IMG/VR virus record: IMGVR_UViG_3300037010_003311
Coordinates: 62,001 to 126,000 of that record
Length of the DNA stretch: 64,000 nt
Strand: one strand, 5' to 3'
Below are positions 1 to 64,000 of this stretch, one piece after another. Below the pieces are notes generated by a model. That model was not told the DNA's origin. It worked only from the letters and a program-made list of their open reading frames with translations, and made no database searches. Both the position numbers and the translations under genes were made by a program. How positions within the stretch are numbered: position 1 is the first letter of the stretch; each line of letters opens with the position of its first letter.

Positions 1-2
1 AC

Positions 3-629
3 GTTAGGGATAATGCTGAAGTATATGGTAATGCTCAAGTATACGGTTATGCTATGGTATATGGTAATGCTGAAGCATATCGTTTTGCCAAAGTATATGA
101 TTATACCGAAGTGTATGATAATGCAGAAGTATATGGTAATGCTGAAGTATATTGTGATGCTCGAGTTAGTGGTAATGCTAAGGTGCATGGTAATGCGATG
201 GTATATGGTAATACTCGAGTTAGTGGTAATGTTATGATACATGGTAATGCGATGGTATATGGTAATTCTGAGGTATATGATAGAGCTCAAGTATATGGGG
301 AGGCCCAAGTGTATGATAATGCCAAAGTGTATGGTGATACTTATATATATGATAAAGCCATTATATACGATGATGCTGAAGTGTATGATAATGCTAAAGT
401 ATATGATAATGCCCAAGTGTATGGTTTTGCTGAAGTATATGATAATGCTAAAGTATATGATAGGGCTCAGGTATCTGGTATTGCTGAAGTATATGGTAGG
501 GCTCAGGTATCTGGTATTGCTGAAGTATATGATAGGGCTCAGGTATATGGTATGGCTCAGGTATATGGTTGGGCCAAAGTATATAACGATACTCATGTAT
601 CTGGTTATGATGAAGTCTATAGTGTATGA
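3..629 (+). CDS. Hexapeptide-repeat left-handed beta-helix protein (YdcK-like), copy 1, 5' truncated by window edge
   Basis: Frame open from nt 3; continuous (A/S)xVY(G/D)x hexad repeats; C-terminus VYGMAQVYGWAKVYNDTHVSGYDEVYSV identical to copy 2. Confidence 0.85.
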   Translation, partial: VRDNAEVYGNAQVYGYAMVYGNAEAYRFAKVYDYTEVYDNAEVYGNAEVYCDARVSGNAKVHGNAMVYGNTRVSGNVMIHGNAMVYGNSEVYDRAQVYGEAQVYDNAKVYGDTYIYDKAIIYDDAEVYDNAKVYDNAQVYGFAEVYDNAKVYDRAQVSGIAEVYGRAQVSGIAEVYDRAQVYGMAQVYGWAKVYNDTHVSGYDEVYSV

Positions 630-714
630 TATCAAAGTAATACCATCATATAAACCAAAGTTGCCAATACCGGACCGAGGACATACTACTTCAGAACTTG
701 AAGCTAAGTTATGA
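630..714 (+). pseudogene. Internally deleted remnant of the small gene at 1358-1630
   Basis: Reads SYKPKLPI-PDRGHTTSELEAKL versus SYKPKLPI...PGRGCTTSKLEAKY in 1358-1630; the ATG overlapping the upstream stop is out of frame. Confidence 0.7.
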
Positions 715-725
715 AGATTGAAACG

Positions 726-770
726 AAAGAACTTACCGGATAACCAGGTAAGTTTCCCGGTCGCTAAAAT
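726..770 (+). terminator. Hairpin plus degenerate TCCTGTCG element
   Basis: AACTTACC/GGTAAGTT stem followed by TCCCGGTCGCTAAAA; homologous to 1604-1650. Confidence 0.5.
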
Positions 771-827
771 GTTACAGATTGAAATTTGATACAATATACT
801 AGCGGTCGATCATTAAAAGGAATATAA

Positions 828-1361
828 ATGGTGGAAAAAAAATATAAACTTGGTGAGTCAGAAGAGTTTCCATCTGGAACTCTTTTTAGAGTTATAGCAT
901 TAAAAGATTTTAACGATGTAACTGCTGGTGAAATCGGTGGTTGGATCGAAAAAGAAGATAACCTAGCGCAAGATGGTGACGCTTGGGTCTATGGTGACGC
1001 TATGGTATATGGTGATGCTCGAGTTAGTGATGATGCTCAGGTATATGGTAATGCCCGAGTTAGTGGTGAGGCTCGAGTATATGATAAGGCTCACGTTAAG
1101 GATAATGCTGAAGTATATGGTAATGCTCAAGTATATGGTTATGCTATGGTATATGGTAATGCTGAAGCATATCGTTTTGCCAAAGTATATGATTATGCCG
1201 AAGTATATGATTATGCCGAAGTGTATGATAATGCTCAAGTGTATGATTATGCTGAAGTATATGATAATGCTGAAGTATATGGTATGGCTCAGGTATACGG
1301 TTGGGCCAAAGTATATAACGATACTCATGTATCTGGTTATGATGAAGTATATAGTGTATGA
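828..1361 (+). CDS. Hexapeptide-repeat beta-helix protein (YdcK-like), copy 2
   Basis: N-terminal KYKL..E....LFRVIALKDF.DV..GEIGGWIEKEDNL head then AxVY(G/D) repeats; RBS AAAAGGA. Confidence 0.9.
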   Translation: MVEKKYKLGESEEFPSGTLFRVIALKDFNDVTAGEIGGWIEKEDNLAQDGDAWVYGDAMVYGDARVSDDAQVYGNARVSGEARVYDKAHVKDNAEVYGNAQVYGYAMVYGNAEAYRFAKVYDYAEVYDYAEVYDNAQVYDYAEVYDNAEVYGMAQVYGWAKVYNDTHVSGYDEVYSV

Positions 1362-1630
1362 TGACAAAGTATATGCTATCCTATAAACCAAAGTTACCAA
1401 TACAAGAACTCAGCGAAGAAACTTTTAAAAGGGAATACCTAAGCGAGGATATACTTTACGCTAAGTCATATAATATGTGCGGTGAATGTATTTTCTTTGA
1501 ACCGGGTCGTGGGTGTACTACTTCAAAACTTGAAGCTAAGTACGGGAATAGTCGTACACCAGCCTGCGAAGAATTTAAAATAAAAGGAATGAGCAATGAC
1601 AACGAAAGAGCTTACCGGGATATCCGGTAA
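1358..1630 (+). CDS. Small Cys-rich hypothetical protein
   Basis: ATGA overlap with upstream gene; CGECIFF...C...C motif, similar spacing to CKCCGYF...C...C in 34844-35185. Confidence 0.65.
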   Translation: MMTKYMLSYKPKLPIQELSEETFKREYLSEDILYAKSYNMCGECIFFEPGRGCTTSKLEAKYGNSRTPACEEFKIKGMSNDNERAYRDIR

Positions 1631-1650
1631 GCTCTCCTGTCGCGAAAAAG
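1604..1650 (+). terminator. Hairpin plus TCCTGTCG element
   Basis: Perfect 12-bp AGAGCTTACCGG/CCGGTAAGCTCT stem containing the stop codon, then CTCCTGTCGCGAAAAAG. Confidence 0.6.
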
Positions 1651-1707
1651 AAGACATAATGAAATTGGATATACTATACTATCGTATGATCATTAAAAGG
1701 AATATAA

Positions 1708-2295
1708 ATGGTAGGAAAAAAATATAAACTTGGGGAGTCAGAAGAGTTCTTAGGAAGAACTATTTTTAGAATTATAGCACTAAGAACATTTAATGATGTA
1801 TCTATCGGAGACATTGGTGGATGGGTCGAAAGTGAAAATAACTTAGATCATAATGGTGGTGCCTGGATTTATGGTAATGCTATGGTATATGGTGATACTC
1901 GAGTTAGTTGTAATGCTATGGTATATGGTAATGCTATGGTATATGATAATGCTCAGGTATATGGTGATGCTCAAGTATACGGGGATGCCCAAGTATATGG
2001 TAATGCTCAAGTATATGGTGATTCTCATGTATATGATAAAGCTATTGTATATGATAATGCTGAAGTGTATGATAATGCTCAAGTATATGATTATGCGGAA
2101 GCATATGGTTTTGCGGAAGTATATGGTAATGCTCAAGTATATGGTTATGCTGAAGTATATGATAATGCTAAAGTATATGATAGGGCTGAAGTATACGGTT
2201 TTGTGGAAGTATATGATAGGGCTCAAGTATATGGTTATGCCGAAGTATATAGCGATACTCATGTATATGGTTATGAGGAAGTATATAGTGTATGA
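1708..2295 (+). CDS. Hexapeptide-repeat beta-helix protein (YdcK-like), copy 3
   Basis: Same head domain and repeats as copy 2; near-identical upstream GATCATTAAAAGGAATATAAATGG. Confidence 0.9.
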   Translation: MVGKKYKLGESEEFLGRTIFRIIALRTFNDVSIGDIGGWVESENNLDHNGGAWIYGNAMVYGDTRVSCNAMVYGNAMVYDNAQVYGDAQVYGDAQVYGNAQVYGDSHVYDKAIVYDNAEVYDNAQVYDYAEAYGFAEVYGNAQVYGYAEVYDNAKVYDRAEVYGFVEVYDRAQVYGYAEVYSDTHVYGYEEVYSV

Positions 2296-2445
2296 GTCAG
2301 AGATAGTATAACTAGTTTAGATTGGTCTGCTAGTTCTATCAATTCAATGAATTGGCCAGAGGCCGTAAATTATGCTAAAAGTTTAGTTGCCCCAGTGTAT
2401 TATAAAGGGCAAGGAATAATAAAATTAAAAAAGGATATCAAATGA
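2296..2445 (+). pseudogene. DUF1566 (Lcl C-terminal)-like remnant, in frame after the copy 3 TGA
   Basis: VRDSITSLDW...MNWPEAVNYAKSL resembles the D..TGL.W...MTW.EA..YC..L start of DUF1566; no in-frame start before the motif; ends in ATGA overlap with the next gene. Confidence 0.55.
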
Positions 2446-2741
2446 GTTTATACCAAGAATTACTACAAAATCCTCCAGCTATAAAAATAAAAGATAATGC
2501 TAAAGAAGTCGTTTTTACAACAATATCGTGTATGTGTGATAATATACATTATCTTAATTTTAAAAAGAATGAAGCCGGGGAATTTAAAGTATCTGGTCGC
2601 AAATTTGCTTTAAGCAATTGGCAAATGAAAGATGACTACCTAACTGATTTAGGTTGGGCAGCAGATGATGAGGACTGGGATGAAGTTATCAGAATTATTA
2701 ATTCTGGTACAGAATTAGTACAATCTGCGAAATGTAGATAA
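2442..2741 (+). CDS. Hypothetical protein
   Basis: RBS AAAGGA, 99 aa ORF, coupled to the next gene. Confidence 0.75.
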   Translation: MSLYQELLQNPPAIKIKDNAKEVVFTTISCMCDNIHYLNFKKNEAGEFKVSGRKFALSNWQMKDDYLTDLGWAADDEDWDEVIRIINSGTELVQSAKCR

Positions 2742-2959
2742 TGAAAAATCATAAAATGAAGAATACAATTTATTTAATTAAATGCGAAGCTTCCAATCAA
2801 TATTATAATGGAAAAAGTTTGGATGGAGAAGTCATTACTGATAAGCATTTTGGTGGTATACTTGATGCGATGCAATTTATGTCTTATGATAGTGCTCTTG
2901 AAGTTATATCTAACACAAGTGTAAGTTTTTTAACGATTATACAAACTTATGAGGATTAG
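2741..2959 (+). CDS. Hypothetical protein
   Basis: 72 aa ORF, TAATG stop/start overlap. Confidence 0.65.
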   Translation: MKNHKMKNTIYLIKCEASNQYYNGKSLDGEVITDKHFGGILDAMQFMSYDSALEVISNTSVSFLTIIQTYED

Positions 2960-3019
2960 AAATGGAGAAACCATCAAAAATTATTGGCGATAATTTTATT
3001 AAATTACAGGAGAATCAAA

Positions 3020-3271
3020 ATGAAAAATGATATTAGACCATTAACTAGAACTGAGATATTTAATCATTTAGTTGTCGAGTACCAATTAAGATTTAGTCTT
3101 CAAAGTATGAATCCGGATAGCCCGGATAAGGTAATGGCAATGGCTCAACGTAAAGCAATAACTAGAGCAGTAAGAGAAACTTGGTACTGGTTTAATAATC
3201 AGGAAAAGTTTTTAAAGGCTTTAAAGTTTATTGTTCCAGAAACTGATTTAAAAATCAAAACTAACGACTAA
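3020..3271 (+). CDS. Hypothetical protein
   Basis: Start moved from 2984 to ATG 3020 because AGGAG lies just upstream. Confidence 0.7.
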   Translation: MKNDIRPLTRTEIFNHLVVEYQLRFSLQSMNPDSPDKVMAMAQRKAITRAVRETWYWFNNQEKFLKALKFIVPETDLKIKTND

Positions 3272-3281
3272 AGAGTTAACG

Positions 3282-3512
3282 ATGAATGAGACTGATATAA
3301 TCCCAACCACTATTGCATTATCAGTTAAACTGATAGATGACAAGGAATTACAAATTAGTACTTTAATAGGCGATCGTACTATATCGATTCAAAAATATAT
3401 AGTTGATCAAATGGATAAAATAATTTTGGATGCTATATCTACTAATCAATTGATATTATTGCAGGCGCGGATATCTGAAGAATTATTATCTCGAGAATAT
3501 AAAAAGGAATAA
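3282..3512 (+). CDS. Hypothetical protein
   Basis: 76 aa ORF in a tightly packed run. Confidence 0.6.
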   Translation: MNETDIIPTTIALSVKLIDDKELQISTLIGDRTISIQKYIVDQMDKIILDAISTNQLILLQARISEELLSREYKKE

Positions 3513-3513
3513 T

Positions 3514-3885
3514 ATGGAATATATCTATAAATATAATACCGAAGATAATAGGTTTAGTAAAGAACCAGTAGTTGTATCAGATAAGCGAGAACTAGATAAA
3601 GGAACTGAAATCCCTCTCACAGTTTTACCATTTGATAACTATGACTTTGATTCATATTCAATGACTAATACTGAACTAAAAAAAGCAATACTTGAAAATT
3701 TCAAGCGAAGTGATCCAGCCTTCCCAACCCAAATACCGTGGAATAATTATGAGACTTTAATTGGTCTTATTGTTGCCGCTGGTGATTTATGTCGATCTAA
3801 TGATTATATCTTGGATATTAGTAGTCAGACTATTGAGCATTTGGCTGAACTTTTAAGACGTCAGATAGTTAATTTGGTTAGTTAG
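3514..3885 (+). CDS. Hypothetical protein
   Basis: RBS AAGGA, 123 aa ORF. Confidence 0.7.
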   Translation: MEYIYKYNTEDNRFSKEPVVVSDKRELDKGTEIPLTVLPFDNYDFDSYSMTNTELKKAILENFKRSDPAFPTQIPWNNYETLIGLIVAAGDLCRSNDYILDISSQTIEHLAELLRRQIVNLVS

Positions 3886-3960
3886 ACCACAAGTTTAAAA
3901 TAGGTACCCCATGTCGGGGCGAACAATATAAAACAAAAACATTAAAATAAAGGTTAAAGA

Positions 3961-6900
3961 ATGATAATCCCAGAAGTAAAATCAAGTACAATAACAAACT
4001 CAGTTGCACTTAAAAGTGTCGAATTTAGTATTACTAATAATGAGGAAGAGATTAAAAAATTGATGGGGATCTTAACATACGATCTCTACAAAAATAAACC
4101 AGGTGCTGTAATCAGAGAGCTTAGTACTAACTGTATTGATGCTCATAAGCTTGTGGCTAATGAATTAAAGTCCGGGCATATTGGATCAAAAACACCATTT
4201 GCTATCATACTCCCAAGTGATTATAATAATAACTTTTTAACTATCCGCGATTTTGGACCAGGGTTAACAGAAGAAGAAATGTTTACTATTTATCCAACAT
4301 ATGGGAGCAGTACGAAAGAGAATACTAATGATTATACTGGTTGTTTAGGACTAGGTAGTAAATCGCCGCTAGCAATCAGTCCAGACTTCTTAGTTACAAG
4401 TTATAATAACAATAAGGTTGCCGTATATAAAACTCAGATGAACGATGGTAAAACAAACTTAGATCTTCGTTGGACGGATTCGGTAATTAATGCGGAAATT
4501 GTAGATGATGTTACAATTGTAGATGATGTTACAATTGAACCAGAAGAGAATAAGCTTATTTTTAAAAATGATTATGCTCAATACTTCTGGTATAAAAATC
4601 ATATCCAGATGAATATAACACATAATAATTTTTTAATGATTGCTATCAATCTTAAAAATTTTTATAATATTGGGAACACTTTATCATATATCTTTATTTT
4701 AAGAACTGCTGATACTATTAACCATTATAAATTGGTCTTTAATATTAATAAATTAAATGAAGATGATTTAGATCAGAATAAAACATTTAATTATTATATA
4801 ACCGACCAGGATGATAATAAAATATTTTCTGGTGCCGAATCTAATATTTTAGATTACGATGATCTATCAGTTGTTGAGCAAAAAAATTATCATAATAATT
4901 TTAGTTTCTTTGGTATTAATCTTTTAGATATTTTACCAGAATTATCGGATAATAATTTAACTGGTTATATCTTCGAAGAAATATTTAAACCAGACGAAAC
5001 CAAGTTCCGAATTTTAAACGACGAAGAAATAAATGCGTTGGATATTACCGAACGTAGGGAATACAAACATAAATTAAAAGAATACGAGCTAAAGGAAGAT
5101 GCTCGTATAAAGAATGCTTTATTATATAGTTCTAGTTTTAATTCTGGTCTTAAAATTGAAGTACCAATTAGTGAACAATATAAGTCACAATTACTGAATG
5201 AAATTGAAAGACAATTATTATTCTTTGAGACTAAACCATATATAATTGAGTATACTAATTTTGGACCAATGGTTCATGAGTTGGTGGCCTACCAAGAGGT
5301 ATTACAACAATATTTTATTGAGTTTGTTCCAAACTTTTACCTTTCTGAAAAAAAAATATTAGATGGTAATATTTGGTGGATGGATAAAAAATATTCTGAT
5401 TTTATAAGTGCATATTCTAAAGTTACAAATCGTGGAGAAAATCTTTTATTAGTACAAGGTAATGTGACTTACCCGATTGATCTCCAAGCTATGATAGATA
5501 CACTTAAATCGGCTAGTCGGGATCCAAGATTTGAGATTGAAAGCGAATACTTACCGATAGTAGAAGCTTTAAGAACTGGTTACTACAATAGTATAGATGT
5601 AACATCTTTCCGCAACTTTTTCTGTGGAGTAATGTTTTTTGATATTGGTGAGATAAATTTTCATCCATCTCGCGAAAGCTTAAATTATGATATAACTACT
5701 AGTTTAAAAATATTTGATAAAATTGTACAAGTAATAAAACTAGTAGGAACCAAAATGATGGATACATTAAATGCGTGCATAGATGATATACATTTGGCTG
5801 GGGTAAAATATAACATTGGTAATCAAACTAATCTGATGTTTGAAAATGATAAGTATTTTGGGCCAACGAGATTAAATCTTATTGGTAATATTTTTCCAAA
5901 AATTTTACTAAATATTACTCCGGAAAAAACGGTTCTTGAAAAATTAAAAGAATTATATAAACCAGGCGAAAAATTAGTACAACTTACTACTACGAAGCGA
6001 GACCCCGGTAGTGAAAATCCAGAAATTGGTAAAGTGACTTCTAATAGGGCCAGTAACTATAAGGTTGCGACAGGTTATAATTTTGAGAACGCTTTATTAA
6101 CCGCTCCATTATCCACAGTATTAGTATTTGTCGATTCTTGGAAGAGTCGAAAAAATTTTATGGAACACTATATCGACATTATAAATTATTATATTGGTAA
6201 AGCTAAAACCGAAGACCAGGAAGCAGTAGCGGACTATCACGAAAAGAATCCAGATACTCTATATGAAGACGCACCCAGAAAGCATTGTAAAGTAATAGGT
6301 TCATCTAGCATTCAATTGGTAGAATGTAAAGTGCAAGGGCTACCAACCCTAACATCTATTGATAATCCTAATTATGGTTTATTCCAACCTATTTTTATTA
6401 ACCGCGAGCACCTAAAAGATGAAAACATTAGTCCAGAAGATTTTATGAAAGCACTTGGTATGGCATCATATAATGATATATATCCTCGCGCATTTAATTT
6501 AAAAGATGAAATAGCTAATCTTATTAAAATTGGTAAAGCTTCTTTACCAGAAAAAACTAGATCTTCAACTGCTGGGATACAAAAGGCTATTGGTACTATT
6601 AAAATAGACACGATTGGAAAATCTTCGTTATCCTTCTCAGAGTCTAATCTTTATTATAAGAAAAAACTAAGGGATGAGCAATTGGTTGAGATATTTGATA
6701 AAATTTTGGCCGCAAATAGTAATCCAGATTTAACTTCTATCAATAAAACAATAATAATTCTACCTTTAAATAAACGTGGAGAACGTACCAAAATTAATCA
6801 CCAATTCTTTAATTTGTATAATCATGAGAATCATAGTAGCGAAATTTATAACTTAATGTTAGTAAGTAAGTTTGATTCTTTCGCTACTAGACCAGATGGC

Positions 6901-8022
6901 GCTAATAATAATCATTATGTAATTAGCATTAATGAAAATATGTTTGAACAGGTGCGTGATGAATTAAATGTTCTAGCTAATAATACAAAGTATCTGGCTG
7001 GAGGTATTAAGATTTTAGATATTAATGCACCGGAAACGATTGATGTATTTTTTGATCATATCGTTAAAACATATAGCAAAAAGGTTATTGATATTACTCA
7101 AGTTGGTGAAATCATGATTGATCCACGTTATATTTATAATAGGTTAAATACTCATTTAAATAAAATATTTACTAATATCACGGAATATGAAAATTTTAAA
7201 CATAATCCATATCCTAGGCTGATAAAAGAATTTTACTTTTCTTGGTATGTATTGCATAATACTGTTTTAAATAACGAACAATCGCAGTTAAATAGACATA
7301 CGACTCTAATTCTGAAAATTTTCTTATATAAAGCTTCGGATATTGCTTTACCTCAAGAAATAATAAATAATATCACATTTGATATATATACTAAATCTAT
7401 ATATGGTTCTAATAAAAACAGAACATTAATTTTAGAACATATATTAAAAAAGTATAATGAAATCAAACCAAAATTTATTCAAATCTCGAATAATAATATA
7501 TTTGATTTAAATCGTTTGGAATATAATAGTTCCGGTATTAATAAAAATGAGTATAAGTACCCATTATTGAATAATATTCTACATGTTATTAGTAATAAAT
7601 CAATACTTGACCTTAAAAAGAATAATACAAATTTTGATAAATTGGTCAATCGGTTTGAAAAAATTAACCCGAATATTTATCGTAACGTAGAAAATGTTTT
7701 AACTAACTATCTAAAAGTATATGTTGAGGATTTCATGAATATCGAACACAATATAAATTTTTTAGATTTTGATAAAACCGGAACATTACTAAGTAATGGG
7801 GAAATGCAATATAAAATACTAGCTAGTACTTCGATTAACCGATTACAGAATCAAGAGACTAAAAATAAAAAATTGAAGAGTTTAATCTTTGGGAAGGAAT
7901 ATAAAAAGCAAAAACAACTAGCAATGAAAGTAATTGCCGACATGTATGAAGAAGTTGTTGAACAAACCGATCAAGAATGTAGTATCCAAAGCGGGGACAG
8001 TTGCAGCACATCTGCTGCATAA
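3961..8022 (+). CDS. rIIA: rIIA-like protein with N-terminal GHKL (HSP90-like) ATPase
   Basis: LYKNKPGAVIRELSTNCIDAH, IRDFGPGL, YGSSTKENTNDYTGCLGLGSKSP; later YPID and GEINFHPSRESLNY motifs. Confidence 0.85.
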   Translation: MIIPEVKSSTITNSVALKSVEFSITNNEEEIKKLMGILTYDLYKNKPGAVIRELSTNCIDAHKLVANELKSGHIGSKTPFAIILPSDYNNNFLTIRDFGPGLTEEEMFTIYPTYGSSTKENTNDYTGCLGLGSKSPLAISPDFLVTSYNNNKVAVYKTQMNDGKTNLDLRWTDSVINAEIVDDVTIVDDVTIEPEENKLIFKNDYAQYFWYKNHIQMNITHNNFLMIAINLKNFYNIGNTLSYIFILRTADTINHYKLVFNINKLNEDDLDQNKTFNYYITDQDDNKIFSGAESNILDYDDLSVVEQKNYHNNFSFFGINLLDILPELSDNNLTGYIFEEIFKPDETKFRILNDEEINALDITERREYKHKLKEYELKEDARIKNALLYSSSFNSGLKIEVPISEQYKSQLLNEIERQLLFFETKPYIIEYTNFGPMVHELVAYQEVLQQYFIEFVPNFYLSEKKILDGNIWWMDKKYSDFISAYSKVTNRGENLLLVQGNVTYPIDLQAMIDTLKSASRDPRFEIESEYLPIVEALRTGYYNSIDVTSFRNFFCGVMFFDIGEINFHPSRESLNYDITTSLKIFDKIVQVIKLVGTKMMDTLNACIDDIHLAGVKYNIGNQTNLMFENDKYFGPTRLNLIGNIFPKILLNITPEKTVLEKLKELYKPGEKLVQLTTTKRDPGSENPEIGKVTSNRASNYKVATGYNFENALLTAPLSTVLVFVDSWKSRKNFMEHYIDIINYYIGKAKTEDQEAVADYHEKNPDTLYEDAPRKHCKVIGSSSIQLVECKVQGLPTLTSIDNPNYGLFQPIFINREHLKDENISPEDFMKALGMASYNDIYPRAFNLKDEIANLIKIGKASLPEKTRSSTAGIQKAIGTIKIDTIGKSSLSFSESNLYYKKKLRDEQLVEIFDKILAANSNPDLTSINKTIIILPLNKRGERTKINHQFFNLYNHENHSSEIYNLMLVSKFDSFATRPDGANNNHYVISINENMFEQVRDELNVLANNTKYLAGGIKILDINAPETIDVFFDHIVKTYSKKVIDITQVGEIMIDPRYIYNRLNTHLNKIFTNITEYENFKHNPYPRLIKEFYFSWYVLHNTVLNNEQSQLNRHTTLILKIFLYKASDIALPQEIINNITFDIYTKSIYGSNKNRTLILEHILKKYNEIKPKFIQISNNNIFDLNRLEYNSSGINKNEYKYPLLNNILHVISNKSILDLKKNNTNFDKLVNRFEKINPNIYRNVENVLTNYLKVYVEDFMNIEHNINFLDFDKTGTLLSNGEMQYKILASTSINRLQNQETKNKKLKSLIFGKEYKKQKQLAMKVIADMYEEVVEQTDQECSIQSGDSCSTSAA
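4498..4537 (+). repeat. 18-bp perfect tandem duplication inside rIIA
   Basis: ATTGTAGATGATGTTACA x2 + ATTG, encoding IVDDVTIVDDVTI. Confidence 0.95.
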
Positions 8023-8025
8023 GGT

Positions 8026-8127
8026 ATGAAAAAAATCAATGAAGTTGAAAATTTAAGAATACGAATATATGTAACTAAAGTGGCCGAAATAGTAGGTATA
8101 GTAATCTTACTATTTCTTATAATATAG
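8026..8127 (+). CDS. 33-aa putative single-pass membrane peptide (not in ORF track)
   Basis: MKKINEVENLRIRIYVTKVAEIVGIVILLFLII*; basic N-terminus, hydrophobic C-terminus; fills the gap after rIIA. Confidence 0.5.
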   Translation: MKKINEVENLRIRIYVTKVAEIVGIVILLFLII

Positions 8128-8131
8128 AAAT
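8121..8131 (+). promoter_or_regulatory. AATATAGAAAT motif (putative phage promoter)
   Basis: Exact 11-mer about 80 nt upstream of the thyX/queD operon; recurs at other operon starts. Confidence 0.6.
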
Positions 8132-8212
8132 CAATTAGTATCTTAGGAAGCAGAAAATTATTTCAGTATTTTAAGATGCTAAAAATAAAGAAAAGAGTAA
8201 AGGAGAAAACGA

Positions 8213-8815
8213 ATGGCCATAGATTCCAGGAAACAAACTGAAGCGGTACCAACAACAATACTAAAACCGGTAAAGTTGATAACTAGTACTCCATTAGATA
8301 TTTGCTCAAGAGCGATTAGAACTTGTTGGCAAAGTCATGAAAAATCTGATTCTGAACAAGTAATGTATTGTGAAAAGTGTAATCACTACTATACTGATTT
8401 AGATACTAAAAAGTGCAACTGTGGTAATACGATTTTAATCAAGCAAACATATTGTGGTGAAAAAGATAAAGAACTCATCGATCGGATTGGTAATAAATTT
8501 AAGCATGCTAGTACTTTAGAACACTTGATTATGACATTTAGTATTGATTTTGATTTAATGGCATATATGCAGATGAATGAAAATAAATACATAGTATATA
8601 ACTTTCCAGTATTAACTTTAAATTTACGATCGTTTATAGATATGCTAGAACTTGGGTTAAAACATCCTAGTGTATATGAGGCTAGAAATAAAAGCTTGCT
8701 ACAAATGTATAACGTTTTTCCAAAAGACTATAAATATTTGGTCGAGGAACGGATTTCACATTTAATAGGGCTTCTAGCTTTTAATACTAAACCAGAAGGG
8801 GTTACAAATGCCTAA
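8213..8815 (+). CDS. ThyX-like protein, part A (N-terminal motifs, Zn-ribbon insertion)
   Basis: TPLDICSRAIRTCWQSHEKSD and GEKDKELIDRIGNKFKHASTLEHL closely match the Campylobacter-type ThyX N-terminus; CEKC...CNC insertion; lacks RHR motif. Confidence 0.75.
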   Translation: MAIDSRKQTEAVPTTILKPVKLITSTPLDICSRAIRTCWQSHEKSDSEQVMYCEKCNHYYTDLDTKKCNCGNTILIKQTYCGEKDKELIDRIGNKFKHASTLEHLIMTFSIDFDLMAYMQMNENKYIVYNFPVLTLNLRSFIDMLELGLKHPSVYEARNKSLLQMYNVFPKDYKYLVEERISHLIGLLAFNTKPEGVTNA

Positions 8816-9428
8816 TCAAATTGAAAGAGTTGAGTTAGAGTATTCTAATTTTGATAAAGTTGAACCAGTAGTTCAAGATTTCTTACCTCATATAGCAGGC
8901 GAACATATTTTTTATACATTTCGTATATTTAATATAAGTAGAGCGCTATTGCAGGAAGTGGTAAGGCACCAACATCTTATTTCATACTCAGTTAAAAGTT
9001 CTAGATATACACTTAAAGAAGTAAAAGCCCATCCCGGGTTCGAGAAACTGTTTACTACTTATCTAGAAGATGGTAAAAAAGAATTTGATATAGATTCTGC
9101 TAGAGAAGCAGCCAAAGAGTTCCTGTTATTTGATGGGGATGATTTAGTTGATAAGTACAGCATTTATGCTTTAGAGAATCTACGAAAAGCACTTGTAGCT
9201 GGTATTTCAAATGATCATGCTAAATATTGTTTACCAGAAAACTATAAAACTGAAGTTCGTATGACAATTAATGTTAATGCTTTAAATAATTTTATCACTC
9301 TTCGTAGTAATACCGCAGCATTATGGGAAGCACAATTACTAGCAAAAGATCTTTTGGCAGCAATACCAGAACACCATTTGCATCGGTTTACGGCTTGTCA
9401 CTCAAATCCAGAAATGTCTAAAAAATAA
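8808..9428 (+). CDS. thyX: Flavin-dependent thymidylate synthase, part B (catalytic motifs)
   Basis: ISRALLQEVVRHQHLISYSVKSSRYT, AKYCLPENYKTE, TINVNALNNFITLRS, ALWEAQ. Confidence 0.85.
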   Translation: MPNQIERVELEYSNFDKVEPVVQDFLPHIAGEHIFYTFRIFNISRALLQEVVRHQHLISYSVKSSRYTLKEVKAHPGFEKLFTTYLEDGKKEFDIDSAREAAKEFLLFDGDDLVDKYSIYALENLRKALVAGISNDHAKYCLPENYKTEVRMTINVNALNNFITLRSNTAALWEAQLLAKDLLAAIPEHHLHRFTACHSNPEMSKK

Positions 9429-9443
9429 ATCAAAAGGAAAAGA

Positions 9444-10064
9444 ATGAAATGGATAATTGATAAAAGTTTTAGTTTTTGTTACGGTCATCGGGTTCATAAC
9501 CAAAGACTGGATACTAAGTTTACTGAGTCAGGAGATGCGTGTTTAGCATGTAGACACCTGCATGGCCATGAGGGTCTAGTAAAAGTATTTTTAACTGGAC
9601 CATCGAGTAATGTTAAAACTACAGGAATGGTTACAGATTTTAAACATCTAGGCTGGTTTAAAAATTTTATTGATGATACGCTTGATCATAAATTCATTAT
9701 GGATTTACGAGATCCATTATTCCCATCAGAATTTCCGCTAGTTTGTACACCAACTGGCAAATTAGTACTTGACCGGGTGCATATAATGGACCAAGGGTTT
9801 ATGATTCCAGATCTAACATATATTAAAAATATTATTAATAATGATGAAGTTCTAAAATCGCAAGCGGAAATTGATGCTATTTTTGAAAAATATGAGGGTG
9901 CAGTATTTGTCGATTTCGTACCAACTTCCGAAAATCTTGCAGCCTGGTTATTAAAAGTATGTCAGGAAAAAATGAAAGGTTTAACCGATGTTCAAGTAGT
10001 AGCGGTTGAGTATTGGGAAACTCCAAAATCACATTGTCGGGTACAAGCCACGGACTTAATCTAA
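9444..10064 (+). CDS. queD: 6-carboxy-tetrahydropterin synthase (QueD/PTPS family)
   Basis: FCYGHRV, CRHLHGHEG, MVTDF, LDHKF, PTSENLA, YWETPKSHC. Confidence 0.92.
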   Translation: MKWIIDKSFSFCYGHRVHNQRLDTKFTESGDACLACRHLHGHEGLVKVFLTGPSSNVKTTGMVTDFKHLGWFKNFIDDTLDHKFIMDLRDPLFPSEFPLVCTPTGKLVLDRVHIMDQGFMIPDLTYIKNIINNDEVLKSQAEIDAIFEKYEGAVFVDFVPTSENLAAWLLKVCQEKMKGLTDVQVVAVEYWETPKSHCRVQATDLI

Positions 10065-10082
10065 TAAATCAAAGGAATAACA

Positions 10083-10331
10083 ATGTCACAAATTACAGAA
10101 ACTCAGATCAAAGAGTATGAAGCAAAGAAAGCAAATATCGAAGCACAAATTCAGGCACAGACTAGAGATAAAATTATCTACGAAGAGCAACTTAATCAGT
10201 TAAATGCCCAGTTACTCCAAAACTTTAATACTACTGATCCAGACGAGTTAGATAAAATTGCAGATAGTTACCAACTAGAAATTACTAAACTTGAAACCGA
10301 GTTACAGCAATTAGAATTAGCTAGTGAATAA
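10083..10331 (+). CDS. Small coiled-coil protein
   Basis: 82 aa, heptad-rich Q/E/L sequence, RBS AAGGA, immediately upstream of sbcD. Confidence 0.8.
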   Translation: MSQITETQIKEYEAKKANIEAQIQAQTRDKIIYEEQLNQLNAQLLQNFNTTDPDELDKIADSYQLEITKLETELQQLELASE

Positions 10332-10339
10332 GGATTATT

Positions 10340-11332
10340 ATGCTAAAGTTTATTAGTATAAAAGATCCCCATTTAAGTTTAGGTTTTCAGAATCGGCTTC
10401 GATACGATTACCAAAGTGATATTATGAATAAATTAAATTTTATTCGTAATTATGTAGCAGAGAATCAGGTTGACGCCATTTTATTAACTGGTGATATAAC
10501 TGATTCCAATTATGAACGAAAATGGTCATTTAAACAGTATGTAAAAAATAAGAGAGCATTCCAAGCTTTAAAAGGTAATGGATCTGATGATCATGTACAG
10601 CTATTAAGCTGTATTGGGAACCACGATATGTTTTTTGGTCTCGAAGATGGAAATGATACAGTGTTTGATGAACTGGTACGGGAAAATGTAATTCATAACA
10701 TTACTAATTACCCGAAAGGGTTTACGACACCAAATTCTAATAAAGTGGTAAAAGTATATGGTGTAGATTATTCAAGTAATAAAGAAACTATATTTGAAAA
10801 ACTAAATGTTATAAATAATGATAGTTTTATTAATACTCAATATTTTAAAATTGTAGTTATGCATAACAACCTTACACCGTTACCGGAAAGATTAACTGAA
10901 TTCACTTATGATGAGTTACAGGCTAAGTTTCCAAATATCAATATTTTTATTGGTGGTCACTATCATATAGGTTTTCCCTCGGTTCAAGTAAAAGGTACCT
11001 GGTTTATAAACAATTGGAACCTCACCAGAGTAGTTCGAGATTATGACGTCACTTTAGATCAGCATACGCCAGAGTTTGAAGAAATCACATTCGATGATAA
11101 TTTAAACTTGGTATCAGTAAAGACCATAAAATTGCCGTTTAAGACGTTTGAAGAAACTTTCGTCCCAAACGCAATTAACATTATCAAAAAATCTAAACAG
11201 GAAATTTTTGAATTTTTCCAAATAGATTTTGAAGAGATTGTTACAAAACAAACTGACTTAGAAATTCTAGAGCAGTTTGATTACGAACCAGAAATTATAC
11301 AACTAGCCTTACAATATCTAAATGGTGATTAA
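10340..11332 (+). CDS. sbcD: Mre11/SbcD-like metallophosphoesterase nuclease
   Basis: DPH, LTGDITD, GNHD, VMHN, GHYH motifs. Confidence 0.85.
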   Translation: MLKFISIKDPHLSLGFQNRLRYDYQSDIMNKLNFIRNYVAENQVDAILLTGDITDSNYERKWSFKQYVKNKRAFQALKGNGSDDHVQLLSCIGNHDMFFGLEDGNDTVFDELVRENVIHNITNYPKGFTTPNSNKVVKVYGVDYSSNKETIFEKLNVINNDSFINTQYFKIVVMHNNLTPLPERLTEFTYDELQAKFPNINIFIGGHYHIGFPSVQVKGTWFINNWNLTRVVRDYDVTLDQHTPEFEEITFDDNLNLVSVKTIKLPFKTFEETFVPNAINIIKKSKQEIFEFFQIDFEEIVTKQTDLEILEQFDYEPEIIQLALQYLNGD

Positions 11333-11388
11333 GTTGATAACAAAAAGGGCCATCACTGGTACAAAAGAATATATGGAACGAGGTAAAC

Positions 11389-13017
11389 ATGAAACTTATT
11401 AAAAGCTTCGATGAGGTGCTTTCTAAGGATGATATAATTAAATACCTTAGTGAGCGGGAAGACAATAGCATAACTAGCTGGGATCAAATACCTAGCCCAT
11501 TTATGTTTAAAGACATGCCTAAAGCGATTGCACTTTTTCAAAATGCTTTAGCAACTAACCAAAAAATTAAAATAGTTCACGATAGTGACGCTGATGGTTT
11601 AGGGACCTACCTTGAAAGTTGGCATTTCTTTTCCGCTTTCTATTATCGAAATTTTGAATTTGTAATAGTTGATCGGTCAGAGGGATACGGCCTATTACCT
11701 AAACATATAGAAGAGAATTGTTTGATTATAACTTCTGATAATGGAATAACTGCAAATCCTGCTTGCCAGCATGCAAAAACTGTAACTAACTGTCAGGTAA
11801 TTATAACTGACCATCACCAGGTGGATATGTTTTATGGTGTACCAGAAGCTGACGCTATAATTAACCCATGGGTACCAGGCGAAACATTTCCATTTAAAGA
11901 AATTAATGGGGCGTTTGTTTACTGGTTCTTTTTAAAAGCTATTCAAGAAACCTTCAATTCACAATTTGATATGAAGTCTTTTCTACCGGAATTGACACTT
12001 ACTACTATTTCCGACGTTATGCCACTTATACATATTAATCGATTTATAGTTAAGCAGGGGTTAAAGTATATGCTTACGTCTAACCGACGATGGGTACAAA
12101 CATTTATTAATACTCATAAGCTAACAGAAGTCCTAGCCGATGATCTAGCATTTAAAATAATCCCGAGTATTAACGTAACTAACCGATTAACGAAAGCTGA
12201 TGAATCGGCCCTCTTCTTAATACAGGAAGAATACATAGCTTCTAATCAATGGTTCGGGTATCTAAATAACTTAAATACCCAACGTAAAAAGATGCAGGAA
12301 TCATTACTTAAAACTATTGAAACTAAATATGCTAAATGGTTAGAGTTTGGTTTTATTATCATACCAGGAACTAAGGAAGATGGCTTTCATAAAGGTATAC
12401 TTGGTCCAACTGCTGGTAGATTAGCAGAACGTTATAATAAACCGGCATTGGTATTGATTAATAATGGTGACTATTATAGTGGCTCTGGTCGATCAGTAGG
12501 TGACGTTGATATATTATCTATAGTCAAGTCCAGTCCAAGTGTAGTACAGAATAAAACTGGTGGCCATAAAGTGGCATGTGGTGTAGCAGTAAATACCCAT
12601 GAACTTGGAAACTTTTGGAATCATTGCCAAATGGAAATTGCTAAAATTCCAGCCGAACAATTCGAAGAAACCGAAGCAGTTCTTGGTAAAATAAATATTC
12701 GAGATATTGATTTAGATCTTTATCACAAAATGAAAGAGTTTGAACCATTTGGTCAAAAATATGAAAGGCCGGAATTCTTAGTTCGGGGTAAAGTGAAAAA
12801 TGTGAAGAAGCTTGGTAAAGATGGAACTCATATGCGTTTCATTTTAGAAGATGGTTTGGGAGCTCAAATAAACTGCCTATTCTTTTTCGCTACCGAACCT
12901 ATTAAAGCCAATACAAACTATAGTTTAGTATGTACAATACAACATGATCTATTTAATGGAGCCGATGATGTATGTCTCTATGTTTCTTCAGTTGCTAAAT
13001 TTGAGGATGCCCTTTAG
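11389..13017 (+). CDS. recJ: RecJ-like ssDNA exonuclease (DHH/DHHA1)
   Basis: HDSDADG, TSDNG, TDHH, TISDVMPL, GSGRS, GGHKVACG, EPFGQ. Confidence 0.92.
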   Translation: MKLIKSFDEVLSKDDIIKYLSEREDNSITSWDQIPSPFMFKDMPKAIALFQNALATNQKIKIVHDSDADGLGTYLESWHFFSAFYYRNFEFVIVDRSEGYGLLPKHIEENCLIITSDNGITANPACQHAKTVTNCQVIITDHHQVDMFYGVPEADAIINPWVPGETFPFKEINGAFVYWFFLKAIQETFNSQFDMKSFLPELTLTTISDVMPLIHINRFIVKQGLKYMLTSNRRWVQTFINTHKLTEVLADDLAFKIIPSINVTNRLTKADESALFLIQEEYIASNQWFGYLNNLNTQRKKMQESLLKTIETKYAKWLEFGFIIIPGTKEDGFHKGILGPTAGRLAERYNKPALVLINNGDYYSGSGRSVGDVDILSIVKSSPSVVQNKTGGHKVACGVAVNTHELGNFWNHCQMEIAKIPAEQFEETEAVLGKINIRDIDLDLYHKMKEFEPFGQKYERPEFLVRGKVKNVKKLGKDGTHMRFILEDGLGAQINCLFFFATEPIKANTNYSLVCTIQHDLFNGADDVCLYVSSVAKFEDAL

Positions 13018-13060
13018 ATATTACTAAAATACCGATTTTAGTAATATAGCGATAACTAGT

Positions 13061-13071
13061 AATATAGAAAT
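13061..13071 (+). promoter_or_regulatory. AATATAGAAAT motif
   Basis: Exact 11-mer 44 nt upstream of the RNase H start. Confidence 0.6.
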
Positions 13072-13114
13072 ACTAATTAGAAGCACGCAGTAATTTTAAT
13101 ACAAGTGAGGATAA

Positions 13115-13606
13115 ATGTTTAAAATTTATACGGATGGTAGTTGTATTCATAATGCTAATATTACAAAGATAGCTATTGGGCCAGGTGGTTGGGCATATGC
13201 CCTATATAATAATGATACCTTAGTATTTAAGCATTCTGGTTCAGTCAGGAATACTACTAATGGTAGAATGGAGGTTATGGCAGTACATGAGGCTATTAGA
13301 TTTATCGCTAGTAACCAACAATTGGCTAACCCAAATAGTATTGGTCATCCCGGAGGCTTTGAAATCCTAAGTGATAGTAAATATGCTATTGATGGATTAA
13401 ATATCTGGTTAGATGGTTGGGCAAAGAAAAATTTTTCTGGAATTAAACATCCGGATTTATGGAAAAATATATACCATCTTATTCATAACGATCTAAAATC
13501 GTTGAAAATTACTGGGGTCTGGGTAAAAGGCCATAATGGTGACGAAGGGAACGAAGTTGTAAATGCTTTGGCCCAAGAAGCAGCTTACTCAATTAAAGGA
13601 TTATAA
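13115..13606 (+). CDS. rnhA: Ribonuclease HI
   Basis: YTDGSC, TTNGRMEVMAV, SDSKY, WVKGHNGDEGNEVVNALA (last catalytic Asp appears as Asn). Confidence 0.92.
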   Translation: MFKIYTDGSCIHNANITKIAIGPGGWAYALYNNDTLVFKHSGSVRNTTNGRMEVMAVHEAIRFIASNQQLANPNSIGHPGGFEILSDSKYAIDGLNIWLDGWAKKNFSGIKHPDLWKNIYHLIHNDLKSLKITGVWVKGHNGDEGNEVVNALAQEAAYSIKGL

Positions 13607-14005
13607 ATGGAAATAATAGATGATGATTTAATTAATCAGTTTGATATAAAACAAGAGACTAAACCAAGCAGTTTAGAGAATAAAATTATAACTCGGGAGG
13701 AAATGCCTCAAGTTATAAATAGTTGGTTCAAAATGCTTGAAAATATAATGGTTAATGATATACCATTGATACAAGACGCAAATATCCGGGATTATTCTTT
13801 TACAATAGATCCATCATTAAATATTGAAATATTGCAACGAGTTCTTGGAGTTAAAGAGCAAACGCTTTTTAGTTTCATAAATACACTGTATTTTTATTCA
13901 TTAGATAAAATACTAATTGAACAATTTGGGTCTTATAAATTTATAGGTATTCCAACCGTTATATTTACACCACTGTCCGCTAATAGATTTAGCATTGATT
14001 TTTAA
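13607..14005 (+). CDS. Hypothetical protein
   Basis: 132 aa ORF abutting rnhA. Confidence 0.75.
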   Translation: MEIIDDDLINQFDIKQETKPSSLENKIITREEMPQVINSWFKMLENIMVNDIPLIQDANIRDYSFTIDPSLNIEILQRVLGVKEQTLFSFINTLYFYSLDKILIEQFGSYKFIGIPTVIFTPLSANRFSIDF

Positions 14006-14025
14006 AAATAAAAAAAGGAATTTAA

Positions 14026-14961
14026 ATGGAAATTACAGGAATCGAAATAAACTTAGATAATATACAAGATGTTGAAATGCCAATGGTTGCTCCAGTATTA
14101 GAAATGCCAACTATGCCAATGGTAGCACCAGAGGTAGCAGAAATGCAGATGATTAAACAAGAGATTATCCAAGAAGTTGCTGCACCTACACAAGTAGTAC
14201 CAGTTGCACATAATGATACCAATATCACTATTATTGGTGAGATGAAATCTGCTTACTATGGTGGGTTTGTTAAAATCCTAGAATTCTTAAGTGACAATAT
14301 GGGTTCACAAGATGTTATCTACATTGAAGATGGTAAACTAAGTACTCTAAAAGGTTCTGGTTTTATTTATTGTGATCTAGAATCATTGTTTGGTAAAAAT
14401 AATTTTGAAATTATTGATCCAAAAAATGCAATCAAAAAACTTAAACTCTGCCGAGGTGGAGATTTAGTATCCATTATGGATGTTAAAGATGATAATAAAT
14501 ATCGTGTCGTTAGTTCATTTAAGGGTGAAGCAAACGATATCATTAATATCTTTAAACCACAAACCAAAGATAGTCAATCGGTAAAGGCTCCAACACTAGA
14601 TACTAAAAAATATAGCGTAGAGTTAGAACTTGATATCATTGCCAAATTGATTGAAGCTAAAAAAGCATATGATGCTACATACTATACTTTAGTACTTGAA
14701 AAAGATACATATCGTTTAATCAGTATTGAACTTACTGATAACTATCGCCATAACTTTTCAACTACAACTGCTGAAACAGTAAGTTATAAAGTGTTTGACC
14801 CATTTCCAATTACTAAAGCAGAAGGTATTATTTTTGAGATTTATTCAAATGATGCTGCACAAAAAGTTTATATCCAAACAATTGCTGATGTTAGTATCAC
14901 TAGCATTCGTTATACAGAAATTGCGTCCATTAAAACAGATTTCGATGCTTTCACCATCTAA
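14026..14961 (+). CDS. Probable DNA sliding clamp (T4 gp45/PCNA-like) with acidic, Pro/Met-rich N-terminal extension
   Basis: After about 75 low-complexity aa, a roughly 235-aa region whose pattern (IIDPKNAIKKLKL; KAPT...LELDIIAKLIEA) parallels gp45; clamp loader present at 55477. Confidence 0.5.
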   Translation: MEITGIEINLDNIQDVEMPMVAPVLEMPTMPMVAPEVAEMQMIKQEIIQEVAAPTQVVPVAHNDTNITIIGEMKSAYYGGFVKILEFLSDNMGSQDVIYIEDGKLSTLKGSGFIYCDLESLFGKNNFEIIDPKNAIKKLKLCRGGDLVSIMDVKDDNKYRVVSSFKGEANDIINIFKPQTKDSQSVKAPTLDTKKYSVELELDIIAKLIEAKKAYDATYYTLVLEKDTYRLISIELTDNYRHNFSTTTAETVSYKVFDPFPITKAEGIIFEIYSNDAAQKVYIQTIADVSITSIRYTEIASIKTDFDAFTI

Positions 14962-15006
14962 CTTTTAAATATTAAGATGGGATTAAATCCTAAGAGTGTA
15001 TAATCC

Positions 15007-15036
15007 AGAAGTTTAAGACTACGGTCTTAGCTTCTT
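15007..15036 (+). terminator. Hairpin with cUACGg tetraloop
   Basis: TAAGAC-TACG-GTCTTA plus outer AGAAG/CTTCT, between clamp-like and SWIM genes. Confidence 0.55.
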
Positions 15037-15064
15037 AACCATAAAAAATATTTAAAGGATTAAG

Positions 15065-15460
15065 ATGATACCAGTTTCAAAATTACTTGGCCCTATTAAG
15101 GATGAAAAAACTATGGAAATTAGGGAAACCTATGATCCAGAATGTGCTCACTATATAGTTGTGAATAAAAAATCAAATCATGGTTATAATGTAAAATTTA
15201 TTACCGATAAACCAAACAATAGTATTACCCCAACCTGTAATGTTAAGGTTTCGTGTAATTGTGATAATTTTCAATTTATGTATGCGTATGTATTATATAA
15301 AAATGATGGTTTATATAATCCCCATCGTTTAGTACTGACACCACCAGTTGAGAAAAATCCAAATATGATTATTGGAGCGTGTAAGCATGTAAAATTAGCC
15401 CTCTATAGAAAAATGACTAATAATGTACAAAAACTTGCAACTACGGATGGGGATATCTAA
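15065..15460 (+). CDS. SWIM zinc-finger protein
   Basis: VSCNCDNF...ACKHV (CxC...CxH). Confidence 0.75.
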   Translation: MIPVSKLLGPIKDEKTMEIRETYDPECAHYIVVNKKSNHGYNVKFITDKPNNSITPTCNVKVSCNCDNFQFMYAYVLYKNDGLYNPHRLVLTPPVEKNPNMIIGACKHVKLALYRKMTNNVQKLATTDGDI

Positions 15461-16782
15461 TGGCAATAAAAATAGATTTTACTGAATTTACTTTGGATCT
15501 ACCAGAAGTCAAAGATGCTTCTATTTATAAAACTGGTACTACTAATCACCAGTTTTCGGAAACCGGATTATATTCCGAACAGATTTTTGGTCCATTAAAA
15601 AATTATAAGTGTAGTTGTGGAAACGTAGTATCTAAAATAAATGCTGGTATACGGTGTGAAATATGTAATGTACTTTGTGAATCAGATAAATTACGAAATA
15701 CCCAATTTGCTAGAATAGAATTACCAAAAGGTATTTTTATTATTCTACCTACACTTATAAAAAATTTACATGATATCTTTGGACAGAATCCAATTAAAAG
15801 TATTATGGATAAAGCGCAGTATCAACATAATTGTGACAGACCTTATTATTTTTTAAATAACTTTTCTAAATTAGTAAAGATTCCAGAAAAGGATAAAGAT
15901 AAAGATAACTATCTAAAAGATTATCCAGTTTATGATATATCTTCTTTACATAGATTATTTCAATATCTTAGAGATGAGACTGATGCTTTAGATTCTAGAA
16001 TTTCAAAAAAATATCTAGATTATGTTTTTGTAGATTATGTTTTAGTGCTACCAGTTAATAGTAGACCGATTGTAAAGATTACAAATGAAAAAAGTAATGT
16101 TCATCCAATTACAGAAAAGTATGCGGAAATATTAAAAAATAAGAGCAATAGTCTTGTTGATGACTTTCATGAAATCAATGAAGAGATGTTTGGTGCAACT
16201 GTTTATAAATATCAAAATAGTGTTAATCAGTTATACGATATAATTTTGCAGAAAAACTTTCAGCAGAAAGAAAGCGTGAGTCGTGATTACATGATGGGTA
16301 AAATTATTGAACATTCCGGCCGTTTTGTTATTGTGCCAAATCCAATTCTAAAACCATATCAAATAGGTTTACAATCTCACGCTATCAAAGAGATAAATGT
16401 CCCGGAAATTAAACGATTCATTTATCAAAAATATGCTCAAAACTCAAGTGATGAAAAGATTATGGATTATCTAATAAATATAGATTCTCATAATTCATTT
16501 AGTTCAGTATTTAATATATCTGATGATTTACTAAAAGAATTTTTGGCAGAACAAGCCAAGAATTTAATTTATGTTTGTGAACGCCCACCTGTGTTATGGA
16601 AGTATAACGTTACCGCCTTTTTTCTAGGTTTAGTAAATTGGTCTGAAAAAGATGTTACTAGAGTTATGGTACCATTTACTTCAGTTGTAAAGAAAATAAT
16701 ATCTAAATTCACTAAACCAGACGCGAAGAAAATGAATTATAGAAAATCAATTAAAAGTGTTTCTGTAAATTTTGGTAAGTAG
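15460..16782 (+). CDS. rpoC: Multisubunit RNA polymerase beta' N-terminal piece
   Basis: GLYSEQIFGP, CSCG/CEIC zinc site, VLPVNSRP, MGKIIEHSGRFVI, ERPPVLW. Confidence 0.92.
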   Translation: MAIKIDFTEFTLDLPEVKDASIYKTGTTNHQFSETGLYSEQIFGPLKNYKCSCGNVVSKINAGIRCEICNVLCESDKLRNTQFARIELPKGIFIILPTLIKNLHDIFGQNPIKSIMDKAQYQHNCDRPYYFLNNFSKLVKIPEKDKDKDNYLKDYPVYDISSLHRLFQYLRDETDALDSRISKKYLDYVFVDYVLVLPVNSRPIVKITNEKSNVHPITEKYAEILKNKSNSLVDDFHEINEEMFGATVYKYQNSVNQLYDIILQKNFQQKESVSRDYMMGKIIEHSGRFVIVPNPILKPYQIGLQSHAIKEINVPEIKRFIYQKYAQNSSDEKIMDYLINIDSHNSFSSVFNISDDLLKEFLAEQAKNLIYVCERPPVLWKYNVTAFFLGLVNWSEKDVTRVMVPFTSVVKKIISKFTKPDAKKMNYRKSIKSVSVNFGK

Positions 16783-16863
16783 ATTACAATATTGTATCTA
16801 AGTAGTTAAACGGCTCCAAGAGCTAAACCAAAAACCTATAAAGGCATTAAATGGAAATTTTAA
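16690..16863 (+). pseudogene. Decayed NUMOD1/IENR1-type homing-endonuclease tail at the beta' split
   Basis: The beta'N frame reads KKIISKF...RKSIKSVSVNFGK*ITILYLSS*TAPRAKPKTYKGIKWKF*, resembling NUMOD1 (SI.EA...G....KT.KG..WK) with two internal stops. Confidence 0.5.
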
Positions 16864-18740
16864 ACAATATGGTCATGCATTTAAATAGTTTAAATGCAAA
16901 ACGCTTTAACAGTGACTATGATGGTGATGGTCTTGGGTGTTACTCTTTACATAGTACCCAAGCTAAAAAAGAAGCAAGGCGATATATGACGCCTATATCA
17001 AATATCCAACATGAACACAATCTCGAAATGGTGGATACGCTAGAGCATGAAAGTATTCAAGCGGCATACATGCTTTCGCTTAAGGGATGGAAAAATTTCG
17101 ATTCAAATAAAATCGAATTAACTTTACAAAACATAAGCGAATTCCAAGCAGATATAAATACAGTAATTAAAACTCCAAATATAGCAGTAAGGCTTATAGA
17201 TGAAGATATAGTATTACCATATAATTCTGTTCTAATTAACGCATCATTCGATATAGAAGAGTTAATATATACTGATAGTAGATTATTGTATAAAAAGAAT
17301 TTACTAGAACTGATTAAGCTTTTATACGACTTTGTAGAGAATGCTAAATTTCATGATAAATTACATAACTTCAATAAAGTACTACTTGAATGTAGTACAG
17401 TTGTTAGTTATTGTAATACAAGTTTTGAACTGAATCACTTTGCGGTGAATCATAAAGCAATTGAGGATTTCAAAAAAACACTTATAAATGAACCATTTAC
17501 TGGTTTCCATCAAAACCAAATGCTATTTGATACACATGTTAAAAATCTTATTTGTCATGATGAAGATAATATTCTAACGAATGTATTCAATTCTGGAGCA
17601 AGGATCAAAAATGTACAGTTGTTAAAAGCTGCTAGTAATAATGGTATCCCAACTGATATTAATGGTAGAGCATTTAAGCATAATATTAAAAACTCATTAC
17701 TTGATGGATTAACCGAAGAAGAGTTCTTTATGACTGGGGATAGTGCAAGACTAGCCTTAGCTCAAAGGCAAGATTCTATTCCAAAGGGTGGTGAACTTCA
17801 ACGGAAGATATATTTTACAACTGGATTCTTGCAACTCAATAATATTGCAGATTGTGGATCAGAAAAATATTTTACAATAGTGGTTAGTGATAGACATCAT
17901 TTAGCTTCCTTATATGGAAGATGGTATATTACTGATGATAATCCAAAACTACGTTTCGTTCGTTTAGATGATACTAAATTAATTGGTACGGAAATTAAAG
18001 TTCGTTCCCCAATTTATTGTAAGTCTGGTGATTATGCTATTTGTGATAGATGCTTTGGTTCTAAAAAACCAGATTCAGATAACATTGGTGCAGCTATTGG
18101 ATCATATATTGCGGAAAGTATCATTCAGTCAATTCTTAGAACTCACCACTTTAGTGGAGCTTTCATTACTGAGATTAAAAAAGAATTCAATGAAATTATT
18201 GAATCGTTACAATTCGAATCACCTAACATTATAAAAGGTAGTCCAGAAAATATTGATCGGTATAAACAATATCTTTTAGATAATTACTATAAGGAAGAAG
18301 ATTTTACTATAACCAAAACTAGTAAAAACTGCTACGAAATTGATGTTATTAATTTACCATTAAATGATGACTCTGTTAAAAAACTACAGGTTATTACTTC
18401 ATATATTGATAAGAATCGAGATAGTGATAATTTGATTTCACCAGAAGAGATATATAAATTTCTTAAAAATGAAATCATTATGCCTAATGATATTTTGAGT
18501 ATATATGTTGAATTAATTATTGGTATTCTATTTTACGATGAAGATGGTATTATGATTAGATATTCTGATAAAGAGATTAACTTCCAGTTGGCTTTAAAGA
18601 ATGTTATTTCGCATATTGATCCAAGAATGTCTTTCTTCTATGGATTCAACGATGGTAAGATTAGTGATTGTTATGATGCCGAAACCGAGGGAACGGTCCT
18701 AAAACATATGTATCAGGATTTAACTGATATCTATTATTAA
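16851..18740 (+). CDS. rpoC: Multisubunit RNA polymerase beta' C-terminal piece (catalytic)
   Basis: RFNSDYDGD (NADFDGD equivalent), bridge helix GELQRKI, DCGS, RSPIYC...CDRCFG, trigger loop IAESIIQSILRTHH. Confidence 0.95.
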   Translation: MEILNNMVMHLNSLNAKRFNSDYDGDGLGCYSLHSTQAKKEARRYMTPISNIQHEHNLEMVDTLEHESIQAAYMLSLKGWKNFDSNKIELTLQNISEFQADINTVIKTPNIAVRLIDEDIVLPYNSVLINASFDIEELIYTDSRLLYKKNLLELIKLLYDFVENAKFHDKLHNFNKVLLECSTVVSYCNTSFELNHFAVNHKAIEDFKKTLINEPFTGFHQNQMLFDTHVKNLICHDEDNILTNVFNSGARIKNVQLLKAASNNGIPTDINGRAFKHNIKNSLLDGLTEEEFFMTGDSARLALAQRQDSIPKGGELQRKIYFTTGFLQLNNIADCGSEKYFTIVVSDRHHLASLYGRWYITDDNPKLRFVRLDDTKLIGTEIKVRSPIYCKSGDYAICDRCFGSKKPDSDNIGAAIGSYIAESIIQSILRTHHFSGAFITEIKKEFNEIIESLQFESPNIIKGSPENIDRYKQYLLDNYYKEEDFTITKTSKNCYEIDVINLPLNDDSVKKLQVITSYIDKNRDSDNLISPEEIYKFLKNEIIMPNDILSIYVELIIGILFYDEDGIMIRYSDKEINFQLALKNVISHIDPRMSFFYGFNDGKISDCYDAETEGTVLKHMYQDLTDIYY

Positions 18741-18749
18741 GGGTATCTA

Positions 18750-19013
18750 ATGAATAATAATCTAGATAAAATTGCATCTAAGAACCAAACTAAACGATTG
18801 GTGCTTATTAATGGTTTAGGAGATACCGAAGTAGATTATATTTTGGAAGATGATAACATCGATAATGCAATCTATTATCTTTTATGCGCGAGGAACCATT
18901 TAATTGAACATAGTGATTTTCCATTAACCGCTTTAACTAGATTAGAGATTGCAGCAGCTGCAATCAGCCAAGCAATAATGGAAGTGGAAGCTAAAACAAT
19001 TTTCAGGACATGA
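18750..19013 (+). CDS. Hypothetical protein within RNAP cluster
   Basis: 87 aa, RBS AAGGG. Confidence 0.7.
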   Translation: MNNNLDKIASKNQTKRLVLINGLGDTEVDYILEDDNIDNAIYYLLCARNHLIEHSDFPLTALTRLEIAAAAISQAIMEVEAKTIFRT

Positions 19014-19025
19014 GGGAGATAAAGA

Positions 19026-20300
19026 ATGAATTTAATACCAACTAAAGTGAGAACCGTATCCAATTCGGAATGGTACGCTATCCCAGATTTTAGAAAGGAT
19101 GATCATTATAAAGTACTAGATATATTAAACGATATGTTTAAAAAGTTATCTAATTATTTTAACATCACTTATAAAATTGATTTTATAAATAAACTTGATG
19201 ATGATAAAACTTACTTGAGCGAGTATGCTACATATATGAACTTGATAGTAATAAATCTTGCAGTAAATGGTGTACCAGAGAAACCTATAAAAATCCGTTA
19301 TCCAGCTTTAGTGAATGATAACTTCTTTATTATGAATGGTAGTATCTATGTACCACTTATGTTTTTAGAAAGAAGTCCGATCGATAGAATAAATGAAATA
19401 GATGAAACAACTGGTAAAAATATTGGCCGTATATTATTAAATATTTTACCATCATTTAATATTACATTTGATTTCGTGAATGAACGTATTCTTTATCGTG
19501 GTAAAAAAGCTATTACGACTAATATGTTTTTTAGTCTTATTTATAATAGGCCCGAAGATCAGGAGTATGTTAAATACCTCATTGATAATGGTATTATGAC
19601 AGATTTCTTTGATTCTGTTTCGGAAGAGGATATGAAAACATTTATTAAATCCTTCGATCTTAAATCACTAAACATTTTAAAAAATGAAGAACCAATCAGC
19701 ATTGTAGATTTCTTCGATGAGTTATTATTACTTGATTACTTTAAAGGAATGTTTGAAAAAATCTATGGTGTTAGTACCATTCGGGAGATCTTAAAAATTA
19801 TAGTCAATTACTATTTGAATGATACATTTATTGATATGTCTGATCTTAGAAATAGGCGTATAGTTGTTAATGAATATCTTATTAATCCTATATTTGAATA
19901 CTATTTAAGATTCCTGAGAAATATTACGGAGAAACATGACCCAGATGCGAAAAAAGTTTTTAGTCCTACTATGAATCCACAAGTTGTTATAACTAGTGGT
20001 TTTAGAGGTATGATGCATGGTGGTTCACATTATAATATTTCATTACCATATCCAACACCATTACTTTATAAGGTGTCTCAAAGCATTTATATTGTTGGGG
20101 AAAAGGTACCAAGAAGTTGGACGAGTAATCATCCAAGTGCTTATGGTAAAATATGCCCAATTTCGGTATCTGCTCAAAACATGGGAGAAAACCTAGTATT
20201 TACTAGTGATGTTCGTTTAGATAAATATGGCCTAATAGAAGGTACTAAAGCTATTTTAGTTGAGCGACAAGAGGATGATGTAGATGCACCCAAAACTTAA
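19026..20300 (+). CDS. rpoB: Multisubunit RNA polymerase beta N-terminal piece
   Basis: FFIMNGSIYVPLMFLERSP and HPSAYGKICPI match FIINGTERV..QLHRSP and HPTHYGRICPI. Confidence 0.85.
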   Translation: MNLIPTKVRTVSNSEWYAIPDFRKDDHYKVLDILNDMFKKLSNYFNITYKIDFINKLDDDKTYLSEYATYMNLIVINLAVNGVPEKPIKIRYPALVNDNFFIMNGSIYVPLMFLERSPIDRINEIDETTGKNIGRILLNILPSFNITFDFVNERILYRGKKAITTNMFFSLIYNRPEDQEYVKYLIDNGIMTDFFDSVSEEDMKTFIKSFDLKSLNILKNEEPISIVDFFDELLLLDYFKGMFEKIYGVSTIREILKIIVNYYLNDTFIDMSDLRNRRIVVNEYLINPIFEYYLRFLRNITEKHDPDAKKVFSPTMNPQVVITSGFRGMMHGGSHYNISLPYPTPLLYKVSQSIYIVGEKVPRSWTSNHPSAYGKICPISVSAQNMGENLVFTSDVRLDKYGLIEGTKAILVERQEDDVDAPKT

Positions 20301-21165
20301 AAATATTTTAGAATTTAGTTATAAGTATAGTAATATTTATGACTGTTCTACGCCAAGTTTTGGCCCTTATGATTATCAGCTTTTAGAAAAAAAATTATCT
20401 GAAAATATGGATAACTATCGCGATGTGTATACTATGATGGCAAATACACTTTTTGGTGATGGCGAAAATATAAATATTTTAGAAGTTTTAAATTATGCTG
20501 TTATGCATAGTGCTCTCCAATATAATTTTTGGTATGGTTCTCCAGATTATAAACCATTTAATAGTGGTATAATAACCGAGTATATAATTGGAAAAGATTA
20601 CCAGAAACTAGAGGATATTATAAAAAATAGTGTTATTGGTTTTATACCAGATCGATTAGAAACCTTAAATAATTTAAGAACTTTATTGAGCAATGGTTAT
20701 TTAGAATCGCGGTTTTTCGCAAAAAATTTTAATCTCCACGATTTTATAGATTTTTTATTAGAACAAAAATGTTTTAATAATGATCCACTGTTTAAAAAAG
20801 GTATCTTAGTTATAATGGAGGTTAGACGTATACTTGACCATTGGCCAAATAAGGATGATAGTATTTATCGAAAGCTGGATAAAACTTTCGACACCGTAGA
20901 AATATCGACTTATCCAATCCCGGCCGATTACCGAATCCCGGAATACTTAGCAAGCGTCGGAGCTCAAACCGAGACTCTAAATAAATATGTAATCGAAAAT
21001 AGTATTGAAGAAATAGGCATTCGAACAACTTCAATACGTTTAATAAACGAATTACATCAAATAAGTAAACTTCCAACCTATGTCCTAGATTCATTAATCT
21101 TTATAGATCATAAAGTTAATAAATCAGAATCCAAACATCATCTTTGTATGACAACTAACTATTAA
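20284..21165 (+). CDS. Queuosine-salvage Qng1/DUF2419-like N-glycosylase/hydrolase
   Basis: ALQYNFW, DPLFKKGIL, PADYRIPEYL, EEIGIRTTSI, VLDSLIF and C-terminal HHLCMTTNY follow the order and spacing of the DUF2419 motifs (NFcFW, KRAQ, ADYrvP, EveIR, iD..lW, hHrtr..yY). Confidence 0.75.
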   Translation: MHPKLKNILEFSYKYSNIYDCSTPSFGPYDYQLLEKKLSENMDNYRDVYTMMANTLFGDGENINILEVLNYAVMHSALQYNFWYGSPDYKPFNSGIITEYIIGKDYQKLEDIIKNSVIGFIPDRLETLNNLRTLLSNGYLESRFFAKNFNLHDFIDFLLEQKCFNNDPLFKKGILVIMEVRRILDHWPNKDDSIYRKLDKTFDTVEISTYPIPADYRIPEYLASVGAQTETLNKYVIENSIEEIGIRTTSIRLINELHQISKLPTYVLDSLIFIDHKVNKSESKHHLCMTTNY

Positions 21166-21179
21166 AAAGGAAAATAATT

Positions 21180-21851
21180 ATGGAAAACACACAAGCATCA
21201 CAACAATTCACAGGAACATTTCGTTATGGTTTAGTAGCAATTTCAAAAGCTGGAAAAGAATATTTTACAGGAGTTGTAGGCTTTACTAATGCCTCAGGTG
21301 GTCAAGATCAATACAAAGTTACAAGCTTTGATAAAAATACAGTTGCTTATGCTAAACAGTATGGAGCATATAATGAAAATAAAATGGCTCTTAGTGGTAA
21401 AAATGTTACACTAACAAGTAAATCTGGTTTCGCTTTAAGTTCTTATTCTAATAAATATGAACTACTTTTTGAAACCATGGATATTGAGGGTTGCCCATTC
21501 CAAGCTCCAGCTGAAGCACCACAAGGTTATTCTGCTCCAACAATGGGTATCCAAGCTCCAACTGTAGGTATGGGATTGCCACAGCCAGGCATGATGGCCG
21601 CTCCACAAATGGCTGCTCCACAAATGGCTGGGATGGCTGCTCCACAAATGCCAGGTATGATGGCTGCTCCACAAATGCCAGGTATGATGGCTACGCCAGG
21701 TATGATGACTGCACCAGTTGAAATGCAACAACCGGCTCCTATGCAACAACCTGCGGCAATGACTGCTCCAGTTGAAATGCAACAACCTGCGGCAATGACT
21801 GCTCCAGCTGTACCAGGTATGATGCCTGCACCACAAATTCCAGGGATGTAA
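21180..21851 (+). CDS. Putative ssDNA-binding (OB-fold-like) protein with M/A/P/Q-rich repeat tail
   Basis: About 105-aa beta-rich aromatic N-domain then low-complexity tail; strong RBS. Confidence 0.45.
   Translation: MENTQASQQFTGTFRYGLVAISKAGKEYFTGVVGFTNASGGQDQYKVTSFDKNTVAYAKQYGAYNENKMALSGKNVTLTSKSGFALSSYSNKYELLFETMDIEGCPFQAPAEAPQGYSAPTMGIQAPTVGMGLPQPGMMAAPQMAAPQMAGMAAPQMPGMMAAPQMPGMMATPGMMTAPVEMQQPAPMQQPAAMTAPVEMQQPAAMTAPAVPGMMPAPQIPGM
21591..21810 (+). repeat. Coding tandem repeats (MAAPQ x4; MTAPVEMQQPA x2)
   Basis: GCTCCACAAATG repeated four times; GCACCAGTTGAAATGCAACAACC-type unit twice. Confidence 0.9.
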
Positions 21852-21863
21852 ATAACTTATTTA

Positions 21864-21893
21864 GGGGGGGGTACAGTTATTGTACCTCTTTTT
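21864..21893 (+). terminator. Intrinsic terminator
   Basis: GGGGGTACA-GTTAT-TGTACCTC stem followed by TTTTT. Confidence 0.8.
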
Positions 21894-21930
21894 ATACCTA
21901 AAAATATAAATTAAAGTTTAAAGGAAATAA

Positions 21931-23907
21931 ATGAGTATTGTTAGTCCCCAAATTGAGGTATTTGAACCATTTTCCTCTAACACTGATGCTAGTAGAACAA
22001 ACATGAGTTCAAAGCAGTTACTACAGGTTATTGTTGCTGAAGGTACCGAGATACCATACATTCTAAATAAAAACTATAAAGTTATGACGACCGTTAATTC
22101 ACCATTTGTAAAAATTGCTGAAGAAGATGGAGTAGTAATCTACAACAATAATAATCTTATTGGATATGTATATAAAGAAACAAAACGAATTACCTTTGAC
22201 CATTTACCAGATACTAAGAAAATGGTAAACAATAGCCTAACGCTGAAATATATAACCAAAGAGCCTAGATTTAAAAAGGGTGACGTCCTTTGGGATTATA
22301 CTAATCAAGATCCTGAAACGAATATGCCAAGAACTGGATATAGAGCAAACATTATGTATTCTAGCTTCTTTGGTTTTAATGCGGATGATGCAATGGTTAT
22401 ATCTGAAAGTTTTGCTGAGAGATGCCGCATAGATTATTCGGAAAAAATATTTATGCCTATAACACCGGAAATTAAATACATTATGAATGAAGGTAGGAAT
22501 AAGTATTTAACTGGACCAGATGAAATTACACCAAATAGTTTTTATATTCAATACAATAAAATCGATACATCTAAACATTTTTTAACCGAATTAATAAATG
22601 TAAATAATTCTGTTTCAAAATCAGCTAGTAAAATGGTTGAAGCGATTGCTGGTGGAAAAATTTTATCTTTAAAAATTCATAAGCTTTCAGATTTATCTTT
22701 CAATGAATTAAAAGCTAGATATGTTTATACTCCAACGTTAATTGATGAGATTGAGGTATTGTATAATGATCAAGCTGGAATTCATAAACATATTCTGGAT
22801 TCATTGCGGTTGTATATGCAAGAAGATGACGCTGAAGCTATTCATTCAAAACTGATTAAAAACTATTATTCAGTAACTGAGTTCAATGATATATTTATGA
22901 CGGATTTAGCGGATAATTATAAGATTGATAAAGACTCGATTGATATAGTTATCGAACTTGAAATTCATAAAGATCTACCAACTTGTACGGGTGATAAATT
23001 TACCAATCTATTTGCTGGTAAAGGAGTTGTCTCATTAATCATTCCTGACGAATTAATGCCGAGAGATGAAGCTAATGATCCAGCTGATATCATCTTTAAT
23101 CCACTTGGATTATTTGGTCGTAATAACTGGGGAACAGTTTTTGAAATGGCTTTAGCTAAGATAATAGAAGATGTTGAAGAAAACATTAATAATCGAACTC
23201 AAACCCTTAGACGATTAAAGTTTATTAATAAGCATTTTATTCGTCTATACGATGAAGACTACTATCATAACGTAGAACAACTTATCGAAAACTTTGATGA
23301 GCGGTTTGATGAGTTTAAACATCAAGTACAAACCAAAGGGTTTTTTCTATATGTTGAAAATTTTCCAAAAATAGCATATAATGATTTCATTAATGATTTT
23401 GTAAATCCATATGAGGCAACATTTAATGTCAATATAACTAAGAAAGAGAAAACTATCTTTTCAAAAGAGTTGATGCAATTTATGCGAGATAAAGGATTTA
23501 AAACAACTTTGTTTAACTCAGCTCAGGATATTGAACAAGATGTTTATTTTGGTCGTAATTATTATATGAAACTTTTCCATACTGCCTGGTCAAAATATAA
23601 TGCCGTTGGTTTTAGTTCAAGCTACTCACGTATAACTGGACAACCAGCACGGGGTCGTAAAAACAAAGGTGGTTTACATATCAGTTGGCAAACTTTTGCG
23701 GCATTACTTGGTTATAAAACTAAGAATGCAGTTCTAAAAGAATTCTACTCTATTAAAGCGGATGTTGCTATAGCTGATAAAAAGATTTTCATTAATAGTT
23801 TTATAAACAGTGGTGAATACATACTAAAAAACAAGTATTTCTCACAAACTAAGCAAACTTTGACTAATGCTTTGAAAATGATAGGGATGATTTTTAAGAG
23901 TGATTGA
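21931..23907 (+). CDS. rpoB: Multisubunit RNA polymerase beta C-terminal piece
   Basis: PFSSNTDASRTNMSSKQ, GFNADDAMVISES, GDKFTNLFAGKGVVS, DIIFNPLG, YMKLFH, YSRITGQP.RGR..KGG. Confidence 0.93.
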   Translation: MSIVSPQIEVFEPFSSNTDASRTNMSSKQLLQVIVAEGTEIPYILNKNYKVMTTVNSPFVKIAEEDGVVIYNNNNLIGYVYKETKRITFDHLPDTKKMVNNSLTLKYITKEPRFKKGDVLWDYTNQDPETNMPRTGYRANIMYSSFFGFNADDAMVISESFAERCRIDYSEKIFMPITPEIKYIMNEGRNKYLTGPDEITPNSFYIQYNKIDTSKHFLTELINVNNSVSKSASKMVEAIAGGKILSLKIHKLSDLSFNELKARYVYTPTLIDEIEVLYNDQAGIHKHILDSLRLYMQEDDAEAIHSKLIKNYYSVTEFNDIFMTDLADNYKIDKDSIDIVIELEIHKDLPTCTGDKFTNLFAGKGVVSLIIPDELMPRDEANDPADIIFNPLGLFGRNNWGTVFEMALAKIIEDVEENINNRTQTLRRLKFINKHFIRLYDEDYYHNVEQLIENFDERFDEFKHQVQTKGFFLYVENFPKIAYNDFINDFVNPYEATFNVNITKKEKTIFSKELMQFMRDKGFKTTLFNSAQDIEQDVYFGRNYYMKLFHTAWSKYNAVGFSSSYSRITGQPARGRKNKGGLHISWQTFAALLGYKTKNAVLKEFYSIKADVAIADKKIFINSFINSGEYILKNKYFSQTKQTLTNALKMIGMIFKSD

Positions 23908-25039
23908 TTTAACTGGGTTGAAATTGTTATACCCCGAAGCTGAACCGCGGCAAATTAAAGCCGCGGTTAAATACCAAGAAAAATTTTCTTTAACTTTGGA
24001 AAATTTAAAATGCTTAAACCCAGATTGTAACAGAATGCGAAAATGGGGAGATACAGTTTCTGGTTTTTATTACACTTGCTCAAAAGAATGTTTTAATAAA
24101 ACTAAATCGATTAGAGAAAATAAAAAGTTAGAAGCCAGAATCAAAACTAGTTTATCAAAATATGGAATTAAGAATGCGGCCAGTTTACAAACTATTAAAG
24201 AACTTAAAATCAAAAATAGTAGATTAAATTATAATTGTGATAGTCCAAATACCCTAGAATCTAAAATTTTAAAAACTAAAAAAACTTGTATTGATAAATA
24301 TGGTACAAGTTGTACGGCTCAGAGAATAGAAATTAAAACGATCATTATGAAAAATAATGTTAAACATAATGTTGACTTTTCGGCTCAACGGCATATTACT
24401 AATTTAAAATATTGGGGGAATAAAAACTTTTGGATTGATAATTTTATAACAAACGATAATCATTTTGATTATATAAAATGTATGTTATATTTTAATTGTA
24501 AACAACCAACTGTTCATAATCAAATTAAAAAACTTGGTATAAAATATACCAAGACCGCAGCAACTAGTTTACAAGAACAAGCTATAATACCATATTTAGA
24601 AAGCTTAGGTGTATCGGCGGTAGCAAATGAACGGGCCATAATACCAAATCAGGAACTAGATATTTGGATACCTAGCTTAAAACTTGCAATAGAATGGAAT
24701 GGTAGCTATTGGCATAGTTATCATGAAACCATAGGGACAGGACCTAAGCAGCTAGATTATGACTTTTGTAAGTACCGGCACCAACGAAAGGCTTTAGCCT
24801 GCTTGGAGGTGGGTATTCGGTTGCTTCAGTTATATGAAGATATGAACTTAAGCAATTGGAAAGAGCAAATAGATAAATTTATAGTTTATGATCCAGACAC
24901 TGGGATAGATATATATGACTTGGATTCTGGTTGCTATCCACTTAACCCAGATTTCGAAACACTAGAACCCGAAAGCCGAATGGTGCTCAAAAACCGCACT
25001 TTATGGAACGCAGGTAAAATTAAAATTAAAAGGAAATAA
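23900..25039 (+). mobile_element. Free-standing Hef-like (PD-(D/E)xK-type) homing endonuclease gene
   Basis: ELDIWIPSLKLAIEWNGSYWHS; shares WxNKNFWI...C..YF.C.Q.T.H.Q.KKL.I with 58525-59928; overlaps the rpoB C-piece stop. Confidence 0.75.
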
Positions 25040-25041
25040 AA

Positions 25042-26319
25042 ATGCAAGATATATTTGATACAAAAAATGAAATATATGCTATGAAACGTAAAGCTCTGGG
25101 TGGAGCAATTAACCAGCTTTTCAATACTGCTAAAACAGATAGTAAAATTGTAGGGCCTTTAGTAAAGTTAGTCGCACCACTTGGTTTAAATCTTTCGGTA
25201 TACGAGGATGAAGATCCAACTAAAACACTTTGGGAAAACATTGCTAAAAACCCATCGCTCAAGAATCTAAATAAGGTTATGAAAGATCTTCCATTAATCA
25301 ATGTTGTTAAAATTGGTAATATTATTTCTGAACTTTTAGTTGGTAAAAGAGATGCTACTAAAGCATTAGCCAATCGTACAGTTGCAGTAAACTACTTTAT
25401 TGCTGCAGTTACTGAGTTAAATGAATACTTCGCAGCTATTGGGGTTGATTATATTTTACCATTGCCGAATTTAACTAAGCGATATAAACGCCCAGTTGGT
25501 GTGGATGAAGCAATACGTGTAAAACCAAAAAGGAAAAAGAAAAGCTTACTTGGTGAAGCAGTACCAAATGATACAGTTACTTTAGAAACTACAATTGATC
25601 CGATTGTTGAAGCTAACCCAGAAGTTGTTATCCCAAAAATTAGTAGTCGCAACAGGGTTACAAATAATAAAAAACGTGAGCCGATAACTATAAAACAAAA
25701 AGTTCAAGTTGAAAAAATAAATATAGACCCAGTAATGGTTATCACAGATGAACCTTTACCAGAGATAGTGAAAGAAGAGACTATTTCGAAATCTATAGAT
25801 AATGGTAAGATAATAGAGGAACCACAAAGCAATAGAATTATTTTATTGAATTCATTTTTAGTTGGTAAAAAAGAGACTGGTGAACCAGCTAGAACAATGA
25901 GTTCATTAGCTAAAAAATGTGAATCAGATGAAGAGTTCTTTAATAAAATTACGACAACCAGTTACCGTAAACATATTACTAAAAAGTTCTTTGATTTACA
26001 TAAAGATTTATTTTTATCTTATAACCCAAATTCCGAGGAAATAATCTTTAGGAAATCTAAGAAAGATAAAACTGAATCAAAGGAAATGATTCATCCAAAT
26101 CAGGGTAGTTTTGAATTTGAACCAGATGATGAAACCAAAAAAATGATCGATCAATTGAAACCATTAAATGCTGAATATATGGCACCATTAGTAAATAAGG
26201 TAAGAGGAACCTATGATTTATTATATATAATAGATGACTACCCATTCATCATAGAAGAACCAGTAACCTTTAAAGAAAAAGTAAAAACTGTTTTTTCTAA
26301 AATTTTTAGATTAAAGTAG
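25042..26319 (+). CDS. Hypothetical protein
   Basis: 425 aa, RBS AAAGGA. Confidence 0.8.
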   Translation: MQDIFDTKNEIYAMKRKALGGAINQLFNTAKTDSKIVGPLVKLVAPLGLNLSVYEDEDPTKTLWENIAKNPSLKNLNKVMKDLPLINVVKIGNIISELLVGKRDATKALANRTVAVNYFIAAVTELNEYFAAIGVDYILPLPNLTKRYKRPVGVDEAIRVKPKRKKKSLLGEAVPNDTVTLETTIDPIVEANPEVVIPKISSRNRVTNNKKREPITIKQKVQVEKINIDPVMVITDEPLPEIVKEETISKSIDNGKIIEEPQSNRIILLNSFLVGKKETGEPARTMSSLAKKCESDEEFFNKITTTSYRKHITKKFFDLHKDLFLSYNPNSEEIIFRKSKKDKTESKEMIHPNQGSFEFEPDDETKKMIDQLKPLNAEYMAPLVNKVRGTYDLLYIIDDYPFIIEEPVTFKEKVKTVFSKIFRLK

Positions 26320-26327
26320 GAAAGTTT

Positions 26328-26672
26328 ATGAAATTAGATGAACAATATTCAATTACCAATGACGAAAATAATTTTAAGTTAATCGAGCATAAAATTAAGG
26401 GCGAAAAAGCTAAAAATATTGGGGAAGGTAGAGAAGTAGTTCAAGGGTATTATGGTACACTTGAAGCAGCTTTGACTGGGTATTTAAAACATTCTACGCG
26501 TTCTGATTTACCAGAAGATATCCAAGCATTAAGTGATAAGTTAGATTTAATTAATACTAATATAAAACGTTTTTGTAAAAGCATTGCAGTTTATAAAGGT
26601 AGAGATATTGATCTAGATAGTATTGAGCCAGAAGATATAACGGAAGTGGCACCCGTTATAGAAGATGATTGA
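26328..26672 (+). CDS. DUF5405-like phage protein
   Basis: YSITNDENNFKL...GYYGTLEAAL pattern. Confidence 0.5.
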   Translation: MKLDEQYSITNDENNFKLIEHKIKGEKAKNIGEGREVVQGYYGTLEAALTGYLKHSTRSDLPEDIQALSDKLDLINTNIKRFCKSIAVYKGRDIDLDSIEPEDITEVAPVIEDD

Positions 26673-26922
26673 TCTCCCAATAATAGGTGGTATTCTACTA
26701 ATTATTGGTGCGGTGCTTATTAGTGAAAAAGGTGATATGTATTTAGGAAGCATTATGTATATTTTAGCAGATATCTGCTGGATATTTATTGCTTATCAAA
26801 ACGAAGGTTTTAAACTTGGCACCGTTCTAGTAATAGTTGGTTCGATTTTTGGAATCAGAACTTTTTATAAGTTACACTATAATAAGTTTCATAGAAATCT
26901 TAATCGGGACATAAAGGAGTAA
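26665..26922 (+). CDS. Small 3-TM membrane protein (PnuC/SemiSWEET-like half transporter?)
   Basis: Three hydrophobic segments; ADICWIFIAY motif. Confidence 0.5.
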   Translation: MIDLPIIGGILLIIGAVLISEKGDMYLGSIMYILADICWIFIAYQNEGFKLGTVLVIVGSIFGIRTFYKLHYNKFHRNLNRDIKE

Positions 26923-26923
26923 A

Positions 26924-28168
26924 ATGGTACTTTCGCAGGATAATATAAAAACATTTTCATGCCATCTTAAAACAATGGGGGCTTATGTTCAGCAGCCTAA
27001 CCCAGCAATTGTTGGGTTAAGTGATTTCCAGGTTATTGGTAGTCAGGATGCAAGATCGCTATATCCAACGATTATGATTTTATGCAACATTGGTTACGAA
27101 ACATTATATGCAAGATTGTATGATACAAATATTGTTGGTAAGATGATTGGTTATATAAAACATTCATTTAACGACAAAAAGAACGTTGACCCAGCAGTGG
27201 CAGGTTTCAAGAATGCTTTACAGATATTAGTGAAAAACTATACAAACCGTAACGATATCCTAAAGAAAAAAGAATTCCAAGAGTTTACAGTTGATTATTA
27301 TTGTAAACTTTTTAAAACGATAATTTCATATCCTGGAAAAATAGAAGATATTTTTTCTCCCAAAGATGATGAAACATACTTTCTATTAAAGAGCTGCCTA
27401 TTTCCAATACTGGAAGCTATTACTTGGCTTCATGAAAATAATCGTGGTTATAATGCAACTTGTATTGATTGGGTATTTTATAATTCTGGATTTGCGAATA
27501 AATACAAGGGGCAAACATTTTATGTCTTTGAACATATAAATTCGGTTAAAACTAAGTTAGTTGAATATAGTATAGATACCATCAGTAGTTTATTAAATAC
27601 ATATCTGGTTAACCCATACGGTACTCTGTTTTATAGACACAATGATAAAAAATCATTCGAGGTTGATCTAATTATCAAAGGTATGGGTGACCGCGGTTTT
27701 ATTAAAGATCAAGGGTTGATTCTAAAAGCGATTAAATCTAAATGGAATTCTGTACCAGAATCATTAAAACGTGGTTTAAGTATTGCTGGCCATATAGATG
27801 AAACGGTTGCTAATGACCTAGTTAGTTTGGTTGGTGACTCGGATGAAAAAATGAGAGTTAAGCAACTTAATAACTTATTGTCTATTATTATGGGTACAGA
27901 TGGTATTAATGATTTAGATATTCTAGCCAAAAAAATTGAAGTAATTATCTCACAGAAAAACAATGCTAGTAATGGGGTTAAAACAACTTTGAATACCGGA
28001 TATGGTATATATGCTATGACTATTTGGGAATATGGAAATGCACTTATTGCAAACAGTATTACCAACGCTGGTAAGATTTATGGTATTAAGTTATTCCAGC
28101 AGATAGCGAGTAACATATTAACTGAAGAGCAGAACAACATTTCAAAAACGGTTGGCAATGTTGCGTAG
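26924..28168 (+). CDS. Family B DNA polymerase, central fragment (motifs A and B only)
   Basis: GAYV..P...SQDARSLYPTIM..NIGYET (motif A) and KTTLNTGYG...NSITNAG (motif B); no exonuclease domain and no YGDTDS motif C. Confidence 0.88.
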   Translation: MVLSQDNIKTFSCHLKTMGAYVQQPNPAIVGLSDFQVIGSQDARSLYPTIMILCNIGYETLYARLYDTNIVGKMIGYIKHSFNDKKNVDPAVAGFKNALQILVKNYTNRNDILKKKEFQEFTVDYYCKLFKTIISYPGKIEDIFSPKDDETYFLLKSCLFPILEAITWLHENNRGYNATCIDWVFYNSGFANKYKGQTFYVFEHINSVKTKLVEYSIDTISSLLNTYLVNPYGTLFYRHNDKKSFEVDLIIKGMGDRGFIKDQGLILKAIKSKWNSVPESLKRGLSIAGHIDETVANDLVSLVGDSDEKMRVKQLNNLLSIIMGTDGINDLDILAKKIEVIISQKNNASNGVKTTLNTGYGIYAMTIWEYGNALIANSITNAGKIYGIKLFQQIASNILTEEQNNISKTVGNVA

Positions 28169-28181
28169 GGATTTCAATGGG

Positions 28182-28233
28182 TTATTTCTATAGTAAAATT
28201 CTAAATAAATATTTAGAGTTAACATAGAAATAA
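28182..28233. repeat. Imperfect palindrome carrying two ATAGAAAT-type motifs in opposite orientation
   Basis: TTATTTCTAT...AATTCTAAATA-AA-TATTTAGAGTT...ATAGAAATAA. Confidence 0.7.
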
Positions 28234-28287
28234 TTATATTGAAATTAAATTAAAAGGCGGTGTATCGTGTATGATACAATAATAGTA

Positions 28288-28324
28288 ATTAATGATGGTA
28301 AGTGGTAACACTACCGTCATTAAT
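28288..28324 (+). terminator. Long hairpin with GUAA tetraloop
   Basis: ATTAATGATGGTA(A)GTG-GTAA-CAC-TACCGTCATTAAT, 16 bp including one wobble pair; no U-tract. Confidence 0.45.
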
Positions 28325-28357
28325 CTTATATTTAATTTAAAAAATAAAGGATAAAGA

Positions 28358-28834
28358 ATGGAAAAATTAGTAGTTGAAGCGGAAGTAAAACTTCCAGCAA
28401 AAGTTAGAAAACCTCGAGTACCGAAAGTAAAGAAAGTACCGAGCGTGGAAAAAGTAGAAAAAGTAGAAATTGGTACAAGAATTGAAAAACCTTCAACTGA
28501 AATTAAATCTATGTCGGTTGAATTAACCTCACCTAAAATAGATGAATTGATTTTCAGATTGGAAAGAGCTGGTACAAAGTTTGATAGATATCAGCATAAA
28601 TCAATTCGGTTGACTAAAGACTATGCAAGCGAAGAATTCGAAGCAAGACTTATTATTATAAAAGATTTAATAGCAATGAAATCTTTGGCTTTAATTTCAA
28701 AGGATGTAATTGGTATTGCATTAGATCATGAAATTGATGAGATTGCCATTTATGAGATCCTAATTGAAGAATTTGTACCAAAGTGGTATGATCCAGTCTT
28801 AGGGGTGTTTAAAAATTTTTTTGGGAGAAAGTAA
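28358..28834 (+). CDS. Hypothetical protein, basic low-complexity N-terminus
   Basis: 158 aa, RBS AAAGGA. Confidence 0.75.
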   Translation: MEKLVVEAEVKLPAKVRKPRVPKVKKVPSVEKVEKVEIGTRIEKPSTEIKSMSVELTSPKIDELIFRLERAGTKFDRYQHKSIRLTKDYASEEFEARLIIIKDLIAMKSLALISKDVIGIALDHEIDEIAIYEILIEEFVPKWYDPVLGVFKNFFGRK

Positions 28835-30271
28835 ATGTGTAGTTTTATGGTAATAAATGGTCCAATTGAAAAGGTAGTAAAATTTACTCCAGATCATATT
28901 AGCTTCGATGATGTTATCCAAGCATTACGTGTTAAAGGCAACCTGAATGATGATATTGATTTATTTATGTATAATCATAATCTGGGGGAATTACTACAAC
29001 TTACTGCTGCAGAATTACGAGCCACCAATGAACCAAAATTTGAATATATGGGTTCGGCTTATGAAAAGTTTACTAGAACACCAGAAGATTACGAACCGGA
29101 TGATATAGTTACTTTAGTAGCATTTAGTCGGTTGGCACCAGAGATGGAAGTTGATGCGAAACAAAACACCTTGTCACAACCATATTTAAATACCAAGTAT
29201 AAAACAATTACTATGGTACATGGGACTATCCCGAAAGCCGAAGAGTTCGTACCAGAGGTACAGGTGGATACCGATATTTTTATGCACCGTAGTTTTCAGG
29301 ATTGTATCAATTATACTGAACAGGTTGGTGGTAAGATTTCAGCGGTGCAAATACCTATGACTAAACTTAGTACTATATTATGGTATGATAATGGCTTAGG
29401 TAGATTCGAATATAAATCAATGGATGGAAAAGTTTGGATTGGTACAAACATTAATTTATTTAATCATTTTTATTATTGGGCTAAATCTTTTATGCTACAA
29501 CCTGCCCCTTATATACAACTAGTTTTTCCAAAAACTTTAATTCTTGCCAAGTCGCGTATAATTTCACTTTTTAGTGGTGGGTTAGATATAACTTGTAGTA
29601 CACTAAATGTAATAGAAACTAAACTTAAACAACGCTCACAATTAAAAAGTGTGGACTTATGGTACTTTGATTGGGGCACAAGAGCTTCAGCCGAAGAACA
29701 AGCAGCTGGGCAACGCTTTAAAGATAAATTGGAGAAAGATTTCGCTACCAACGGTAGCACAGCTACCGTTAATTATGAAGTTATCCCAACAGAAGGTATG
29801 TTTAGGAATATATTACAAGCATGTGATACAACAGTTCGGTTAACCGATAAAGATGCAACCGGGGCTGGACATCATGAAGCGGAAGCTGCAATTTCATATG
29901 TACCATACCGCAACCAGTTCCTATTAACTCTTGCGGCAGCTAAAGCCGAACAACTTTATCCAGGGGAAAATGTAACTATAGTTATAGGTGCAAATCTTAG
30001 TGAAGGAATGGTTTATTTAGATAATAGTGAATCATTTGTAGATGCTATTAATAAAACTATTAAGGTTGGTGGACAAAGAACTTATAATTTCGAAGTAGTT
30101 GCCCCATTCGTAAATAGAACTAAAACCGATATGGTAGCTGAATGCTTAAAACGTGGGTATGACCTTAGTACAGCGTTTAGTTGTTATTTTCCGGTTGATG
30201 GTAAAGAATGTGGTGTATGTGGTAGCTGTTTACTTAAACAAAGGGCGTTAGAAAGAGGAGGAAATAAATAA
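28835..30271 (+). CDS. queC: Class II glutamine amidotransferase-QueC fusion (GAT-QueC)
   Basis: N-terminal Met-Cys (Ntn nucleophile); LFSGGLD, SYVPYRN, PFVNRTK, TAFSCY...CGVCGSCLLK. Confidence 0.9.
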   Translation: MCSFMVINGPIEKVVKFTPDHISFDDVIQALRVKGNLNDDIDLFMYNHNLGELLQLTAAELRATNEPKFEYMGSAYEKFTRTPEDYEPDDIVTLVAFSRLAPEMEVDAKQNTLSQPYLNTKYKTITMVHGTIPKAEEFVPEVQVDTDIFMHRSFQDCINYTEQVGGKISAVQIPMTKLSTILWYDNGLGRFEYKSMDGKVWIGTNINLFNHFYYWAKSFMLQPAPYIQLVFPKTLILAKSRIISLFSGGLDITCSTLNVIETKLKQRSQLKSVDLWYFDWGTRASAEEQAAGQRFKDKLEKDFATNGSTATVNYEVIPTEGMFRNILQACDTTVRLTDKDATGAGHHEAEAAISYVPYRNQFLLTLAAAKAEQLYPGENVTIVIGANLSEGMVYLDNSESFVDAINKTIKVGGQRTYNFEVVAPFVNRTKTDMVAECLKRGYDLSTAFSCYFPVDGKECGVCGSCLLKQRALERGGNK

Positions 30272-31026
30272 TGAGTGCATCCGGAGGAGCGGATTTGGAT
30301 AAAATAAAAGATAAGATTGAGAAACTTCTTAATCTTAGTCTTAGTGATAATGAACATGAAGCTAGTTTAGCTATGGAAAGAGCTCTTAAGCTTATGAATG
30401 AACATAATCTTTCACGAGATGAAATTTATAAACAGGCTATGGAATCAAAAACCGTTTATTTAGATAAATATATTGCACATGAATGGATACTTAAACTAGC
30501 TGGAGCAATTGCTAAAATATCTGGTTGTTATATGGTGTATGGTCAAGGAAGTAAGAAATATAATACTTTTGCTAAACTAGTTCTTGTTGGTCGGGAAACC
30601 GATATATTAAATACTGAATACTTAATTCTATTTCTAATTAGGAATATAGAATTAAAAACCATGAAGTACAAACTACACCTTAGAAAAGAGTTAGGTAGTA
30701 CTACCCAAGAGAAAAACCATAAAGAGCTGAAGTCTTATAGACTTGGATTAATCCATGCAATAGTTACTAGAATTAAAAAACAGCAATCTAAATTCTTTGG
30801 TGAACAAGAATTAGAAGGGTGTTTGATCGTACCAGTTGATATTCGAGCCCAAGAAGCGGAACAACATTTTAAGGATATTTGTAAAATTGAAATCCAAGCA
30901 AAAGCATTTGAGACTACTATAGATAAAGTTTTTTATGAAGCTGGTAGAAAAGCAGCAAATGAAATTCAATTAAACTCAGGCATAAAAGATTATGGTATAA
31001 CGCCAGAGCAAAAACTTTTAAATTAA
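30271..31026 (+). CDS. DUF2786-domain protein
   Basis: KIKDKIEKLLNLS.S.NEHEA.LAMERA.KLM.EHNL; SYRLG; GRKAANEIQL. Confidence 0.85.
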   Translation: MSASGGADLDKIKDKIEKLLNLSLSDNEHEASLAMERALKLMNEHNLSRDEIYKQAMESKTVYLDKYIAHEWILKLAGAIAKISGCYMVYGQGSKKYNTFAKLVLVGRETDILNTEYLILFLIRNIELKTMKYKLHLRKELGSTTQEKNHKELKSYRLGLIHAIVTRIKKQQSKFFGEQELEGCLIVPVDIRAQEAEQHFKDICKIEIQAKAFETTIDKVFYEAGRKAANEIQLNSGIKDYGITPEQKLLN

Positions 31027-31035
31027 GGATTAAGA

Positions 31036-31893
31036 ATGTATAAAAAAAGAATTATGGAAGAAATTTCAATTATGGACGAGGAGTTCGAACCATTTGATAT
31101 TGCTAATTATAATGAACAACAATTAATCGATGAAGATAAAAGATCTTTTATAATTAAGATACCAGAAAAAGTAATTAATCTTATTCTTAAAAATAAAGAG
31201 ATTGATGCCATCGAATATAATGGTGTAATATGGGTTCGGGATATAGTTGAAACTTTATATCAAGTTACATTCAATCATTATCTGGTTAGAGGTTTAATTA
31301 CTAGTAACCCAGAATTTAAACCTTATATTTTTGAGGTTAAAATTTTATCGACCGAAAATAAAAAAAATACTTTAGTAAAACTATTTACTGATGCTGCGAA
31401 CAATAATCAAAATGTTATTTATCAGATCTCTAATACTTTTGGAACCGAGTTTTCTTTAGTTCAATTATCTGGAGATAATTATGTGCAACATATGTCAGCT
31501 AATCTACCTGAGAGTGAACAATTGAAAAAACATAGTTTTTTAGAGATCACTACTACTAAGGTAAATGGTTTTAATCTGGCAAATGATTTAGTACAAAATA
31601 TAAATGACATAGCCGAATATTTAGTAAATACTGGGTATAACGAATTTAATGATATTATATATCTTGGTGATGATATAGCGGATTTTGATTTGGTATTTGA
31701 ATTACGAACTAAGTTCGTTACTGGTAAGTACAATTCTTTAAATCAGTTTCGGTCAAATAGTATGGTACAGTTGACTGGATATTTAACTCAAGAACAAGTA
31801 GAAGAACTAAAAGGATCAAATCTTTGGTCAAGGCCGGTATATTCAACCTATGTATTGAAATCAGATTATTATAAGGGTAAGCATGCAAAATGA
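31036..31893 (+). CDS. Hypothetical protein
   Basis: 285 aa ORF overlapping the next gene. Confidence 0.75.
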   Translation: MYKKRIMEEISIMDEEFEPFDIANYNEQQLIDEDKRSFIIKIPEKVINLILKNKEIDAIEYNGVIWVRDIVETLYQVTFNHYLVRGLITSNPEFKPYIFEVKILSTENKKNTLVKLFTDAANNNQNVIYQISNTFGTEFSLVQLSGDNYVQHMSANLPESEQLKKHSFLEITTTKVNGFNLANDLVQNINDIAEYLVNTGYNEFNDIIYLGDDIADFDLVFELRTKFVTGKYNSLNQFRSNSMVQLTGYLTQEQVEELKGSNLWSRPVYSTYVLKSDYYKGKHAK

Positions 31894-33934
31894 TCAAATA
31901 CGAGATAGCCGAGAACTAAATATACCATCATTACAATCGGAATTAAGTACTTACCAAATTAAATACCAAGTAAGTACGAATCAGATTAATACATATAATA
32001 CAAGAATTGATCAAGATAGTAAAAAGTTAGTGGAACTAGAACTCTTTCTTAAAAAATTGGAAAGTACCCATGAATTACTTACTAAATTGAAGCAATTCAA
32101 AATGGATAGTAAAAAAGAATTTATTCTTAGGACTATTAATACAGCTCTAAAAGATATTTTTCAAAAAGATATTCGTATTGATATAGAAGCTAATTCAAAT
32201 CTCGAAAACGGCAAGATGAATATGAAGTATGATATTATCCTATTTCAAAACGATATCGAAATAGCTAGAAATGAAAAGCTTATTGAAAGTAATGGTGGTG
32301 GAGTACTTAGTGTAATCTCCATTCTATTTAAAATGTTAGTTGGCTTTATTTATAGTGAAAATAAGTTTTATATGTTCGATGAAAGTTTAAGTCAAGTATC
32401 TGAAGAGTATCGGCCAAGACTTAGTAAATTTATTCACGAATTCTGTTCTAAACAAGGTTTCACTATAGTTATGGTATCTCATACTAAAGACTTGGATGAG
32501 TACGCGGATACAATTTATTCTTTATCTGGCACATTCGATAAGAATCTAGTGCCAGTATTAAAGATAGATGAAGTTCTTGGTCACCAACCAGAGAATGATT
32601 ATATCTATGCGAAAATAAAAAATTTTCAAAGTATCGTTGATTTAGAATTCCGGTTTAAAGGCTTTACAATTATACGTGGAGAAAATAATATTGGAAAGAG
32701 TGCCTCACTAAGAGCAATCAATTCCGTAATATTTAATGACTTCGATAAAAGTCATCAGCGTATAACCAAAGATCGATCAATTGAAACGAGCATTGAATTT
32801 GGTTACTATCATAAAGATGAAGAGACCGGAGCAATAGATGATACTAAAAAAATTAGAGTCTCTTATAAAAGCCAAAAAATAAACTATGAATTCGATGGTA
32901 TGACATTTGCTGGAAAAAATCTAGCTTTTGATAAGGTTAAAGAAAAAATTGAAAGTATAGGATTCAAGTATATTAATCTGAAAGAGACTTATAAAAACTT
33001 TAAAGGTAATCTCAAGGACCAAACGGAGCGAATAAGTCTAACGACGCAACATGATGGTCTGTTTTTGATTGGTGCTAAGAATTCTGATTCTAGTAAAGTT
33101 TTTGATTTCTTATTTGATTCATATCATATTGCAAACGCTATATCTAAAATAAAAATAGATATCAATAATAATCTGAATGAATTTAACGATATTTCAGTTC
33201 GGATACTAAATGATAAGCGTATGCTAAATAAAGAGCTTATACACCAGCAAATACACTTATACAAGTACTATATTATTATGATCAAAATAAATAGATTACT
33301 TTATCATAAAGTATGGAATAAACAAAACATTCTCACAAATTTGATTTCTACAAAAACAGCTATTGAAATGGTTCTCTATATTGAACAGATGAAAGCTTCA
33401 ATCGGTATAGTTAATGCTAAATTATTAACATTTGGAATTGAAAAACTAGAAGCAAAATTAGCTACAGTAACTTCGATCATTAAATACTCAACGAGTTTAT
33501 TAGTTGTAAATAAATTGATTAGTACTAGAAATGATATTAATCGGATAATCACAAATCTAAATATTGAAAAATTAGACGCTCGATTACAAGTGGTTACTAA
33601 AATCATTAATCTTAAATATTGGAAAAATTTTATTTTAAGCACATTGCAACAAAATGCAGTTTATACGGATATACAAAATAAAATTGCAAACAATATGACA
33701 AAGGTTAATAATTATGATTTGATTATAGCTAAGATGCGTAATATAGTTAGTTATCAAGTGTTTCGTGATAACATTTTAAGATTTATGCAAGAATCGATAA
33801 GATTATCTATCGCAATTGATACTAGTACAAGCCGGTTACAATATTTAGCCGAGGCATTTAATAATCTTAAAACCGAATTCAACCTGACCCCATGCCAAAA
33901 TTGTGGCGGTATAGGTTATTCACATGTGCATTAA
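31883..33934 (+). CDS. sbcC: SbcC/Rad50-like ABC ATPase, circularly permuted
   Basis: Order: coil, signature SNGGG, Walker B YMFDES, H-loop MVSH, then KNFQS, Walker A GENNIGKS, Q-loop TTQHD, long coil, C-terminal PCQNCG hook. Confidence 0.88.
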   Translation: MQNDQIRDSRELNIPSLQSELSTYQIKYQVSTNQINTYNTRIDQDSKKLVELELFLKKLESTHELLTKLKQFKMDSKKEFILRTINTALKDIFQKDIRIDIEANSNLENGKMNMKYDIILFQNDIEIARNEKLIESNGGGVLSVISILFKMLVGFIYSENKFYMFDESLSQVSEEYRPRLSKFIHEFCSKQGFTIVMVSHTKDLDEYADTIYSLSGTFDKNLVPVLKIDEVLGHQPENDYIYAKIKNFQSIVDLEFRFKGFTIIRGENNIGKSASLRAINSVIFNDFDKSHQRITKDRSIETSIEFGYYHKDEETGAIDDTKKIRVSYKSQKINYEFDGMTFAGKNLAFDKVKEKIESIGFKYINLKETYKNFKGNLKDQTERISLTTQHDGLFLIGAKNSDSSKVFDFLFDSYHIANAISKIKIDINNNLNEFNDISVRILNDKRMLNKELIHQQIHLYKYYIIMIKINRLLYHKVWNKQNILTNLISTKTAIEMVLYIEQMKASIGIVNAKLLTFGIEKLEAKLATVTSIIKYSTSLLVVNKLISTRNDINRIITNLNIEKLDARLQVVTKIINLKYWKNFILSTLQQNAVYTDIQNKIANNMTKVNNYDLIIAKMRNIVSYQVFRDNILRFMQESIRLSIAIDTSTSRLQYLAEAFNNLKTEFNLTPCQNCGGIGYSHVH

Positions 33935-33945
33935 GGGAGCAAACC

Positions 33946-34218
33946 ATGGCAACAGATGATAAAAAGCAGCAATCGGAAAATGAAAATTCCGGTTCGTATG
34001 CATCATACTATGATATCAATCCAGCTTGGGGATCATTACAAGATGTTATAGAAGATAGAAAATTAAACTACGCTCAAGGTAACATTTTAAAAGCGGCTTT
34101 TACATTTAATATTGGTCGTCATGATGGAACAGATGAAATTCGCGATTTAGAAAAAATAATCTATTTCGCACAAAGAGAATTAAATCGCATAAAAGGAGAG
34201 GGAAAATGCAAGGTATGA
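33946..34218 (+). CDS. DUF3310-like protein
   Basis: QDVIE...NYAQGNILK....GRH....RDLEKIIYFAQREL; start at ATG 33946 after GGGAG. Confidence 0.75.
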   Translation: MATDDKKQQSENENSGSYASYYDINPAWGSLQDVIEDRKLNYAQGNILKAAFTFNIGRHDGTDEIRDLEKIIYFAQRELNRIKGEGKCKV

Positions 34219-34778
34219 AACAAACCCTTTCACCGAACGAAGGGGTTGTTCAAGATTACAATGATAAAGAAATAGTACAAAATAAAGATGGGTTAGTCCC
34301 ATCTTTTCCTGCCGAAGTTTTACAAGATCTTCAGCAATATAGTACTTATTCAATTAAAAACATTTTGGTTGCATCTATTATTTTTCTATTTATATTTAAT
34401 ATGAAACAACCAAAGATACAGCGAGTACTTAAAAAAATTACTAGAAGAGCAAAATATTTTCTTACTCAATATAGAAGCTTAAATTATAATACATTTAACT
34501 TCTTAGTAACTGAAGCGAGCGCTTTAAGCCAAAAGGCTTTAATACAAACAGCAACTAAAACTAGGGAGCCATTCTATATCATTAATCCATCCATCTTTTT
34601 AGAATTGTTAACTAAAAGATTACCAGATGTAATGAACGAACTGGCGATTCTTGAACGTGACTTAAAAGATTTAAAATCTTTTTATGGTACTGAAAAATAT
34701 AGTTTTCAAACCTTGACATTCACTAATCGTTATCTAGATCAATTAGAGCATTTCTTGGTAAATCTTAATAAAAATTAA
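34206..34778 (+). CDS. Hypothetical protein
   Basis: 190 aa ORF, RBS GGAGAGG. Confidence 0.7.
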   Translation: MQGMKQTLSPNEGVVQDYNDKEIVQNKDGLVPSFPAEVLQDLQQYSTYSIKNILVASIIFLFIFNMKQPKIQRVLKKITRRAKYFLTQYRSLNYNTFNFLVTEASALSQKALIQTATKTREPFYIINPSIFLELLTKRLPDVMNELAILERDLKDLKSFYGTEKYSFQTLTFTNRYLDQLEHFLVNLNKN

Positions 34779-34843
34779 GTAAATTTTAATTATATTTAGA
34801 TACTTATAAATATAATTAAAAATAAAACTTTAGGTGGTAGCAA

Positions 34844-35185
34844 ATGGAGTTAAATTTAGTAAAACTGGTAACAGATTGGCTTAGTGAAAACGCGGCTTCT
34901 TTAGGTAAAGAGTTTGAGGTAGTGCCTCTATTAAATAAGATTGATGATAACGTTTATATGAGATACGAACAAGAACGGTATGATCAACCTATATACATAT
35001 TTGATCCTGAGTATAGTTATAGTGAACATGATTTTTGTAAATGTTGCGGTTATTTTGAACATAATGAATACGATAACAATCGTATTGGGTATTGCGCTAA
35101 GTATGGAGAGGATTTATCACCATTCACTAAAACGTGTAATAATCGAATTATTTTAAAATTATTAGATGATTCTAAGAATTATTAA
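34844..35185 (+). CDS. Hypothetical protein with Cys-rich metal-binding motif
   Basis: FCKCCGYF...GYC...KTC. Confidence 0.7.
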   Translation: MELNLVKLVTDWLSENAASLGKEFEVVPLLNKIDDNVYMRYEQERYDQPIYIFDPEYSYSEHDFCKCCGYFEHNEYDNNRIGYCAKYGEDLSPFTKTCNNRIILKLLDDSKNY

Positions 35186-35763
35186 TGAGCCAAAAAATCA
35201 ATAAAAATATTTTGGCACTCCACGAGATAAACACTAATATCTTACAAAAATTAAAGACTGATAAAATTAATGGTATTAGCTATCAGGTCATTACTTTCGA
35301 CGATGGTTTATATTCACAATACTATTATTACAATCAGTTGCGCGAAATTTTTCCCTACACTACATTTATATATTTCATTAGTACTGATATTATAAACCAG
35401 GATGCAGATAATACCATTGTAGATATCAATTGTCATATGGCTCATACTCGGTACTTTGATAAAGGTGATTGTTCGGCATATATGACAATCACCCAAATTA
35501 AAAATTTAGCAGGTAGTAGGAATTGTATTATTGGAGGACATGGACATAAACATTATTTTCCCTCAATTGGAAAACATGGGCTTAAAAAGGATTATCAGAA
35601 TTGGAAAGATGATTTCCATTCTATGGAAAGATGGTTTAAAGATAATAATTTAGAATTAGATTATTATTGTTGTCCATATAATATTAAAAAAGATCTCTAT
35701 CTATTAGGGATTGGATTCAAAGGAGTAGTTTTTGCAGGAAATAGAACAAAAATTGATTTATAA
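35185..35763 (+). CDS. Polysaccharide deacetylase (NodB homology) protein
   Basis: ITFDDGL, FISTD, YMTITQIKNL, IGGHGHKH, YCCPYN. Confidence 0.85.
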   Translation: MSQKINKNILALHEINTNILQKLKTDKINGISYQVITFDDGLYSQYYYYNQLREIFPYTTFIYFISTDIINQDADNTIVDINCHMAHTRYFDKGDCSAYMTITQIKNLAGSRNCIIGGHGHKHYFPSIGKHGLKKDYQNWKDDFHSMERWFKDNNLELDYYCCPYNIKKDLYLLGIGFKGVVFAGNRTKIDL

Positions 35764-35995
35764 GGATGATGATTTAGTAACTCAATACGCTTGGATGATG
35801 GAACAGTTGCAAGGTATTAGAACAAGTATAAGAGAAACGATTATTGATATTAGTGGAGCTGACAATATTAAACTTTGTATGACTCTTTTTGATGATAACG
35901 AATCCTTGGGTAATGTTATAGAGCTTCTGGAGCAATTAATCGATGACCAGGTAGTAGTCACCGATGATAAAATTGAGGAATCAAAATGCAACTAG
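35732..35995 (+). CDS. Hypothetical acidic protein (start uncertain)
   Basis: 87 aa ORF filling the gap; overlaps both neighbours. Confidence 0.55.
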   Translation: MQEIEQKLIYKDDDLVTQYAWMMEQLQGIRTSIRETIIDISGADNIKLCMTLFDDNESLGNVIELLEQLIDDQVVVTDDKIEESKCN

Positions 35996-36309
35996 ATATT
36001 CAGTTTTTTAATATTGAGGTAAATAAAAATAGTCTAACGTTTGAGTTATTAAAGCCGATACAGGAATTAAAGGAATATGAAGTCGATAATATCAATTTAG
36101 CAATAATGGAAGCATTATCACTATTAAATCCATTACTGGATATTCGGTTAGTACATAAAACTGAATTACCGATTGCGGTATGGTTATATTTAATTACTAT
36201 ACCAGACTATATGTCCAGATCTAAATTAATTATAACTACGCCAGAAAACTTAGACGATATTAAGCAAGTAGTTACTAATCGACCCAATCTTTTAATTATG
36301 AATCCGTAA
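35986..36309 (+). CDS. Hypothetical protein
   Basis: 107 aa, RBS GAGGA. Confidence 0.7.
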   Translation: MQLDIQFFNIEVNKNSLTFELLKPIQELKEYEVDNINLAIMEALSLLNPLLDIRLVHKTELPIAVWLYLITIPDYMSRSKLIITTPENLDDIKQVVTNRPNLLIMNP

Positions 36310-36324
36310 GATTTTTCTTACGGA
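36303..36324. terminator. Hairpin at end of + strand block
   Basis: TCCGTAAGA-TTTT-TCTTACGGA perfect 9 bp. Confidence 0.7.
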
Positions 36325-36339
36325 GGATTTTATATAGTT

Positions 36340-36350
36340 ATTTCTATATT
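36340..36350 (-). promoter_or_regulatory. AATATAGAAAT motif, antisense to the + block
   Basis: Exact 11-mer on - strand; no - strand gene downstream. Confidence 0.4.
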
Positions 36351-36358
36351 AACTATTT

Positions 36359-36414
36359 AAACTTTTAGTAGTTATCAGTGGTATAGATTACTAACTGGTA
36401 ACTACTAAAAGTTT
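36359..36414. terminator. 21-bp inverted repeat
   Basis: AAACTTTTAGTAGTTATCAGT vs ACTGGTAACTACTAAAAGTTT, one wobble, flanked by T-runs. Confidence 0.75.
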
Positions 36415-36449
36415 TTATTTGGAATTTTTTTTGTTTTTTTGGGCAGGAA

Positions 36450-36480
36450 AATAAATACGAGGCTTAGCCTCGTATTTATT
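36450..36480. terminator. 14-bp perfect inverted repeat at end of - strand block
   Basis: AATAAATACGAGGC-TTA-GCCTCGTATTTATT, 6 nt past the stop of 36487-38733. Confidence 0.8.
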
Positions 36481-36486
36481 ATATGC

Positions 36487-38733
36487 TTATGCTATGAATT
36501 TATGAATTCCAATTTCTCTAAAATAAAATGGTTCATCATCGGTTGTTCTATCTATAGTAAAAGTTAAAAATCCATTACTATTTGCAATTAAACTTGCTGG
36601 TAATCTAGCTGCCATATAATTACTATACCTTTGCGAATTATAATGTTTAGCGAATGGATTTATGTAAGTAGTTCTTAATCTTTCAATCGGTTGTCCATTA
36701 CATTTTAAACTTGTATGTGAACCATTTTGCCAGTTATCTTTATGTCCTATAATATAGATCAAACGATCTTCTGTTTCGTTTAAATAATCAATTACTGGAA
36801 TACGAAAATTACTAGCTGTTGATCCAACAAAATAAGCTAGGTTATCACTATTCCAATTATCACTATTCCAGCCAATAGAATGTTCACTATTATTAATTGC
36901 CCAATATATACCACGTGCGGATATACTAGTATGTTTGAATGGATTCTTACTAAATGCAATTCCTGATATCCAATTATCACCAGGAACAAAAGTACCAGCT
37001 GAATCTTTATAAGTGCCACCATAAAGCGTTAGAGCTAAACAAGTTACATTATTTAAAATTATAGTTTTCTGATTATTTGGATTATTTTTATCTATCGGAA
37101 TTGGCACCCACTTATGATAAAATTGAGATGAATCAGTCATACCACCATCTGGGGTAAAAGTTATTAGATTTCGATAGCCACCAGCGTAACGAGCATAGTA
37201 CTCAGCAGAGTCAGCCGATCCAGTTCCAGCAGAAGTAGAGTGAAAAGTACCATAAAGGTTCACTCTATCATTAGTAACACGTAGCCAAACTATATCATAT
37301 TCTATTGGCATATTTACCTTGAAATCATGAATTGCTGAAGAACCATACTTAATTAGCTTTCTTTTATTCCATAATGTTGTAGCATATGATGTTTCATCAT
37401 ATTCGCTAGTCATATCACCTTTGGTAATAACCTGCTGGGTTTTAGCCGTGAATATATCGTGATAAATAATGCAATCATTTGCATTATAGGTATTATGTTT
37501 ATTATTCAATAAAAAGTCTATAGTATCCTGATATTTCTGCCATTTATCTTCATCTGCTTTTTGAATTGCACTAAATACATATGAAAGATTCGCAATCTGT
37601 AAACTAGTTGAGTTCAAAGTCACTGGTGCAGTTGGCGCAGTTGGTAAACCAGTTAAAGTTGGACTAACTAAAGTAGCGTACTTAGATGGATCAAAATTAT
37701 GAGTACCATAAAGTTCGTAGAAGTTATTTAAAAAATTTACATGAATCTTACTCGTTATACCATTACTAGTTTGAATAGTATCAAATCTAAACCCATGATC
37801 ATACGTAGTATTATTTATATCCGACTTAATACCAAAATCTGAACTTTTTAAAGTTGTATATGGTAACGCGTTGGGCACCGAATTAAAATTAAAATGATAA
37901 TTGGAATTAGTATTAGAATTAATAGAAGCTGGAATAAAAGTATCATCTACTTTATTATTCCATACAGTTATATCATTATCAGATACAAATCTATTCTTTG
38001 GAGTACTAGTTAAAGCATCAGTGCTTATAGTTGACCATGCTCGTTTGATCCTAGCATCGGAAGTTAAAGTAAAAGCATAATAAACATCGGTTGGATCAAA
38101 TGGTATTTGGTTGGCATTAGTAGTAACGACCTCTTGATCTTTTAATGTTAATTTTACTGTAATATCTTCTGTACCATCTAAAGCAAATGAATCCATAATA
38201 ATATTATTAGAACTGTCACCAACTATATTAATTGGAGCTAATAATTTATTAGCGCTATTAGCATTAGCATTAACTTGAACCAGACTCGAATTATTATGGT
38301 TCGGTGTAAATAGTTCAATCTTATTCAAATTACCATCTACCATAAGATTTAATTTATAACTATCGCTTCTAAGGTTAGTTGTAGCCAGTGTATTTATATA
38401 AGATTCAGTAATATTATCAATAATAAGATTTTTAGTTAAAACCTGGTCATTATTGATATTGGCAATGAATTCAGCATTGCCGTCTAACATTAAAATCTTA
38501 TTTGGTGTTTTAGTAATTACGAATTGGGATTGTATATTTTCAACTAACGCTTTTAAATAGTTAACTCTAGATACTAACTGATAGCTCTGAATATTAGCAC
38601 TATTACATTTTGTTATATCAACCTGATCATTAACTATATCATTAACAAACGCCCCGATATATGAATCTTGGTACATATGACAAACAATGTTATCGATCCA
38701 AGTCGTAAGATTACTCTCGTTAATATAAGCCAT
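36487..38733 (-). CDS. Putative virion structural/tail-fibre-like protein
   Basis: N/T/S-rich; SPTLTGLPTAPTAP fibre-type repeat motif; distal end of structural gene block. Confidence 0.6.
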   Translation of the reverse strand: MAYINESNLTTWIDNIVCHMYQDSYIGAFVNDIVNDQVDITKCNSANIQSYQLVSRVNYLKALVENIQSQFVITKTPNKILMLDGNAEFIANINNDQVLTKNLIIDNITESYINTLATTNLRSDSYKLNLMVDGNLNKIELFTPNHNNSSLVQVNANANSANKLLAPINIVGDSSNNIIMDSFALDGTEDITVKLTLKDQEVVTTNANQIPFDPTDVYYAFTLTSDARIKRAWSTISTDALTSTPKNRFVSDNDITVWNNKVDDTFIPASINSNTNSNYHFNFNSVPNALPYTTLKSSDFGIKSDINNTTYDHGFRFDTIQTSNGITSKIHVNFLNNFYELYGTHNFDPSKYATLVSPTLTGLPTAPTAPVTLNSTSLQIANLSYVFSAIQKADEDKWQKYQDTIDFLLNNKHNTYNANDCIIYHDIFTAKTQQVITKGDMTSEYDETSYATTLWNKRKLIKYGSSAIHDFKVNMPIEYDIVWLRVTNDRVNLYGTFHSTSAGTGSADSAEYYARYAGGYRNLITFTPDGGMTDSSQFYHKWVPIPIDKNNPNNQKTIILNNVTCLALTLYGGTYKDSAGTFVPGDNWISGIAFSKNPFKHTSISARGIYWAINNSEHSIGWNSDNWNSDNLAYFVGSTASNFRIPVIDYLNETEDRLIYIIGHKDNWQNGSHTSLKCNGQPIERLRTTYINPFAKHYNSQRYSNYMAARLPASLIANSNGFLTFTIDRTTDDEPFYFREIGIHKFIA

Positions 38734-38743
38734 CTTTTACCCT

Positions 38744-39121
38744 TTAAAATTTAAGATATTGTTTTTTCCAAAAGGCCCAAAATTCTTTGTTTAATTCTAC
38801 TTCTGTATAATCGGTATCGAATATAACTTTTAACCAGATAGTACTTTTTTTACTCTCTTTAGTTAAATCTTCGGAGATTACTAAAATTCGATCTTGATTT
38901 ATAATAAGATTTGGGCCAAGTTTTATATACTTGTTTAATTTTTCATTTTTTAATGTTTCTAATAGTTTATCCGGTGTTATTTCAATTTTTAATTTTTTAA
39001 CTTTAATAATATTTCTAAATGTTATAAAAACTTCATTTTCTTTAATTTCGAAGAATGAAATATTATTTAAAAAAATATATTTACTTGAACCATCAACTTC
39101 GGTAACTTTTAATTGTTTCAT
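38744..39121 (-). CDS. Hypothetical basic protein, two internal beta-rich repeats (LytTR/FlbD-like?)
   Basis: Two KYI..L/N..I...I units; weak resemblance only. Confidence 0.6.
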   Translation of the reverse strand: MKQLKVTEVDGSSKYIFLNNISFFEIKENEVFITFRNIIKVKKLKIEITPDKLLETLKNEKLNKYIKLGPNLIINQDRILVISEDLTKESKKSTIWLKVIFDTDYTEVELNKEFWAFWKKQYLKF

Positions 39122-39151
39122 TGAACATTCCTTTTTAATATTTTAGTTTAT

Positions 39152-39679
39152 TTAACCAAAGGTTGCATTAACAAGAGGACCACTATTTTTAGCTATAGTT
39201 CCAATTGTATGTATGAAAGCTTTTTCGGCTTCAATAAGTTCTGGAGCAGTGTCAAAATGCTCCAATATTATAATCCAGGTCTTTTGGTACTCAGCCCATG
39301 AACTTGGTAGATTCGGGTTATTATTTTCCATTATATGTTTATCTAATTCTTGGAATTTTTTAGTTTTAATTTGATTACCTAATTCACTATATGGTTCTTC
39401 TGAATCTTTACCTTTTAAAAATTCGGCTATGTGTTGGTTATGTCTATAACCATGATTGCTGGATGCTTTACCTATATAGAGTGGTTCATAACCAAATGTA
39501 AAACGTTTACCAAGTACGGTATAAGTAGTTTGAACTGGTTTAAATGGATCCAAATAACAATAGATATAAAATCTATGAACTTTTAAATCATGATAATTAT
39601 CTTTTGGTATAACTTTTTGAAAAGATAAATATTTTAATTGATTCACCCCTATTGGTACTGGTTTAGGTTTTTGTTGCAT
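39152..39679 (-). CDS. GIY-YIG-family nuclease
   Basis: FYIYCYLDP...PLYIGKA...RHNQH; E..A...E..FI helix. Confidence 0.75.
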   Translation of the reverse strand: MQQKPKPVPIGVNQLKYLSFQKVIPKDNYHDLKVHRFYIYCYLDPFKPVQTTYTVLGKRFTFGYEPLYIGKASSNHGYRHNQHIAEFLKGKDSEEPYSELGNQIKTKKFQELDKHIMENNNPNLPSSWAEYQKTWIIILEHFDTAPELIEAEKAFIHTIGTIAKNSGPLVNATFG

Positions 39680-39701
39680 TATTTACCTTTCTTTTTTCGC
39701 A

Positions 39702-40244
39702 TTATTTTAGCATTTTTTCTAATTGAGCGCCCTCAAAGTTTTTCCCTAGATTTAGAAGTACTGTATGATCAGCAGCATTAATAGCCCAACAACGAATATA
39801 ATGCAACTGGTTAATAACTATATCTGTTATACATTTATATATATTTTGCATGTATATATCATTTTTCGAATTACCAGCTATACATATAGCTATGTAGTCT
39901 TCATAACCAGGTAGTGGAGTCTTGTAAGTGATTGGCCGACTCTGTATAGCAATATAATCCGTACCAACTAGTTCGATCCAATAATGCCACGGTGTAAAAT
40001 ACCCTTGCCAGTTTTTACGCTTTAATTCCATCTTAATATCATTAAATGTAAATTTAGCACTATCTAGGTTTATCAATTCCATTGGATAAAAAGGATTATT
40101 ATAACTATCAAATATAACTATTCCTTTTGGAGCAGTGGTAAGATTATTAGTTTTTTTAAAATCTTTTTCTACAGATAAATCATATTTAAAATGTTTAAAT
40201 GGGTCAAGTTGTAATTTTGTCATATTGTGGTATTCCTTGTTCAA
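39702..40244 (-). CDS. Amidase_2/PGRP-fold-like protein, probably non-catalytic
   Basis: GIVIFDS...PWHYWI...IQSRP...IAICIAG parallels the T7-lysozyme layout but lacks the first Zn-binding His. Confidence 0.45.
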   Translation of the reverse strand: MNKEYHNMTKLQLDPFKHFKYDLSVEKDFKKTNNLTTAPKGIVIFDSYNNPFYPMELINLDSAKFTFNDIKMELKRKNWQGYFTPWHYWIELVGTDYIAIQSRPITYKTPLPGYEDYIAICIAGNSKNDIYMQNIYKCITDIVINQLHYIRCWAINAADHTVLLNLGKNFEGAQLEKMLK

Positions 40245-41403
40245 ATACTAGATCTATAATATTTTCAAAAATATTATAATAATCAAAATGGTTTAAACTT
40301 TTTTTGGTTGCTATCATAAGACCAGTACCAGCTTGGTTTGCTGGATACATTTTCTTTGTATCTATTGCATTGTTATAAGCGAGTTGTACTAGTTCCGTAT
40401 CGGCTCCAGCAACTAAAGCATTCCCTGTTAATAAGGTTCGTTGTAAAGCATTCGTTTCCGTAGATGAATTATATACTATAGCCACAGTACTAATAATTTT
40501 AATTATTTTATCAAAATTATCAACTGCACTGGCGCAAGCATCTATAAGTTTAACCCGTGCCATAATATTATCATGAATTAATGCATTAAATGTTGCGCAT
40601 CCAGTTTTAAGACTTTCGTAACTAAATACGCTATCGGGATTAATTAAAAAATTATTTTTATCTTCTGCTGTAGCCGAGGCATTAAAAATACCAAGTTCTT
40701 TAATAAAGTTTTTTAGATAGTTATTATAATCTTCAAATAAACCATTTGGTTCGGTAAATAATGAAGTACTATCTTTTAATCCGGGGAAAATAATAATTGG
40801 CTCAACGAAAGTACTATTACCATCTATATCCGTACCCATATAACCTTGAGTAAATCTTGGCTTCAAAAATGTGCCATCATTAATGGTTAAATAAAGATTA
40901 CCAACCGATACCATCATATTATTAGCATTACATATGTACGTATTAATTAGGTTGGTTTTAGCCGTATAATCCATTCCAAATTTTAATATTTTATCTTGGA
41001 AGGCTATAGCTTTGGTTACTAGAGTATTGAAGTTATCTAGTATTTGACCAATATTTAAAATACTAGTTATTTCTGGAATCCAATTATTACCAGTCACGAC
41101 ATCCTGCATTTCTACAGTTTTAACTATAGTATCATTTACCAACGTATAATCGATCTTAGGTACTTCAATACAGGTTTGTGTTTTATTCGACCAGTTAAAA
41201 CCACATACCTGTTCCATAACTGGTAAGGATTCAATCACTTGTCTATCTTTAATCAGTTGTAATTGATAAAGAAAATGATTAGGATCTGGTTGCCCACTAC
41301 TATCAGTTACAGATAAAAAATTACTATCTGCCCCAATGAAATCAAAATCTAAAAATGCTTTAGCTTCATTGAATTGAGTATTTATATCATAATCTGTTGC
41401 CAT
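40204..41403 (-). CDS. Hypothetical (probably structural) protein
   Basis: 399 aa in baseplate block. Confidence 0.75.
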   Translation of the reverse strand: MATDYDINTQFNEAKAFLDFDFIGADSNFLSVTDSSGQPDPNHFLYQLQLIKDRQVIESLPVMEQVCGFNWSNKTQTCIEVPKIDYTLVNDTIVKTVEMQDVVTGNNWIPEITSILNIGQILDNFNTLVTKAIAFQDKILKFGMDYTAKTNLINTYICNANNMMVSVGNLYLTINDGTFLKPRFTQGYMGTDIDGNSTFVEPIIIFPGLKDSTSLFTEPNGLFEDYNNYLKNFIKELGIFNASATAEDKNNFLINPDSVFSYESLKTGCATFNALIHDNIMARVKLIDACASAVDNFDKIIKIISTVAIVYNSSTETNALQRTLLTGNALVAGADTELVQLAYNNAIDTKKMYPANQAGTGLMIATKKSLNHFDYYNIFENIIDLVFEQGIPQYDKITT

Positions 41404-41417
41404 TAAAAACCTTTTTA

Positions 41418-41708
41418 TTAATTAGTATATGATAATGGAGCAGTACCAAGAAGTATACCATTGCCACAACCAACTACTACAGAACCAGTTAATGCAACTG
41501 GTAATCCAGTGGAGAACTCCATAACTGAACCAGTAGTTATAACAGAAGAACCACAAGGAAATATTAGTACTGAACCAACAGTTGCAACCGGTAACCCGTT
41601 CTCCATATATAATGGAGACCCACTAATTACTAACCCAACCGCTGGATATGGATTTGGTGAACATACGCAAGTTCCAAATGCGGTCGAATTGACTAGCCCT
41701 AGATTCAT
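41418..41708 (-). CDS. PAAR-like baseplate spike tip protein
   Basis: 96 aa, repeated NG/TG-LPVA-xxGS motifs with Cys ligands. Confidence 0.85.
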   Translation of the reverse strand: MNLGLVNSTAFGTCVCSPNPYPAVGLVISGSPLYMENGLPVATVGSVLIFPCGSSVITTGSVMEFSTGLPVALTGSVVVGCGNGILLGTAPLSYTN

Positions 41709-41718
41709 AATTATTCCT

Positions 41719-44700
41719 TTAAAGTCCTTTAAAGCAAAGCTTTTGCATTAAGTACTGTTCATTCAAATTAGTTACCGGTAAAATTTTACTATCCATAATA
41801 AAATTACCAAGTAAAACTGGGAAAAAGTAAGAGAACTGTTTAGTCTCAAAATCGAACTCGGAAAGCATTGAAACGAAACTAAATATGAACTCATTTTCTA
41901 AAGTGTTTGACCAAAGCATATTGACGCTAGTTTGATTTTCATCTGTTGCAAACAACGTCAATTTATTTAAAAATTTATCATATTCAATTATTATATTGTA
42001 CCAAGTATCTATATTTAATATCATACTATGTTTTATAACTTGTTTCTTATTTGCTAATTCAAAAACAAGTTTTGAATCCTCTTGATTATAATACAAGTTG
42101 TTAAAATTTATGGTATCCGAAATAAGAGCTAATCGTGATGGCGTCTGTACGACATTACTAGCTATTGGTTTTATCCAAAACGACATTGTAAAGGTTGCTC
42201 GTTTTAAACTATCTTGGCAGAAAAAGTTAGTTATAAAACACTCTTTAATAGCACTTTTATAACTATTATTTATAACGGTTAAATTATTAGTCATTGAAGT
42301 AGCTGCAATATTTTTATTAAAAATATAATATGGGATACTTGTAGTTTGATGATCACGAACGTAATTATTTTCTATCCAACTTTTAACTTCTTGTGTAAGA
42401 GTTAGATTCTTGAAATCCTGTATCGGTAATTCACTATCTGAATAAAAATTATTAGAAATGTTTAATTCAAAATCTATGAATATCTCGGTCTTTGGTCTAA
42501 AATTCATCATCGAGAATTTAAAATAAACGTCTGGATTTATAACACTATTTGTAATACCTAGATCAAAAATTGTGCCACAAAACGTTTGATTCTTTAATAC
42601 TGGATTAGTAACTCTACCAAATCTAGATGGGAACAATATTGTACCATTGCTTAATTTTATGAGTTCAGCTTTAACTTTATTTTCATTAATTAAGGTAAAT
42701 GTATATTTTAACCCATCAAAAGTAATACTCATAAAGTAAAGAGTATTTGCTTTAATTGGCATCGGTATATTATTGGCATCCTGGATATTTAAAACGTTAG
42801 TTAAAAAAGTAAAGTTTGATATATTTATCATCGGCTGATAAATAGTATTACCACTCGCATCTTTAGATGAAGTTTCAACTATTTGAACAACTATTGTTTT
42901 TTCACTATTCAATTCTAAAAGTGGTAAACCATAAGTAGTGGTTTTTGTAGTAGTATTTACTAAACTATTGTATAAACTGGTATCAGTATTTTGAGTCCTT
43001 GCTATCTCCCAATCGGCTTTATCTTGTAACTGAGTAGTAAAACCTTTTAATAATGGAGTAATAATATCATTTATTACCGCAGCATTATTATCTAAAGTTT
43101 GTTTAGTATCAATTGGAAACGAACATGTATTATTTTGCCAGTTTTGAACAGCGTTAGCTTCTCTCGCAGCAATCTGCTCGGCAGTTGGGGCATATTGGGA
43201 TAATAAATCTTTTATACTATCAGCATGTTTCTTCAAAGCCTTTTCACATAGTTCCAAAATAGTATCACTATCAAGATAATTAAGTTTAGTATCAGGTAAT
43301 TGTGGAATATGGTAAATATCTTCGAAATCTCTATACCCAATCTCTATGTATGGGTAACGATTGAATAAAACATTTGGATCATACGTTGGTTTATTTATAT
43401 AGTTATCCATCGTATTCGAACCAGCTGGTAATAAATCAATTAATAAAATAACACTAACTTCATCATATTTATAATCATTGACTACATATATATCAGGATT
43501 AAGATCAAATATTTTTTGAACTTTAACTTTGATTGGGATATTATACTTTGGTGTTTCTGTTCCAAGATCTATTAATCTTATATCTAAACCATTTAAATCC
43601 GATACAAAAGTAACATACTTACTATTTATAGTACTATTTACTAATTCGGCACTAACTAGTTTTAAGCTAGAGTAACCACAATTTGCAACTCGGGTATCAG
43701 ATATAACTTCAGTTGGTGTACATTCTTTAGCTTTTTTATTATATTGAGCAGTTATATTAGTATTAGCCGCAGCAACTGAAGCCATGATTCCAGATATATC
43801 TAGATTATCGTATGGTAAGCTAATAGAGTCCAAAGGTATTTTTAGCTGCTCAACCATAATACTTTTGATTGCATTATCATGTGCTGGTATGGATTCAGAA
43901 AGTATTTGATTTTCTAAATTATTTAATCGAGTTTCATCAACTTGGAAAGAAAAATATATACTCCAGGTATTTGGTATAGTACCAGTAATTATATCAAAGG
44001 TTGGTAAATTATTAGTATCTATAATAGTAGAACAATCGAATTTTAATGTTGGAATATTTCGGAATTCATATTGTTCACCCGGTATAACATTATTAATTAC
44101 AAAATGATTTGCATTAGTACTATTTGTATCAATTGGAGTTACTTCACCAGAATTGTTAGGGTATGGATTAATTGGTGGATTAACTTGTGTATCTGGTACT
44201 TTTCCATTGGATGCAGCAAAGTTATTGGCTGTTATATTATAGTCGGTTATAGACTTTATAATCTCAGTATTGGTTTTAGGACCGATTGGTATAGTACTTG
44301 TCGTACCGCTTGATTTGGTTTCATCTAAATTACTACAAAATACTGGATCATTTGCATAATTCAAATAACCCTGTAATGAATCAATTAGTGAATTGGTTCG
44401 GTTTTTAATCTCGTTAAGGTTTTCAGATATAGCGAGTATATCCGCAGCACATTGTAACTTAGCTTTAATGAACCGGATTATATAGATCATATCTTTAGTT
44501 AATAAAGCATTAACTAACATCATAACTATTCTATCGAATATAACTTTAATAGCATCAATAATTAGATTCACTACATATTGTATTAGTGTACAGATAATGC
44601 TACAATCACAAGGTGGATTATCTTTACTCAATAGTGTTACCGACCGAGTATTAAATTTTAATAACTTTTGCCATGCTTCTATATCTGATTTATGTGATTC

Positions 44701-46611
44701 GCCAGTATCGAATAAGTTTTTAAATTGTGCTGGAAAAGGAATTCCAATTTCCTCGAATTTATCGGTATTATCTATCCAATATTGTGGATCTTGTAAAGTT
44801 AAAAGGTCGTCGATAATATAGATATTATTTTTAAGAAGAGTTAATTGTTCCCAACCAGCAGATCTTAGCCTAGTTAGGTACTCTATTTTTTTAGATTTTA
44901 GTTGTTGTACTAAAGCTGATACAAATAATGCTAACTCAGTATCAACACTAATTGCTAACTGAGTACTATATTTTGATTTCTGTAGAATACTATCTCCTAG
45001 TAATATAGCTTTGGTTAAAGTATCAGCATTATCTATTTCATTGAAGTATTCCCCAGCTGTAGTACCATTTTGGAATTTGTAATCATTCGCTAGCCCAACT
45101 ATTGGGGTAGTTCTGAATCCAGCATCCCAAGTTAAAGTTGGATGCCCTGGAAATTTTGTATCTAGATTTGTACGATTAATTAAAATGTATTTATTATTTT
45201 TATAATTTGAAGACTCACTGAATGGTAATCGGCCAAATAATTTATCACTAGCATCATTACTATTACTAATTGTTACGAATTCTGGAATTGGTATAAATAA
45301 ATTAAATACCGAAAATAAACAGCCACAGGAATTATCTAACTTATCCCCGATCAAGACATCAGTCATTAATAGACAATCTCGGTATTGGTTGATATTCTTT
45401 TGATTCTCAATCTTAGTCTCATTTAATTTTGCGGCTTCTACTAAAGCTAAACTTTTTTTAGCAGACTCTAACTCATCGTTTGAATTATCAAAATCAATTT
45501 GTAGTTTTTTACTGGTATCTTGATTTACAACTATAGCGTGATTTGTGCGGTCGATTTGAGTTCTTAAATCTTCCATATTAGACCGAGTATTTTCTATAAC
45601 CTTTTTTTGGTCGGTAGTGGGTGATGCAATATTATTTAAATCCTCATATATTAGTGAAGTTTTAATATATTGATTAGTATAATTGGCTAAATTATTTACT
45701 AATTTATCATATAATCTACTATTAATTAATAATCTGTCAAATTTCAAAAAAATATCTTCTTCTATAGCACTTATATTATTTTTTAATTTTTCTATACTAT
45801 CATCATTACTTGTGGTACTATTAGCTAATATTGTTCGATTCGACTCAATTATTGCAGCTCGTAGCCGAATATCATTATTTATATTGCTAACCACATCCGA
45901 AACAACTAGCTCATCCCTATTTTTACCAACACAATGTTTAAGTTTATGATCAACTTCTTTTAACGGATCAATTAATATATTTAGATAATCACCATTAAGT
46001 ATAGTGTTACTAATGTAATCGACTTCGGATATAAAGTTATAAACTGGTTTCATGAAATCTACTCCACCAGCTTTTAACCAAGGATTACCAGGTACCGGTC
46101 GAATTATACAAATTAGATTCTTGGTTACTTCATTAGCTTGGATCAAACCAGAAGCCACATCAATCATAATTGGTAATAAACCACTTGTTTTTCTGGAATT
46201 ATCAAATTGCTTTGGATGATTAACTTTATCTCCGCTATCACCAATAACCCACAGGAAGAGTGGTAGTATGCTTGAGTTATACATTTCTGCTAACTCACAA
46301 CACTTTAGATCTTCTATAATTTTAATAAAAGAATCATTGATACTAGAGATATATCCGGCACCAGTATTAATTTTATTAAAAAGATTATAATTTAATGGAG
46401 ACTTCTGGAAAAAATCATTAAAGAAATCAAAGTTTATAACATATGACCCAAAAGTAATGTTACAACTATTAATTGGGGTGCTAATAGTTGCTGAACCGGA
46501 CAGTGAAGTTTTTAAAGAAGCTATATACTCCTGACCACCTGGATATATATTAGATTGAGTATTTAATTGCGTGGAAAATGAACCATTATTGGTAATTCCA
46601 TTTAATCCCAT
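41719..46611 (-). CDS. Large virion/baseplate protein with C-terminal LamG/ConA-like domain
   Basis: 1630 aa; central coiled coils; FTMSFWIKP...WYNIIIEYD; lies between spike and PAAR genes. Confidence 0.7.
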   Translation of the reverse strand: MGLNGITNNGSFSTQLNTQSNIYPGGQEYIASLKTSLSGSATISTPINSCNITFGSYVINFDFFNDFFQKSPLNYNLFNKINTGAGYISSINDSFIKIIEDLKCCELAEMYNSSILPLFLWVIGDSGDKVNHPKQFDNSRKTSGLLPIMIDVASGLIQANEVTKNLICIIRPVPGNPWLKAGGVDFMKPVYNFISEVDYISNTILNGDYLNILIDPLKEVDHKLKHCVGKNRDELVVSDVVSNINNDIRLRAAIIESNRTILANSTTSNDDSIEKLKNNISAIEEDIFLKFDRLLINSRLYDKLVNNLANYTNQYIKTSLIYEDLNNIASPTTDQKKVIENTRSNMEDLRTQIDRTNHAIVVNQDTSKKLQIDFDNSNDELESAKKSLALVEAAKLNETKIENQKNINQYRDCLLMTDVLIGDKLDNSCGCLFSVFNLFIPIPEFVTISNSNDASDKLFGRLPFSESSNYKNNKYILINRTNLDTKFPGHPTLTWDAGFRTTPIVGLANDYKFQNGTTAGEYFNEIDNADTLTKAILLGDSILQKSKYSTQLAISVDTELALFVSALVQQLKSKKIEYLTRLRSAGWEQLTLLKNNIYIIDDLLTLQDPQYWIDNTDKFEEIGIPFPAQFKNLFDTGESHKSDIEAWQKLLKFNTRSVTLLSKDNPPCDCSIICTLIQYVVNLIIDAIKVIFDRIVMMLVNALLTKDMIYIIRFIKAKLQCAADILAISENLNEIKNRTNSLIDSLQGYLNYANDPVFCSNLDETKSSGTTSTIPIGPKTNTEIIKSITDYNITANNFAASNGKVPDTQVNPPINPYPNNSGEVTPIDTNSTNANHFVINNVIPGEQYEFRNIPTLKFDCSTIIDTNNLPTFDIITGTIPNTWSIYFSFQVDETRLNNLENQILSESIPAHDNAIKSIMVEQLKIPLDSISLPYDNLDISGIMASVAAANTNITAQYNKKAKECTPTEVISDTRVANCGYSSLKLVSAELVNSTINSKYVTFVSDLNGLDIRLIDLGTETPKYNIPIKVKVQKIFDLNPDIYVVNDYKYDEVSVILLIDLLPAGSNTMDNYINKPTYDPNVLFNRYPYIEIGYRDFEDIYHIPQLPDTKLNYLDSDTILELCEKALKKHADSIKDLLSQYAPTAEQIAAREANAVQNWQNNTCSFPIDTKQTLDNNAAVINDIITPLLKGFTTQLQDKADWEIARTQNTDTSLYNSLVNTTTKTTTYGLPLLELNSEKTIVVQIVETSSKDASGNTIYQPMINISNFTFLTNVLNIQDANNIPMPIKANTLYFMSITFDGLKYTFTLINENKVKAELIKLSNGTILFPSRFGRVTNPVLKNQTFCGTIFDLGITNSVINPDVYFKFSMMNFRPKTEIFIDFELNISNNFYSDSELPIQDFKNLTLTQEVKSWIENNYVRDHQTTSIPYYIFNKNIAATSMTNNLTVINNSYKSAIKECFITNFFCQDSLKRATFTMSFWIKPIASNVVQTPSRLALISDTINFNNLYYNQEDSKLVFELANKKQVIKHSMILNIDTWYNIIIEYDKFLNKLTLFATDENQTSVNMLWSNTLENEFIFSFVSMLSEFDFETKQFSYFFPVLLGNFIMDSKILPVTNLNEQYLMQKLCFKGL

Positions 46612-46636
46612 AATATTCCTTTAAATTTTATTTAAC

Positions 46637-47986
46637 TTATATAGTTATTGGTGTTGGTAGTGGAGGTAGAGTTACATTATTTCCGGCAACATTATATCCA
46701 TTAATATAACTTACTGACATATTTGCGCCATCTAATGTAATTGGTACTAGAGTTGGTAAAGAAATTAAATTATTAGCTGGATTAGCTGAACCAGTTAACG
46801 AACCATTTAAAATATTAGCAATTGAACCAGATACTGGATCGTTGGTACCCATTGCCGTAACCATGCTTGCTGCGGCAAGCTCCGTAGAAAGTGATAAACC
46901 TTTTTGAGTAAGGTTCATACTAGTTGCACTAGAACGTGCAAATTGCATATTAGATAGTATAACACCATCTTGTAATGTAGTAGCACTATTATTAACCGTT
47001 AATGGAGCATCGTTAGTTATAACACCAGATGTATTAGTATAATTCAGACTACTCATATAAAGATTAGCTAAAGCAGTAGTTTCCACCATAAGACTACTAA
47101 GACTTAATTTTAATAAAGCGTCTATTTTAATATGCCCACCTTTAATGTAAGTTTCTAGCATACTATCAATAGAAACAACATTACCGGTAAGATTCAGCAT
47201 TTGTGCACCAGATATTTTGGTATTAGTACTATATACATCTACCGTTTCTATTCCAGTAAGATAAGTATTGTTGCCAATAAGATTTAAATTTTTAGTGCTA
47301 TTTAAAGTGATATCACCGTTTGAACCATATTTAATACCATTTTCAGTTATTTGGATATAGGAAGCACTTTTAGTTCCAGCACTTAATATTATACCACTAG
47401 CATCCATACGAATGAAGTTATCTAGGTATTTAAAAATCATACCAGAATCTGATATCTCAGCTATACATTCATCAGTAATACCATCAGTTCCACCATTTTT
47501 TAATTCCCCTACATGAAGAACTATTTTATCAGAATCAAGTAATACATTGGTCTTACCACCAGCATTCATCATATGAATAATTTCGCGATTATCATCTATA
47601 TAAATATACGAATTGTTTACTGACTTACAAAGCAAATAAAAATCATTTTTTAATTTATCATTTAATGGTAATAAACCCTGGGCATTTAAAATTTTAGATA
47701 CATAACCATCTGATATATCGGTAGTACGAAATATTACTTCAACTATCATTCCAATAGCTAATGGGAAATATGAACCAGCAGACCGCTTTGCACTAGCTTG
47801 TGAGGCATGCTGTCTTGGATCTATCCATCTGGAAAAATTATTACCAGCTATTTCATTAGTTGCCCAAAAAATATTTTTTTGACCAGGCGAAGAAAGACTT
47901 CTTATATAAATTGGAAATTTATTATGCTTTTCTAAATCTATTCCATCAAGTACTATACCAATATATGGTTTGCCTTTTTCAATCAT
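46637..47986 (-). CDS. Baseplate central spike (gp5/VgrG-like)
   Basis: N-terminal OB-like YIGIV.D..D...GSYFP..IG..VEVIF followed by beta-helix I.L.S/G repeats; upstream of PAAR gene. Confidence 0.75.
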   Translation of the reverse strand: MIEKGKPYIGIVLDGIDLEKHNKFPIYIRSLSSPGQKNIFWATNEIAGNNFSRWIDPRQHASQASAKRSAGSYFPLAIGMIVEVIFRTTDISDGYVSKILNAQGLLPLNDKLKNDFYLLCKSVNNSYIYIDDNREIIHMMNAGGKTNVLLDSDKIVLHVGELKNGGTDGITDECIAEISDSGMIFKYLDNFIRMDASGIILSAGTKSASYIQITENGIKYGSNGDITLNSTKNLNLIGNNTYLTGIETVDVYSTNTKISGAQMLNLTGNVVSIDSMLETYIKGGHIKIDALLKLSLSSLMVETTALANLYMSSLNYTNTSGVITNDAPLTVNNSATTLQDGVILSNMQFARSSATSMNLTQKGLSLSTELAAASMVTAMGTNDPVSGSIANILNGSLTGSANPANNLISLPTLVPITLDGANMSVSYINGYNVAGNNVTLPPLPTPITI

Positions 47987-48033
47987 TATTGTTTCCTCTT
48001 CCTGTAAATTAATACCGGTTACTTATAACCTAT

Positions 48034-48075
48034 TTGTTTTTCGACGACAGGAAAACGGTCGAAAACCGACCGTTA
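48034..48075 (-). terminator. Hairpin plus TCCTGTCG element
   Basis: - strand: TAA overlapping AACGGTCG-GTTTT-CGACCGTT, then TTCCTGTCGTCGAAAAAC. Confidence 0.6.
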
Positions 48076-49503
48076 ACATATTAGCTTTTGCATATTTTTT
48101 ATACTAGCTTGGATCTGAGAATAATAAGTATCTAACCCAATTAATTCTCTATTGAATTCATCATTTATAAAATTATTAGGATTCAATTTATTAATGATTT
48201 CATCAGTTAAGATTTTGCATATCTCATCTACTGATTCTGGATCATCAATTAATTCCTTCAGCCTAACAGAAAGTTGTTGATTAACTATATCTTGTGTAAA
48301 TAGTTTTAAGGATTGATTACCTTTTTTAGTATAAAGATTATTTATTCTAAAAAGATTTACTAAAGGTTCTTCGCTATTATTAGTAGCTTTTAAAAACTTA
48401 CCATAATAGTGCATATAGTCGAGTATTGGGATCTTATTGTCATAAGTATGTAGGAAGTCATAATAATTTATATCGAAGAAATTATTACTGTATTCATCCA
48501 TTAAAAACTCATATCCATCTTTTAAGAATCTTTTATTCTCCATACAATAAGTTAGCATCATTGCATCCATAACCATTTGATTAGTATTAGATGAATAACT
48601 ATTTAAATCCTGAGCAAAGTTTTCCTCAAAGAGGGAATCTAGTTGTTTAAAATAACCAGCTTTAACCTTTGAAAGCTTCGCTCCATAAAAACTAAATAAG
48701 TTAGTATGAATTAATCCAGTATATGTTGCAAAAATTGCTCGGAGATAGATTGGATTCATATTTTTAATAGCAGTAAATGCTAAATATTTTAAAACTTTTT
48801 CAATGATTGTTTCTGTGGTAATCATAAGAATATTATAATAGAAAGATCCAATTTTGGTTCTGGCATTATATTTAATTAGGTTTTGTTCTATCATTGATTG
48901 GAGCGTTAAAACGAAAAATGAAAGCTGTTCATATTTTCCGAGCACTTGGATTAATTCATATCTAAATAGTTCAATTGGCATTTTATAACCACGAACATTT
49001 TTAATACTATGCTTTTCGAGAAATGCTTTTGCGCGAATTTCAAGATTTTTTATTAGATAGTGAAATGCAATAAGATCAATCTTATTAATAGATTTCCCCT
49101 CAAACATTGTGAACTGAATATCCGAATTTATATTATTAAGAATTTCGATATTGATATTATAAGAGGCTTCATCTTCGAAATCAGATATAGGTCTAGCTAA
49201 TTCAGCTTCTATACCACCAAGAATGCGTTCCCTGGAGACTTCAAGTATCTCTCTATATAATTCATCATTGAATAATACTTCGTGATGCTTTTCATGTCTT
49301 TTAAGATTTTTGAGCATATGCTCTTCGTTTAGAACATCATCTAAACGTTTATTTATAAAAAATTCAATTTCGACATCTATATTGTATTTATTGAGAAACT
49401 TTTTTACTTCGGCTTCTACTACTTTAGTGTCAACATTGATTTTATGTTCTCGTTTATCACCAATTACTTTACCTTCCGGTAACTCTTTTTTTCTTTTTGC
49501 CAT
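48073..49503 (-). CDS. Hypothetical helical protein
   Basis: 476 aa, no recognised motif. Confidence 0.8.
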   Translation of the reverse strand: MAKRKKELPEGKVIGDKREHKINVDTKVVEAEVKKFLNKYNIDVEIEFFINKRLDDVLNEEHMLKNLKRHEKHHEVLFNDELYREILEVSRERILGGIEAELARPISDFEDEASYNINIEILNNINSDIQFTMFEGKSINKIDLIAFHYLIKNLEIRAKAFLEKHSIKNVRGYKMPIELFRYELIQVLGKYEQLSFFVLTLQSMIEQNLIKYNARTKIGSFYYNILMITTETIIEKVLKYLAFTAIKNMNPIYLRAIFATYTGLIHTNLFSFYGAKLSKVKAGYFKQLDSLFEENFAQDLNSYSSNTNQMVMDAMMLTYCMENKRFLKDGYEFLMDEYSNNFFDINYYDFLHTYDNKIPILDYMHYYGKFLKATNNSEEPLVNLFRINNLYTKKGNQSLKLFTQDIVNQQLSVRLKELIDDPESVDEICKILTDEIINKLNPNNFINDEFNRELIGLDTYYSQIQASIKNMQKLIC

Positions 49504-49530
49504 ATTTACCCAATTAACATATCAAGGTGA

Positions 49531-50241
49531 TTAAGCCTTGATATTTGAAATATTATCTATTGATTTCATTTTTACTTTACTATTGATTGGTACCACCACT
49601 TCTGGTTTAGCTAAACTCTCGACCGTAAAGTAATTTGGATTATTATCTTCCGATCTTTTTTCAAGATATTTTACTTCTAGTTTTCCAGAAGGATTCTCCA
49701 CACAGGTAGTGGTTTTCATATACTCTTGATACTCTTCATCCCAAGGGAATATAAGCCAATTATCATCAGATATGGTTTCAGATGAATAAAAAGTACCATT
49801 TAAAAAATCTGGTTCCCATGCCATTCCAGTCGGCTTATAAAAAACGGTATATGTATCAATTATTATCGTTTCTTTTAATACAGTTTTTAGATATTCGACT
49901 ACAGCTGTCAGAGTTGCACCAGTATCATAAATATCATCAACTACTAGAATTCGTCTAACATTATTTAATCTACTAATGTTTGATTTATCGAGATTTTGTA
50001 CAGTTACCTTATCCTTTACGCTATTCGTTTTCGGATTAAATAATTCAGCGTTTATTGGTATAAGCTTATTTATTTTCATTTTATATGAAATTAAAGTAGC
50101 TGGAATATTACCACCTCTTTGTATCGGTATGATATAATCATATTCAAATGCTGCATCAGAGCATTGTGTAATAAAATTATCAACATGCTCTATTATATCA
50201 CCAAATGAAATTATCGTTTTATCGTCTACGGCCCAACTCAT
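49531..50241 (-). CDS. Type I phosphoribosyltransferase (Gpt/Hpt-like)
   Basis: IIPIQRGG, ILVVDDIYDTGATL, WLIFPWD. Confidence 0.92.
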   Translation of the reverse strand: MSWAVDDKTIISFGDIIEHVDNFITQCSDAAFEYDYIIPIQRGGNIPATLISYKMKINKLIPINAELFNPKTNSVKDKVTVQNLDKSNISRLNNVRRILVVDDIYDTGATLTAVVEYLKTVLKETIIIDTYTVFYKPTGMAWEPDFLNGTFYSSETISDDNWLIFPWDEEYQEYMKTTTCVENPSGKLEVKYLEKRSEDNNPNYFTVESLAKPEVVVPINSKVKMKSIDNISNIKA

Positions 50242-50252
50242 AAATATCCTTT

Positions 50253-51332
50253 TTAAATATCGTTAAAACCCTTAAGAGCACTAACGTTTTTATAATTAAT
50301 TGAAGTAACTTCAAAATTATTTGAACGGTTACTTGATTCAGATTCAACTCCAGCAATCATCTCTAGGTGCTGGTATGGATTCTTTTCTATTTTTGGAAAT
50401 AAAGCTTTTTCTTTAATATCTTTCAATCTACGATTTCCGAGATAATATGAATAATCTTCAATACTTTGATCAGTTATACCAAGTATTCTATTATCCATGA
50501 TCGCTTTAGAAAAATCGATTTCCCATTGTACAGCTTCTTTAAACATCTGTATAGCTGTTGGTTGAAACAGTCCCCAGATATCTGGGTTCTCTTTTTTGAT
50601 CTCTAAAATAATATTTTTAAAGATATTACAATGTTGAATTTCATCTCTTTGAATATAACGAATCTGTGTATCGGTTGCTACCATTAAACCACGAGAATTA
50701 AGATTGTGGAAGAATTGGAATCCATTATAAAAGTAAATTCCTTCGAGTAGATAGTTTGCAACTATTGCACGCAATAGATTCATAATCGTTGGATTATCAA
50801 TCAATTCCTGATATATACCAGCGATATGAATAATGCGCGTCATTAAGACTTCATGTTTTTTCCAGTAATAAACAATATCTTCCGCTTCTTTTCTAGTAAA
50901 TATACTACTAAGAAGCCAACCATATGATTTACTATGAATTGCTTCATCAAAGGTTTGTCTAGCTAATACATATACAATATCTGGAGCAGTTATAAAGTTT
51001 GAAATATTACCAAGATTGTTTGTTTGAAGACTATCTAAGAATACTAGAAAAGAGACAATAATTTTATAAGATTCCTGCTCTTCTGTTGAAAGCTTATGAA
51101 AATTAAGTTTATCATCACCCATTGGTACTTTATGTGGTAACCAACCATTTTTATAAATTACATCAAATATATCATGTGCCCATTGGTACTTAATATAATT
51201 TAGATTTAATAGATTGGTGGTGATACCACCAATCACCCGAATGTCATCATCTGATACATTTGGATTAAATAATAGTTTTGATTTTATTGGAGCTTGTAGT
51301 TTGTTGGATGTCCATAGGTCGTTTTTTAGCAT
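50253..51332 (-). CDS. nrdB: Ribonucleotide reductase class I beta subunit
   Basis: FLDSLQ, DEAIHSKSY, LEGIYFYNGF, RDEIQH. Confidence 0.95.
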   Translation of the reverse strand: MLKNDLWTSNKLQAPIKSKLLFNPNVSDDDIRVIGGITTNLLNLNYIKYQWAHDIFDVIYKNGWLPHKVPMGDDKLNFHKLSTEEQESYKIIVSFLVFLDSLQTNNLGNISNFITAPDIVYVLARQTFDEAIHSKSYGWLLSSIFTRKEAEDIVYYWKKHEVLMTRIIHIAGIYQELIDNPTIMNLLRAIVANYLLEGIYFYNGFQFFHNLNSRGLMVATDTQIRYIQRDEIQHCNIFKNIILEIKKENPDIWGLFQPTAIQMFKEAVQWEIDFSKAIMDNRILGITDQSIEDYSYYLGNRRLKDIKEKALFPKIEKNPYQHLEMIAGVESESSNRSNNFEVTSINYKNVSALKGFNDI

Positions 51333-51343
51333 TTATTCCCTTT

Positions 51344-53617
51344 TTAATTTTTACAATCCGTACAGCCCTTATCTCCATCTACAGAGACGCTGTAATAAAT
51401 ACCTTTTAGTTCGTTTTTTATAAAACCATCTAAAAAGGCATCAGACATAGTTTTTCCATTAGCAATTTCAGTATTAATTGGTATTTCCATTGAAATACCA
51501 GTATCTACCCATCTTTGTAATCTTTTAGTGACCTCAATAATAGTAACTGGATCGTAATTGAATTTCGATTTATAATACCAGTTTCTAATTTTTAGATATT
51601 TAGGTATTACTGGTACTGATAGGTTTGATAATGTTTGTATATTAAACTTACTGTGTGGTGGTAAAAAACTTGCTACAGCATTCTGTACTAATCCACTACT
51701 TGTGTTTGGTGCAATAGCGATAAGTAAAAAGTTTCTAATACCATATTGCTTAATTCTTTTAATTACATCAGACCAACAAAAATTATTCAATGACATTTTA
51801 TCTAATTCTTCGCCAGTTTTACCAAATAAAGTATCATAATTTGCTTTTTCATAATAAGGGTATGAACCTTTTTCGATAGCCAAATCAATACTAGCATTAT
51901 AACAGTGATATGAAATACGTTCTTGTAAAGCTTCTAATGCGAGTAAACCATCTTCCTTCTCATATGAATATTTATTATACGCCATCCAATCCGCAACACC
52001 AACAGTACCTATTCCAATATTTCTTAAAAGTTTTGAACTATTAAGAGCTTCTAAAACTGGCATAACTCCAGTATCAATACTGTTATCTAAAGCTCGGACT
52101 GCTCCATAACATGCTCGCTTTAAAAGATTTTCTGCCTCTGGCCCAACACAGTTCGCAACATTAATTGAAATAAGATTACATGAGTGGTATAAACCATCAG
52201 TTTCCGTAGTTATGATACCATCTTTAGTTCCCTTAGATTCCCAATTTTCTGGAACCGTGTTTAAAGAAAAAGATTCGATACATAAATTTGCACAATTTGA
52301 GACTGCGAAATCTTTTAAGTAGTTACTGATATTTAAACCATCTTTACTTGTAATATAAAAGTCCCCAGTTTCAAACCAAACACGGAAAGCTTCTTTCCAA
52401 AGTTCTTTAGCATTAATCTTTTTATAATGTTTTAATTTACCGGTTTCTATTAATTCTTTTACTTTAAGATGTGCATTATATAACTCCTCTCCAATTAATG
52501 GAATAATATTAATACCAGTAAGTTCTTCTAATTCATAGTGATTAAATAAATAAACATCCATATTATGTTTAGCCGCTTCGAAGAAATAACGATCCCCAAC
52601 TAGTTGTGGAAAAAGATCAAAACATTTGTCTCTGAGATCCATTTGACCGGTTTCTGTTTTCATCTCGATGAAGTCTTCTATATCAAGATGCCACCAATCT
52701 AATGCCGGAGTAACTGCCCCTGGTCTTATACCACGTTGGTTAACAGCTATAGCTATATCATTAATAATTTTAACCCAACGATTAATTTTATTTGATTTAA
52801 CAACATTTTGAGTATAGGTATTACCTGGACGCAAGTAACCAAAATAGAGACCAATACCTCCACCAGCTTTTGAAATGGATGCGACATCTGTCCAAGATTT
52901 AGCAATTTGAGCTAAGCTATCACCAATTGGTAAAATAAAACAACTTGCTGTATTACCATTTAATAGTCTGAGATTAGCTTTAAATGGAGTGCCAAGACTT
53001 ATCAACTCTTCATTAATAAGAATAAAGAATTCTGCGGCTTGGTCCATACGGTTAACTTCTGGTTCTACTGTAGCTAAAATCATCGAACTAGCCATATCAC
53101 TAAATTGTGGATACTCAAGATATCCTTTTTTATTCCTAATCAAATACTTATCTTTTAATGATGATACTTGAGCAAGAGTAAATTTAAAATCTTTTTTAGG
53201 ATCAATATTTTCCGATAACTTATTAATTTGGACTGCGGTATAAAAACTTATAAAATCTGACCTATATAATTTTTTAGAAACTGCAAAATTTAAAAATTCT
53301 GGAAACTGGGTCCCTTCAAATTTAGTATTTTTATAAATTTCATTATGTAATAGCTTAGTAGCCAATCTACCAGCAACAATTGACCAATCCGGTTCTTCTA
53401 TACTTATTAATGAATTGGCTACACCAATTAAGTTCTGTTGTATATCACTTGTCGTCATTAAATTGCGGTAAGTTAATGAAATTTTACTTTCTAATAATAA
53501 TGGATTAACTTCTAAACCTTCGCAAGCAAAATTACTCATATTTTTAATTTTAGTTATATCAAATAACTCTTTCGTACCATTTTTCTTAATGACGTATATT
53601 GGTTTATTTTCCTGCAT
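51344..53617 (-). CDS. nrdA: Ribonucleotide reductase class I alpha subunit with ATP cone
   Basis: VIKKNGTKE ATP cone, TASCF, ANLCIE, IAPNTSSG, C-terminal CTDC. Confidence 0.95.
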   Translation of the reverse strand: MQENKPIYVIKKNGTKELFDITKIKNMSNFACEGLEVNPLLLESKISLTYRNLMTTSDIQQNLIGVANSLISIEEPDWSIVAGRLATKLLHNEIYKNTKFEGTQFPEFLNFAVSKKLYRSDFISFYTAVQINKLSENIDPKKDFKFTLAQVSSLKDKYLIRNKKGYLEYPQFSDMASSMILATVEPEVNRMDQAAEFFILINEELISLGTPFKANLRLLNGNTASCFILPIGDSLAQIAKSWTDVASISKAGGGIGLYFGYLRPGNTYTQNVVKSNKINRWVKIINDIAIAVNQRGIRPGAVTPALDWWHLDIEDFIEMKTETGQMDLRDKCFDLFPQLVGDRYFFEAAKHNMDVYLFNHYELEELTGINIIPLIGEELYNAHLKVKELIETGKLKHYKKINAKELWKEAFRVWFETGDFYITSKDGLNISNYLKDFAVSNCANLCIESFSLNTVPENWESKGTKDGIITTETDGLYHSCNLISINVANCVGPEAENLLKRACYGAVRALDNSIDTGVMPVLEALNSSKLLRNIGIGTVGVADWMAYNKYSYEKEDGLLALEALQERISYHCYNASIDLAIEKGSYPYYEKANYDTLFGKTGEELDKMSLNNFCWSDVIKRIKQYGIRNFLLIAIAPNTSSGLVQNAVASFLPPHSKFNIQTLSNLSVPVIPKYLKIRNWYYKSKFNYDPVTIIEVTKRLQRWVDTGISMEIPINTEIANGKTMSDAFLDGFIKNELKGIYYSVSVDGDKGCTDCKN

Positions 53618-53886
53618 ATATCTTTTTTACCTTTCGATTTAAATACATAAATATGTATTCATAAAAAATAAGTTATCGTATTTTCTTTTATGAAGACATG
53701 AATTGCCACTTAGTTTGCATTAGCTACTAAGTGGCAAGATTATTTAGGTCTCTTCATCCTCATAAAAGAGGCGGATTCTTCAACCATAGCCTTAAGTAGC
53801 TATTTCATGAAGTATTGGAGCCGGGTATCCCGCGGTCTCTTGCCGTATCGAGTTTATGTAACACCTGCTTACAAATACTAATTAAT

Positions 53887-53914
53887 TGGTGGAGTACAAT
53901 TATAAATGTACCCC
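53887..53914 (-). other. tRNA-Ala-like microhelix / hairpin
   Basis: - strand GGGGTAC-ATTTATAATT-GTACTCC-ACCA: 7-bp stem with G3:U70-type pair and ACCA end. Confidence 0.35.
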
Positions 53915-53924
53915 TCATAATCTT

Positions 53925-54371
53925 TTAGTTAGATACTGGTGTAGTATCTACTGGTGCAGTTGTAGCATCTTCGGCAGCACTAGCTGCTTCATTAGCCGCA
54001 ACTACCTCTTCTGAGACTGGTACATCCGAATCATATAGTACATCTTCAGCAGGCTGTTGTGCACTCTCAAACTCATTTTCTTTAATAAGATTAAGCTCTA
54101 ATAGGAATTCTAAAATTTCTTTAGATATTGCAGCACGAATCAATTCATCATCAAAATCAGCAGGTGAAAGATATGTTGTTTGGATAGTTGGAACTACTTC
54201 TTCACCCTCAACCGGTTCTTTTGGCACTTGAGAGATGATTTCAATATATAGATTACTTTGTTCAAGAGATTGTACTAGTTTATAATGGTATTGTAAACCA
54301 TTAGCTAGAAGGTTAGTTGGGTGAATCAATTTTGGAAATGCTATAATATTTGTACTAACAACTGCGCTCAT
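53925..54371 (-). CDS. Hypothetical protein with acidic tail
   Basis: 148 aa, TAATG coupling to upstream gene. Confidence 0.75.
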   Translation of the reverse strand: MSAVVSTNIIAFPKLIHPTNLLANGLQYHYKLVQSLEQSNLYIEIISQVPKEPVEGEEVVPTIQTTYLSPADFDDELIRAAISKEILEFLLELNLIKENEFESAQQPAEDVLYDSDVPVSEEVVAANEAASAAEDATTAPVDTTPVSN

Positions 54372-54577
54372 TATGCTTCCTTTTTAGTGCGTTTTGGATA
54401 TTCTGTCTCGCGAGCTTTTAGCGCCGCTTTCCAAGGTGCTGCAAGTTTACGGAATTTTGAAAGAGCAACTCTTGCTCTTTTACCAGCCGCTTTATTATTG
54501 GAATTTATTAATTCCAGTTCTTTTGTAAACTCATTAAGAGTATTTTTTATTTCTTCTGTAATAGCGCTATATGCCAT
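54371..54577 (-). CDS. Small basic histone H1/Hc1-like nucleoid protein
   Basis: NKAAGKRARVALSKFRKL matches the NKAAG.RARK.S.. motif. Confidence 0.65.
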   Translation of the reverse strand: MAYSAITEEIKNTLNEFTKELELINSNNKAAGKRARVALSKFRKLAAPWKAALKARETEYPKRTKKEA

Positions 54578-54611
54578 CGGTATTTCCTTTTAATTTTTTT
54601 ACTATTTTTAT

Positions 54612-54622
54612 ATTTCTATAAT
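54612..54622 (-). promoter_or_regulatory. ATTATAGAAAT motif variant
   Basis: One mismatch to consensus, 35 nt upstream of 54577. Confidence 0.5.
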
Positions 54623-54646
54623 ACTAATTTAATAGTTTTTAAACGA

Positions 54647-55480
54647 TTAACTCATAAAAAGTTCGTTATAGATACTCGTTAATTCCTTAGTTAGATCATC
54701 GCGAAATTGGATAGTATCATTGAATGGTAATTTATTTGCTATATTCCAACAAACTACATTATCTTCCTCTTCCCCCCATATTTTATGGTAAGTTTTATCT
54801 TTATATCCATTATCTTGGCGAAACTGATTTAAAATATTCTTTGCTCGATATAATTTAAGTAGATCGATTAATTTATAACCAAGAGAAAGCCATAGTTCCA
54901 TAAATTTTTGAAAAATGATTATACTATTAGAACCGATTAGAGTAAACTTGATAATATCTTCGCACCCAGCAAGAAATGCTTCTTGATCAAAAGGATGATT
55001 CGTATAATTTTGTTCTTGCGAATAGCATATCATAAAGGTTGCAGTCTTTATTGAACCATTGATCTCGTTATGGCTACCAGCTTTCGTTGATAGATCATTT
55101 TTATATTGTTCCATCATTGTAAGACTTAATAAGAAGTGGAATACATCTACTAATTCTACGGAAGCATTTAATAAATCGGGTTTACCATTTTTCTTCCACC
55201 ATTTCCAAGGGAATGATTCAATACCTTCGACCAGCTCGGCACGAATTGCTCTACCCCAGTTGTAATTACTTTTAATCCAATTAGCATCCACCGCTGCATT
55301 AAAACTAGATTGTAACTGGAAACACTCTTCCCAAAGTTTCATATTATTATGTAAAGCCGAATAATCATCATCCTTAATCTGTTCATATGACCCAATGGTA
55401 TTCCCGGAATTAATTTCCGCAATTTTATTAAGGCTATCAGCAATATTTGCTGTAACCTTATCTACTAAATTTTTATTCAT
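54647..55480 (-). CDS. dut: Dimeric all-alpha dUTPase (dUTPase_2)
   Basis: ELVEGIESFPWKWWK, VELVDVFHF, KNILNQFRQDNGYK..TY.K.W..EEDN. Confidence 0.92.
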   Translation of the reverse strand: MNKNLVDKVTANIADSLNKIAEINSGNTIGSYEQIKDDDYSALHNNMKLWEECFQLQSSFNAAVDANWIKSNYNWGRAIRAELVEGIESFPWKWWKKNGKPDLLNASVELVDVFHFLLSLTMMEQYKNDLSTKAGSHNEINGSIKTATFMICYSQEQNYTNHPFDQEAFLAGCEDIIKFTLIGSNSIIIFQKFMELWLSLGYKLIDLLKLYRAKNILNQFRQDNGYKDKTYHKIWGEEEDNVVCWNIANKLPFNDTIQFRDDLTKELTSIYNELFMS

Positions 55481-56475
55481 GATTTTACCTTAATCCAATA
55501 TTCAAAACATTCCCCAATACCGGCAATGAGATGTAAGTGTTTAAATTTTTTGTATTCCAAGTTTTGATAATAATTAATCAATATGTTTTTAATTGGTAAA
55601 TATAGATCATCGTTAATCAATTTTGTAAAGATATAGTCGTAATTGATAGTAGCATCATCCTGCATAATTTTTACAAGCCAATCATAGTATTGGGCTATAG
55701 CAGTTTTGGTTGGTTCTAATAAAAGTCTAGTACTTTCTAAATCTAAGTTAGTTGGGTAAGTTAAAAGATATTTAATTATACCAATCATAGAATCTTCCAC
55801 ACCAGAACTAGATAAGCCCACACCAACACTCTGCGGACGAAATGTATTAGACATACTTGCCAGTTGCAGATTATTAAGAATATCCCGAACACCTTTTGTT
55901 TTAAAAGCTAAAGCAAATTGTCGCAATTCCTCTAATTCATATTGAACGGCCTCTTGTTTTAAAATATATTCCAATCTTGGAATAAGACCTTCAATATTAA
56001 TTTCGGTAAAATTTAATTTGATATTAAATCTTTGTAGTAGAGCTGGATCAAGCTTTTGAATATTATTCGTCGTAGCTATGAATGCGACATTTGGTTGATA
56101 TTTTTCAAGAAATCCATCTTTAAGTACTGATAAGGCTTTCGCACTTAGATTATCGATCTCTTCACAAACGATAATTCTTTGCTTACTAGCTGTAGGAGCT
56201 CTTACAATCCAAGACGCTAGTTTATCAACATCATCAACTGAACGACCAAGAACAAAAACATCTTCGGCATGCTTAATAAAACTATTAATCAATACTTTAT
56301 TAATAGTAGTTTTTCCAACACCCCCTGGCCCATAAGATATAATATTACCTTGGATATAACCCTGCTCTACAAATTTCTTAATTGTGAATGCTTTTTCTTC
56401 ATCTGGAAATACAATCTCTTCTATAAATTTAGGCCTATACCGCTCGAACCAAGCTGCTTGCATAACATTGTGCAT
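55477..56475 (-). CDS. Clamp loader AAA+ subunit (T4 gp44/RFC-like)
   Basis: WFERYRPK..EE, GPGGVGKTT, CEEIDNL. Confidence 0.9.
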   Translation of the reverse strand: MHNVMQAAWFERYRPKFIEEIVFPDEEKAFTIKKFVEQGYIQGNIISYGPGGVGKTTINKVLINSFIKHAEDVFVLGRSVDDVDKLASWIVRAPTASKQRIIVCEEIDNLSAKALSVLKDGFLEKYQPNVAFIATTNNIQKLDPALLQRFNIKLNFTEINIEGLIPRLEYILKQEAVQYELEELRQFALAFKTKGVRDILNNLQLASMSNTFRPQSVGVGLSSSGVEDSMIGIIKYLLTYPTNLDLESTRLLLEPTKTAIAQYYDWLVKIMQDDATINYDYIFTKLINDDLYLPIKNILINYYQNLEYKKFKHLHLIAGIGECFEYWIKVKS

Positions 56476-56511
56476 TCTTTATCCTTTTTAATATTTTTAC
56501 CTCTCTATAAT

Positions 56512-56522
56512 ATTTCTATATT
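56512..56522 (-). promoter_or_regulatory. AATATAGAAAT motif inside a 12-bp inverted repeat
   Basis: Exact 11-mer 37 nt upstream of clamp loader; TCTCTATAATAT/ATATTATAGAGA at 56502-56529. Confidence 0.6.
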
Positions 56523-56550
56523 ATAGAGAATCGTTTTTCTAGTGTAAATT

Positions 56551-57597
56551 TTATATTCCTGGAAGAGTTGGATATTTACTGAAGTCTACACTTTCATTGG
56601 TATGGTACTCATTTTTAAGTAGCTTTTGTAAAGTATCTAAATCAATAGTTGCTCCACAAGCGTTACGATGGCCACCTCCACCAAATTTTTTAGCATAAAC
56701 CGAAGCATCACATAATGTATCTAAACTACGGAATGAAAGTACTACCTTTAAATCATCTGTTATAAAATACATCAACGCTGGTTTATTTGTAAGTTTACAG
56801 AGTTCATTCCCTACTTCTGAAATATTTTCGGTTAGATTCAAGCATACAAATTCTTCTGAATCAATAGTTATAGTTCTATATTTTTTAACTTTAGATGCAA
56901 CTGCTTGGTCTTTTACTCTTAATAGAGTTGCACCAATTTTAATGGCCTCATCCAGATCAAAGTTATCTACTAGATCTAAGAATGATTCTAAATTATTTGG
57001 AACAACTGAATATCTTAAATATTCAGAAACTTCTTTTGAATGAGCCAATGACCAGTTCCAAAGATCCCTATCCTGGATATAATCAGAAATAATATCCATA
57101 TTGCGCAGTCGTTTAACTTCATGTAATTTATTGGAAGTTGCAAAATAATCATAAGTAATTTTGGCACCCGAACGGTTCATATCAAATACTAATTCTAAAT
57201 TTTCAATCCCTGAATTTTCTAACTCTTTTAAATTGGCTTCCGCTGTTTTATGATGATCAAGAATGGTTACTGAGTTAAACTTAGTTGTGAGATCTTTTAT
57301 AATTTCGGGGGAAGCACTAAAATCTAAAAAGAGTAAATCAAAACTTTTGCTCATGTCATTTGCTAATACTTCATAGATATCTTCACCATACTGTATAGGT
57401 AAACATTTATATGATATTTCCATATCAATGAAATAGCTTTCTGCTATAAATGCCGCAGCTAATCCATCCATACAATTTTTATGATATAAGACTGTAACTT
57501 GTGGTGGGCATGGTAATGACTGCTCCAAACTATGAACATACCTCACAATATCACTGATTCTATTTACTGATAATTGTCTACCTTCATATGTACTCAT
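56551..57597 (-). CDS. DHH/DHHA1 phosphoesterase
   Basis: YHKNCMDG, FLDFS, LDHH, DRDLW, GGGHRNACG. Confidence 0.92.
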   Translation of the reverse strand: MSTYEGRQLSVNRISDIVRYVHSLEQSLPCPPQVTVLYHKNCMDGLAAAFIAESYFIDMEISYKCLPIQYGEDIYEVLANDMSKSFDLLFLDFSASPEIIKDLTTKFNSVTILDHHKTAEANLKELENSGIENLELVFDMNRSGAKITYDYFATSNKLHEVKRLRNMDIISDYIQDRDLWNWSLAHSKEVSEYLRYSVVPNNLESFLDLVDNFDLDEAIKIGATLLRVKDQAVASKVKKYRTITIDSEEFVCLNLTENISEVGNELCKLTNKPALMYFITDDLKVVLSFRSLDTLCDASVYAKKFGGGGHRNACGATIDLDTLQKLLKNEYHTNESVDFSKYPTLPGI

Positions 57598-58391
57598 TCA
57601 ACATCCTTTGATTTTTTAACACACTCAATTACTGCATCAACTTGACAAGTTATATATTCATGCGAGTCTTCGGTGTATGGTATGGTCATATTAATTAAAT
57701 AATCGAAACCAAAATATTCTAAAGCAAATTCTGATATATGATAACCATCTTCTTTCTCTTTATTAATAGCTGAGTTCAAAATTTTTACACAATAAACACT
57801 ATGAATACTTTCATCAACTAAACCACTGTACTCTTCCGGAAAGCGAAAATCGTTTACCAATATAAGTTTTTTAGTGCTTCTATTAACCGCGGTAATTACA
57901 AGTTGAGTCCATACTTCTTTAGTAAATACCAGTTTCCATATTTCACCAATTTGTCTAGTCAACTGTTTAATAGACATATGTAATTGTTCTGGAATCTCAT
58001 GCTCCAGTCTATAACCAGTTCCAAGGATATGGTTTAGAATAGCAAGTAGCCCCATTTTATTATATTCGAACCCTTTTTGACTAAGTCTTATAGCGGTATC
58101 GTTTATACAATCATTGATACGGTGCAGAATACCGGCACTATTAAAAGTATAAAGATCATTTAATTCTGTATCGGGGATATCCGTGATATCCATATTCATA
58201 AGTTGGGAAGCATAATTTTTTAGAAAAAATGCAAACTGTAGAGTTTCTAAATCATTTTTATCTTGTTCGAAGATTTTAGTTAAAAATAATCTTTCCTTTT
58301 TCTCACCACTTAATAAAATAATTTTTTTATATCGATCTTTAACTAGTGGTACTGGTGATACTGGTAGGGGGTCATTTAAATCATTATGCAT
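57594..58391 (-). CDS. Deoxynucleoside-monophosphate kinase-like protein, degenerate P-loop
   Basis: KIILLSGE.., FAFFLK, RQIGE..., LVNDFRFPEE, SEFAL; Walker A GKS/T/D absent. Confidence 0.65.
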   Translation of the reverse strand: MHNDLNDPLPVSPVPLVKDRYKKIILLSGEKKERLFLTKIFEQDKNDLETLQFAFFLKNYASQLMNMDITDIPDTELNDLYTFNSAGILHRINDCINDTAIRLSQKGFEYNKMGLLAILNHILGTGYRLEHEIPEQLHMSIKQLTRQIGEIWKLVFTKEVWTQLVITAVNRSTKKLILVNDFRFPEEYSGLVDESIHSVYCVKILNSAINKEKEDGYHISEFALEYFGFDYLINMTIPYTEDSHEYITCQVDAVIECVKKSKDVE

Positions 58392-58424
58392 CGTTTATCC
58401 TTTGTAAATTTAATTACCCTATAT

Positions 58425-58435
58425 ATTTCTATATT
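58425..58435 (-). promoter_or_regulatory. AATATAGAAAT motif
   Basis: Exact 11-mer 34 nt upstream of 58391. Confidence 0.6.
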
Positions 58436-58476
58436 ATATTAAATAGTAGGTTAACTATAATCACCATTTTAGAATG

Positions 58477-58525
58477 AATTCCTTTTTCTGCGACAGGAAA
58501 CCGATGGGTGGGATTATCTCCCACC
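58477..58525. repeat. 49-bp direct repeat, copy 1
   Basis: AATTCCTTTTTCTGCGACAGGAAACCGATGGGTGGGATTATCTCCCACC; 48/49 identical to 59931-59979. Confidence 0.95.
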
Positions 58526-59928
58526 TATTCCAATTGAAATATATAATTCCCGGAATCCCAAATTATATTATATTGGCTCGGATTGCTATTATTTTGAAAT
58601 CCAGGTATTAATTTATAAGGATTTTTATTTTTCCAATAAAAAGAGTTGGGATAGCTTGTACCAATTTCTTGGAAACCAAGTCGTCGGTATAAGTTGCCAT
58701 TCGACCAGCGTCTATTTACATAGGTTTTAATGCTTCCCGTGTGATCAGCCCGAAATGCTTTAAGCAATCTGCTTGCTGCACCATGAACATTATAACCAAG
58801 CTTATTGCAAAAACGCATTAGCTCCCAATCTGCGCTTTTGTCAATTCCTTCTTTGCTGGAAGCAAAATTCATAATGCTAATGAGATCATCATTATAATAT
58901 AGACCATAAGCAATTGAACTTGAGCAGTAACCTTGTAAGTGATTAGCTTCTAGAAACGGTTTTATATCATATTTAGGTACCGGCTTAATAGTATGATCCT
59001 CGGCTTCTAGTTGTATGCTTCTACCAAGAGTGTTCTGGATTATCGATTTCCAAATATTTTGCTTGGTTTTATTTACCCATTCGTTTTCGAAGATATGAAA
59101 AAGTTGGATACCTTTAGTCTGGCATAATTTAGTTTTATGTAAATGTCTATTTTTGCAATAATTAAAATCATTCTGTTGTTTACAGGTATGTTTATTTTGT
59201 CCACAATAACTATGCCAATATATACCATTATATTCGATTGCTAAATTATAGTCAGGTATATAGATATCTAATTCTAATGGTTTTATAATAGATCTGGAAC
59301 CAAGTATTATCTTAGAATCAATTAAACTAGAAATATAATTATTTATCTCATCTTCTGCCAAACTTTGGTTATAATATTGTGAGACCCCAATATCTAATTT
59401 TTTTAATTGTTTATGTGCGGTACTCTGATTACATTTAAAATATTCGGTGCATTTAATTAAATGAAATCGGTCATTAATAATAAAATTCGATATCCAAAAA
59501 TTTTTATTGTTCCAATTTTTTTGAATGGTTATATCATTATTAAATTTTCTCAACTGTTTTTCATTTTTAATTTTTTTACTATTTGATGGATTAGAAGCTC
59601 CATATTTTATTAGACAAGTATCTTTAACTTTATCTTTAGTATTAGCTAGTTGTGAAATATATTCTACTCCATAATTTTTAGAACAGGTTTCTTTTCTTTT
59701 TTTAATCGATTCGATTTTTAAATCTTCTTTTATAATTTCTTTGCATTCAATAGAGCAATATTTTGTAAATCCATACCCAATCTTCCAAGATATAAAATGA
59801 TTACAGTTTGGGTTAGAGCATTTAGCTTGTTCAAAGCTTTTGCCACTTTTTAAAAATCTGGATATAAAAGTCCTATCCACTTTTTTATTAATATCTAGTT
59901 CTGGATAAAAATTTAAAAAATCTTGCAT
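58525..59928 (-). mobile_element. Hef-like homing endonuclease gene with C-terminal GNAT-like domain
   Basis: ELDIYIPDYNLAIEYNGIYWHS; FLEANHLQG; ELMRFC...GAASRLLK; flanked by 49-bp direct repeats. Confidence 0.85.
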
Positions 59929-59930
59929 CT

Positions 59931-59979
59931 AATTCCTTTTTCTGCGACAGGAAACCGATGAGTGGGATTATCTCCCACC
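59931..59979. repeat. 49-bp direct repeat, copy 2
   Basis: Contains the last codons and stop of 59968-60198, a hairpin, TCCTGTCG and the RBS of the endonuclease gene. Confidence 0.95.
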
Positions 59980-60198
59980 CATCGCTGAACCTAACGCTTT
60001 TGATTTTTCTTCTTTTATTGTGACTACTAATTTTTCGAACTCACGTTGTGCGAATATTGGTAGCGACATATATTCAGTAAACCCCATGTTAAAGTTTGCA
60101 TAAGCTTGCAACTCCTGGAAGTTTTTTATTGCTGACATCCAATGATTTTCGGATAAATTATAAGGCGTAAAAAGATGAGGCTTTACGAAAAAACTCAA
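59968..60198 (-). CDS. Baseplate hub assembly protein (T4 gp51-like)
   Basis: Small protein with FTEYMSLPIF..REF motif directly after the gp26-like gene. Confidence 0.6.
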   Translation of the reverse strand: MSFFVKPHLFTPYNLSENHWMSAIKNFQELQAYANFNMGFTEYMSLPIFAQREFEKLVVTIKEEKSKALGSAMGGR

Positions 60199-61129
60199 TT
60201 TCTGGGTTCACCGGCCACTTAAATTCCTTTCCACAGTTCACATTTTTACACATTTTGGATGCATAAAACTTTGGCTGATATTGAGCAAGACCCTCATAGC
60301 CGGAGATTGTTTCAATTAACTTTTCTAAAAGCACGATATTTTTAAGACCCATGATAAATGGATATATCTCTTCTTTAAGTTTTGTAAGTTTTATCACTAC
60401 ACCATCTTTATTTGAGATTGTTACAGATTTAATAAACATTATGAAAACAGAAAGTGTTTCAAATAGGTCATTATAATCTTCAAGATTTTGTCTTAATTCT
60501 TTATCATCTTTAATTGATAATACATCAAGTGAATCTTTTTCTGTTTGAAAACCCATCTCTATTTCAAAGCCTGGAGCAATAACTAAAGTTTCTTTAAAAT
60601 CGGTAAAGAGCATTTTCTTATCCCATTTCTTCGGTAGAGAATCTTTATGTAAGAGTTCATCCGGTCTAATGTTATGGATCTGTTTTTTATTGCAGTATGG
60701 GCACTCGAATTCTCGTTCACCTAAATCAGGATATGTTGCAAAAAGCAAGCCATAAGTTAGCATAGTTTTATCCGCTGAACCTAAATGCGCCATGAAATCA
60801 TTAATATCTTTAAATTTAATCTTGCCTTGAAAATCAGTATGGGCAAAAAGTATTTCATCAAATGCTTTAATAAATGTTTCACCACTCGCTTTTAAACTTT
60901 TGATATTGAGTTCTTCTAAACCTTTAATTGGTTTTACTAAAACCTTTGTTTTTAATAATGGTAAATCCACTTCGGTTTGGCGCCATTCACATAATGCATC
61001 TAATGCATTTAATGCGGTCATATATGCAGGAGCTGATACCGCTGGGGCGGTTTCCGAACCAGCTCCAGGGATACTACCAAGACCAGGTATCCCAAGATTA
61101 GCTAAGTCATTTTGTAGTTCTTCAATCAT
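60158..61129 (-). CDS. Baseplate hub protein (T4 gp26-like)
   Basis: V.LP..KTKV.VKP..G.EE, D...L.Y.L..ATY, CPYC and C-terminal CKNVNC. Confidence 0.7.
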   Translation of the reverse strand: MIEELQNDLANLGIPGLGSIPGAGSETAPAVSAPAYMTALNALDALCEWRQTEVDLPLLKTKVLVKPIKGLEELNIKSLKASGETFIKAFDEILFAHTDFQGKIKFKDINDFMAHLGSADKTMLTYGLLFATYPDLGEREFECPYCNKKQIHNIRPDELLHKDSLPKKWDKKMLFTDFKETLVIAPGFEIEMGFQTEKDSLDVLSIKDDKELRQNLEDYNDLFETLSVFIMFIKSVTISNKDGVVIKLTKLKEEIYPFIMGLKNIVLLEKLIETISGYEGLAQYQPKFYASKMCKNVNCGKEFKWPVNPEIEFFRKASSFYAL

Positions 61130-61180
61130 GATTTTCCTTTAAAATTTTAAATCTGTTTTTACAATTAGATACTAAAATGT

Positions 61181-61191
61181 ATTTCTATATT
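61181..61191 (-). promoter_or_regulatory. AATATAGAAAT motif
   Basis: Exact 11-mer 52 nt upstream of 61129. Confidence 0.6.
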
Positions 61192-61242
61192 TATTTTAGA
61201 TCGGCCTTTGGCTATTAGTTATTATAACGACAGTAGATGTCA

Positions 61243-63582
61243 TTATTGAGATGGTGCCATATTTCCATCTGGTTGAATTAAATTATCTTTTGCTTGCTCG
61301 ATAACATATTTCTTACCACCATCTTCTAATGAATCCCAATCTAATGTTGGAATGAATAATTCATACAATTGTTTAGGATTAATCATCATACCGCTAGATT
61401 TTAATAAGCCAATAATGTTGGTAATACTTGTTATAAGGGCTTCATTGCTTTGGACCTGTAATACAAGTGGTGGCGTCAGTTTCGTTTCTAAGTAACTACT
61501 TATATTAAAAGTATTTTTTGACTTACCATTCGCCTTTAAAAGCTCTGTAAATATAATAGATTGTAGTCTATTAATTCCTTCCTCGATATTCGATTGCCAA
61601 TTTAGAATATTATTTGCGAAACCAGTATTCATATTCACTAACTGTTCCCTCATATCAGCCTGGTCAGCTAAGCCTAGGAAAATTGATGGTACTCCAGTTG
61701 CTGCAACTAAATCTGCTTTAAGGTCGTTAGCATCATTTAACGGTAACGATCTGTCACCCATTGGTAAAATTTCCATATCAATAAAACTTTGACCATCGAT
61801 CTTAATTGTAGCGATGTCGCGGAAGTCGGTAAGCACATTACTTATATTTTTGATGTTGCTTAAGTTATCGAACGAAATACTTTTATTTTTAAGATCTTTC
61901 TTAACCGATTCAACTATCTCAGCATGATTCTTTTTAGAACCTGCTTCGATATTCCATTTACGTACAACTGAGGCTCTGCTTAAGCGTGATATAATCGAAC
62001 TTATGAGGGCTAATGTATATAATTTAACTGGTTGTACAATAGGGTCAAATATACTTGTTCCATACGGTGCATATTTATTAATTGGTGCTGAAAAGTTTAC
62101 TAAGTGGTTACTAGATAAGAATCTAAATTTTAATTTAGATTTCTCTTTAATTTTATTATAAAGAATAGATTTAATACTATATAGAGAATCATCTGGTAAT
62201 TTTAACTCATCAAAGTTAAAATTTTTATTCATTGTCTTAGAACGGCTTACTCGGATAATTTCTAAAATATTATCAGTAATAAACTTTGTCATTTTATCAA
62301 TGGCTTCTTTGGTATTCTCTCTTCCATCTTTAGTTGCGTTAGTTTTACCATCAGATAGGAAACGTTTATAGACATCGATTTCATTAGATTCTTTAGAAGT
62401 ACCATTATCTTCAATAATGATATAGCCATAAAGAATTGATTCGTCTTCAACTATAATAACTTTAGATGGATCAATACCGCGGAGCTGAATATCTTTTAGT
62501 TTATCTATATCTAAATCTTCTAGATCTTCAAAATTGTAATCTTCATCCTCTGGGTTGGCATTGTTATCTGTACGGTATTGGTCATTCAAGAATGAAAATA
62601 TATTATTCTCTTCTAGTAATACTTTTGGTTGGTTAGTTTTTAAAAAGGATTTTAATTTTAAACTGAAATCTGTTTCCGTAACGGCGCCACCATTCATACC
62701 AACGAAAGCGTTTTCGAGCAGCATAGGTTCATCCCCACCATCAACATTAAAACCAATAGCTTCAAATTCAAAAAGATCTTTATAATATGCATGCTCTTTT
62801 TTCAACTTTTCTGGAAAACTAGATTCCTGCAATAATTTGCTAGTATTAATAAAATTTTCTAGATTAGAAAAATTTACAATTTCCATAAAATAATTACCAT
62901 ACTTTAATGTTTTGGGGATAATAAAATTCTTTAACTTGTTTTCTAATTCATAATAAGAAAACATGGTTTTTAAAAGATTTTCATAATGTTTTTTAATCTG
63001 AGTTTGTTCATCGCGAAAAACCATATTTGGATTATCACCAATAAATAAAAATCTTTTGGTCTGAATATTCTTCACGAAGATATTTTGGATATAAACATCC
63101 TGCATACGGAACGCTATATAATTCAAATCTGGAATTTCATCGTAAATCTGATAACGATCTTTTCTGTCACCACTTATAATGAAATCATTAAAATTACCAA
63201 GTAAGTTACTACTACTAGTGTTTAAAAATTCTCTAGTCTGATCTTCTTCTTTTGTAATATTTGCATTAGTAGTTAAACCATTGCTAGTGCGAATTTGTTG
63301 TATAGATTTACTAAAATCTTCTATTTCAAATCTCTGTACTTTATTAGCTACCGAGGAAAATGAACCATTATTCGATATGACATCTTCATAAACCGATTTT
63401 AACGACTTATCAATATTATCAATAAGTTTCATAGAGTTAAGGCTATTTAGTATAGTTTGATGGGTTGGTATTGGATTACCATTAGCATCAACACCACCAC
63501 CACCAACACCAACATCGCCCAAACTATCATCACTTCCCAAATCTCCAAAACCCATATCATCAGCTTCCCATAATCGCATCAA
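61243..63582 (-). CDS. Portal protein (T4 gp20-like)
   Basis: RYQIYDEI; YGTSIFDP..QP.K.Y.L...S.I.SRLSRA.V.RKW.IEAG parallels T4-type YG.S.L...IYRI.RAPERR.F.ID.G. Confidence 0.82.
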   Translation of the reverse strand: MMRLWEADDMGFGDLGSDDSLGDVGVGGGGVDANGNPIPTHQTILNSLNSMKLIDNIDKSLKSVYEDVISNNGSFSSVANKVQRFEIEDFSKSIQQIRTSNGLTTNANITKEEDQTREFLNTSSSNLLGNFNDFIISGDRKDRYQIYDEIPDLNYIAFRMQDVYIQNIFVKNIQTKRFLFIGDNPNMVFRDEQTQIKKHYENLLKTMFSYYELENKLKNFIIPKTLKYGNYFMEIVNFSNLENFINTSKLLQESSFPEKLKKEHAYYKDLFEFEAIGFNVDGGDEPMLLENAFVGMNGGAVTETDFSLKLKSFLKTNQPKVLLEENNIFSFLNDQYRTDNNANPEDEDYNFEDLEDLDIDKLKDIQLRGIDPSKVIIVEDESILYGYIIIEDNGTSKESNEIDVYKRFLSDGKTNATKDGRENTKEAIDKMTKFITDNILEIIRVSRSKTMNKNFNFDELKLPDDSLYSIKSILYNKIKEKSKLKFRFLSSNHLVNFSAPINKYAPYGTSIFDPIVQPVKLYTLALISSIISRLSRASVVRKWNIEAGSKKNHAEIVESVKKDLKNKSISFDNLSNIKNISNVLTDFRDIATIKIDGQSFIDMEILPMGDRSLPLNDANDLKADLVAATGVPSIFLGLADQADMREQLVNMNTGFANNILNWQSNIEEGINRLQSIIFTELLKANGKSKNTFNISSYLETKLTPPLVLQVQSNEALITSITNIIGLLKSSGMMINPKQLYELFIPTLDWDSLEDGGKKYVIEQAKDNLIQPDGNMAPSQ

Positions 63583-63988
63583 TCATCCTTCTATTTATTT
63601 TTGCACTAGCTGTACCATTTGTATTATCTTTAAAATGCTCCATACTTTTATTGAATAGAGTTAAAAAGGTTTGGTGTATATATAATTGTAAGCCAGCTTT
63701 CGTATATACTTGTGCTAGGTTATCGATCAGTCTTTCATTAAGACTTGTACTAACATCAACAAAAAACCGTTGTTTAATCTCACTTAATACATTCTGGCTG
63801 ATATCTCGATCCATAATAATATTGGCTAAAAAATCATTCAATAAATAAAATTCAAACTTAGTCTTTAAATATCTATCAAAAAACTGCAAACTATTTTGAA
63901 GACTGGTATCGAATATCATACCCTCATGATATGGTAGCGGTTGAGGTTTGGCTCGATTAGAACCCCAAATTTTTTTAAAAAATTCCAT
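63560..63988 (-). CDS. Hypothetical protein
   Basis: 142 aa complete ORF overlapping the portal start. Confidence 0.7.
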   Translation of the reverse strand: MEFFKKIWGSNRAKPQPLPYHEGMIFDTSLQNSLQFFDRYLKTKFEFYLLNDFLANIIMDRDISQNVLSEIKQRFFVDVSTSLNERLIDNLAQVYTKAGLQLYIHQTFLTLFNKSMEHFKDNTNGTASAKINRRMIDAIMGS

Positions 63989-64000
63989 TAAAATTACCTT

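Follow-up and report, generated by a model that had tools for sequence, protein, structure and literature searches.

Dispersed 7-deazaguanine genes in an uncultured jumbo phage, with a predicted role in DNA modification

We have analysed a window of 64,000 nucleotides, positions 62,001 to 126,000 of the IMG/VR virus record IMGVR_UViG_3300037010_003311, together with the remainder of this 226.7-kb phage record, which is 81% complete. The window contains a QueD-like gene directly after thyX, a distant Qng1/DUF2419 homologue, a GAT-QueC fusion with a putative amidotransferase domain, and a Gpt-type purine phosphoribosyltransferase (PRTase) directly downstream of nrdA and nrdB (Table 1). An earlier note, made from the sequence alone, had listed these four genes and had recognised no transglycosylase, FolE or QueE in the window; that observation is confirmed on both counts. 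These enzymes are, however, encoded elsewhere in the record, since FolE, QueE, a second stand-alone QueC and a divergent protein with a predicted TGT fold, followed by a DUF6884 DNA-binding protein, all lie upstream of the window, such that the gene set is scattered over about 110 kb.

Table 1 Features of the window and of the upstream part of the same record (window position = genome position minus 62000)
Feature	Window position	Genome position	Strand	Description
ThyX	8808–9428			Directly before QueD
QueD	9444–10064		+	QueD-like 6-carboxytetrahydropterin synthase, 206 aa
Qng1-like	20284–21165		+	Distant Qng1/DUF2419 (Q_salvage) homologue, 293 aa; predicted N-glycosidase for 7-deazaguanine nucleoside 5'-monophosphates
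GAT-QueC	28835–30271		+	478 aa; divergent N-terminal Ntn-type amidotransferase-like domain plus QueC PP-loop domain
PRTase	49531–50241		-	Gpt-type 6-oxopurine phosphoribosyltransferase, 236 aa, with a 65-aa C-terminal extension
NrdB	50253–51332		-	Ribonucleotide reductase small subunit
NrdA	51344–53617		-	Class I ribonucleotide reductase large subunit with ATP-cone
QueC		3804–4565	+	Stand-alone QueC
FolE		47611–48378	+	FolE
QueE		51541–52383	+	QueE
DpdAx		57415–58737	+	Predicted TGT-fold, DpdA-like protein, 440 aa; the ORF could start at 57373
DUF6884		58923–59387	+	DUF6884 DNA-binding protein

The QueD assignment rests on matches to PF01242 (E 4e-25; 88.6 bits against a cut-off of 22.4) and phrog_2389 (E 1e-31), whilst the match to TIGR03367 (E 3e-14) falls below the equivalog cut-off. 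The 330-aa ORF after QueD is a calcineurin-like phosphoesterase. In the GAT-QueC fusion the QueC domain covers residues 242–474 (PF06508, E 3e-29), with the PP-loop motif SGGLD at 247–251 and the cysteine cluster CGVCGSC near the C-terminus. The N-terminal part is more divergent. The protein starts MCSF, so that a cysteine is present at position 2, and residues 94–476 align to Gat-QueC of Pseudomonas phage MiCath at E 3e-21, residues 94–240 falling on its GAT part; however, residues 1–240 gave no hit in HMM or PDB searches and the HNGTI motif is reduced to HGTI. Upstream of the window, the stand-alone QueC matches PF06508 (E 1.4e-27), FolE matches PF01227 (E 5.7e-35) and QueE matches phrog_2076 (E 3e-31). 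NrdB matches PF00268 (E 2e-63) and NrdA matches PF02867 (E 1e-92), PF03477 and PF00317. No riboswitch was found with Rfam in the window or upstream of it.

The Qng1-like protein is not recognised on its own, failing Pfam, PHROG and NCBIfam, and a six-frame search with PF10343 gave nothing. A profile built from its 25 nearest relatives, by contrast, matches the solved Qng1/DUF2419 structures (7uk3 and 7u07) end to end at E 3e-22, and 23 of these 25 relatives hit PF10343. The ESM Atlas gives a feature score of 0.94 and TM values of 0.78–0.82 to Q_salvage clusters. Of the residues characteristic of the HhH-glycosylase fold (Lys199, Asp231, Asp298, Trp302 and the C-terminal Tyr323 in StQng1 numbering), the catalytic residues and the tyrosine are retained as K171, D215, D269 and Y293, which are invariant, and the tryptophan is replaced by Phe273. 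Single-sequence searches of IMG/VR found no close relatives of either this protein or GAT-QueC.

The PRTase starts 11 nt after NrdB and NrdA on the same strand. It matches PF00156 (E 1.4e-13) and its best NCBIfam match is the xanthine PRT model NF006613 (E 8e-14), although it lies below the NCBIfam equivalog cut-offs. A profile of its family matches the Pyrococcus horikoshii purine PRT 1vdm at E 8.5e-29 and E. coli XGPRT (1a95) at E 7e-18, and the protein carries VVDDIYDTGAT, RGGNIPA and WLIFPW at the positions of the PRPP motif, the loop and the C-terminal motif of Gpt. This places it in the Gpt/XGPRT family, whose known substrate is guanine or xanthine.

In the search for a transglycosylase, PF01702, PF23859, PF20314, DpdA3 and DpdA4 were all without hits in the genome, although the DpdA3 profile found the copy in Campylobacter phage F379, used as a positive control, at E 9e-18. 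The 426-aa ORF right after QueE was considered and rejected, since its Atlas structure, a poor model, looks like a baseplate/gpD-like protein and it has no PDB hit. The 440-aa protein that we call DpdAx is missed by every HMM library, and Pfam finds nothing in any of 32 relatives, only weak hits to phrog_887 appearing in 8 of the 32 (best 1e-4). An HMM search of the family against PDB and an hhalign comparison with DpdA3 also gave nothing. Its AlphaFold2 model (pLDDT 88), however, returned only tRNA-guanine transglycosylases among the 50 best Foldseek matches in PDB (E 1e-5 to 1e-4, prob 1.0, TM 0.41–0.51), and the Atlas likewise supports a TGT fold. The motifs follow the TGT order DSGGF...GGLVG...HWLG...ADSS, and D73 in DSGGF and D249 in ADSS, corresponding to the acid/base and nucleophile aspartates (D95 and D256 in S. 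Montevideo DpdA; PMC10164549), are invariant in the 32 relatives; D249 aligns to CDSS of MiCath DpdA, but only in a weak hhalign match (E 0.075). The structural Zn site CXCX2CX22H is absent, as there is a single cysteine (C95) in the protein and no invariant cysteine in the family. DpdAx thus has the predicted fold and catalytic aspartates of the TGT/DpdA superfamily but has no significant match to the described subfamilies (bDpdA, DpdA1–4). Its relatives lie between FolE/QueE and QueD in two other contigs, and next to DUF6884 in one of them. The adjacent protein matches PF21818 (DUF6884) at E 6e-38; phmmer did not find DUF6884 fused into the long DpdAx relatives.

The earlier note regarded the linkage of its four genes as hypothetical because they are not clustered, and named co-occurrence across related jumbo phages as a check. 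The linkage holds up in other phages. Only 9 of 50,697 GenBank phage records match the PRTase, whereas a QueE query matches 106, and at least 6 of the 9 (the Flavobacterium immuto records, Brevundimonas MaInes and Synechococcus BUCT-ZZ01) have it inside or beside FolE/QueD/QueE. One of these is Flavobacterium phage immuto_2-6A, whose guanine is fully replaced. In IMG/VR, 63 of 80 PRTase loci have a Que gene within 10 kb and 53 within 1 kb, a count that is biased upward because the alignment used for the scan was seeded partly with PRTases from Que clusters. A strong phrog_2076 QueE hit occurs in 34 of 45 whole records. Qng1-like genes sit next to QueC, the PRTase, NrdA or DpdAx in other viral contigs, and 8 of 26 viral records with a relative also carry QueC. 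One locus (L135) clusters FolE-QueD-PRTase-QueC-Qng1-like, a second has QueC-Qng1-like and a third Qng1-like-DpdAx. The 288-aa ORF upstream of QueC in L135 was examined as a possible DpdA but showed no similarity. The nearest relative by capsid (G001, 52% identity) shares QueD and the PRTase-NrdA arrangement, the PRTase again lying directly downstream of nrdAB, but not QueC, FolE, QueE or Qng1; as its contig starts right at QueD and is 65% complete, this comparison is uninformative.

These data bear on one alternative, that the PRTase and the Qng1-like protein are general nucleotide-salvage auxiliary genes that merely share a genome with the Que genes. In its favour, the genes are 10–30 kb apart here, the PRTase sits with nrdAB, the Qng1-like gene lies in a conserved block with RNA-polymerase-like genes and several Qng1-like loci show no Que gene nearby. 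The clustering of these families with Que genes in many unrelated phages is, however, far above background, and we consider this explanation unlikely. Still less likely is a supply of queuosine or archaeosine precursors for tRNA; the earlier note had left the queuosine case open. Qng1 is a queuine-salvage enzyme in cells (PMC9881137) and QueC, QueD and QueE are tRNA-pathway enzymes, but no tRNA-type TGT was found (PF01702 gave no hit), the three phage tRNAs are Ala-UGC, Val-UAC and Gln-UUG, which are not queuosine targets, DpdAx is paired with the DNA-binding DUF6884 and phages encoding Gat-QueC that have been tested modify DNA (PMC6884629).

We therefore favour, with moderate confidence, a system that replaces guanine in the phage's own DNA with a 7-deazaguanine base after replication. 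Homology shows that FolE, QueD, QueE and QueC would convert GTP to preQ0, that the putative GAT-QueC fusion is of the type linked to archaeosine-type (G+) products, and that a divergent protein of predicted TGT fold sits next to a DUF6884 protein 4.6 kb upstream of the window. The remainder, including all enzyme activities and substrates and the modification of the DNA itself, is inferred from sequence and predicted structure alone. In this view DpdAx would exchange guanine in double-stranded DNA for preQ0, possibly helped by DUF6884, and GAT-QueC would then finish the base, most likely as dG+, although dPreQ0 or dADG are possible instead because the amidotransferase domain is degenerate. The PRTase, inferred to be co-transcribed with nrdAB, would turn the guanine released by base exchange back into GMP, refilling the GTP that FolE consumes. 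The Qng1-like enzyme would cleave 7-deazaguanine ribonucleoside 5'-monophosphates, arising from host Q-tRNA turnover or from preQ0 phosphoribosylated by mistake by the PRTase, back to free base, which would thus be kept for DpdAx and kept out of RNA. Against this view, DpdAx matches no TGT or DpdA HMM at significance and lacks the DpdA Zn site, the GAT domain has lost the HNG motif and the record is incomplete. The recycling and clean-up roles are inference only, and a PRTase and a nucleotide glycosidase working on the same base would form a futile cycle.

The earlier note had also raised a PRTase-RNR nucleotide route, which is not excluded but which we regard as no more than tentative. Here the PRTase would attach the 7-deazaguanine base (CDG, preQ0 or ADG) to PRPP, as ToyH and TubE do in toyocamycin and tubercidin biosynthesis; kinases and the adjacent NrdAB would give the deoxynucleotide for incorporation by the phage polymerase, and DpdAx would be auxiliary or would proofread. 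ToyH and TubE are likewise encoded together with GTP cyclohydrolase I, QueD-like and QueE-like enzymes, in pathways that make secreted nucleoside antibiotics, not DNA. In favour of this route, besides its place in Que clusters and beside nrdAB, the PRTase co-occurs with DpdA3-type systems (17 of 46 records) but never with PF01702-type DpdA (0 of 45); DpdA3 phages show 100% replacement (PMC10516641). dNMP or thymidylate kinases sit beside it in MaInes and immuto, and one complete 236-kb phage (G016) has FolE-QueD-QueE-QueC-QueF plus the PRTase and no detectable DpdA. Against this route are the Gpt family membership of the PRTase, the presence of a predicted TGT-fold enzyme beside a DNA-binding partner, the Qng1-like hydrolase, which would undo the product, and the absence of the PRTase from Campylobacter phages with 100% dADG; searches of this record for Thymidylate_kin and MazG homologues, as hints of pool editing, also found none. 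The interpretation in the note is thus partly supported: the four genes do belong to one 7-deazaguanine system and DNA modification is the best reading, but with FolE, QueE, a second QueC and DpdAx encoded upstream, a transglycosylase-free route is not required here.

A broader possibility, which we consider unlikely, is that in phages that replace most or all of their guanine the Gpt-like PRTase and the Qng1-like enzyme form an undescribed nucleotide-level arm of the pathway, in which the deazapurine enters the pool as a nucleotide. This could occur through PRTase plus RNR, or through the Qng1-like enzyme acting as a retaining base-exchange enzyme on (d)GMP, with the PRTase recycling the released guanine. 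7-Deazaguanine DNA would then be made at least partly before replication, contrary to the current view that all such modifications are post-replicative.

Phage 7-deazaguanine DNA is a known counter-measure to restriction, but how some phages reach complete guanine replacement is unsettled, and DpdA is currently treated as the sole signature enzyme. The locus adds three recurrent components, a Gpt-type PRTase, a phage Qng1-like predicted nucleotide glycosidase and a predicted TGT-fold family that is invisible to existing HMMs and paired with DUF6884. None is mentioned in the two main phage survey papers checked, and full-text searches found no paper, in the collection searched, linking them to this pathway. 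Searches that rely on Pfam TGT/DpdA models will also miss systems of this kind. As the PRTase is present in a cultured, chemically characterised phage (immuto_2-6A), the pre- versus post-replicative question is open to direct test.

Comparison with known proteins and systems places these components as follows. The PRTase shares with E. coli Gpt and archaeal 6-oxopurine PRTases (1a95, 1vdm, 4z1o) the RGGxxPA loop, the VVDDIxDTGxT PRPP motif and the WIxFPW C-terminal motif, but differs in its C-terminal extension and in its recurrent placement inside phage FolE/QueD/QueE clusters. The Qng1-like protein is co-linear over its whole length with the queuosine-5'-monophosphate glycosylase Qng1 (7u07; PMC9881137) and keeps the HhH Lys and Asp, the base-recognising Asp and the C-terminal Tyr, but at 20–25% identity, and it is encoded by a phage next to deazaguanine synthesis genes rather than serving queuine salvage for tRNA. 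The DpdA3 systems with complete guanine replacement (Cellulophaga phiST, Flavobacterium immuto_2-6A and Campylobacter CP220; PMC10516641) similarly have a divergent transglycosylase that Pfam TGT misses, are found in low-GC phages with large genomes and, in the immuto phages, carry the same PRTase family inside the cluster; DpdAx, at 440 aa against about 260 aa, is not similar to DpdA3 by hhalign. The phage 9g-type dG+ system (FolE, QueD, QueE, Gat-QueC, DpdA1; PMC6884629) has the same biosynthetic enzymes, including a GAT-QueC fusion, whose amidotransferase domain is only putative in the present phage, plus a TGT-superfamily enzyme, and the predicted outcome is likewise a 7-deazaguanine in DNA that protects against restriction. 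The present system differs from it in that the genes are dispersed rather than in one operon, there is an extra stand-alone QueC, the predicted transglycosylase is not DpdA1 and has no PF01702 hit, and a PRTase, a Qng1-like protein and DUF6884 are added.

The record analysed is a linear IMG/VR virus record of 226,657 bp with a GC content of 31.9%, which CheckV estimates to be 81% complete. It is a tailed jumbo phage with terminase, major head and sheath genes. It has no close relative among 50,697 GenBank phages, and its nearest relative in IMG/VR (G001) shares 52% capsid identity. Two large HNH/homing-endonuclease-like ORFs lie among the structural genes, and downstream of the window seven further radical-SAM ORFs, five of them above the Pfam cut-off, are found within about 15 kb; several of these are shared by G001.

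The observation in the earlier note, that QueD, a Qng1-like hydrolase, a GAT-QueC fusion and a purine PRTase beside the ribonucleotide reductase genes are present in the window, is confirmed, and all four genes are real (see the table). The GAT-QueC protein has Cys2, an SGGLD PP-loop and a CGVCGSC cluster. ThyX (flavin-dependent thymidylate synthase) sits directly upstream of QueD, and the same ThyX-QueD pair occurs in the 291-kb contig L159. The PRTase starts 11 nt after NrdB, which follows NrdA. In G001 the ORF upstream of the PRTase is 1247 aa long, against 757 aa for NrdA here, which may reflect an intein or a fusion.

Positions of the features in the window, elsewhere in the record (genome coordinates, for features outside bases 62001-126000) and in other viral contigs
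Feature	Coordinates	Strand	Database match
ThyX	window 8808-9428
QueD	window 9444-10064		PF01242 E 4e-25
Conserved block upstream of Qng1-like	window 10340-20300
Qng1-like, 293 aa	window 20284-21165
GAT-QueC	window 28835-30271		QueC domain E 3e-29
PRTase	window 49531-50241	-	PF00156 E 1.4e-13
Second, stand-alone QueC	genome 3804-4565		PF06508 E 1.4e-27
FolE	genome 47611-48378		E 6e-35
Split family B DNA polymerase ORFs (upstream of the window)	genome 48419-51089 (L010:5419-8089)
QueE	genome 51541-52383		phrog_2076 E 3e-31
DpdAx, transglycosylase candidate	genome 57373-58737		phrog_887 E 1e-3 (weak)
HNH/homing-endonuclease-like ORF	genome 135121-136686		phrog_3339 E 2e-87
HNH/homing-endonuclease-like ORF	genome 146294-147709		phrog_3339 E 1e-65
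Seven radical-SAM ORFs (downstream of the window)	genome about 172-187 kb (L011, L022, L023)
ORF upstream of the PRTase in G001	L028:12187-15930
Methyltransf_23 protein in contig L135	L135:7333-7974
508-aa ORF in another PRTase-bearing contig	L124 = G043:C1:17894-18319		DpdAx profile E 5e-5 (weak)

The Qng1-like ORF matches no HMM library on its own. An exhaustive phmmer search gave 31 representatives, and a profile of 25 of them matches the solved Qng1/DUF2419 structures from end to end with E 3e-22; 23 of the 25 hit PF10343. The ESM Atlas agrees, with a score of 0.94 and TM 0.78-0.82. The residues that define Qng1 (Lys199, Asp231, Asp298 and the C-terminal Tyr323; PMC9881137) correspond to invariant K171, D215, D269 and Y293, whilst Trp302 is a Phe. 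The conserved C-terminal tail, which in Qng1 sits in the active site and helps block the DNA cleft, argues for a nucleotide substrate rather than DNA.

The genes missing from the window are present elsewhere in the genome, where FolE, QueE and a second, stand-alone QueC were found. The family B DNA polymerase upstream of the window is split into several ORFs, two of which carry the N- and C-terminal halves of an intein splicing domain, suggesting a split intein or a split polymerase; Campylobacter phage F379 also has a split polymerase beside QueC and FolE. Searches of the genome with Pfam TGT, Pfam DpdA and DUF6610 (DpdA4) found nothing, and neither did a DpdA3 profile built from Cellulophaga phiST CGPG_00065 and 28 relatives, although the same profile does find the F379 copy, which Pfam TGT misses, at E 9e-18.

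A weak phrog_887 hit did, however, point to an ORF that we term DpdAx. The ESM Atlas placed it with viral TGT/DpdA clusters (features 0.91-0.96, TM 0.55-0.79). Its family is large and wholly unannotated, with no Pfam hit in 32 members and phrog_887, in 8 of the 32, as the only recurrent PHROG hit, and it conserves DSGGF, GGLVG, HWLG and ADSS in the TGT order. The 50 best PDB matches to an AlphaFold2 model (pLDDT 88, pTM 0.87) are all tRNA-guanine transglycosylases (E 1e-5 to 1e-4, prob 1.0, TM 0.41-0.51). The protein has a single Cys and so lacks the DpdA zinc site (PMC10164549), and tblastn gave no hit in GenBank phages. A 508-aa ORF in another PRTase-bearing contig matches the DpdAx profile weakly and may be a still more divergent member of the family. 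The gene following DpdAx is DUF6884 (E 6e-38), a YaaA-like DNA-binding protein predicted to flip bases. In a 291.6-kb contig the order FolE ... QueE ... DpdAx-DUF6884-RNase T ... ThyX-QueD repeats the arrangement in this genome, and in a 37.7-kb contig DpdAx lies between QueE and QueD. We read DpdAx as a predicted TGT-superfamily DNA transglycosylase outside the described subfamilies.

The family profile of the PRTase best matches archaeal purine PRTases and E. coli XGPRT. Only 9 GenBank phage records match it, compared with 106 of 50,697 for a QueE query. The four Flavobacterium immuto records carry it between QueE and FolE, in the cluster with DpdA3, a formyltransferase, a thymidylate kinase and QueF, and in the cultured phage immuto_2-6A it is gp211; Brevundimonas phage MaInes has NrdB-NrdA-dNMP kinase-FolE-PRTase with QueE nearby; and Synechococcus phage BUCT-ZZ01 has QueE-PRTase-x-QueD-FolE. 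Of 80 PRTase loci retrieved from IMG/VR, 63 have at least one Que gene within 10 kb, 53 within 1 kb, and 30 have FolE+QueD+QueE. Four of the six seed sequences for that scan came from Que clusters, so that the count is biased upward, but the unbiased single-sequence tblastn points the same way. QueE is confirmed by phrog_2076 at E 1e-31 or better in 34 of 45 whole records. None of the 45 has a PF01702 TGT, while 17 of 46 have DpdA3. The two main survey papers on phage 7-deazaguanines do not mention a phosphoribosyltransferase.

The main rival to base exchange in DNA is a PRTase-RNR nucleotide route, which we consider possible but doubtful. In its favour are the exclusive association with complete-replacement systems, the neighbouring dNMP kinases, and a complete jumbo phage, G016 (L090, IMGVR_UViG_3300022664_000223; 236,368 bp, direct terminal repeats, 100% complete), which has FolE, QueD, QueE, QueC, QueF and the PRTase within 5 kb but no hit to PF01702, the DpdA3 profile or the DpdAx profile. 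G016 is a candidate for a transglycosylase-free route or for yet another DpdA type. Against the nucleotide route are the usual substrate of the Gpt family, the presence of DpdAx, and the lack of MazG or thymidylate-kinase homologues in the present record.

Of 26 IMG/VR records with a relative of the Qng1-like protein (Qng1L), 8 carry QueC and none carries PF01702. Within 10 kb, contig L135 has FolE-QueD-PRTase-...-QueC-Qng1L on one strand, L143 and L144 have PRTase-QueC-QueD...Qng1L, L134 has QueC-Qng1L, L150 has QueE...Qng1L-DpdAx, and in five loci Qng1L is immediately upstream of NrdA. In L135 a Methyltransf_23 protein, which could be a DpdM-like base methylase, lies two genes upstream of QueC. 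In the closest relatives of this phage, however, the gene sits in a conserved block with RNA-polymerase-like genes, and several other loci show no Que gene nearby. Here the block upstream of Qng1-like contains a calcineurin-like phosphoesterase, a 542-aa ORF whose counterpart in the syntenic relative contigs is annotated RecJ-like DHH, a 163-aa ORF whose counterpart there is RNase H, and then large ORFs with faint RNA polymerase Rpb1 similarity; it is syntenic in the contigs of three relatives.

The reading we favour, with somewhat better than even confidence, is that GTP is converted to preQ0, which DpdAx, perhaps with DUF6884, would exchange for guanine in DNA. GAT-QueC would then give an archaeosine-type base, although its amidotransferase domain is degenerate. 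In this view the PRTase would return the released guanine to GMP/GTP, and Qng1-like would return deazaguanine nucleotides to free base. It is the homologies and gene associations alone that the analysis demonstrates, whereas every one of these reactions, and with them the substrates of the PRTase and the Qng1-like protein, is inferred. Supplying tRNA is unlikely, the phage tRNAs being Ala, Val and Gln only.

The interpretation in the earlier note, which proposed DNA modification with base salvage or pool editing, possibly through a PRTase-RNR route, or alternatively a supply of queuosine precursors for tRNA, is supported in part. With three accessory components that we did not find described in the literature examined, the system differs from those already known, while being of the same kind.

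What the first reader, a model, noticed from the sequence alone, without database searches (positions are those of the whole stretch)
15065..23907. Four-piece phiKZ/AR9-type RNA polymerase in a genome with T4-type clamp, loader, portal and baseplate
Seen: beta'N, beta'C, betaN and betaC are clustered, with beta' cut just before the catalytic loop. The active-site motif is NSDYDGD and beta GDKMAGRHGNKG appears as GDKFTNLFAGKG (both lysines kept, RH lost). A SWIM gene is translationally coupled to beta'N. Established (from memory): this split position matches the phiKZ non-virion RNAP. Inference: a divergent jumbo lineage combining this transcription system with T4-like replication and morphogenesis parts, probably infecting Campylobacterota.
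Basis: partly seen in the sequence, partly recalled or inferred. Interest (0 to 1): 0.6.

Follow-up and report, generated by a model that had tools for sequence, protein, structure and literature searches.

The report
Phage RNA polymerase split four ways
An uncultivated giant phage from microbial mats and sediments encodes its own multisubunit RNA polymerase in four pieces, and one cut lies inside the catalytic barrel at a site not reported for known phage or cellular enzymes, probably made by a selfish homing-endonuclease gene.

Summary
Window 15065-23907 encodes a SWIM-type zinc protein, beta'N (440 aa), beta'C (629 aa, NSDYDGD at residues 21-27), betaN (424 aa) and betaC (658 aa, GDKFTNLFAGKG). 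BetaN is confirmed by a fold match. The beta' junction is identical in contigs from other samples. Natural variants are 32 synonymous to 6 non-synonymous.

The beta cut matches the AR9 non-virion polymerase. The beta' cut does not: in phiKZ and AR9 the catalytic loop lies in the N-terminal piece, whereas here the cut is 21 residues before the first catalytic aspartate.

More than 120 metagenomic relatives (41-73% identity) carry beta' either fused (about 1020-1080 aa) or cut at exactly this residue. In six related loci, homing-endonuclease genes sit in the gap. AR9 has an HNH intron inside the same motif.

The likeliest account is a working non-virion-like core with a lineage-specific beta' fission driven by a homing endonuclease.

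No second polymerase set is in this 81%-complete record, but near-complete relatives have one. T4-type portal, clamp and clamp loader are supported. The host is unresolved. T4-like phages with multisubunit polymerases are already published; this split site appears undescribed.

The parts
14026..14961 (+). Sliding clamp (gp45/PCNA fold), 311 aa. A conserved neighbour upstream of the RNAP genes.
   Evidence: ESM Atlas structure matches to PCNA and gp45 clamp clusters, TM 0.58-0.69. Homologues lie upstream of SWIM-beta' in L006, L007, L008, L012, L014, L024-L026, L032 and L033. No Pfam or PHROG hit.
15065..15460 (+). SWIM-type zinc-finger protein, 131 aa. Its stop overlaps the beta'N start (TAATG).
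   Evidence: C64, C66, C106 and H108 are invariant in 17 homologues. A homologue is found upstream of beta' in 17 of the 19 related loci examined. Model pLDDT 89. The best wide structural matches are ZSWIM8 (Z 4.0) and Shu2 (Z 3.6). In the nearest Atlas clusters, 12-18% of members carry Pfam SWIM. The protein itself has no Pfam hit. Junction sequence.
15460..16782 (+). beta'N, 440 aa. Residues 1 to about 399 are homologous to the N-terminal 400 residues of fused relatives (zinc-binding CxC..CxxC, first part of the double-psi barrel up to ERPPVLWKYN). Residues 400-440 form a lineage-specific tail.
   Evidence: Pfam Rpb1_1 and Rpb1_2. PDB hits are bacterial beta' (E 2e-11). BLASTP to fused relatives aligns residues 1-392/399 with 1-395/402. 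Tails are not conserved between clades. Variants are 9 synonymous to 1 non-synonymous.
16783..16850 (.). 68-nt spacer between the beta' halves, with AAAGG 6 nt before the beta'C ATG.
   Evidence: Sequence. No Rfam family. Folding is no better than shuffles, z -0.66. Identical in independent contigs.
16851..18740 (+). beta'C, 629 aa. It begins 21 residues before the first catalytic Asp (NSDYDGD at residues 21-27).
   Evidence: Best PDB hits are AR9 7s00_D (5e-16) and phiKZ gp74 7ogp_D (1e-12). PHROG 3015, E 3e-33. Every complete split homologue has the first catalytic Asp at residue 22; two with shorter called starts have it at 14 or 16. Variants are 13 synonymous to 3 non-synonymous.
18750..19013 (+). 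87-aa ORF of unknown function.
   Evidence: Only a weak homologue in L006 (36%). No family hits.
19026..20300 (+). betaN, 424 aa (N-terminal half of beta, ending after HPSAYGKICPISVSAQ).
   Evidence: AF2 model with pLDDT 86, pTM 0.88. Foldseek matches bacterial beta chains at E 1e-14, probability 1.0. The profile hits only AR9 non-virion betaN. 60 homologues of 390-480 aa.
20284..21165 (+). 293-aa ORF of unknown function, inserted between the beta halves. Found only in the closest relatives.
   Evidence: 41% identity to an ORF in L006 only. Faint Pfam AGOG hit, E 0.048. No PHROG hit.
21180..21851 (+). 223-aa ORF with a conserved N-domain of about 130 aa and a Pro/Gln/Met-rich low-complexity tail.
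   Evidence: Translation. The N-domain is conserved between betaN and betaC in L006, L015, L027, L029-L031 and L034. No family hit.
21931..23907 (+). betaC, 658 aa (second double-psi barrel with GDKFTNLFAGKG, plus the C-terminal part).
   Evidence: Pfam Rpb2_6, E 1.8e-23. PDB beta hits at 7e-17. Aligns with AR9 non-virion betaC from residue 9 to residue 22. 120 listed homologues of 650-860 aa, none fused to betaN.
23900..25039 (+). Free-standing homing endonuclease gene, 379 aa. Its GTG start overlaps the end of betaC.
   Evidence: PHROG 3339 homing endonuclease, E 8e-36. At least six paralogues in the genome. Homologues lie between beta'N and beta'C in six related loci.

Best explanation
The cluster encodes the catalytic core of a phage multisubunit RNA polymerase of the jumbo-phage non-virion (AR9/phiKZ nvRNAP-like) kind, made as four separately translated polypeptides.

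Beta is cut at the site shared with the AR9 non-virion enzyme, and it is cut in every relative found. Beta' carries a different, lineage-specific cut inside the catalytic double-psi barrel, 21 residues before the first Mg-binding aspartate. The two halves must therefore rebuild the active-site barrel non-covalently (inferred).

The beta' cut most likely arose when a free-standing homing-endonuclease gene inserted into the highly conserved DNA that encodes the catalytic loop. The upstream half then read into the insert as far as a stop codon, giving a non-homologous tail. The downstream half acquired its own ribosome-binding site and ATG. In this genome the endonuclease gene has since been lost from the gap, leaving 68 nt and a 41-residue tail.

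A conserved SWIM-type zinc protein is co-translated with beta'N and is a candidate accessory subunit (inferred, not shown). The enzyme probably transcribes middle or late genes of a genome that appears to carry 7-deazaguanine-modified DNA (inferred).
For: Four pieces and their identities.

Catalytic residues are kept, and the motif form is clade-wide.

The junction is real in independent samples. Selection is purifying: 32 synonymous to 6 non-synonymous variants. Halves are conserved at 41-73% identity in more than 60 protein clusters.

The beta cut equals that of AR9 nvRNAP.

The beta' cut differs from AR9 and phiKZ (PMC7598289 and PMC7824862).

Fused and split alleles coexist in one clade, and every complete split form starts at the same residue. 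The state needs 1-2 changes on the trees.

beta'N tails are non-homologous between clades.

PHROG 3339-type endonuclease genes abut beta'N and/or beta'C in L015, L027, L029, L030, L031 and L035. The same family sits next to betaC here and has at least six copies in the genome.

AR9 carries a group I intron with an HNH endonuclease inside the same catalytic motif, which shows this DNA is a homing hot spot.

No intron or other RNA family was found, and the spacer is not unusually structured. AAAGG lies before the beta'C ATG.
Against: - No protein or activity data exist. No RNA run holds the sequence.
- With the distant outgroups available, this genome's split clade branches at the base. The split could therefore be ancestral to the clade and the fused forms secondary. 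The direction of change is unresolved.
- In this window no endonuclease gene lies in the beta' gap, so the insertion origin rests on relatives.
- betaC and beta'N score better against bacterial subunits than against phage ones. 'nvRNAP-like' therefore rests on beta'C, betaN and the beta cut site.
- No homologue of the fifth nvRNAP subunit (gp68/gp226) was found.
Confidence: 0.7

Rival explanations
1. The beta' cut is the ancestral phiKZ/AR9 cut, inherited with the rest of the enzyme.
For: beta'C has almost the same length as AR9 gp154 (629 against 631 aa) and hits it best. The beta cut is shared.
Against: AR9 beta'N contains the catalytic SGDYDG, and Pfam Rpb1_2 positions 91-154 lie in that ORF. 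Reviews place the phiKZ/AR9 split after the barrel. Here the motif is in beta'C. The roughly 40-residue offset in the alignment to 7s00_D and 7ogp_D fits this. About half of the clade has a fused beta'.
Confidence: 0.04
2. The split state is ancestral to this whole clade, and the roughly 1020-1080-aa beta' genes are secondary re-fusions, for example by gene conversion from an uninterrupted allele or by precise loss of the insert.
For: In the outgroup-rooted IQ-TREE tree, this genome's split clade forms the basal grade and the fused clade is nested. All complete split forms share one boundary. Well-supported branches do not force more than one change.
Against: The outgroups sit on very long branches (3.7 and 6.4 substitutions per site), so the root is unreliable. 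One split form (P0034) nests inside the fused clade. Tails differ between split clades. All more distant RNAPs are uninterrupted at this site.
Confidence: 0.3
3. The interrupted beta' is a decaying or inactive gene, or an assembly or sequencing artefact.
For: There is a stop codon, a frame change and a non-homologous tail in the middle of an essential catalytic domain.
Against: The junction is identical in contigs from other samples and studies. The same architecture occurs in more than 60 clusters at 41-73% identity with an intact Asp triad. Variants are 22 synonymous to 4 non-synonymous in the two halves. The second half has its own Shine-Dalgarno-like AAAGG.
Confidence: 0.03
4. The two halves are rejoined into one beta' by an intron, a split intein, or translational bypassing or frameshifting.
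For: AR9 has a self-splicing intron at nearly the same place. Phage genes interrupted at catalytic sites often carry introns or inteins.
Against: The gap is 68 nt here and 8 nt in L006. No Rfam intron was found, and there is no unusual structure. beta'C starts directly with sequence homologous to fused forms, so there is no C-intein. The 41-aa tail is too short and too variable for an N-intein. In relatives the halves lie up to 3 kb apart with other genes between them.
Confidence: 0.03
5. This set is the only RNAP of the phage. It is either packaged in the virion or made from host-transcribed early genes, and it transcribes all later classes, so there is no phiKZ-like two-enzyme scheme.
For: Only one set is found in 226.6 kb by Pfam and by a profile of the relatives' second beta. 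No sigma-70 region 2 was found. Two classes of promoter-like motifs exist.
Against: The record is linear and estimated 81% complete. Relatives at 97% and 100% completeness carry a second, divergent beta-like gene plus beta'-like pieces elsewhere.
Confidence: 0.35

Closest known systems
Non-virion multisubunit RNAPs of Bacillus phage AR9/PBS1 and Pseudomonas phage phiKZ (PDB 7S00, 7OGP)
   Same: - Made only of beta and beta' homologues, in pieces.
- Beta is cut at the same place: betaC residue 9 aligns with AR9 residue 22, and the proteins are 658 and 665 aa.
- They give the best PDB sequence matches for beta'C and the only match for betaN.
- No sigma-70 region 2 in the genome.
- Relatives also have a second set.
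   Different: - The beta' cut lies before the catalytic loop, not after the barrel.
- Beta' is unsplit in half the clade.
- The genes are clustered in one operon-like block instead of scattered.
- No gp68/gp226 homologue was found.
- Identity is only 22-28%.
- The genome has a T4-type portal and a gp23-like capsid protein rather than a phiKZ-type head.
mReC, multisubunit-RNAP-encoding Caudovirales (Weinheimer & Aylward 2020, PMC7481178). A later paper notes that multi-subunit RNAP is prevalent among Straboviridae (PMC11835377).
   Same: - Uncultivated large phages with gp23-type capsid and T4-like structural genes plus beta and beta' genes.
- Some mReC contigs carry QueC.
- Metagenomic habitats overlap.
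   Different: - mReC was defined by unsplit subunits of at least 800 aa. The table lists beta at 920-1563 aa and beta' at 900-1370 aa, usually as adjacent genes.
- Here beta is always in two genes, and the order is beta', betaN, betaC.
- None of the IMG metagenome ids of the relatives occur in the held part of the mReC tables.
- The second, unsplit roughly 1020-1050-aa beta of relatives G001-G003 resembles mReC sizes. This was not tested further.
Naturally split beta' of cyanobacteria and chloroplasts (gamma/beta') and of archaea (A'/A'')
   Same: A large RNAP subunit is made as two polypeptides that assemble into one functional unit.
   Different: Those cuts lie after the barrel (cyanobacteria, the same site as phiKZ according to PMC7598289) or further downstream (archaea). 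None is reported inside the barrel before the Asp triad.
Group I intron with HNH endonuclease in the AR9 beta'N gene
   Same: A mobile endonuclease element is inserted in the DNA that encodes the catalytic Asp motif of beta'.
   Different: In AR9 the element is annotated as an intron (joined CDS), so one polypeptide results. Here there is no intron, and two proteins are made.
'Genes in pieces' made by free-standing homing endonucleases in T4-like phages (for example the NrdA split by mobE in Aeromonas phage Aeh1; recalled from the literature, not checked here)
   Same: An essential enzyme gene is cut by an inserted endonuclease gene into two ORFs that both stay conserved, with uninterrupted alleles in relatives.
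   Different: The target here is the RNAP catalytic barrel. In this window the endonuclease gene has left the gap.

Membership tests
Jumbo-phage non-virion msRNAP (phiKZ/AR9 type) | Beta homologue in two polypeptides cut at the nvRNAP-specific site | tested here: met
   betaN ends after HPSAYGKICPISVSAQ, and betaC starts just before PFSSNTDASRTNM. betaC residue 9 aligns with residue 22 of AR9 non-virion betaC. The phiKZ 7ogp_C motif offset is about 30 residues.
Jumbo-phage non-virion msRNAP (phiKZ/AR9 type) | Beta' cut after the double-psi barrel, with the catalytic Asp triad in the N-terminal piece | tested here: not met
   The triad is at residues 22-26 of beta'C. In AR9 it lies in exon 1 of beta'N. 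The literature agrees.
Jumbo-phage non-virion msRNAP (phiKZ/AR9 type) | Closest sequence affinity to nvRNAP subunits | tested here: inconclusive
   Met for beta'C (7s00_D 5e-16, 7ogp_D 1e-12) and betaN (only hit 7s00_c, E 0.035). Not met for beta'N and betaC, which score better against cellular subunits. No joint phylogeny was made.
Jumbo-phage non-virion msRNAP (phiKZ/AR9 type) | Phage-specific fifth subunit (phiKZ gp68 / AR9 gp226) | tested here: inconclusive
   Only two neighbouring ORFs, 14026-14961 and 25042-26319, were tested against PDB sequences. Neither matches gp68 or gp226. The rest of the genome was not searched, and these subunits diverge fast.
Jumbo-phage non-virion msRNAP (phiKZ/AR9 type) | Accompanied by a second (virion) RNAP set in the same genome | tested here: not met
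   One set only in the 226.6-kb, 81%-complete record. Relatives G001-G004 have a second beta-like gene and weak beta'-like pieces, so absence here may reflect incompleteness.
Jumbo-phage non-virion msRNAP (phiKZ/AR9 type) | No sigma, alpha or omega homologues | tested here: inconclusive
   No Sigma70_r2 match at E<=10. Alpha and omega were not searched.
mReC (Weinheimer & Aylward 2020) | Unsplit beta and beta' of at least 800 aa with NADxDGD | tested here: not met
   beta' is 440+629 aa and beta is 424+658 aa. All 120 listed betaC homologues are 650-860 aa and separate from betaN. mReC sizes are.
mReC (Weinheimer & Aylward 2020) | gp23-type major capsid protein (PF07068) | tested here: inconclusive
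   22.2 bits against a cut-off of 24.4, at G000 149351-149704. PHROG 20655 major head protein, E 3e-8.
T4-like (Pantevenvirales-like) phage | T4-type portal, sliding clamp, clamp loader | tested here: met
   Portal_T4 at 30.6 bits, above the cut-off, at window 61519-62379. Clamp fold for 14026-14961. Clamp loader PHROG 168, E 5e-34, at 55477-56475.
T4-like (Pantevenvirales-like) phage | gp25-type baseplate wedge protein | tested here: not met
   No PF04965 match at E<=1 in the record. The large minus-strand ORFs at 36487-49503 have no structural family hit beyond one tail-fibre PHROG.
SWIM zinc finger (PF04434) | CxCxnCxH zinc ligands and the Pfam threshold | tested here: inconclusive
   The ligands are invariant, but there is no Pfam hit at E<=0.1. 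In the nearest Atlas clusters, 12-18% of members carry SWIM. Structural matches to ZSWIM8 and Shu2 reach only Z 4.0 and 3.6.
Gene split by a free-standing homing endonuclease ('genes in pieces') | Endonuclease gene between the halves, uninterrupted alleles in relatives, and both halves conserved | tested here: inconclusive
   Met in relatives: L015, L027, L029-L031 and L035 have endonuclease genes in the gap, about 50 clusters have fused alleles, and both halves are conserved. In this window the gap holds only 68 nt and no endonuclease gene. Cleavage specificity cannot be tested here.

The most novel reading that the evidence does not exclude
This genome represents a large, uncharacterised clade of T4-like jumbo phages with three linked features:
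- Its nvRNAP-like enzyme tolerates a break inside the catalytic double-psi barrel. This break is a living record of homing endonucleases fragmenting RNAP genes, the process once proposed to explain the phiKZ/AR9 splits.
- The conserved SWIM protein, encoded next to a sliding-clamp gene, is a new accessory or specificity subunit.
- The enzyme is adapted to a genome in which guanine is replaced through the nucleotide pool by a 7-deazaguanine.
Probability: 0.2. Interest if true: 0.8.

Novelty: new variant of a known kind. Interest (0 to 1): 0.62.

Why it matters
Multisubunit RNAPs are among the most conserved enzymes known, and how far their catalytic core can be fragmented is an open structural question. 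Three points follow from this locus.

- It shows a natural, selected break inside the barrel that holds the Mg-binding aspartates. Fused and split alleles sit side by side in one clade, which makes a ready-made comparison for assembly and activity studies.

- Several relatives still carry the endonuclease gene in the gap. This gives direct comparative support for the idea that mobile endonucleases created the split RNAP genes of giant phages.

- It links an nvRNAP-like enzyme to a T4-type head and replication module. Relatives carry two RNAP sets. Both facts bear on whether the two-polymerase strategy is older than the Chimalliviridae and AR9 lineages.

Tried and rejected
- Complex prediction of the SWIM protein with beta'N gave no answer (score 0.00, controls not run). 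It is evidence neither for nor against binding.
- A Foldseek search of the SWIM model against the PDB found nothing at E<=0.001.
- A single-protein search of IMG/VR with beta'C found nothing. An alignment-based search was needed and returned 13 loci.
- No DNA-level match in INPHARED phages.
- No relatives in the GTDB representative genomes, so there is no prophage or binning clue to the host.
- The betaN profile found nothing in the AR9 or phiKZ records by six-frame search.
- The mReC supplementary tables do not list the metagenome ids of the relatives. The largest table is truncated, so membership could not be settled by name.
- 'Moraphages' (PMC12619734) were considered as a possible description of this clade and rejected, because they lack RNAP genes.
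- Split intein, intron, recoding, pseudogene and assembly error were considered and rejected (see the rival explanations).
- Sigma-70-type promoter scanning of the cluster gave fewer sites than shuffled sequence (61 against 78) and was not used.
- A deep phylogeny joining this clade with phiKZ/AR9 virion and non-virion sets and with bacteria was not attempted. Branches are very long, and most reference sequences were not at hand.
- Host assignment by CRISPR spacers could not be done with these tools.

Full report
**Source and context**

The window is bases 62001-126000 of a 226,657-bp linear IMG/VR virus record, estimated 81% complete. It has 32% G+C, uses the standard code and is about 93% coding. 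No phage in the INPHARED collection matches the cluster at the DNA level. At the protein level the best cultured matches are 22-28% identical. These are AR9/PBS1-like Bacillus and Staphylococcus jumbo phages, phiKZ-like phages, and phages with an unsplit beta' such as Rhizobium phage RHph_TM30 (1127 aa) and Vibrio phage Va2 (1192 aa). The same DNA occurs in microbial mat, sediment and, in part, hydrothermal vent metagenomes.

**The observation**

On the + strand lie eleven ORFs:

| Coordinates | Product |
|---|---|
| 14026-14961 | 311-aa ORF |
| 15065-15460 | 131-aa ORF |
| 15460-16782 | beta'N, 440 aa |
| 16851-18740 | beta'C, 629 aa |
| 18750-19013 | 87-aa ORF |
| 19026-20300 | betaN, 424 aa |
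| 20284-21165 | 293-aa ORF |
| 21180-21851 | 223-aa ORF |
| 21931-23907 | betaC, 658 aa |
| 23900-25039 | 379-aa ORF |
| 25042-26319 | 425-aa ORF |

- beta'N hits Pfam Rpb1_1 and Rpb1_2 weakly. beta'C hits the end of Rpb1_2. betaC hits Rpb2_6 at E 1.8e-23. PHROG RNAP families match all three.
- NSDYDGD is at residues 21-27 of beta'C, and GDKFTNLFAGKG is in betaC.
- A six-frame Pfam search places Rpb1_2 positions 1-121 in beta'N and 114-164 in beta'C. The cut is therefore inside the catalytic double-psi barrel.
- betaN has no family hit. Its C-terminus (HPSAYGKICPISVSAQ) aligns with the HPSHYGRxCPIETPEG region of bacterial beta.
- A 47-sequence profile of betaN hits only the AR9 non-virion betaN chain (E 0.035).
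- An AlphaFold2 model of betaN (pLDDT 86, pTM 0.88) matches bacterial beta chains at E 1e-14, probability 1.0.

All four pieces are therefore real.

The 131-aa ORF ends in TAA overlapping the beta'N ATG (TAATG). AAAGG lies 6 nt before the beta'C ATG.

**Not an artefact, not a pseudogene**

- Contigs from other samples and studies cover 15623-17068 and 16759-17280 without a single difference or indel. They bridge the stop, the 68-nt spacer and the restart.
- Thirty-eight listed variants across the SWIM gene, beta'N, beta'C and betaN split 32 synonymous to 6 non-synonymous.
- Rfam finds nothing in 14900-25200, and the spacer folds no better than shuffled sequence.
- beta'C begins directly with sequence homologous to uninterrupted relatives, so there is no C-intein.

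**Relatives**

A word-index search with beta'C returned 146 clusters. The 120 listed are 40-73% identical apart from the window's own protein, and some lie on contigs of 260-315 kb.

- About 50 are 1020-1080 aa, and beta'N plus beta'C align end to end with them. beta'N residues 1-392/399 match positions 1-395/402, and beta'C residue 3 matches position 404/405.
- About 63 are 630-680 aa. Every complete one has the first catalytic Asp at residue 22; two with shorter called starts have it at 14 or 16.
- After the homologous core, the split beta'N proteins carry tails of 15-80 residues that are not alike between clades.
- betaC homologues are 650-860 aa and betaN homologues 390-480 aa. None is fused, so beta is split throughout.
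- Gene order is conserved: clamp, SWIM, beta'..., betaN..., betaC. QueC-type genes, RecJ and an AAA+ clamp-loader gene lie nearby.
- betaN and betaC are adjacent in L028 and separated by 0.2-3.5 kb elsewhere.

**Trees**

FastTree on 115 sequences and IQ-TREE (LG+C20, quick search) on 54 sequences both give three lineages:

- this genome's clade, all split;
- a large clade of fused forms, with one split form (P0034) nested inside it;
- a large split clade.

The state needs two changes on either tree, and well-supported branches force only one. With the only outgroups at hand, which sit on very long branches, this genome's clade is basal. Whether fused forms are ancestral or secondary within the clade is therefore open. 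Outside the clade, every RNAP examined is uninterrupted at this position.

**Comparison with phiKZ and AR9**

The AR9 non-virion betaC (665 aa) aligns with betaC from its residue 22 to our residue 9. The phiKZ betaC chain shows a similar register. The beta cut is therefore shared.

- The AR9 non-virion beta'N gene holds Rpb1_2 positions 1-40 and 91-154.
- Its first exon ends ...SALSGDYDG.
- Two reviews state that the phiKZ/AR9 beta' cut follows the barrel and coincides with the cyanobacterial one (PMC7598289, PMC7824862).

The AR9 gene is annotated as joined, with an HNH endonuclease gene in the intervening sequence, and the interruption falls inside the catalytic motif. The same stretch of DNA is thus a target of mobile endonucleases in a distant phage.

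**Origin of the beta' cut**

The ORF overlapping the end of betaC is a PHROG 3339 homing endonuclease (E 8e-36). The genome has at least six paralogues. In six related loci (L015, L027, L029, L030, L031, L035), one or two genes of this family lie between beta'N and beta'C, abutting or overlapping the end of beta'N and/or the start of beta'C.

Four things fit an insertion of a free-standing endonuclease gene that split the gene, followed here by loss of the insert:

- fused alleles in relatives;
- a fixed boundary in all split forms;
- non-homologous read-through tails;
- the AR9 precedent.

This is inference. Cleavage specificity was not testable.

**Accessory genes**

- *SWIM protein.* The 131-aa protein has invariant CxC...CxH residues and a homologue upstream of beta' in 17 of the 19 related loci examined. 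Its model is confident (pLDDT 89). It has no Foldseek match in the PDB. The two best wide structural matches are SWIM-domain proteins at low Z. Atlas neighbours are viral clusters in which some members carry Pfam SWIM. Its role as an RNAP partner is suggested only by linkage and translational coupling.
- *Sliding clamp.* The 311-aa ORF upstream has a sliding-clamp fold and is also conserved next to the RNAP genes.
- *Other ORFs.* The 223-aa ORF has a conserved N-domain found between betaN and betaC in several clades. The 87- and 293-aa ORFs occur only in the closest relative.
- *Fifth subunit.* The two neighbouring ORFs tested, 14026-14961 and 25042-26319, do not match gp68 or gp226.

**A second polymerase**

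Pfam models find one set in this record. Four IMG/VR relatives of the large split clade were examined: G001, G002, G003 and G004. G001 is 97% complete and G002 is 100% complete.

- Each has a second Rpb2_6 gene elsewhere, in open frames of 1031-1048 aa (1601 aa in G004). It carries GSKFTLAATGGKG and matches bacterial beta at E 1e-31.
- Only Rpb2_6 positions 2-289 are covered.
- G001 and G004 also have weak second Rpb1_2 hits, and G002 has a beta'C-like 311-aa ORF.
- In G002 this region is flanked by endonuclease genes.
- A profile of this second beta finds only betaC in the present genome.

The wider clade therefore has a two-set scheme. Its absence here may reflect the missing 19%.

**Other context**

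- T4-type portal, clamp loader, rIIA, RNase H, RecJ and ribonucleotide reductase, and a weak gp23-like capsid protein support a T4-like chassis.
- gp25 and the gp45 N-domain were not found by Pfam.
- No sigma-70 region 2 and no TGT/DpdA were found.

**Literature**

- mReC phages (PMC7481178) have unsplit, adjacent beta and beta' genes, a gp23 capsid and sometimes QueC.
- A 2025 survey notes multisubunit RNAP in Chimalliviridae and Straboviridae (PMC11835377). A 2026 review repeats this.
- I found no description of a beta' cut before the catalytic loop, or of fused/split polymorphism with endonucleases in the gap. The search covers open-access papers only.

**Verdict**

The locus is a genuine, selected, four-piece nvRNAP-like core. 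It is a new variant of a known kind. It is of moderate to high interest for RNAP structure and for the evolution of phage transcription.

Noticed in passing
window 14026-14961: The 311-aa ORF directly upstream of the SWIM and beta' genes has a sliding-clamp (gp45/PCNA) fold. It keeps this position next to the RNAP genes across the clade, which recalls clamp-activated late transcription in T4. This is a lead only.
   Followed up: partly
window 9444-10064, 28835-30271, 49531-50241, 50253-53617, 54647-55480, 57594-58391: QueD-like, Gat-QueC-like, a phosphoribosyltransferase next to ribonucleotide reductase, a MazG-like pyrophosphohydrolase and a dNMP kinase are present. No TGT/DpdA is found in the record. 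This suggests 7-deazaguanine DNA made through the nucleotide pool rather than by base exchange. Relatives also carry QueC genes beside the RNAP genes.
   Followed up: partly
G000 110-225 kb, minus strand (for example window 48039, 48053, 58499, 59953): A hairpin followed by TTTCCTGTCG(C) occurs 17 times, nearly all in intergenic DNA. AAACAAAT occurs 16 times, all on the minus strand and mostly 32-106 nt before start codons in the structural arm. It contains the AACA of the AR9 late-promoter consensus as I recall it. Pairs of the hairpin motif flank endonuclease genes (G000 120499/121953 and 135096/136768).
   Followed up: partly
window 8123, 13063, 54620, 56520, 58433, 61189 and elsewhere in G000: TATAGAAATA recurs in intergenic DNA, often about 37-60 nt upstream of start codons on both arms, including upstream of RNase H at the head of the RNAP block. 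It is a second promoter-like class, reminiscent of the T4 late TATAAATA.
   Followed up: no
G000 55.9-57.4, 85.9-87.0, 120.5-121.9, 135.1-136.7, 146.3-148.8, 182.6-183.8 kb: There are at least six copies of one homing-endonuclease family (PHROG 3339/559 type), so the genome is rich in these elements.
   Followed up: partly
relatives G001 218-231 kb, G002 10-26 kb (L038, L039), G003 52.7 kb, G004 123-130 kb: A second, more bacterial-like beta homologue is present, in open frames of 1031-1048 aa (1601 aa in G004). It covers only Rpb2_6 positions 2-289. G001 and G004 also have weak second Rpb1_2 hits, and G002 has a beta'C-like 311-aa ORF. In G002 the region is flanked by Endonuclease_7 and DUF723/T5orf172 genes. 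It is a likely virion-type set.
   Followed up: partly
window 21180-21851: A 223-aa protein with a conserved N-domain of about 130 aa and a long Pro/Gln/Met-rich tail. The domain recurs between betaN and betaC in several clades. Function unknown.
   Followed up: no
window 21866-21892: GGTACAgttatTGTACC followed by TCTTTTTAT is a terminator-like hairpin between the 223-aa ORF and betaC. The consensus scan did not list it.
   Followed up: no
relatives P0003, P0049, P0050, P0066, P0104, P0117: In some split relatives the catalytic loop reads D-H-D-G-D instead of D-Y/F-D-G-D.
   Followed up: no
window 26924-28168: A 414-aa ORF matches only the middle of family-B DNA polymerase profiles (PHROG 262 positions 382-550; Pfam DNA_pol_B 16 bits) and is conserved at the same size in L006. 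It is either a very divergent polymerase or one in pieces.
   Followed up: no
window 3961-8022: A 1353-aa protein whose first roughly 165 residues match rIIA. The remainder is unassigned.
   Followed up: no
relative G002 (IMG/VR, 281,455 bp): IMG/VR classes this 100%-complete jumbo-phage record as a provirus. This is unexpected for this kind of phage and may be a misclassification.
   Followed up: no

What the first reader, a model, noticed from the sequence alone, without database searches (positions are those of the whole stretch)
20284..21165. Phage-encoded Qng1/DUF2419-like queuosine nucleotide glycosylase embedded among RNAP subunit genes
Seen: all main DUF2419 motifs in order, including the Lys of the KRAQ-equivalent and the Asp of ADY; the start overlaps the betaN stop. 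Established: Qng1 releases queuine from queuosine-5'-monophosphate and is best known in eukaryotes and some bacteria. I am not aware of a characterised phage member. Inference: it could harvest deazaguanine bases from degraded host tRNA, keep modified NMPs away from the phage RNAP, or neutralise a deazaguanine-based defence signal.
Basis: partly seen in the sequence, partly recalled or inferred. Interest (0 to 1): 0.8.

Follow-up and report, generated by a model that had tools for sequence, protein, structure and literature searches.

The report
Virus-type Qng1-like nucleotide glycosidase in jumbo phage
A 226-kb uncultivated jumbo phage carries, inside its RNA-polymerase gene block, a divergent relative of the queuine-salvage enzyme Qng1 that keeps the catalytic core but not the queuosine pocket, and belongs to a virus-restricted subfamily often found beside 7-deazaguanine synthesis genes, suggesting an undescribed nucleotide-level step in phage deazaguanine metabolism.

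Summary
The ORF is real: 20284-21165 (+), 293 aa, with a Shine-Dalgarno-like site, and its start overlaps the stop of the upstream gene by 17 nt. The protein alone misses Pfam PF10343. Profile and fold evidence nevertheless place it in the Qng1/DUF2419 superfamily: hhalign probability 100% (E 8e-43) to viral PF10343 proteins, a family profile that hits StQng1 at 7e-32, and Foldseek top-10 hits that are all Qng1. The catalytic Asp, HhH Lys, ribose-stacking Phe/Tyr, guanine-face Asp, His and C-terminal Tyr are invariant. The queuosine side-chain pocket and proton relay are replaced. It is therefore a Qng1-like N-glycosidase, probably not a queuosine-specific one. It sits in a monophyletic clade found only between RNAP beta-N and beta-C in related jumbo-phage contigs. 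That clade is nested in a subfamily seen in 35 IMG/VR contigs, in 4 MAG contigs among GTDB species genomes, and in no GenBank phage. About 13 of 46 loci have FolE/QueD/QueE/QueC within 10 kb, and several have a purine PRTase. This phage encodes FolE, QueE, QueD, a Gat-QueC-like protein and a PRTase. No DpdA was recognised in about 102 kb. Best reading: a 7-deazaguanine nucleoside-5'-monophosphate glycosidase in the phage's own deazaguanine pathway. The substrate is unproven.

The parts
20284..21165 (+). Qng1/DUF2419-like N-glycosidase gene (293 aa), virus-type subfamily, RNAP-embedded clade
   Evidence: ORF; hhalign to viral PF10343 group prob 100%, E 8e-43; AF2 pLDDT 80.5, pTM 0.83; Foldseek top-10 all Qng1 structures; Atlas TM 0.78 to a Q_salvage cluster
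20270..20275 (+). Shine-Dalgarno-like AGAGGA, 8 nt before the ATG, inside the end of the upstream gene
   Evidence: read directly from the sequence
20506..20538 (+). HSALQYNFWYG motif: S76 and Q79 replace StQng1 D69 and N72; F82 = F75 (ribose stacking); W83 = W76
   Evidence: HMM-position mapping against the StQng1 alignment
20791..20820 (+). FKKGILVIME: K171 = HhH Lys K199; L175 = I203 (base sandwich); E179 replaces D207
   Evidence: residue roles from PMC9881137
20914..20943 (+). PIPADYRIPE: D215 = catalytic D231; Y216 = Y232; R217 = phosphate ligand K233
   Evidence: A1 profile aligns ADY to ADY of 7uk3/7u07
21085..21102 (+). LDSLIF: D269 = D298 (binds the guanine face); S270 replaces W299; F273 replaces W302
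21139..21162 (+). C-terminal H286-x-CMTT-x-Y293: H286 = H316; terminal Tyr carboxylate = Y323
   Evidence: Tyr is the last residue in all 142 family sequences examined; role from PMC9881137
15460..16782 (+). RNAP beta-prime, N-terminal piece
   Evidence: Rpb1_1 E 2.3e-6; PHROG RNAP subunit families
16851..18740 (+). RNAP beta-prime, C-terminal piece (starts with the NSDYDGD catalytic motif)
   Evidence: Rpb1_2 E 6.3e-5; phrog_3015 E 3e-33
19026..20300 (+). probable RNAP beta, N-terminal piece; its stop overlaps the Qng1-like start
   Evidence: syntenic in 6 contigs; profile hits only RNAP beta chains, weakly (7ye1_C, AR9 7s00_c, E 0.4)
21180..21851 (+). conserved small ORF with a Pro/Gln/Met/Ala-rich repetitive tail, between the Qng1-like gene and beta-C
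   Evidence: ORF; N-terminal part conserved in L001, L003, L004, L005
21931..23907 (+). RNAP beta, C-terminal piece
   Evidence: Rpb2_6 E 1.8e-23
9444..10064 (+). QueD (CPH4 synthase) with the CxxxHGH motif; associated pathway gene
   Evidence: PTPS E 4e-25; motif read; DpdL would have LxxxHRH
28835..30271 (+). Gat-QueC-like fusion: about 240-aa N-terminal domain starting Met-Cys, plus a QueC domain (242-474)
   Evidence: QueC E 3e-29; MCS start as in JenP2 Gat-QueC; best phage hits are Gat-QueC
49531..50241 (-). purine phosphoribosyltransferase-like protein (XPRT/HGPRT type, PRPP motif VVDDIYDTGAT)
   Evidence: NCBIfam XPRT E 8.6e-14; sequence; homologous PRTases lie near Qng1-like genes in L032, L035, L036 and L045

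Best explanation
The gene encodes an active, divergent member of the Qng1/DUF2419 HhH-type N-glycosidase superfamily. It belongs to a virus-restricted subfamily. It most likely binds a free nucleoside 5'-monophosphate carrying a guanine-like 7-deazapurine base. It would cleave the N-glycosidic bond with Asp215, as Qng1 does with D231, releasing the free base and ribose-5-phosphate. Lys171 and the C-terminal Tyr293 carboxylate hold the ribose hydroxyls. The substrate is probably not queuosine-5'-MP. It is more likely the nucleotide of the deazaguanine that the phage makes with FolE, QueD, QueE and a Gat-QueC-like enzyme, meaning a preQ0- or G+-type base. Together with the phage purine PRTase (base + PRPP -> NMP), it would control the balance between free base and nucleotide. 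That would return mis-ribosylated or recycled deazaguanine to the free-base pool used for DNA modification, and keep deazaguanine ribonucleotides out of the NTP pool. SHOWN: homology, fold, conservation of the catalytic, ribose and guanine-face residues, loss of the Q-specific pocket, gene context and distribution. INFERRED: catalytic activity, a mononucleotide rather than polymer substrate, a deazaguanine base, and the physiological role.
For: Homology and fold: A1 profile gives 241 hits, 130/138 sampled in PF10343. hhalign A1 vs viral PF10343 set is 100%, E 8e-43. The A2 profile hits StQng1 at 7e-32 and HsQNG1 at 2.6e-22. Foldseek top-10 hits are all Qng1, TM 0.5-0.62, with AGOG only at E 0.6. 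Atlas structural TM is 0.78/0.82. Active site: K171, D215, Y216, E243, R247, D269, H286 and terminal Y293 are invariant across 13 clade members and about 130 relatives. Tyr is the last residue in 142/142. In StQng1 the terminal carboxylate contacts the ribose 3'-OH and a C-terminal tag kills activity, which argues for a free nucleotide. Basic residues sit at or near the phosphate-ligand positions: R217, K90 and K276/277. Q-pocket residues are replaced. Pathway context in this genome: QueD, Gat-QueC-like, PRTase, and FolE and QueE in L057. Across viruses, FolE/QueD/QueE/QueC lie within 10 kb in about 13 of 46 loci. Examples are L010 (FolE-QueD-...-QueC-Qng1-like) and L035 (PRTase-QueC-QueD-...-Qng1-like-QueE). 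For comparison, QueC hits occur in 129 of 50,697 GenBank phage records.
Against: No biochemical data exist for any viral member. The single sequence fails the Pfam PF10343 model. The C-terminal 17 residues and part of the N-terminal lobe are modelled at low confidence, so pocket geometry is unknown. The de novo pathway already yields free bases, so the need for a glycosidase is not obvious, and a glycosidase plus a PRTase could form a futile cycle. No DpdA/TGT that would use the free base was recognised in about 102 kb of the genome or near any viral homologue. DpdA2-4 are too divergent for the methods used. Most loci (about 33 of 46) show no Que gene within 10 kb, and some sit in general nucleotide-metabolism clusters instead (L012: IMPDH/GMPR-family gene, dCMP deaminase, thymidylate synthase).
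Confidence: 0.5

Rival explanations
1. It is a nucleotide-level base-exchange enzyme (N-ribosyl-5-phosphate transglycosylase). It uses the retaining, possibly covalent Asp-ribosyl mechanism proposed for Qng1 to swap guanine on GMP/dGMP for the phage-made deazaguanine. Together with the PRTase, this would feed modified nucleotides to the phage DNA polymerase without DpdA.
For: Qng1 chemistry is proposed to retain configuration through a D231-linked intermediate in a closed, dehydrated pocket, which is the situation that favours transfer over hydrolysis. No DpdA was found in about 102 kb of this genome or within 10 kb of any viral homologue. PRTase genes recur next to Que and Qng1-like genes. 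The field has left open a modified-dGTP route or 'undetected 2'-deoxyribosyltransferases'.
Against: Characterised Qng1 enzymes are hydrolases. DpdA3/DpdA4 are only detectable by HHpred-level methods, and about 125 kb of the genome was not examined. The 2023 survey concluded that all deazaguanine phages encode a DpdA.
Confidence: 0.12
2. It is a true Qng1 orthologue that frees queuine from queuosine-5'-MP produced when host tRNA is degraded.
For: Same superfamily, fold and catalytic residues. RecJ-like, RNase H and RNase T nucleases are encoded nearby.
Against: The cyclopentenediol pocket (W48, Y93, W94, W299) and the D69-N72-D207 relay to the Q secondary amine are not conserved. By my own rough estimate (background knowledge, not computed here), the tRNA Q content of a cell is small compared with the guanines in a burst of 226-kb genomes. 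The phage has its own de novo pathway.
Confidence: 0.1
3. It is a canonical purine nucleotide (GMP/dGMP) nucleosidase used to reshape guanine nucleotide pools during infection, unrelated to deazaguanines.
For: D269 recognises the guanine Watson-Crick face, which G and deazaG share. Some homologues sit in general nucleotide-metabolism clusters without Que genes (L012). The window also carries RNR, ThyX, a dUTPase-like gene and a PRTase.
Against: StQng1 and HsQNG1 do not cleave GMP. The co-localisation with Que genes is well above the rough background.
Confidence: 0.1
4. It acts on polymers, as an HhH DNA or RNA glycosylase. Examples would be excising a base from DNA, or from transcripts made by the neighbouring RNAP.
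For: Weak Pfam AGOG hits (E 0.048; best 0.0069 among clade members). HhH ancestry is shared with DNA glycosylases.
Against: Foldseek and profile scores favour Qng1 by many orders of magnitude. The invariant C-terminal Tyr carboxylate occupies the 3'-OH side of the ribose in Qng1. Qng1 has no activity on tRNA.
Confidence: 0.05
5. It is a co-opted, possibly non-catalytic accessory subunit of the phage multisubunit RNAP, or an anti-defence enzyme that destroys a deazaguanine-based signal.
For: It holds a fixed position between beta-N and beta-C in all six clade contigs, with overlapping or abutting reading frames.
Against: All catalytic residues are invariant. About 40 other viral homologues have no RNAP gene within 10 kb, so the linkage is lineage-specific synteny. 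No free deazaguanine nucleotide immune signal is known to me (background knowledge).
Confidence: 0.05

Closest known systems
Qng1/QNG1 (DUF2419, PF10343; StQng1 PDB 7U07/7UK3, human QNG1 7UGK): queuosine-5'-monophosphate N-glycosidase
   Same: Same two-lobe HhH-derived fold (Foldseek prob 1.0, TM up to 0.62). The catalytic Asp lies in an ADY motif. The HhH Lys, ribose-stacking Phe/Tyr, guanine-face Asp, His and C-terminal Tyr carboxylate are all conserved.
   Different: Only about 12-14% identity. The protein fails the Pfam model on its own. The cyclopentenediol pocket aromatics are lost (W48/Y93/W94 variable; W299->S/G; W302->F). The proton relay D69/N72/D207 is replaced by S/Q/E. It is viral, sits in an RNAP operon, and is linked to de novo deazaguanine synthesis rather than to q salvage with TGT and transporters.
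Virus-type PF10343 proteins from metagenomes (ADYQIPK signature; e.g. P0017, P0033, L010-L047), uncharacterised
   Same: Nearest relatives (hhalign E 8e-43). They share the invariant core and the loss of Q-pocket residues, and many lie next to FolE/QueD/QueE/QueC or PRTase genes.
   Different: The RNAP-embedded clade is a long-branched monophyletic offshoot (100/99 support). It has ADYRIPE instead of ADYQIPK, Q79 for N72, E179, and C288 for T318. Only this clade is linked to RNAP genes.
AGOG / HhH-GPD DNA glycosylases (PF09171; Tga-AGOG 7OU3; Ogg1)
   Same: HhH-type Lys and Asp. Weak sequence hits occur over residues 210-276.
   Different: Scores are below threshold (13.5 vs 26.1 bits). Foldseek gives E 0.6 and TM 0.32. 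The Qng1-type insertions and the C-terminal tail point to a mononucleotide substrate rather than DNA.
Phage 7-deazaguanine DNA-modification clusters (FolE-QueD-QueE-QueC/Gat-QueC-DpdA; phage 9g, JenP2, R7M)
   Same: This phage has FolE, QueE, QueD and a Gat-QueC-like fusion, partly beside DNA polymerase B pieces, as in 9g-like phages.
   Different: The genes are scattered over about 45 kb rather than clustered. No DpdA1-type gene was found. A Qng1-like gene and a purine PRTase are present, and neither is part of the described systems.
ToyH-type preQ0 phosphoribosyltransferase step of toyocamycin biosynthesis (recalled from background knowledge, not tested here)
   Same: It is a precedent for converting a free 7-deazaguanine base into a ribonucleotide with a PRTase. 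This is a lead for why PRTase genes accompany Que genes here.
   Different: It belongs to a secondary-metabolite pathway in Streptomyces, and no Qng1-like partner is known there. Homology of the phage PRTase to ToyH was not examined.

Membership tests
Qng1/DUF2419 superfamily (Pfam PF10343 Q_salvage), homology level | Direct match of the protein to the PF10343 HMM above the gathering score | tested here: not met
   No PF10343 hit at E<=10 for the window protein. Only 3 of 11 clade members hit weakly, best E 0.0036. P0012 and P0013 carry faint or weak precomputed hits.
Qng1/DUF2419 superfamily (Pfam PF10343 Q_salvage), homology level | Profile-level homology to PF10343 members and to solved Qng1 proteins over the full length | tested here: met
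   The A1 profile gives 241 hits, and 130/138 sampled match PF10343. hhalign is 100%, E 8e-43 over 257 columns. The A2 profile hits 7uk3 at E 7e-32 (residues 13-326) and 7ugk at 2.6e-22.
Qng1/DUF2419 superfamily (Pfam PF10343 Q_salvage), homology level | Qng1-type two-lobe HhH fold | tested here: met
   AF2 model pLDDT 80.5, pTM 0.83. The Foldseek PDB top-10 hits are all Qng1 entries, prob 1.0. Atlas TM is 0.78/0.82 to a Q_salvage cluster.
Qng1/DUF2419 superfamily (Pfam PF10343 Q_salvage), homology level | Catalytic Asp (D231, ADY) and HhH Lys (K199) | tested here: met
   D215 and K171 are invariant in the clade and in about 130 relatives.
Qng1/DUF2419 superfamily (Pfam PF10343 Q_salvage), homology level | C-terminal Tyr carboxylate (Y323) with H316/E267, and guanine-face Asp (D298) | tested here: met
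   Y293 is the last residue. H286, E243 and D269 are invariant. Tyr is terminal in 142/142 sequences.
Qng1 sensu stricto (queuosine-5'-MP N-glycosidase orthologue) | Aromatic cyclopentenediol pocket (W48, Y93, W94, W299; P46, H53) | tested here: not met
   The equivalents are T50, Y100 (variable in the clade), I101, S270 and G60. W299 is never Trp in the viral set. The mapping is by HMM alignment, which is weakest in the N-terminal lobe.
Qng1 sensu stricto (queuosine-5'-MP N-glycosidase orthologue) | Strictly conserved D69-N72-D207 H-bond relay to the substrate's secondary amine | tested here: not met
   S76, Q79 and E179, each invariant within the clade.
Qng1 sensu stricto (queuosine-5'-MP N-glycosidase orthologue) | 5'-phosphate ligands (R80, K233, Q306) | tested here: inconclusive
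   R217 replaces K233. K90 aligns two positions from R80. K277 (K276 in other clade members) lies near Q306. Basic residues are available, but the register is uncertain.
Qng1 sensu stricto (queuosine-5'-MP N-glycosidase orthologue) | Releases queuine from Q-5'MP; inactive on GMP, Q-3'MP and tRNA | not testable with these tools
   Requires enzyme assays (properties).
AGOG / HhH-GPD DNA glycosylases | Significant match to PF09171/PF00730, or best structural match to a DNA glycosylase | tested here: not met
   AGOG 13.5 bits against a cutoff of 26.1. Foldseek AGOG E 0.6, TM 0.32, ranked below ten Qng1 chains.
Phage 7-deazaguanine DNA-modification system (as defined in PMC6884629 and PMC10516641) | preQ0-pathway genes FolE, QueD, QueE, QueC/Gat-QueC in the same genome | tested here: met
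   QueD 9444-10064 with CxxxHGH. QueC fusion 28835-30271. FolE and a radical-SAM QueE lie 10-14 kb upstream of the window (L057).
Phage 7-deazaguanine DNA-modification system (as defined in PMC6884629 and PMC10516641) | A DpdA-family DNA transglycosylase | tested here: inconclusive
   No TGT Pfam hit and no DpdA1-HMM hit in contig 33.9-135.6 kb. About 125 kb was not examined, and DpdA2-4 are undetectable by these methods. A candidate 426-aa neighbour of QueE gave an unusable model (pLDDT 42).
Phage 7-deazaguanine DNA-modification system (as defined in PMC6884629 and PMC10516641) | Modified deoxynucleoside present in virion DNA | not testable with these tools
   Uncultivated phage; needs LC-MS of DNA.

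The most novel reading that the evidence does not exclude
Viral Qng1-like enzymes, paired with viral purine PRTases, could form a nucleotide-level entry route for 7-deazaguanines. The route would be base exchange on (d)GMP, or a PRTase/glycosidase-controlled deazaguanine nucleotide pool. The modified base would then reach phage DNA through the polymerase, independently of DpdA. This would contradict the current view that all phage 7-deazaguanine modifications are post-replicative.
Probability: 0.12. Interest if true: 0.85.

Novelty: new variant of a known kind. Interest (0 to 1): 0.65.

Why it matters
Qng1 is known as the eukaryotic and bacterial enzyme that frees the micronutrient queuine. 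No viral member has been described, and none is detectable in about 50,000 GenBank phages or in the BFVD viral structure set. This finding shows a virus-restricted branch of the family that keeps the chemistry but drops the queuosine pocket, and that repeatedly sits next to preQ0-pathway and PRTase genes. That adds a candidate new component to phage 7-deazaguanine DNA-modification systems. It also makes an open question testable: whether some phages handle deazaguanines as nucleotides rather than only as free bases exchanged into DNA by DpdA. In addition, it gives enzymologists a natural series of Qng1 variants whose pocket residues (D207 -> E/Q/M, W299 -> small) may encode specificity for preQ0, G+ and related bases.

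Tried and rejected
These searches gave nothing useful:
- Single-sequence searches: Pfam gave only a sub-threshold AGOG hit, PHROGs nothing useful, PDB phmmer nothing.
- tblastn of five diverse viral family members against GenBank phages found no match.
- BFVD Foldseek found no viral Qng1-like model; the best hit was an EndoIII at E 0.13.

The AGOG/DNA-glycosylase reading was rejected on relative scores.

A programmed frameshift fusion with beta-N was rejected. The overlap is not conserved: L001 has a 13-nt gap and L002 a 1-nt gap.

The search for DpdA did not succeed:
- Pfam scans of window ORFs.
- PDB phmmer on the 414- and 425-aa ORFs.
- Atlas on the 414-aa ORF, which is a PolB polymerase domain, and on the 285-aa ORF, which was uninformative.
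- A DpdA1 HMM built from R7M, JenP2 and Nicole72, with no hits.
- Walking about 28 kb upstream and 10 kb downstream of the window.
- An AF2 model of the 426-aa neighbour of QueE, too poor (pLDDT 42) to search with, so the last fold search was not spent.

Other points:
- The search for related loci with the 138-sequence alignment failed for lack of a conserved stretch, and was redone with 27 sequences.
- No tRNA genes are in the window.
- No convincing + strand terminator lies between beta-prime and beta-C.
- The sigma-70 promoter scan is below the shuffled expectation and is uninformative for a phage with its own RNAP.
- A correlation between the residue at the D207 position and the type of QueC nearby (E with Gat-QueC; Q or F with plain QueC) rests on too few independent loci to count as evidence.
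Full report
OBSERVATION. The window holds an ORF at exactly 20284..21165 (+), 293 aa. Its ATG lies 17 nt inside the preceding 424-aa ORF, which ends with TAA at 20298-20300. An AGAGGA Shine-Dalgarno-like site sits 8 nt upstream of the ATG. The window is contig positions 62001-126000 of IMGVR_UViG_3300037010_003311, a 226,657-nt viral contig. It has about 30% G+C and carries a split multisubunit RNAP whose beta-C piece is only 22-25% identical to those of PBS1/AR9-type jumbo phages.

FAMILY ASSIGNMENT. The single sequence does not match PF10343. It gives only a sub-threshold AGOG hit at E 0.048, and nothing in PDB by phmmer. A profile of the 11 homologues (A1) ranks Qng1/DUF2419 chains first in PDB, with ADY aligned to ADY, but only at E 0.15.

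The decisive link comes through intermediates:
- The A1 profile found 241 proteins at E<=1e-3 among 1.84 billion representatives.
- 130 of 138 sampled match PF10343, best 1.9e-25.
- A profile of these (A2) hits StQng1 at 7.2e-32 over its whole length and human QNG1 at 2.6e-22.
- hhalign between the clade (A1) and 27 viral PF10343 proteins (A4) gives probability 100%, E 8e-43, over 257 columns.

Structure agrees. The AlphaFold2 model has pLDDT 80.5 and pTM 0.83. Its ten best Foldseek PDB matches are all Qng1 entries (prob 1.0, TM 0.5-0.62). The first non-Qng1 glycosylase, AGOG, appears only at E 0.6. The ESM Atlas independently returns Q_salvage clusters, with feature score 0.94 and structural TM 0.78/0.82.

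ACTIVE SITE. I rebuilt the A2 HMM locally (291 positions, as). I mapped the functional residues of StQng1 described in PMC9881137 onto the phage protein and about 140 relatives.

These residues are invariant everywhere:
- K171 (= K199, the HhH Lys that holds the 2'/3'-OH).
- D215 (= D231, nucleophile or oxocarbenium stabiliser).
- Y216 (= Y232).
- E243 (= E267) and R247.
- D269 (= D298, which reads the guanine N1/N2 face).
- H286 (= H316).
- Y293 (= Y323), which is the last residue in 142 of 142 sequences.

F82 (= F75) and L175 (= I203) are also kept. In StQng1 the terminal carboxylate contacts the ribose 3'-OH, and a C-terminal tag abolishes activity. Its strict conservation here argues for an active enzyme acting on a free nucleotide rather than on a polymer. 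Basic residues lie at or near the 5'-phosphate ligand positions: R217 for K233, K90 near R80/R82, and K276/277 near Q306.

The queuosine-specific residues are not conserved. W299 becomes S or G. W302 becomes F. W48, Y93, W94 and H53 are variable. The 'strictly conserved' relay D69-N72-D207, which connects to the secondary amine of the Q side chain, is S76-Q79-E179, each invariant within the clade. The wider viral group also lacks D69, D207 and W299. The protein is thus a superfamily member with intact chemistry, but not an orthologue of the queuosine enzyme.

CONTEXT IN THIS GENOME. Upstream are beta-prime N (15460-16782), beta-prime C (16851-18740, beginning with NSDYDGD), an 87-aa ORF, and the probable beta-N (19026-20300). 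The evidence for beta-N is weak: its profile hits only RNAP beta chains, at E 0.4. Downstream are a conserved small ORF with a P/Q/M/A-rich tail (21180-21851), beta-C (21931-23907), and a homing endonuclease. No convincing + strand terminator separates these genes.

- The window encodes a QueD with the canonical CxxxHGH motif (9444-10064), so it is not the DpdL paralogue.
- It encodes a 478-aa QueC fusion (28835-30271; QueC domain E 3e-29). The N-terminal domain of about 240 aa begins Met-Cys-Ser, like the Gat-QueC of phage JenP2. Its best GenBank hits are phage Gat-QueC proteins.
- It encodes an XPRT/HGPRT-like phosphoribosyltransferase (49531-50241, - strand).
- It also carries RNR, ThyX and a dUTPase_2-family gene.
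- Walking upstream of the window found FolE and a radical-SAM QueE (L057 3914-4681 and 7844-8686). Both hit phage FolE/QueE at 1e-9 to 1e-19.

The phage therefore has the full preQ0/G+-type base pathway. No TGT/DpdA was recognised in contig 33.9-135.6 kb. This is not proof of absence, because DpdA3/4 need HHpred-level sensitivity and about 125 kb was not seen.

DISTRIBUTION.
- Six contigs (window, L001-L005) share the order beta-prime N, beta-prime C, (small ORF), beta-N, Qng1-like, small ORF, beta-C. All three loci long enough to show it have the Gat-QueC-like gene about 8 kb downstream.
- The overlap with beta-N is not conserved; L001 and L002 have gaps. These are separate proteins.
- In a maximum-likelihood tree this RNAP-embedded clade is monophyletic (100/99) on a long stem. 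It is nested in a viral branch that also has Gln at the N72 position.
- The broader subfamily, with its ADYQ[IV]P[KR] signature, was found in 35 IMG/VR contigs of up to 548 kb. It was found in only 4 MAG contigs among the representative genomes of 185,579 species.
- Five diverse members gave no tblastn hit in 50,697 GenBank phage records. BFVD has no matching viral model. The held literature has no mention of a viral Qng1/DUF2419.

Among about 46 distinct loci, 13 have FolE, QueD, QueE or QueC within 10 kb. Two examples stand out. L010 is a T4-like contig with FolE-QueD-methyltransferase-x-QueC-Qng1-like. L035/L036 have PRTase-QueC-QueD ... Qng1-like-QueE. As a rough yardstick, the same Gat-QueC query hits 129 of 50,697 GenBank phage records. 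PRTases homologous to the window's recur within 10 kb in L032, L035, L036 and L045. RNAP genes are adjacent only in the RNAP clade. Other loci sit in general nucleotide-metabolism neighbourhoods. L012 has an IMPDH/GMPR-family gene, dCMP deaminase and thymidylate synthase. L011 has PTPS, UvsX and a PF15891 deoxyribosyltransferase-like gene.

MECHANISM. The best-supported reading (confidence about 0.5) is a mononucleotide N-glycosidase for a guanine-like 7-deazapurine nucleoside 5'-monophosphate, probably carrying the base the phage itself synthesises. It would work opposite a PRTase to set the balance between free base and nucleotide. That would recover base that has been ribosylated or released from nucleic-acid turnover, and keep deazaguanine ribonucleotides away from the NTP pool.

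What is shown: homology, fold, residue conservation and loss, context, and distribution. What is inferred: activity, substrate class and physiological role.

Weak points remain. The de novo pathway already yields free base. A glycosidase plus a PRTase could be futile. No acceptor transglycosylase was found. Two thirds of the loci show no Que gene nearby.

The rivals, with their tests, are listed in the structured fields:
- Nucleotide-level base exchange feeding the polymerase (0.12). This is the most novel reading. It draws on the retaining mechanism proposed for Qng1 and the open question noted.
- True Q-5'MP salvage from host tRNA (0.10).
- A GMP/dGMP nucleosidase (0.10).
- A polymer glycosylase (0.05).
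- An RNAP accessory or anti-defence role (0.05).

COMPARISON AND NOVELTY. It works like Qng1 in its chemistry and belongs to the same superfamily. It fails two defining features of the queuosine enzyme: the Q pocket and the amine relay. It also fails the Pfam model on its own. I therefore file it as a new, virus-restricted variant of a known kind, not as Qng1 itself. The possible link to deazaguanine DNA-modification systems is new relative to the published component lists, which are FolE, QueD, QueE, QueC/Gat-QueC/ArcS, QueF, DpdA1-4 and DpdL/M/N.

LIMITS. The N-terminal-lobe residue mapping depends on an HMM alignment in a poorly conserved region. The C-terminal 17 residues are modelled with pLDDT below 50. 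The co-localisation figures lack a matched background. IMG/VR and MAG assignments are computational. Everything about substrate and role needs the assays listed under next steps.

Noticed in passing
window 8213-8815 and 8808-9428 (+): ThyX is split into two overlapping ORFs. The first matches Thy1 profile positions 2-74 and the second 55-185. This could be a frameshift, a sequencing error or a genuinely split gene, and it lies immediately upstream of QueD.
   Followed up: no
window 26924-28168 (+); L057 4722-7392 (contig about 48.4-51.1 kb): Family-B DNA polymerase appears to be in pieces about 40 kb apart. An exonuclease-domain ORF (PF03104) preceded by intein-fragment ORFs lies next to FolE and QueE. 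A polymerase-domain ORF lies just upstream of Gat-QueC. The 425-aa ORF at 25042-26319 between a homing endonuclease and the pol domain has no detectable family.
   Followed up: partly
window 21180-21851 (+): This ORF lies between the Qng1-like gene and beta-C. It has a conserved N-terminal part (found in L001, L003, L004, L005) and a long repetitive Pro/Gln/Met/Ala-rich tail (MAAPQMPGMM-type repeats) that is expanded in this phage. It might be an RNAP-associated small subunit.
   Followed up: no
window 23900-25039 (+), 58525-59928 (-); also L057 12168-13721 and L053 1-459: There are several copies of a DUF7487 / homing-endonuclease-like gene (phrog_3339 E 8e-36). One abuts the end of RNAP beta-C with a GTG start.
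   Followed up: no
window 54-629, 828-1361, 1708-2295 (+); L058 608-1258 and 3702-4451: A tandem family of beta-solenoid (YdcK/hexapeptide/bactofilin-like) paralogues. The three copies in the window are 56-58% identical to each other.
   Followed up: no
window 54371-54577 (-): A 68-aa ORF with a precomputed Hc1 (histone H1-like, PF07432) hit lies next to the dUTPase_2-family gene at 54647-55480.
   Followed up: no
L012 11848-14213: In another viral contig, the gene beside the Qng1-like ORF is an IMPDH/GMP-reductase-family gene interrupted by a Hint domain and a NUMOD3 homing endonuclease. A dGTP_diPhyd_N protein, dCMP deaminase, HIT and thymidylate synthase are nearby.
   Followed up: no
L010 7333-8840: In the T4-like contig with FolE-QueD-...-QueC-Qng1-like, a PF13489 methyltransferase and a 288-aa protein with no family sit directly upstream of QueC. 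They are candidates for a base-modifying enzyme and a divergent transglycosylase.
   Followed up: no
L057 8689-9969 (contig about 52.4-53.7 kb): A 426-aa conserved protein next to QueE has homologues only in related metagenomic contigs. It has no PDB or Pfam match, and its AF2 model is poor (pLDDT 42). Its function is unknown.
   Followed up: partly
L006/L007/L011 (contigs from JGI samples 3300037010, 3300035661, 3300035180): A second, unrelated large phage carries a virus-type Q_salvage gene next to an endolysin and a TerD/TelA/TerC cluster. In L011 it also has PTPS, UvsX, Acb1 and a PF15891 deoxyribosyltransferase-like gene. One of its contigs (L006) comes from the same sample as the window.
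   Followed up: no
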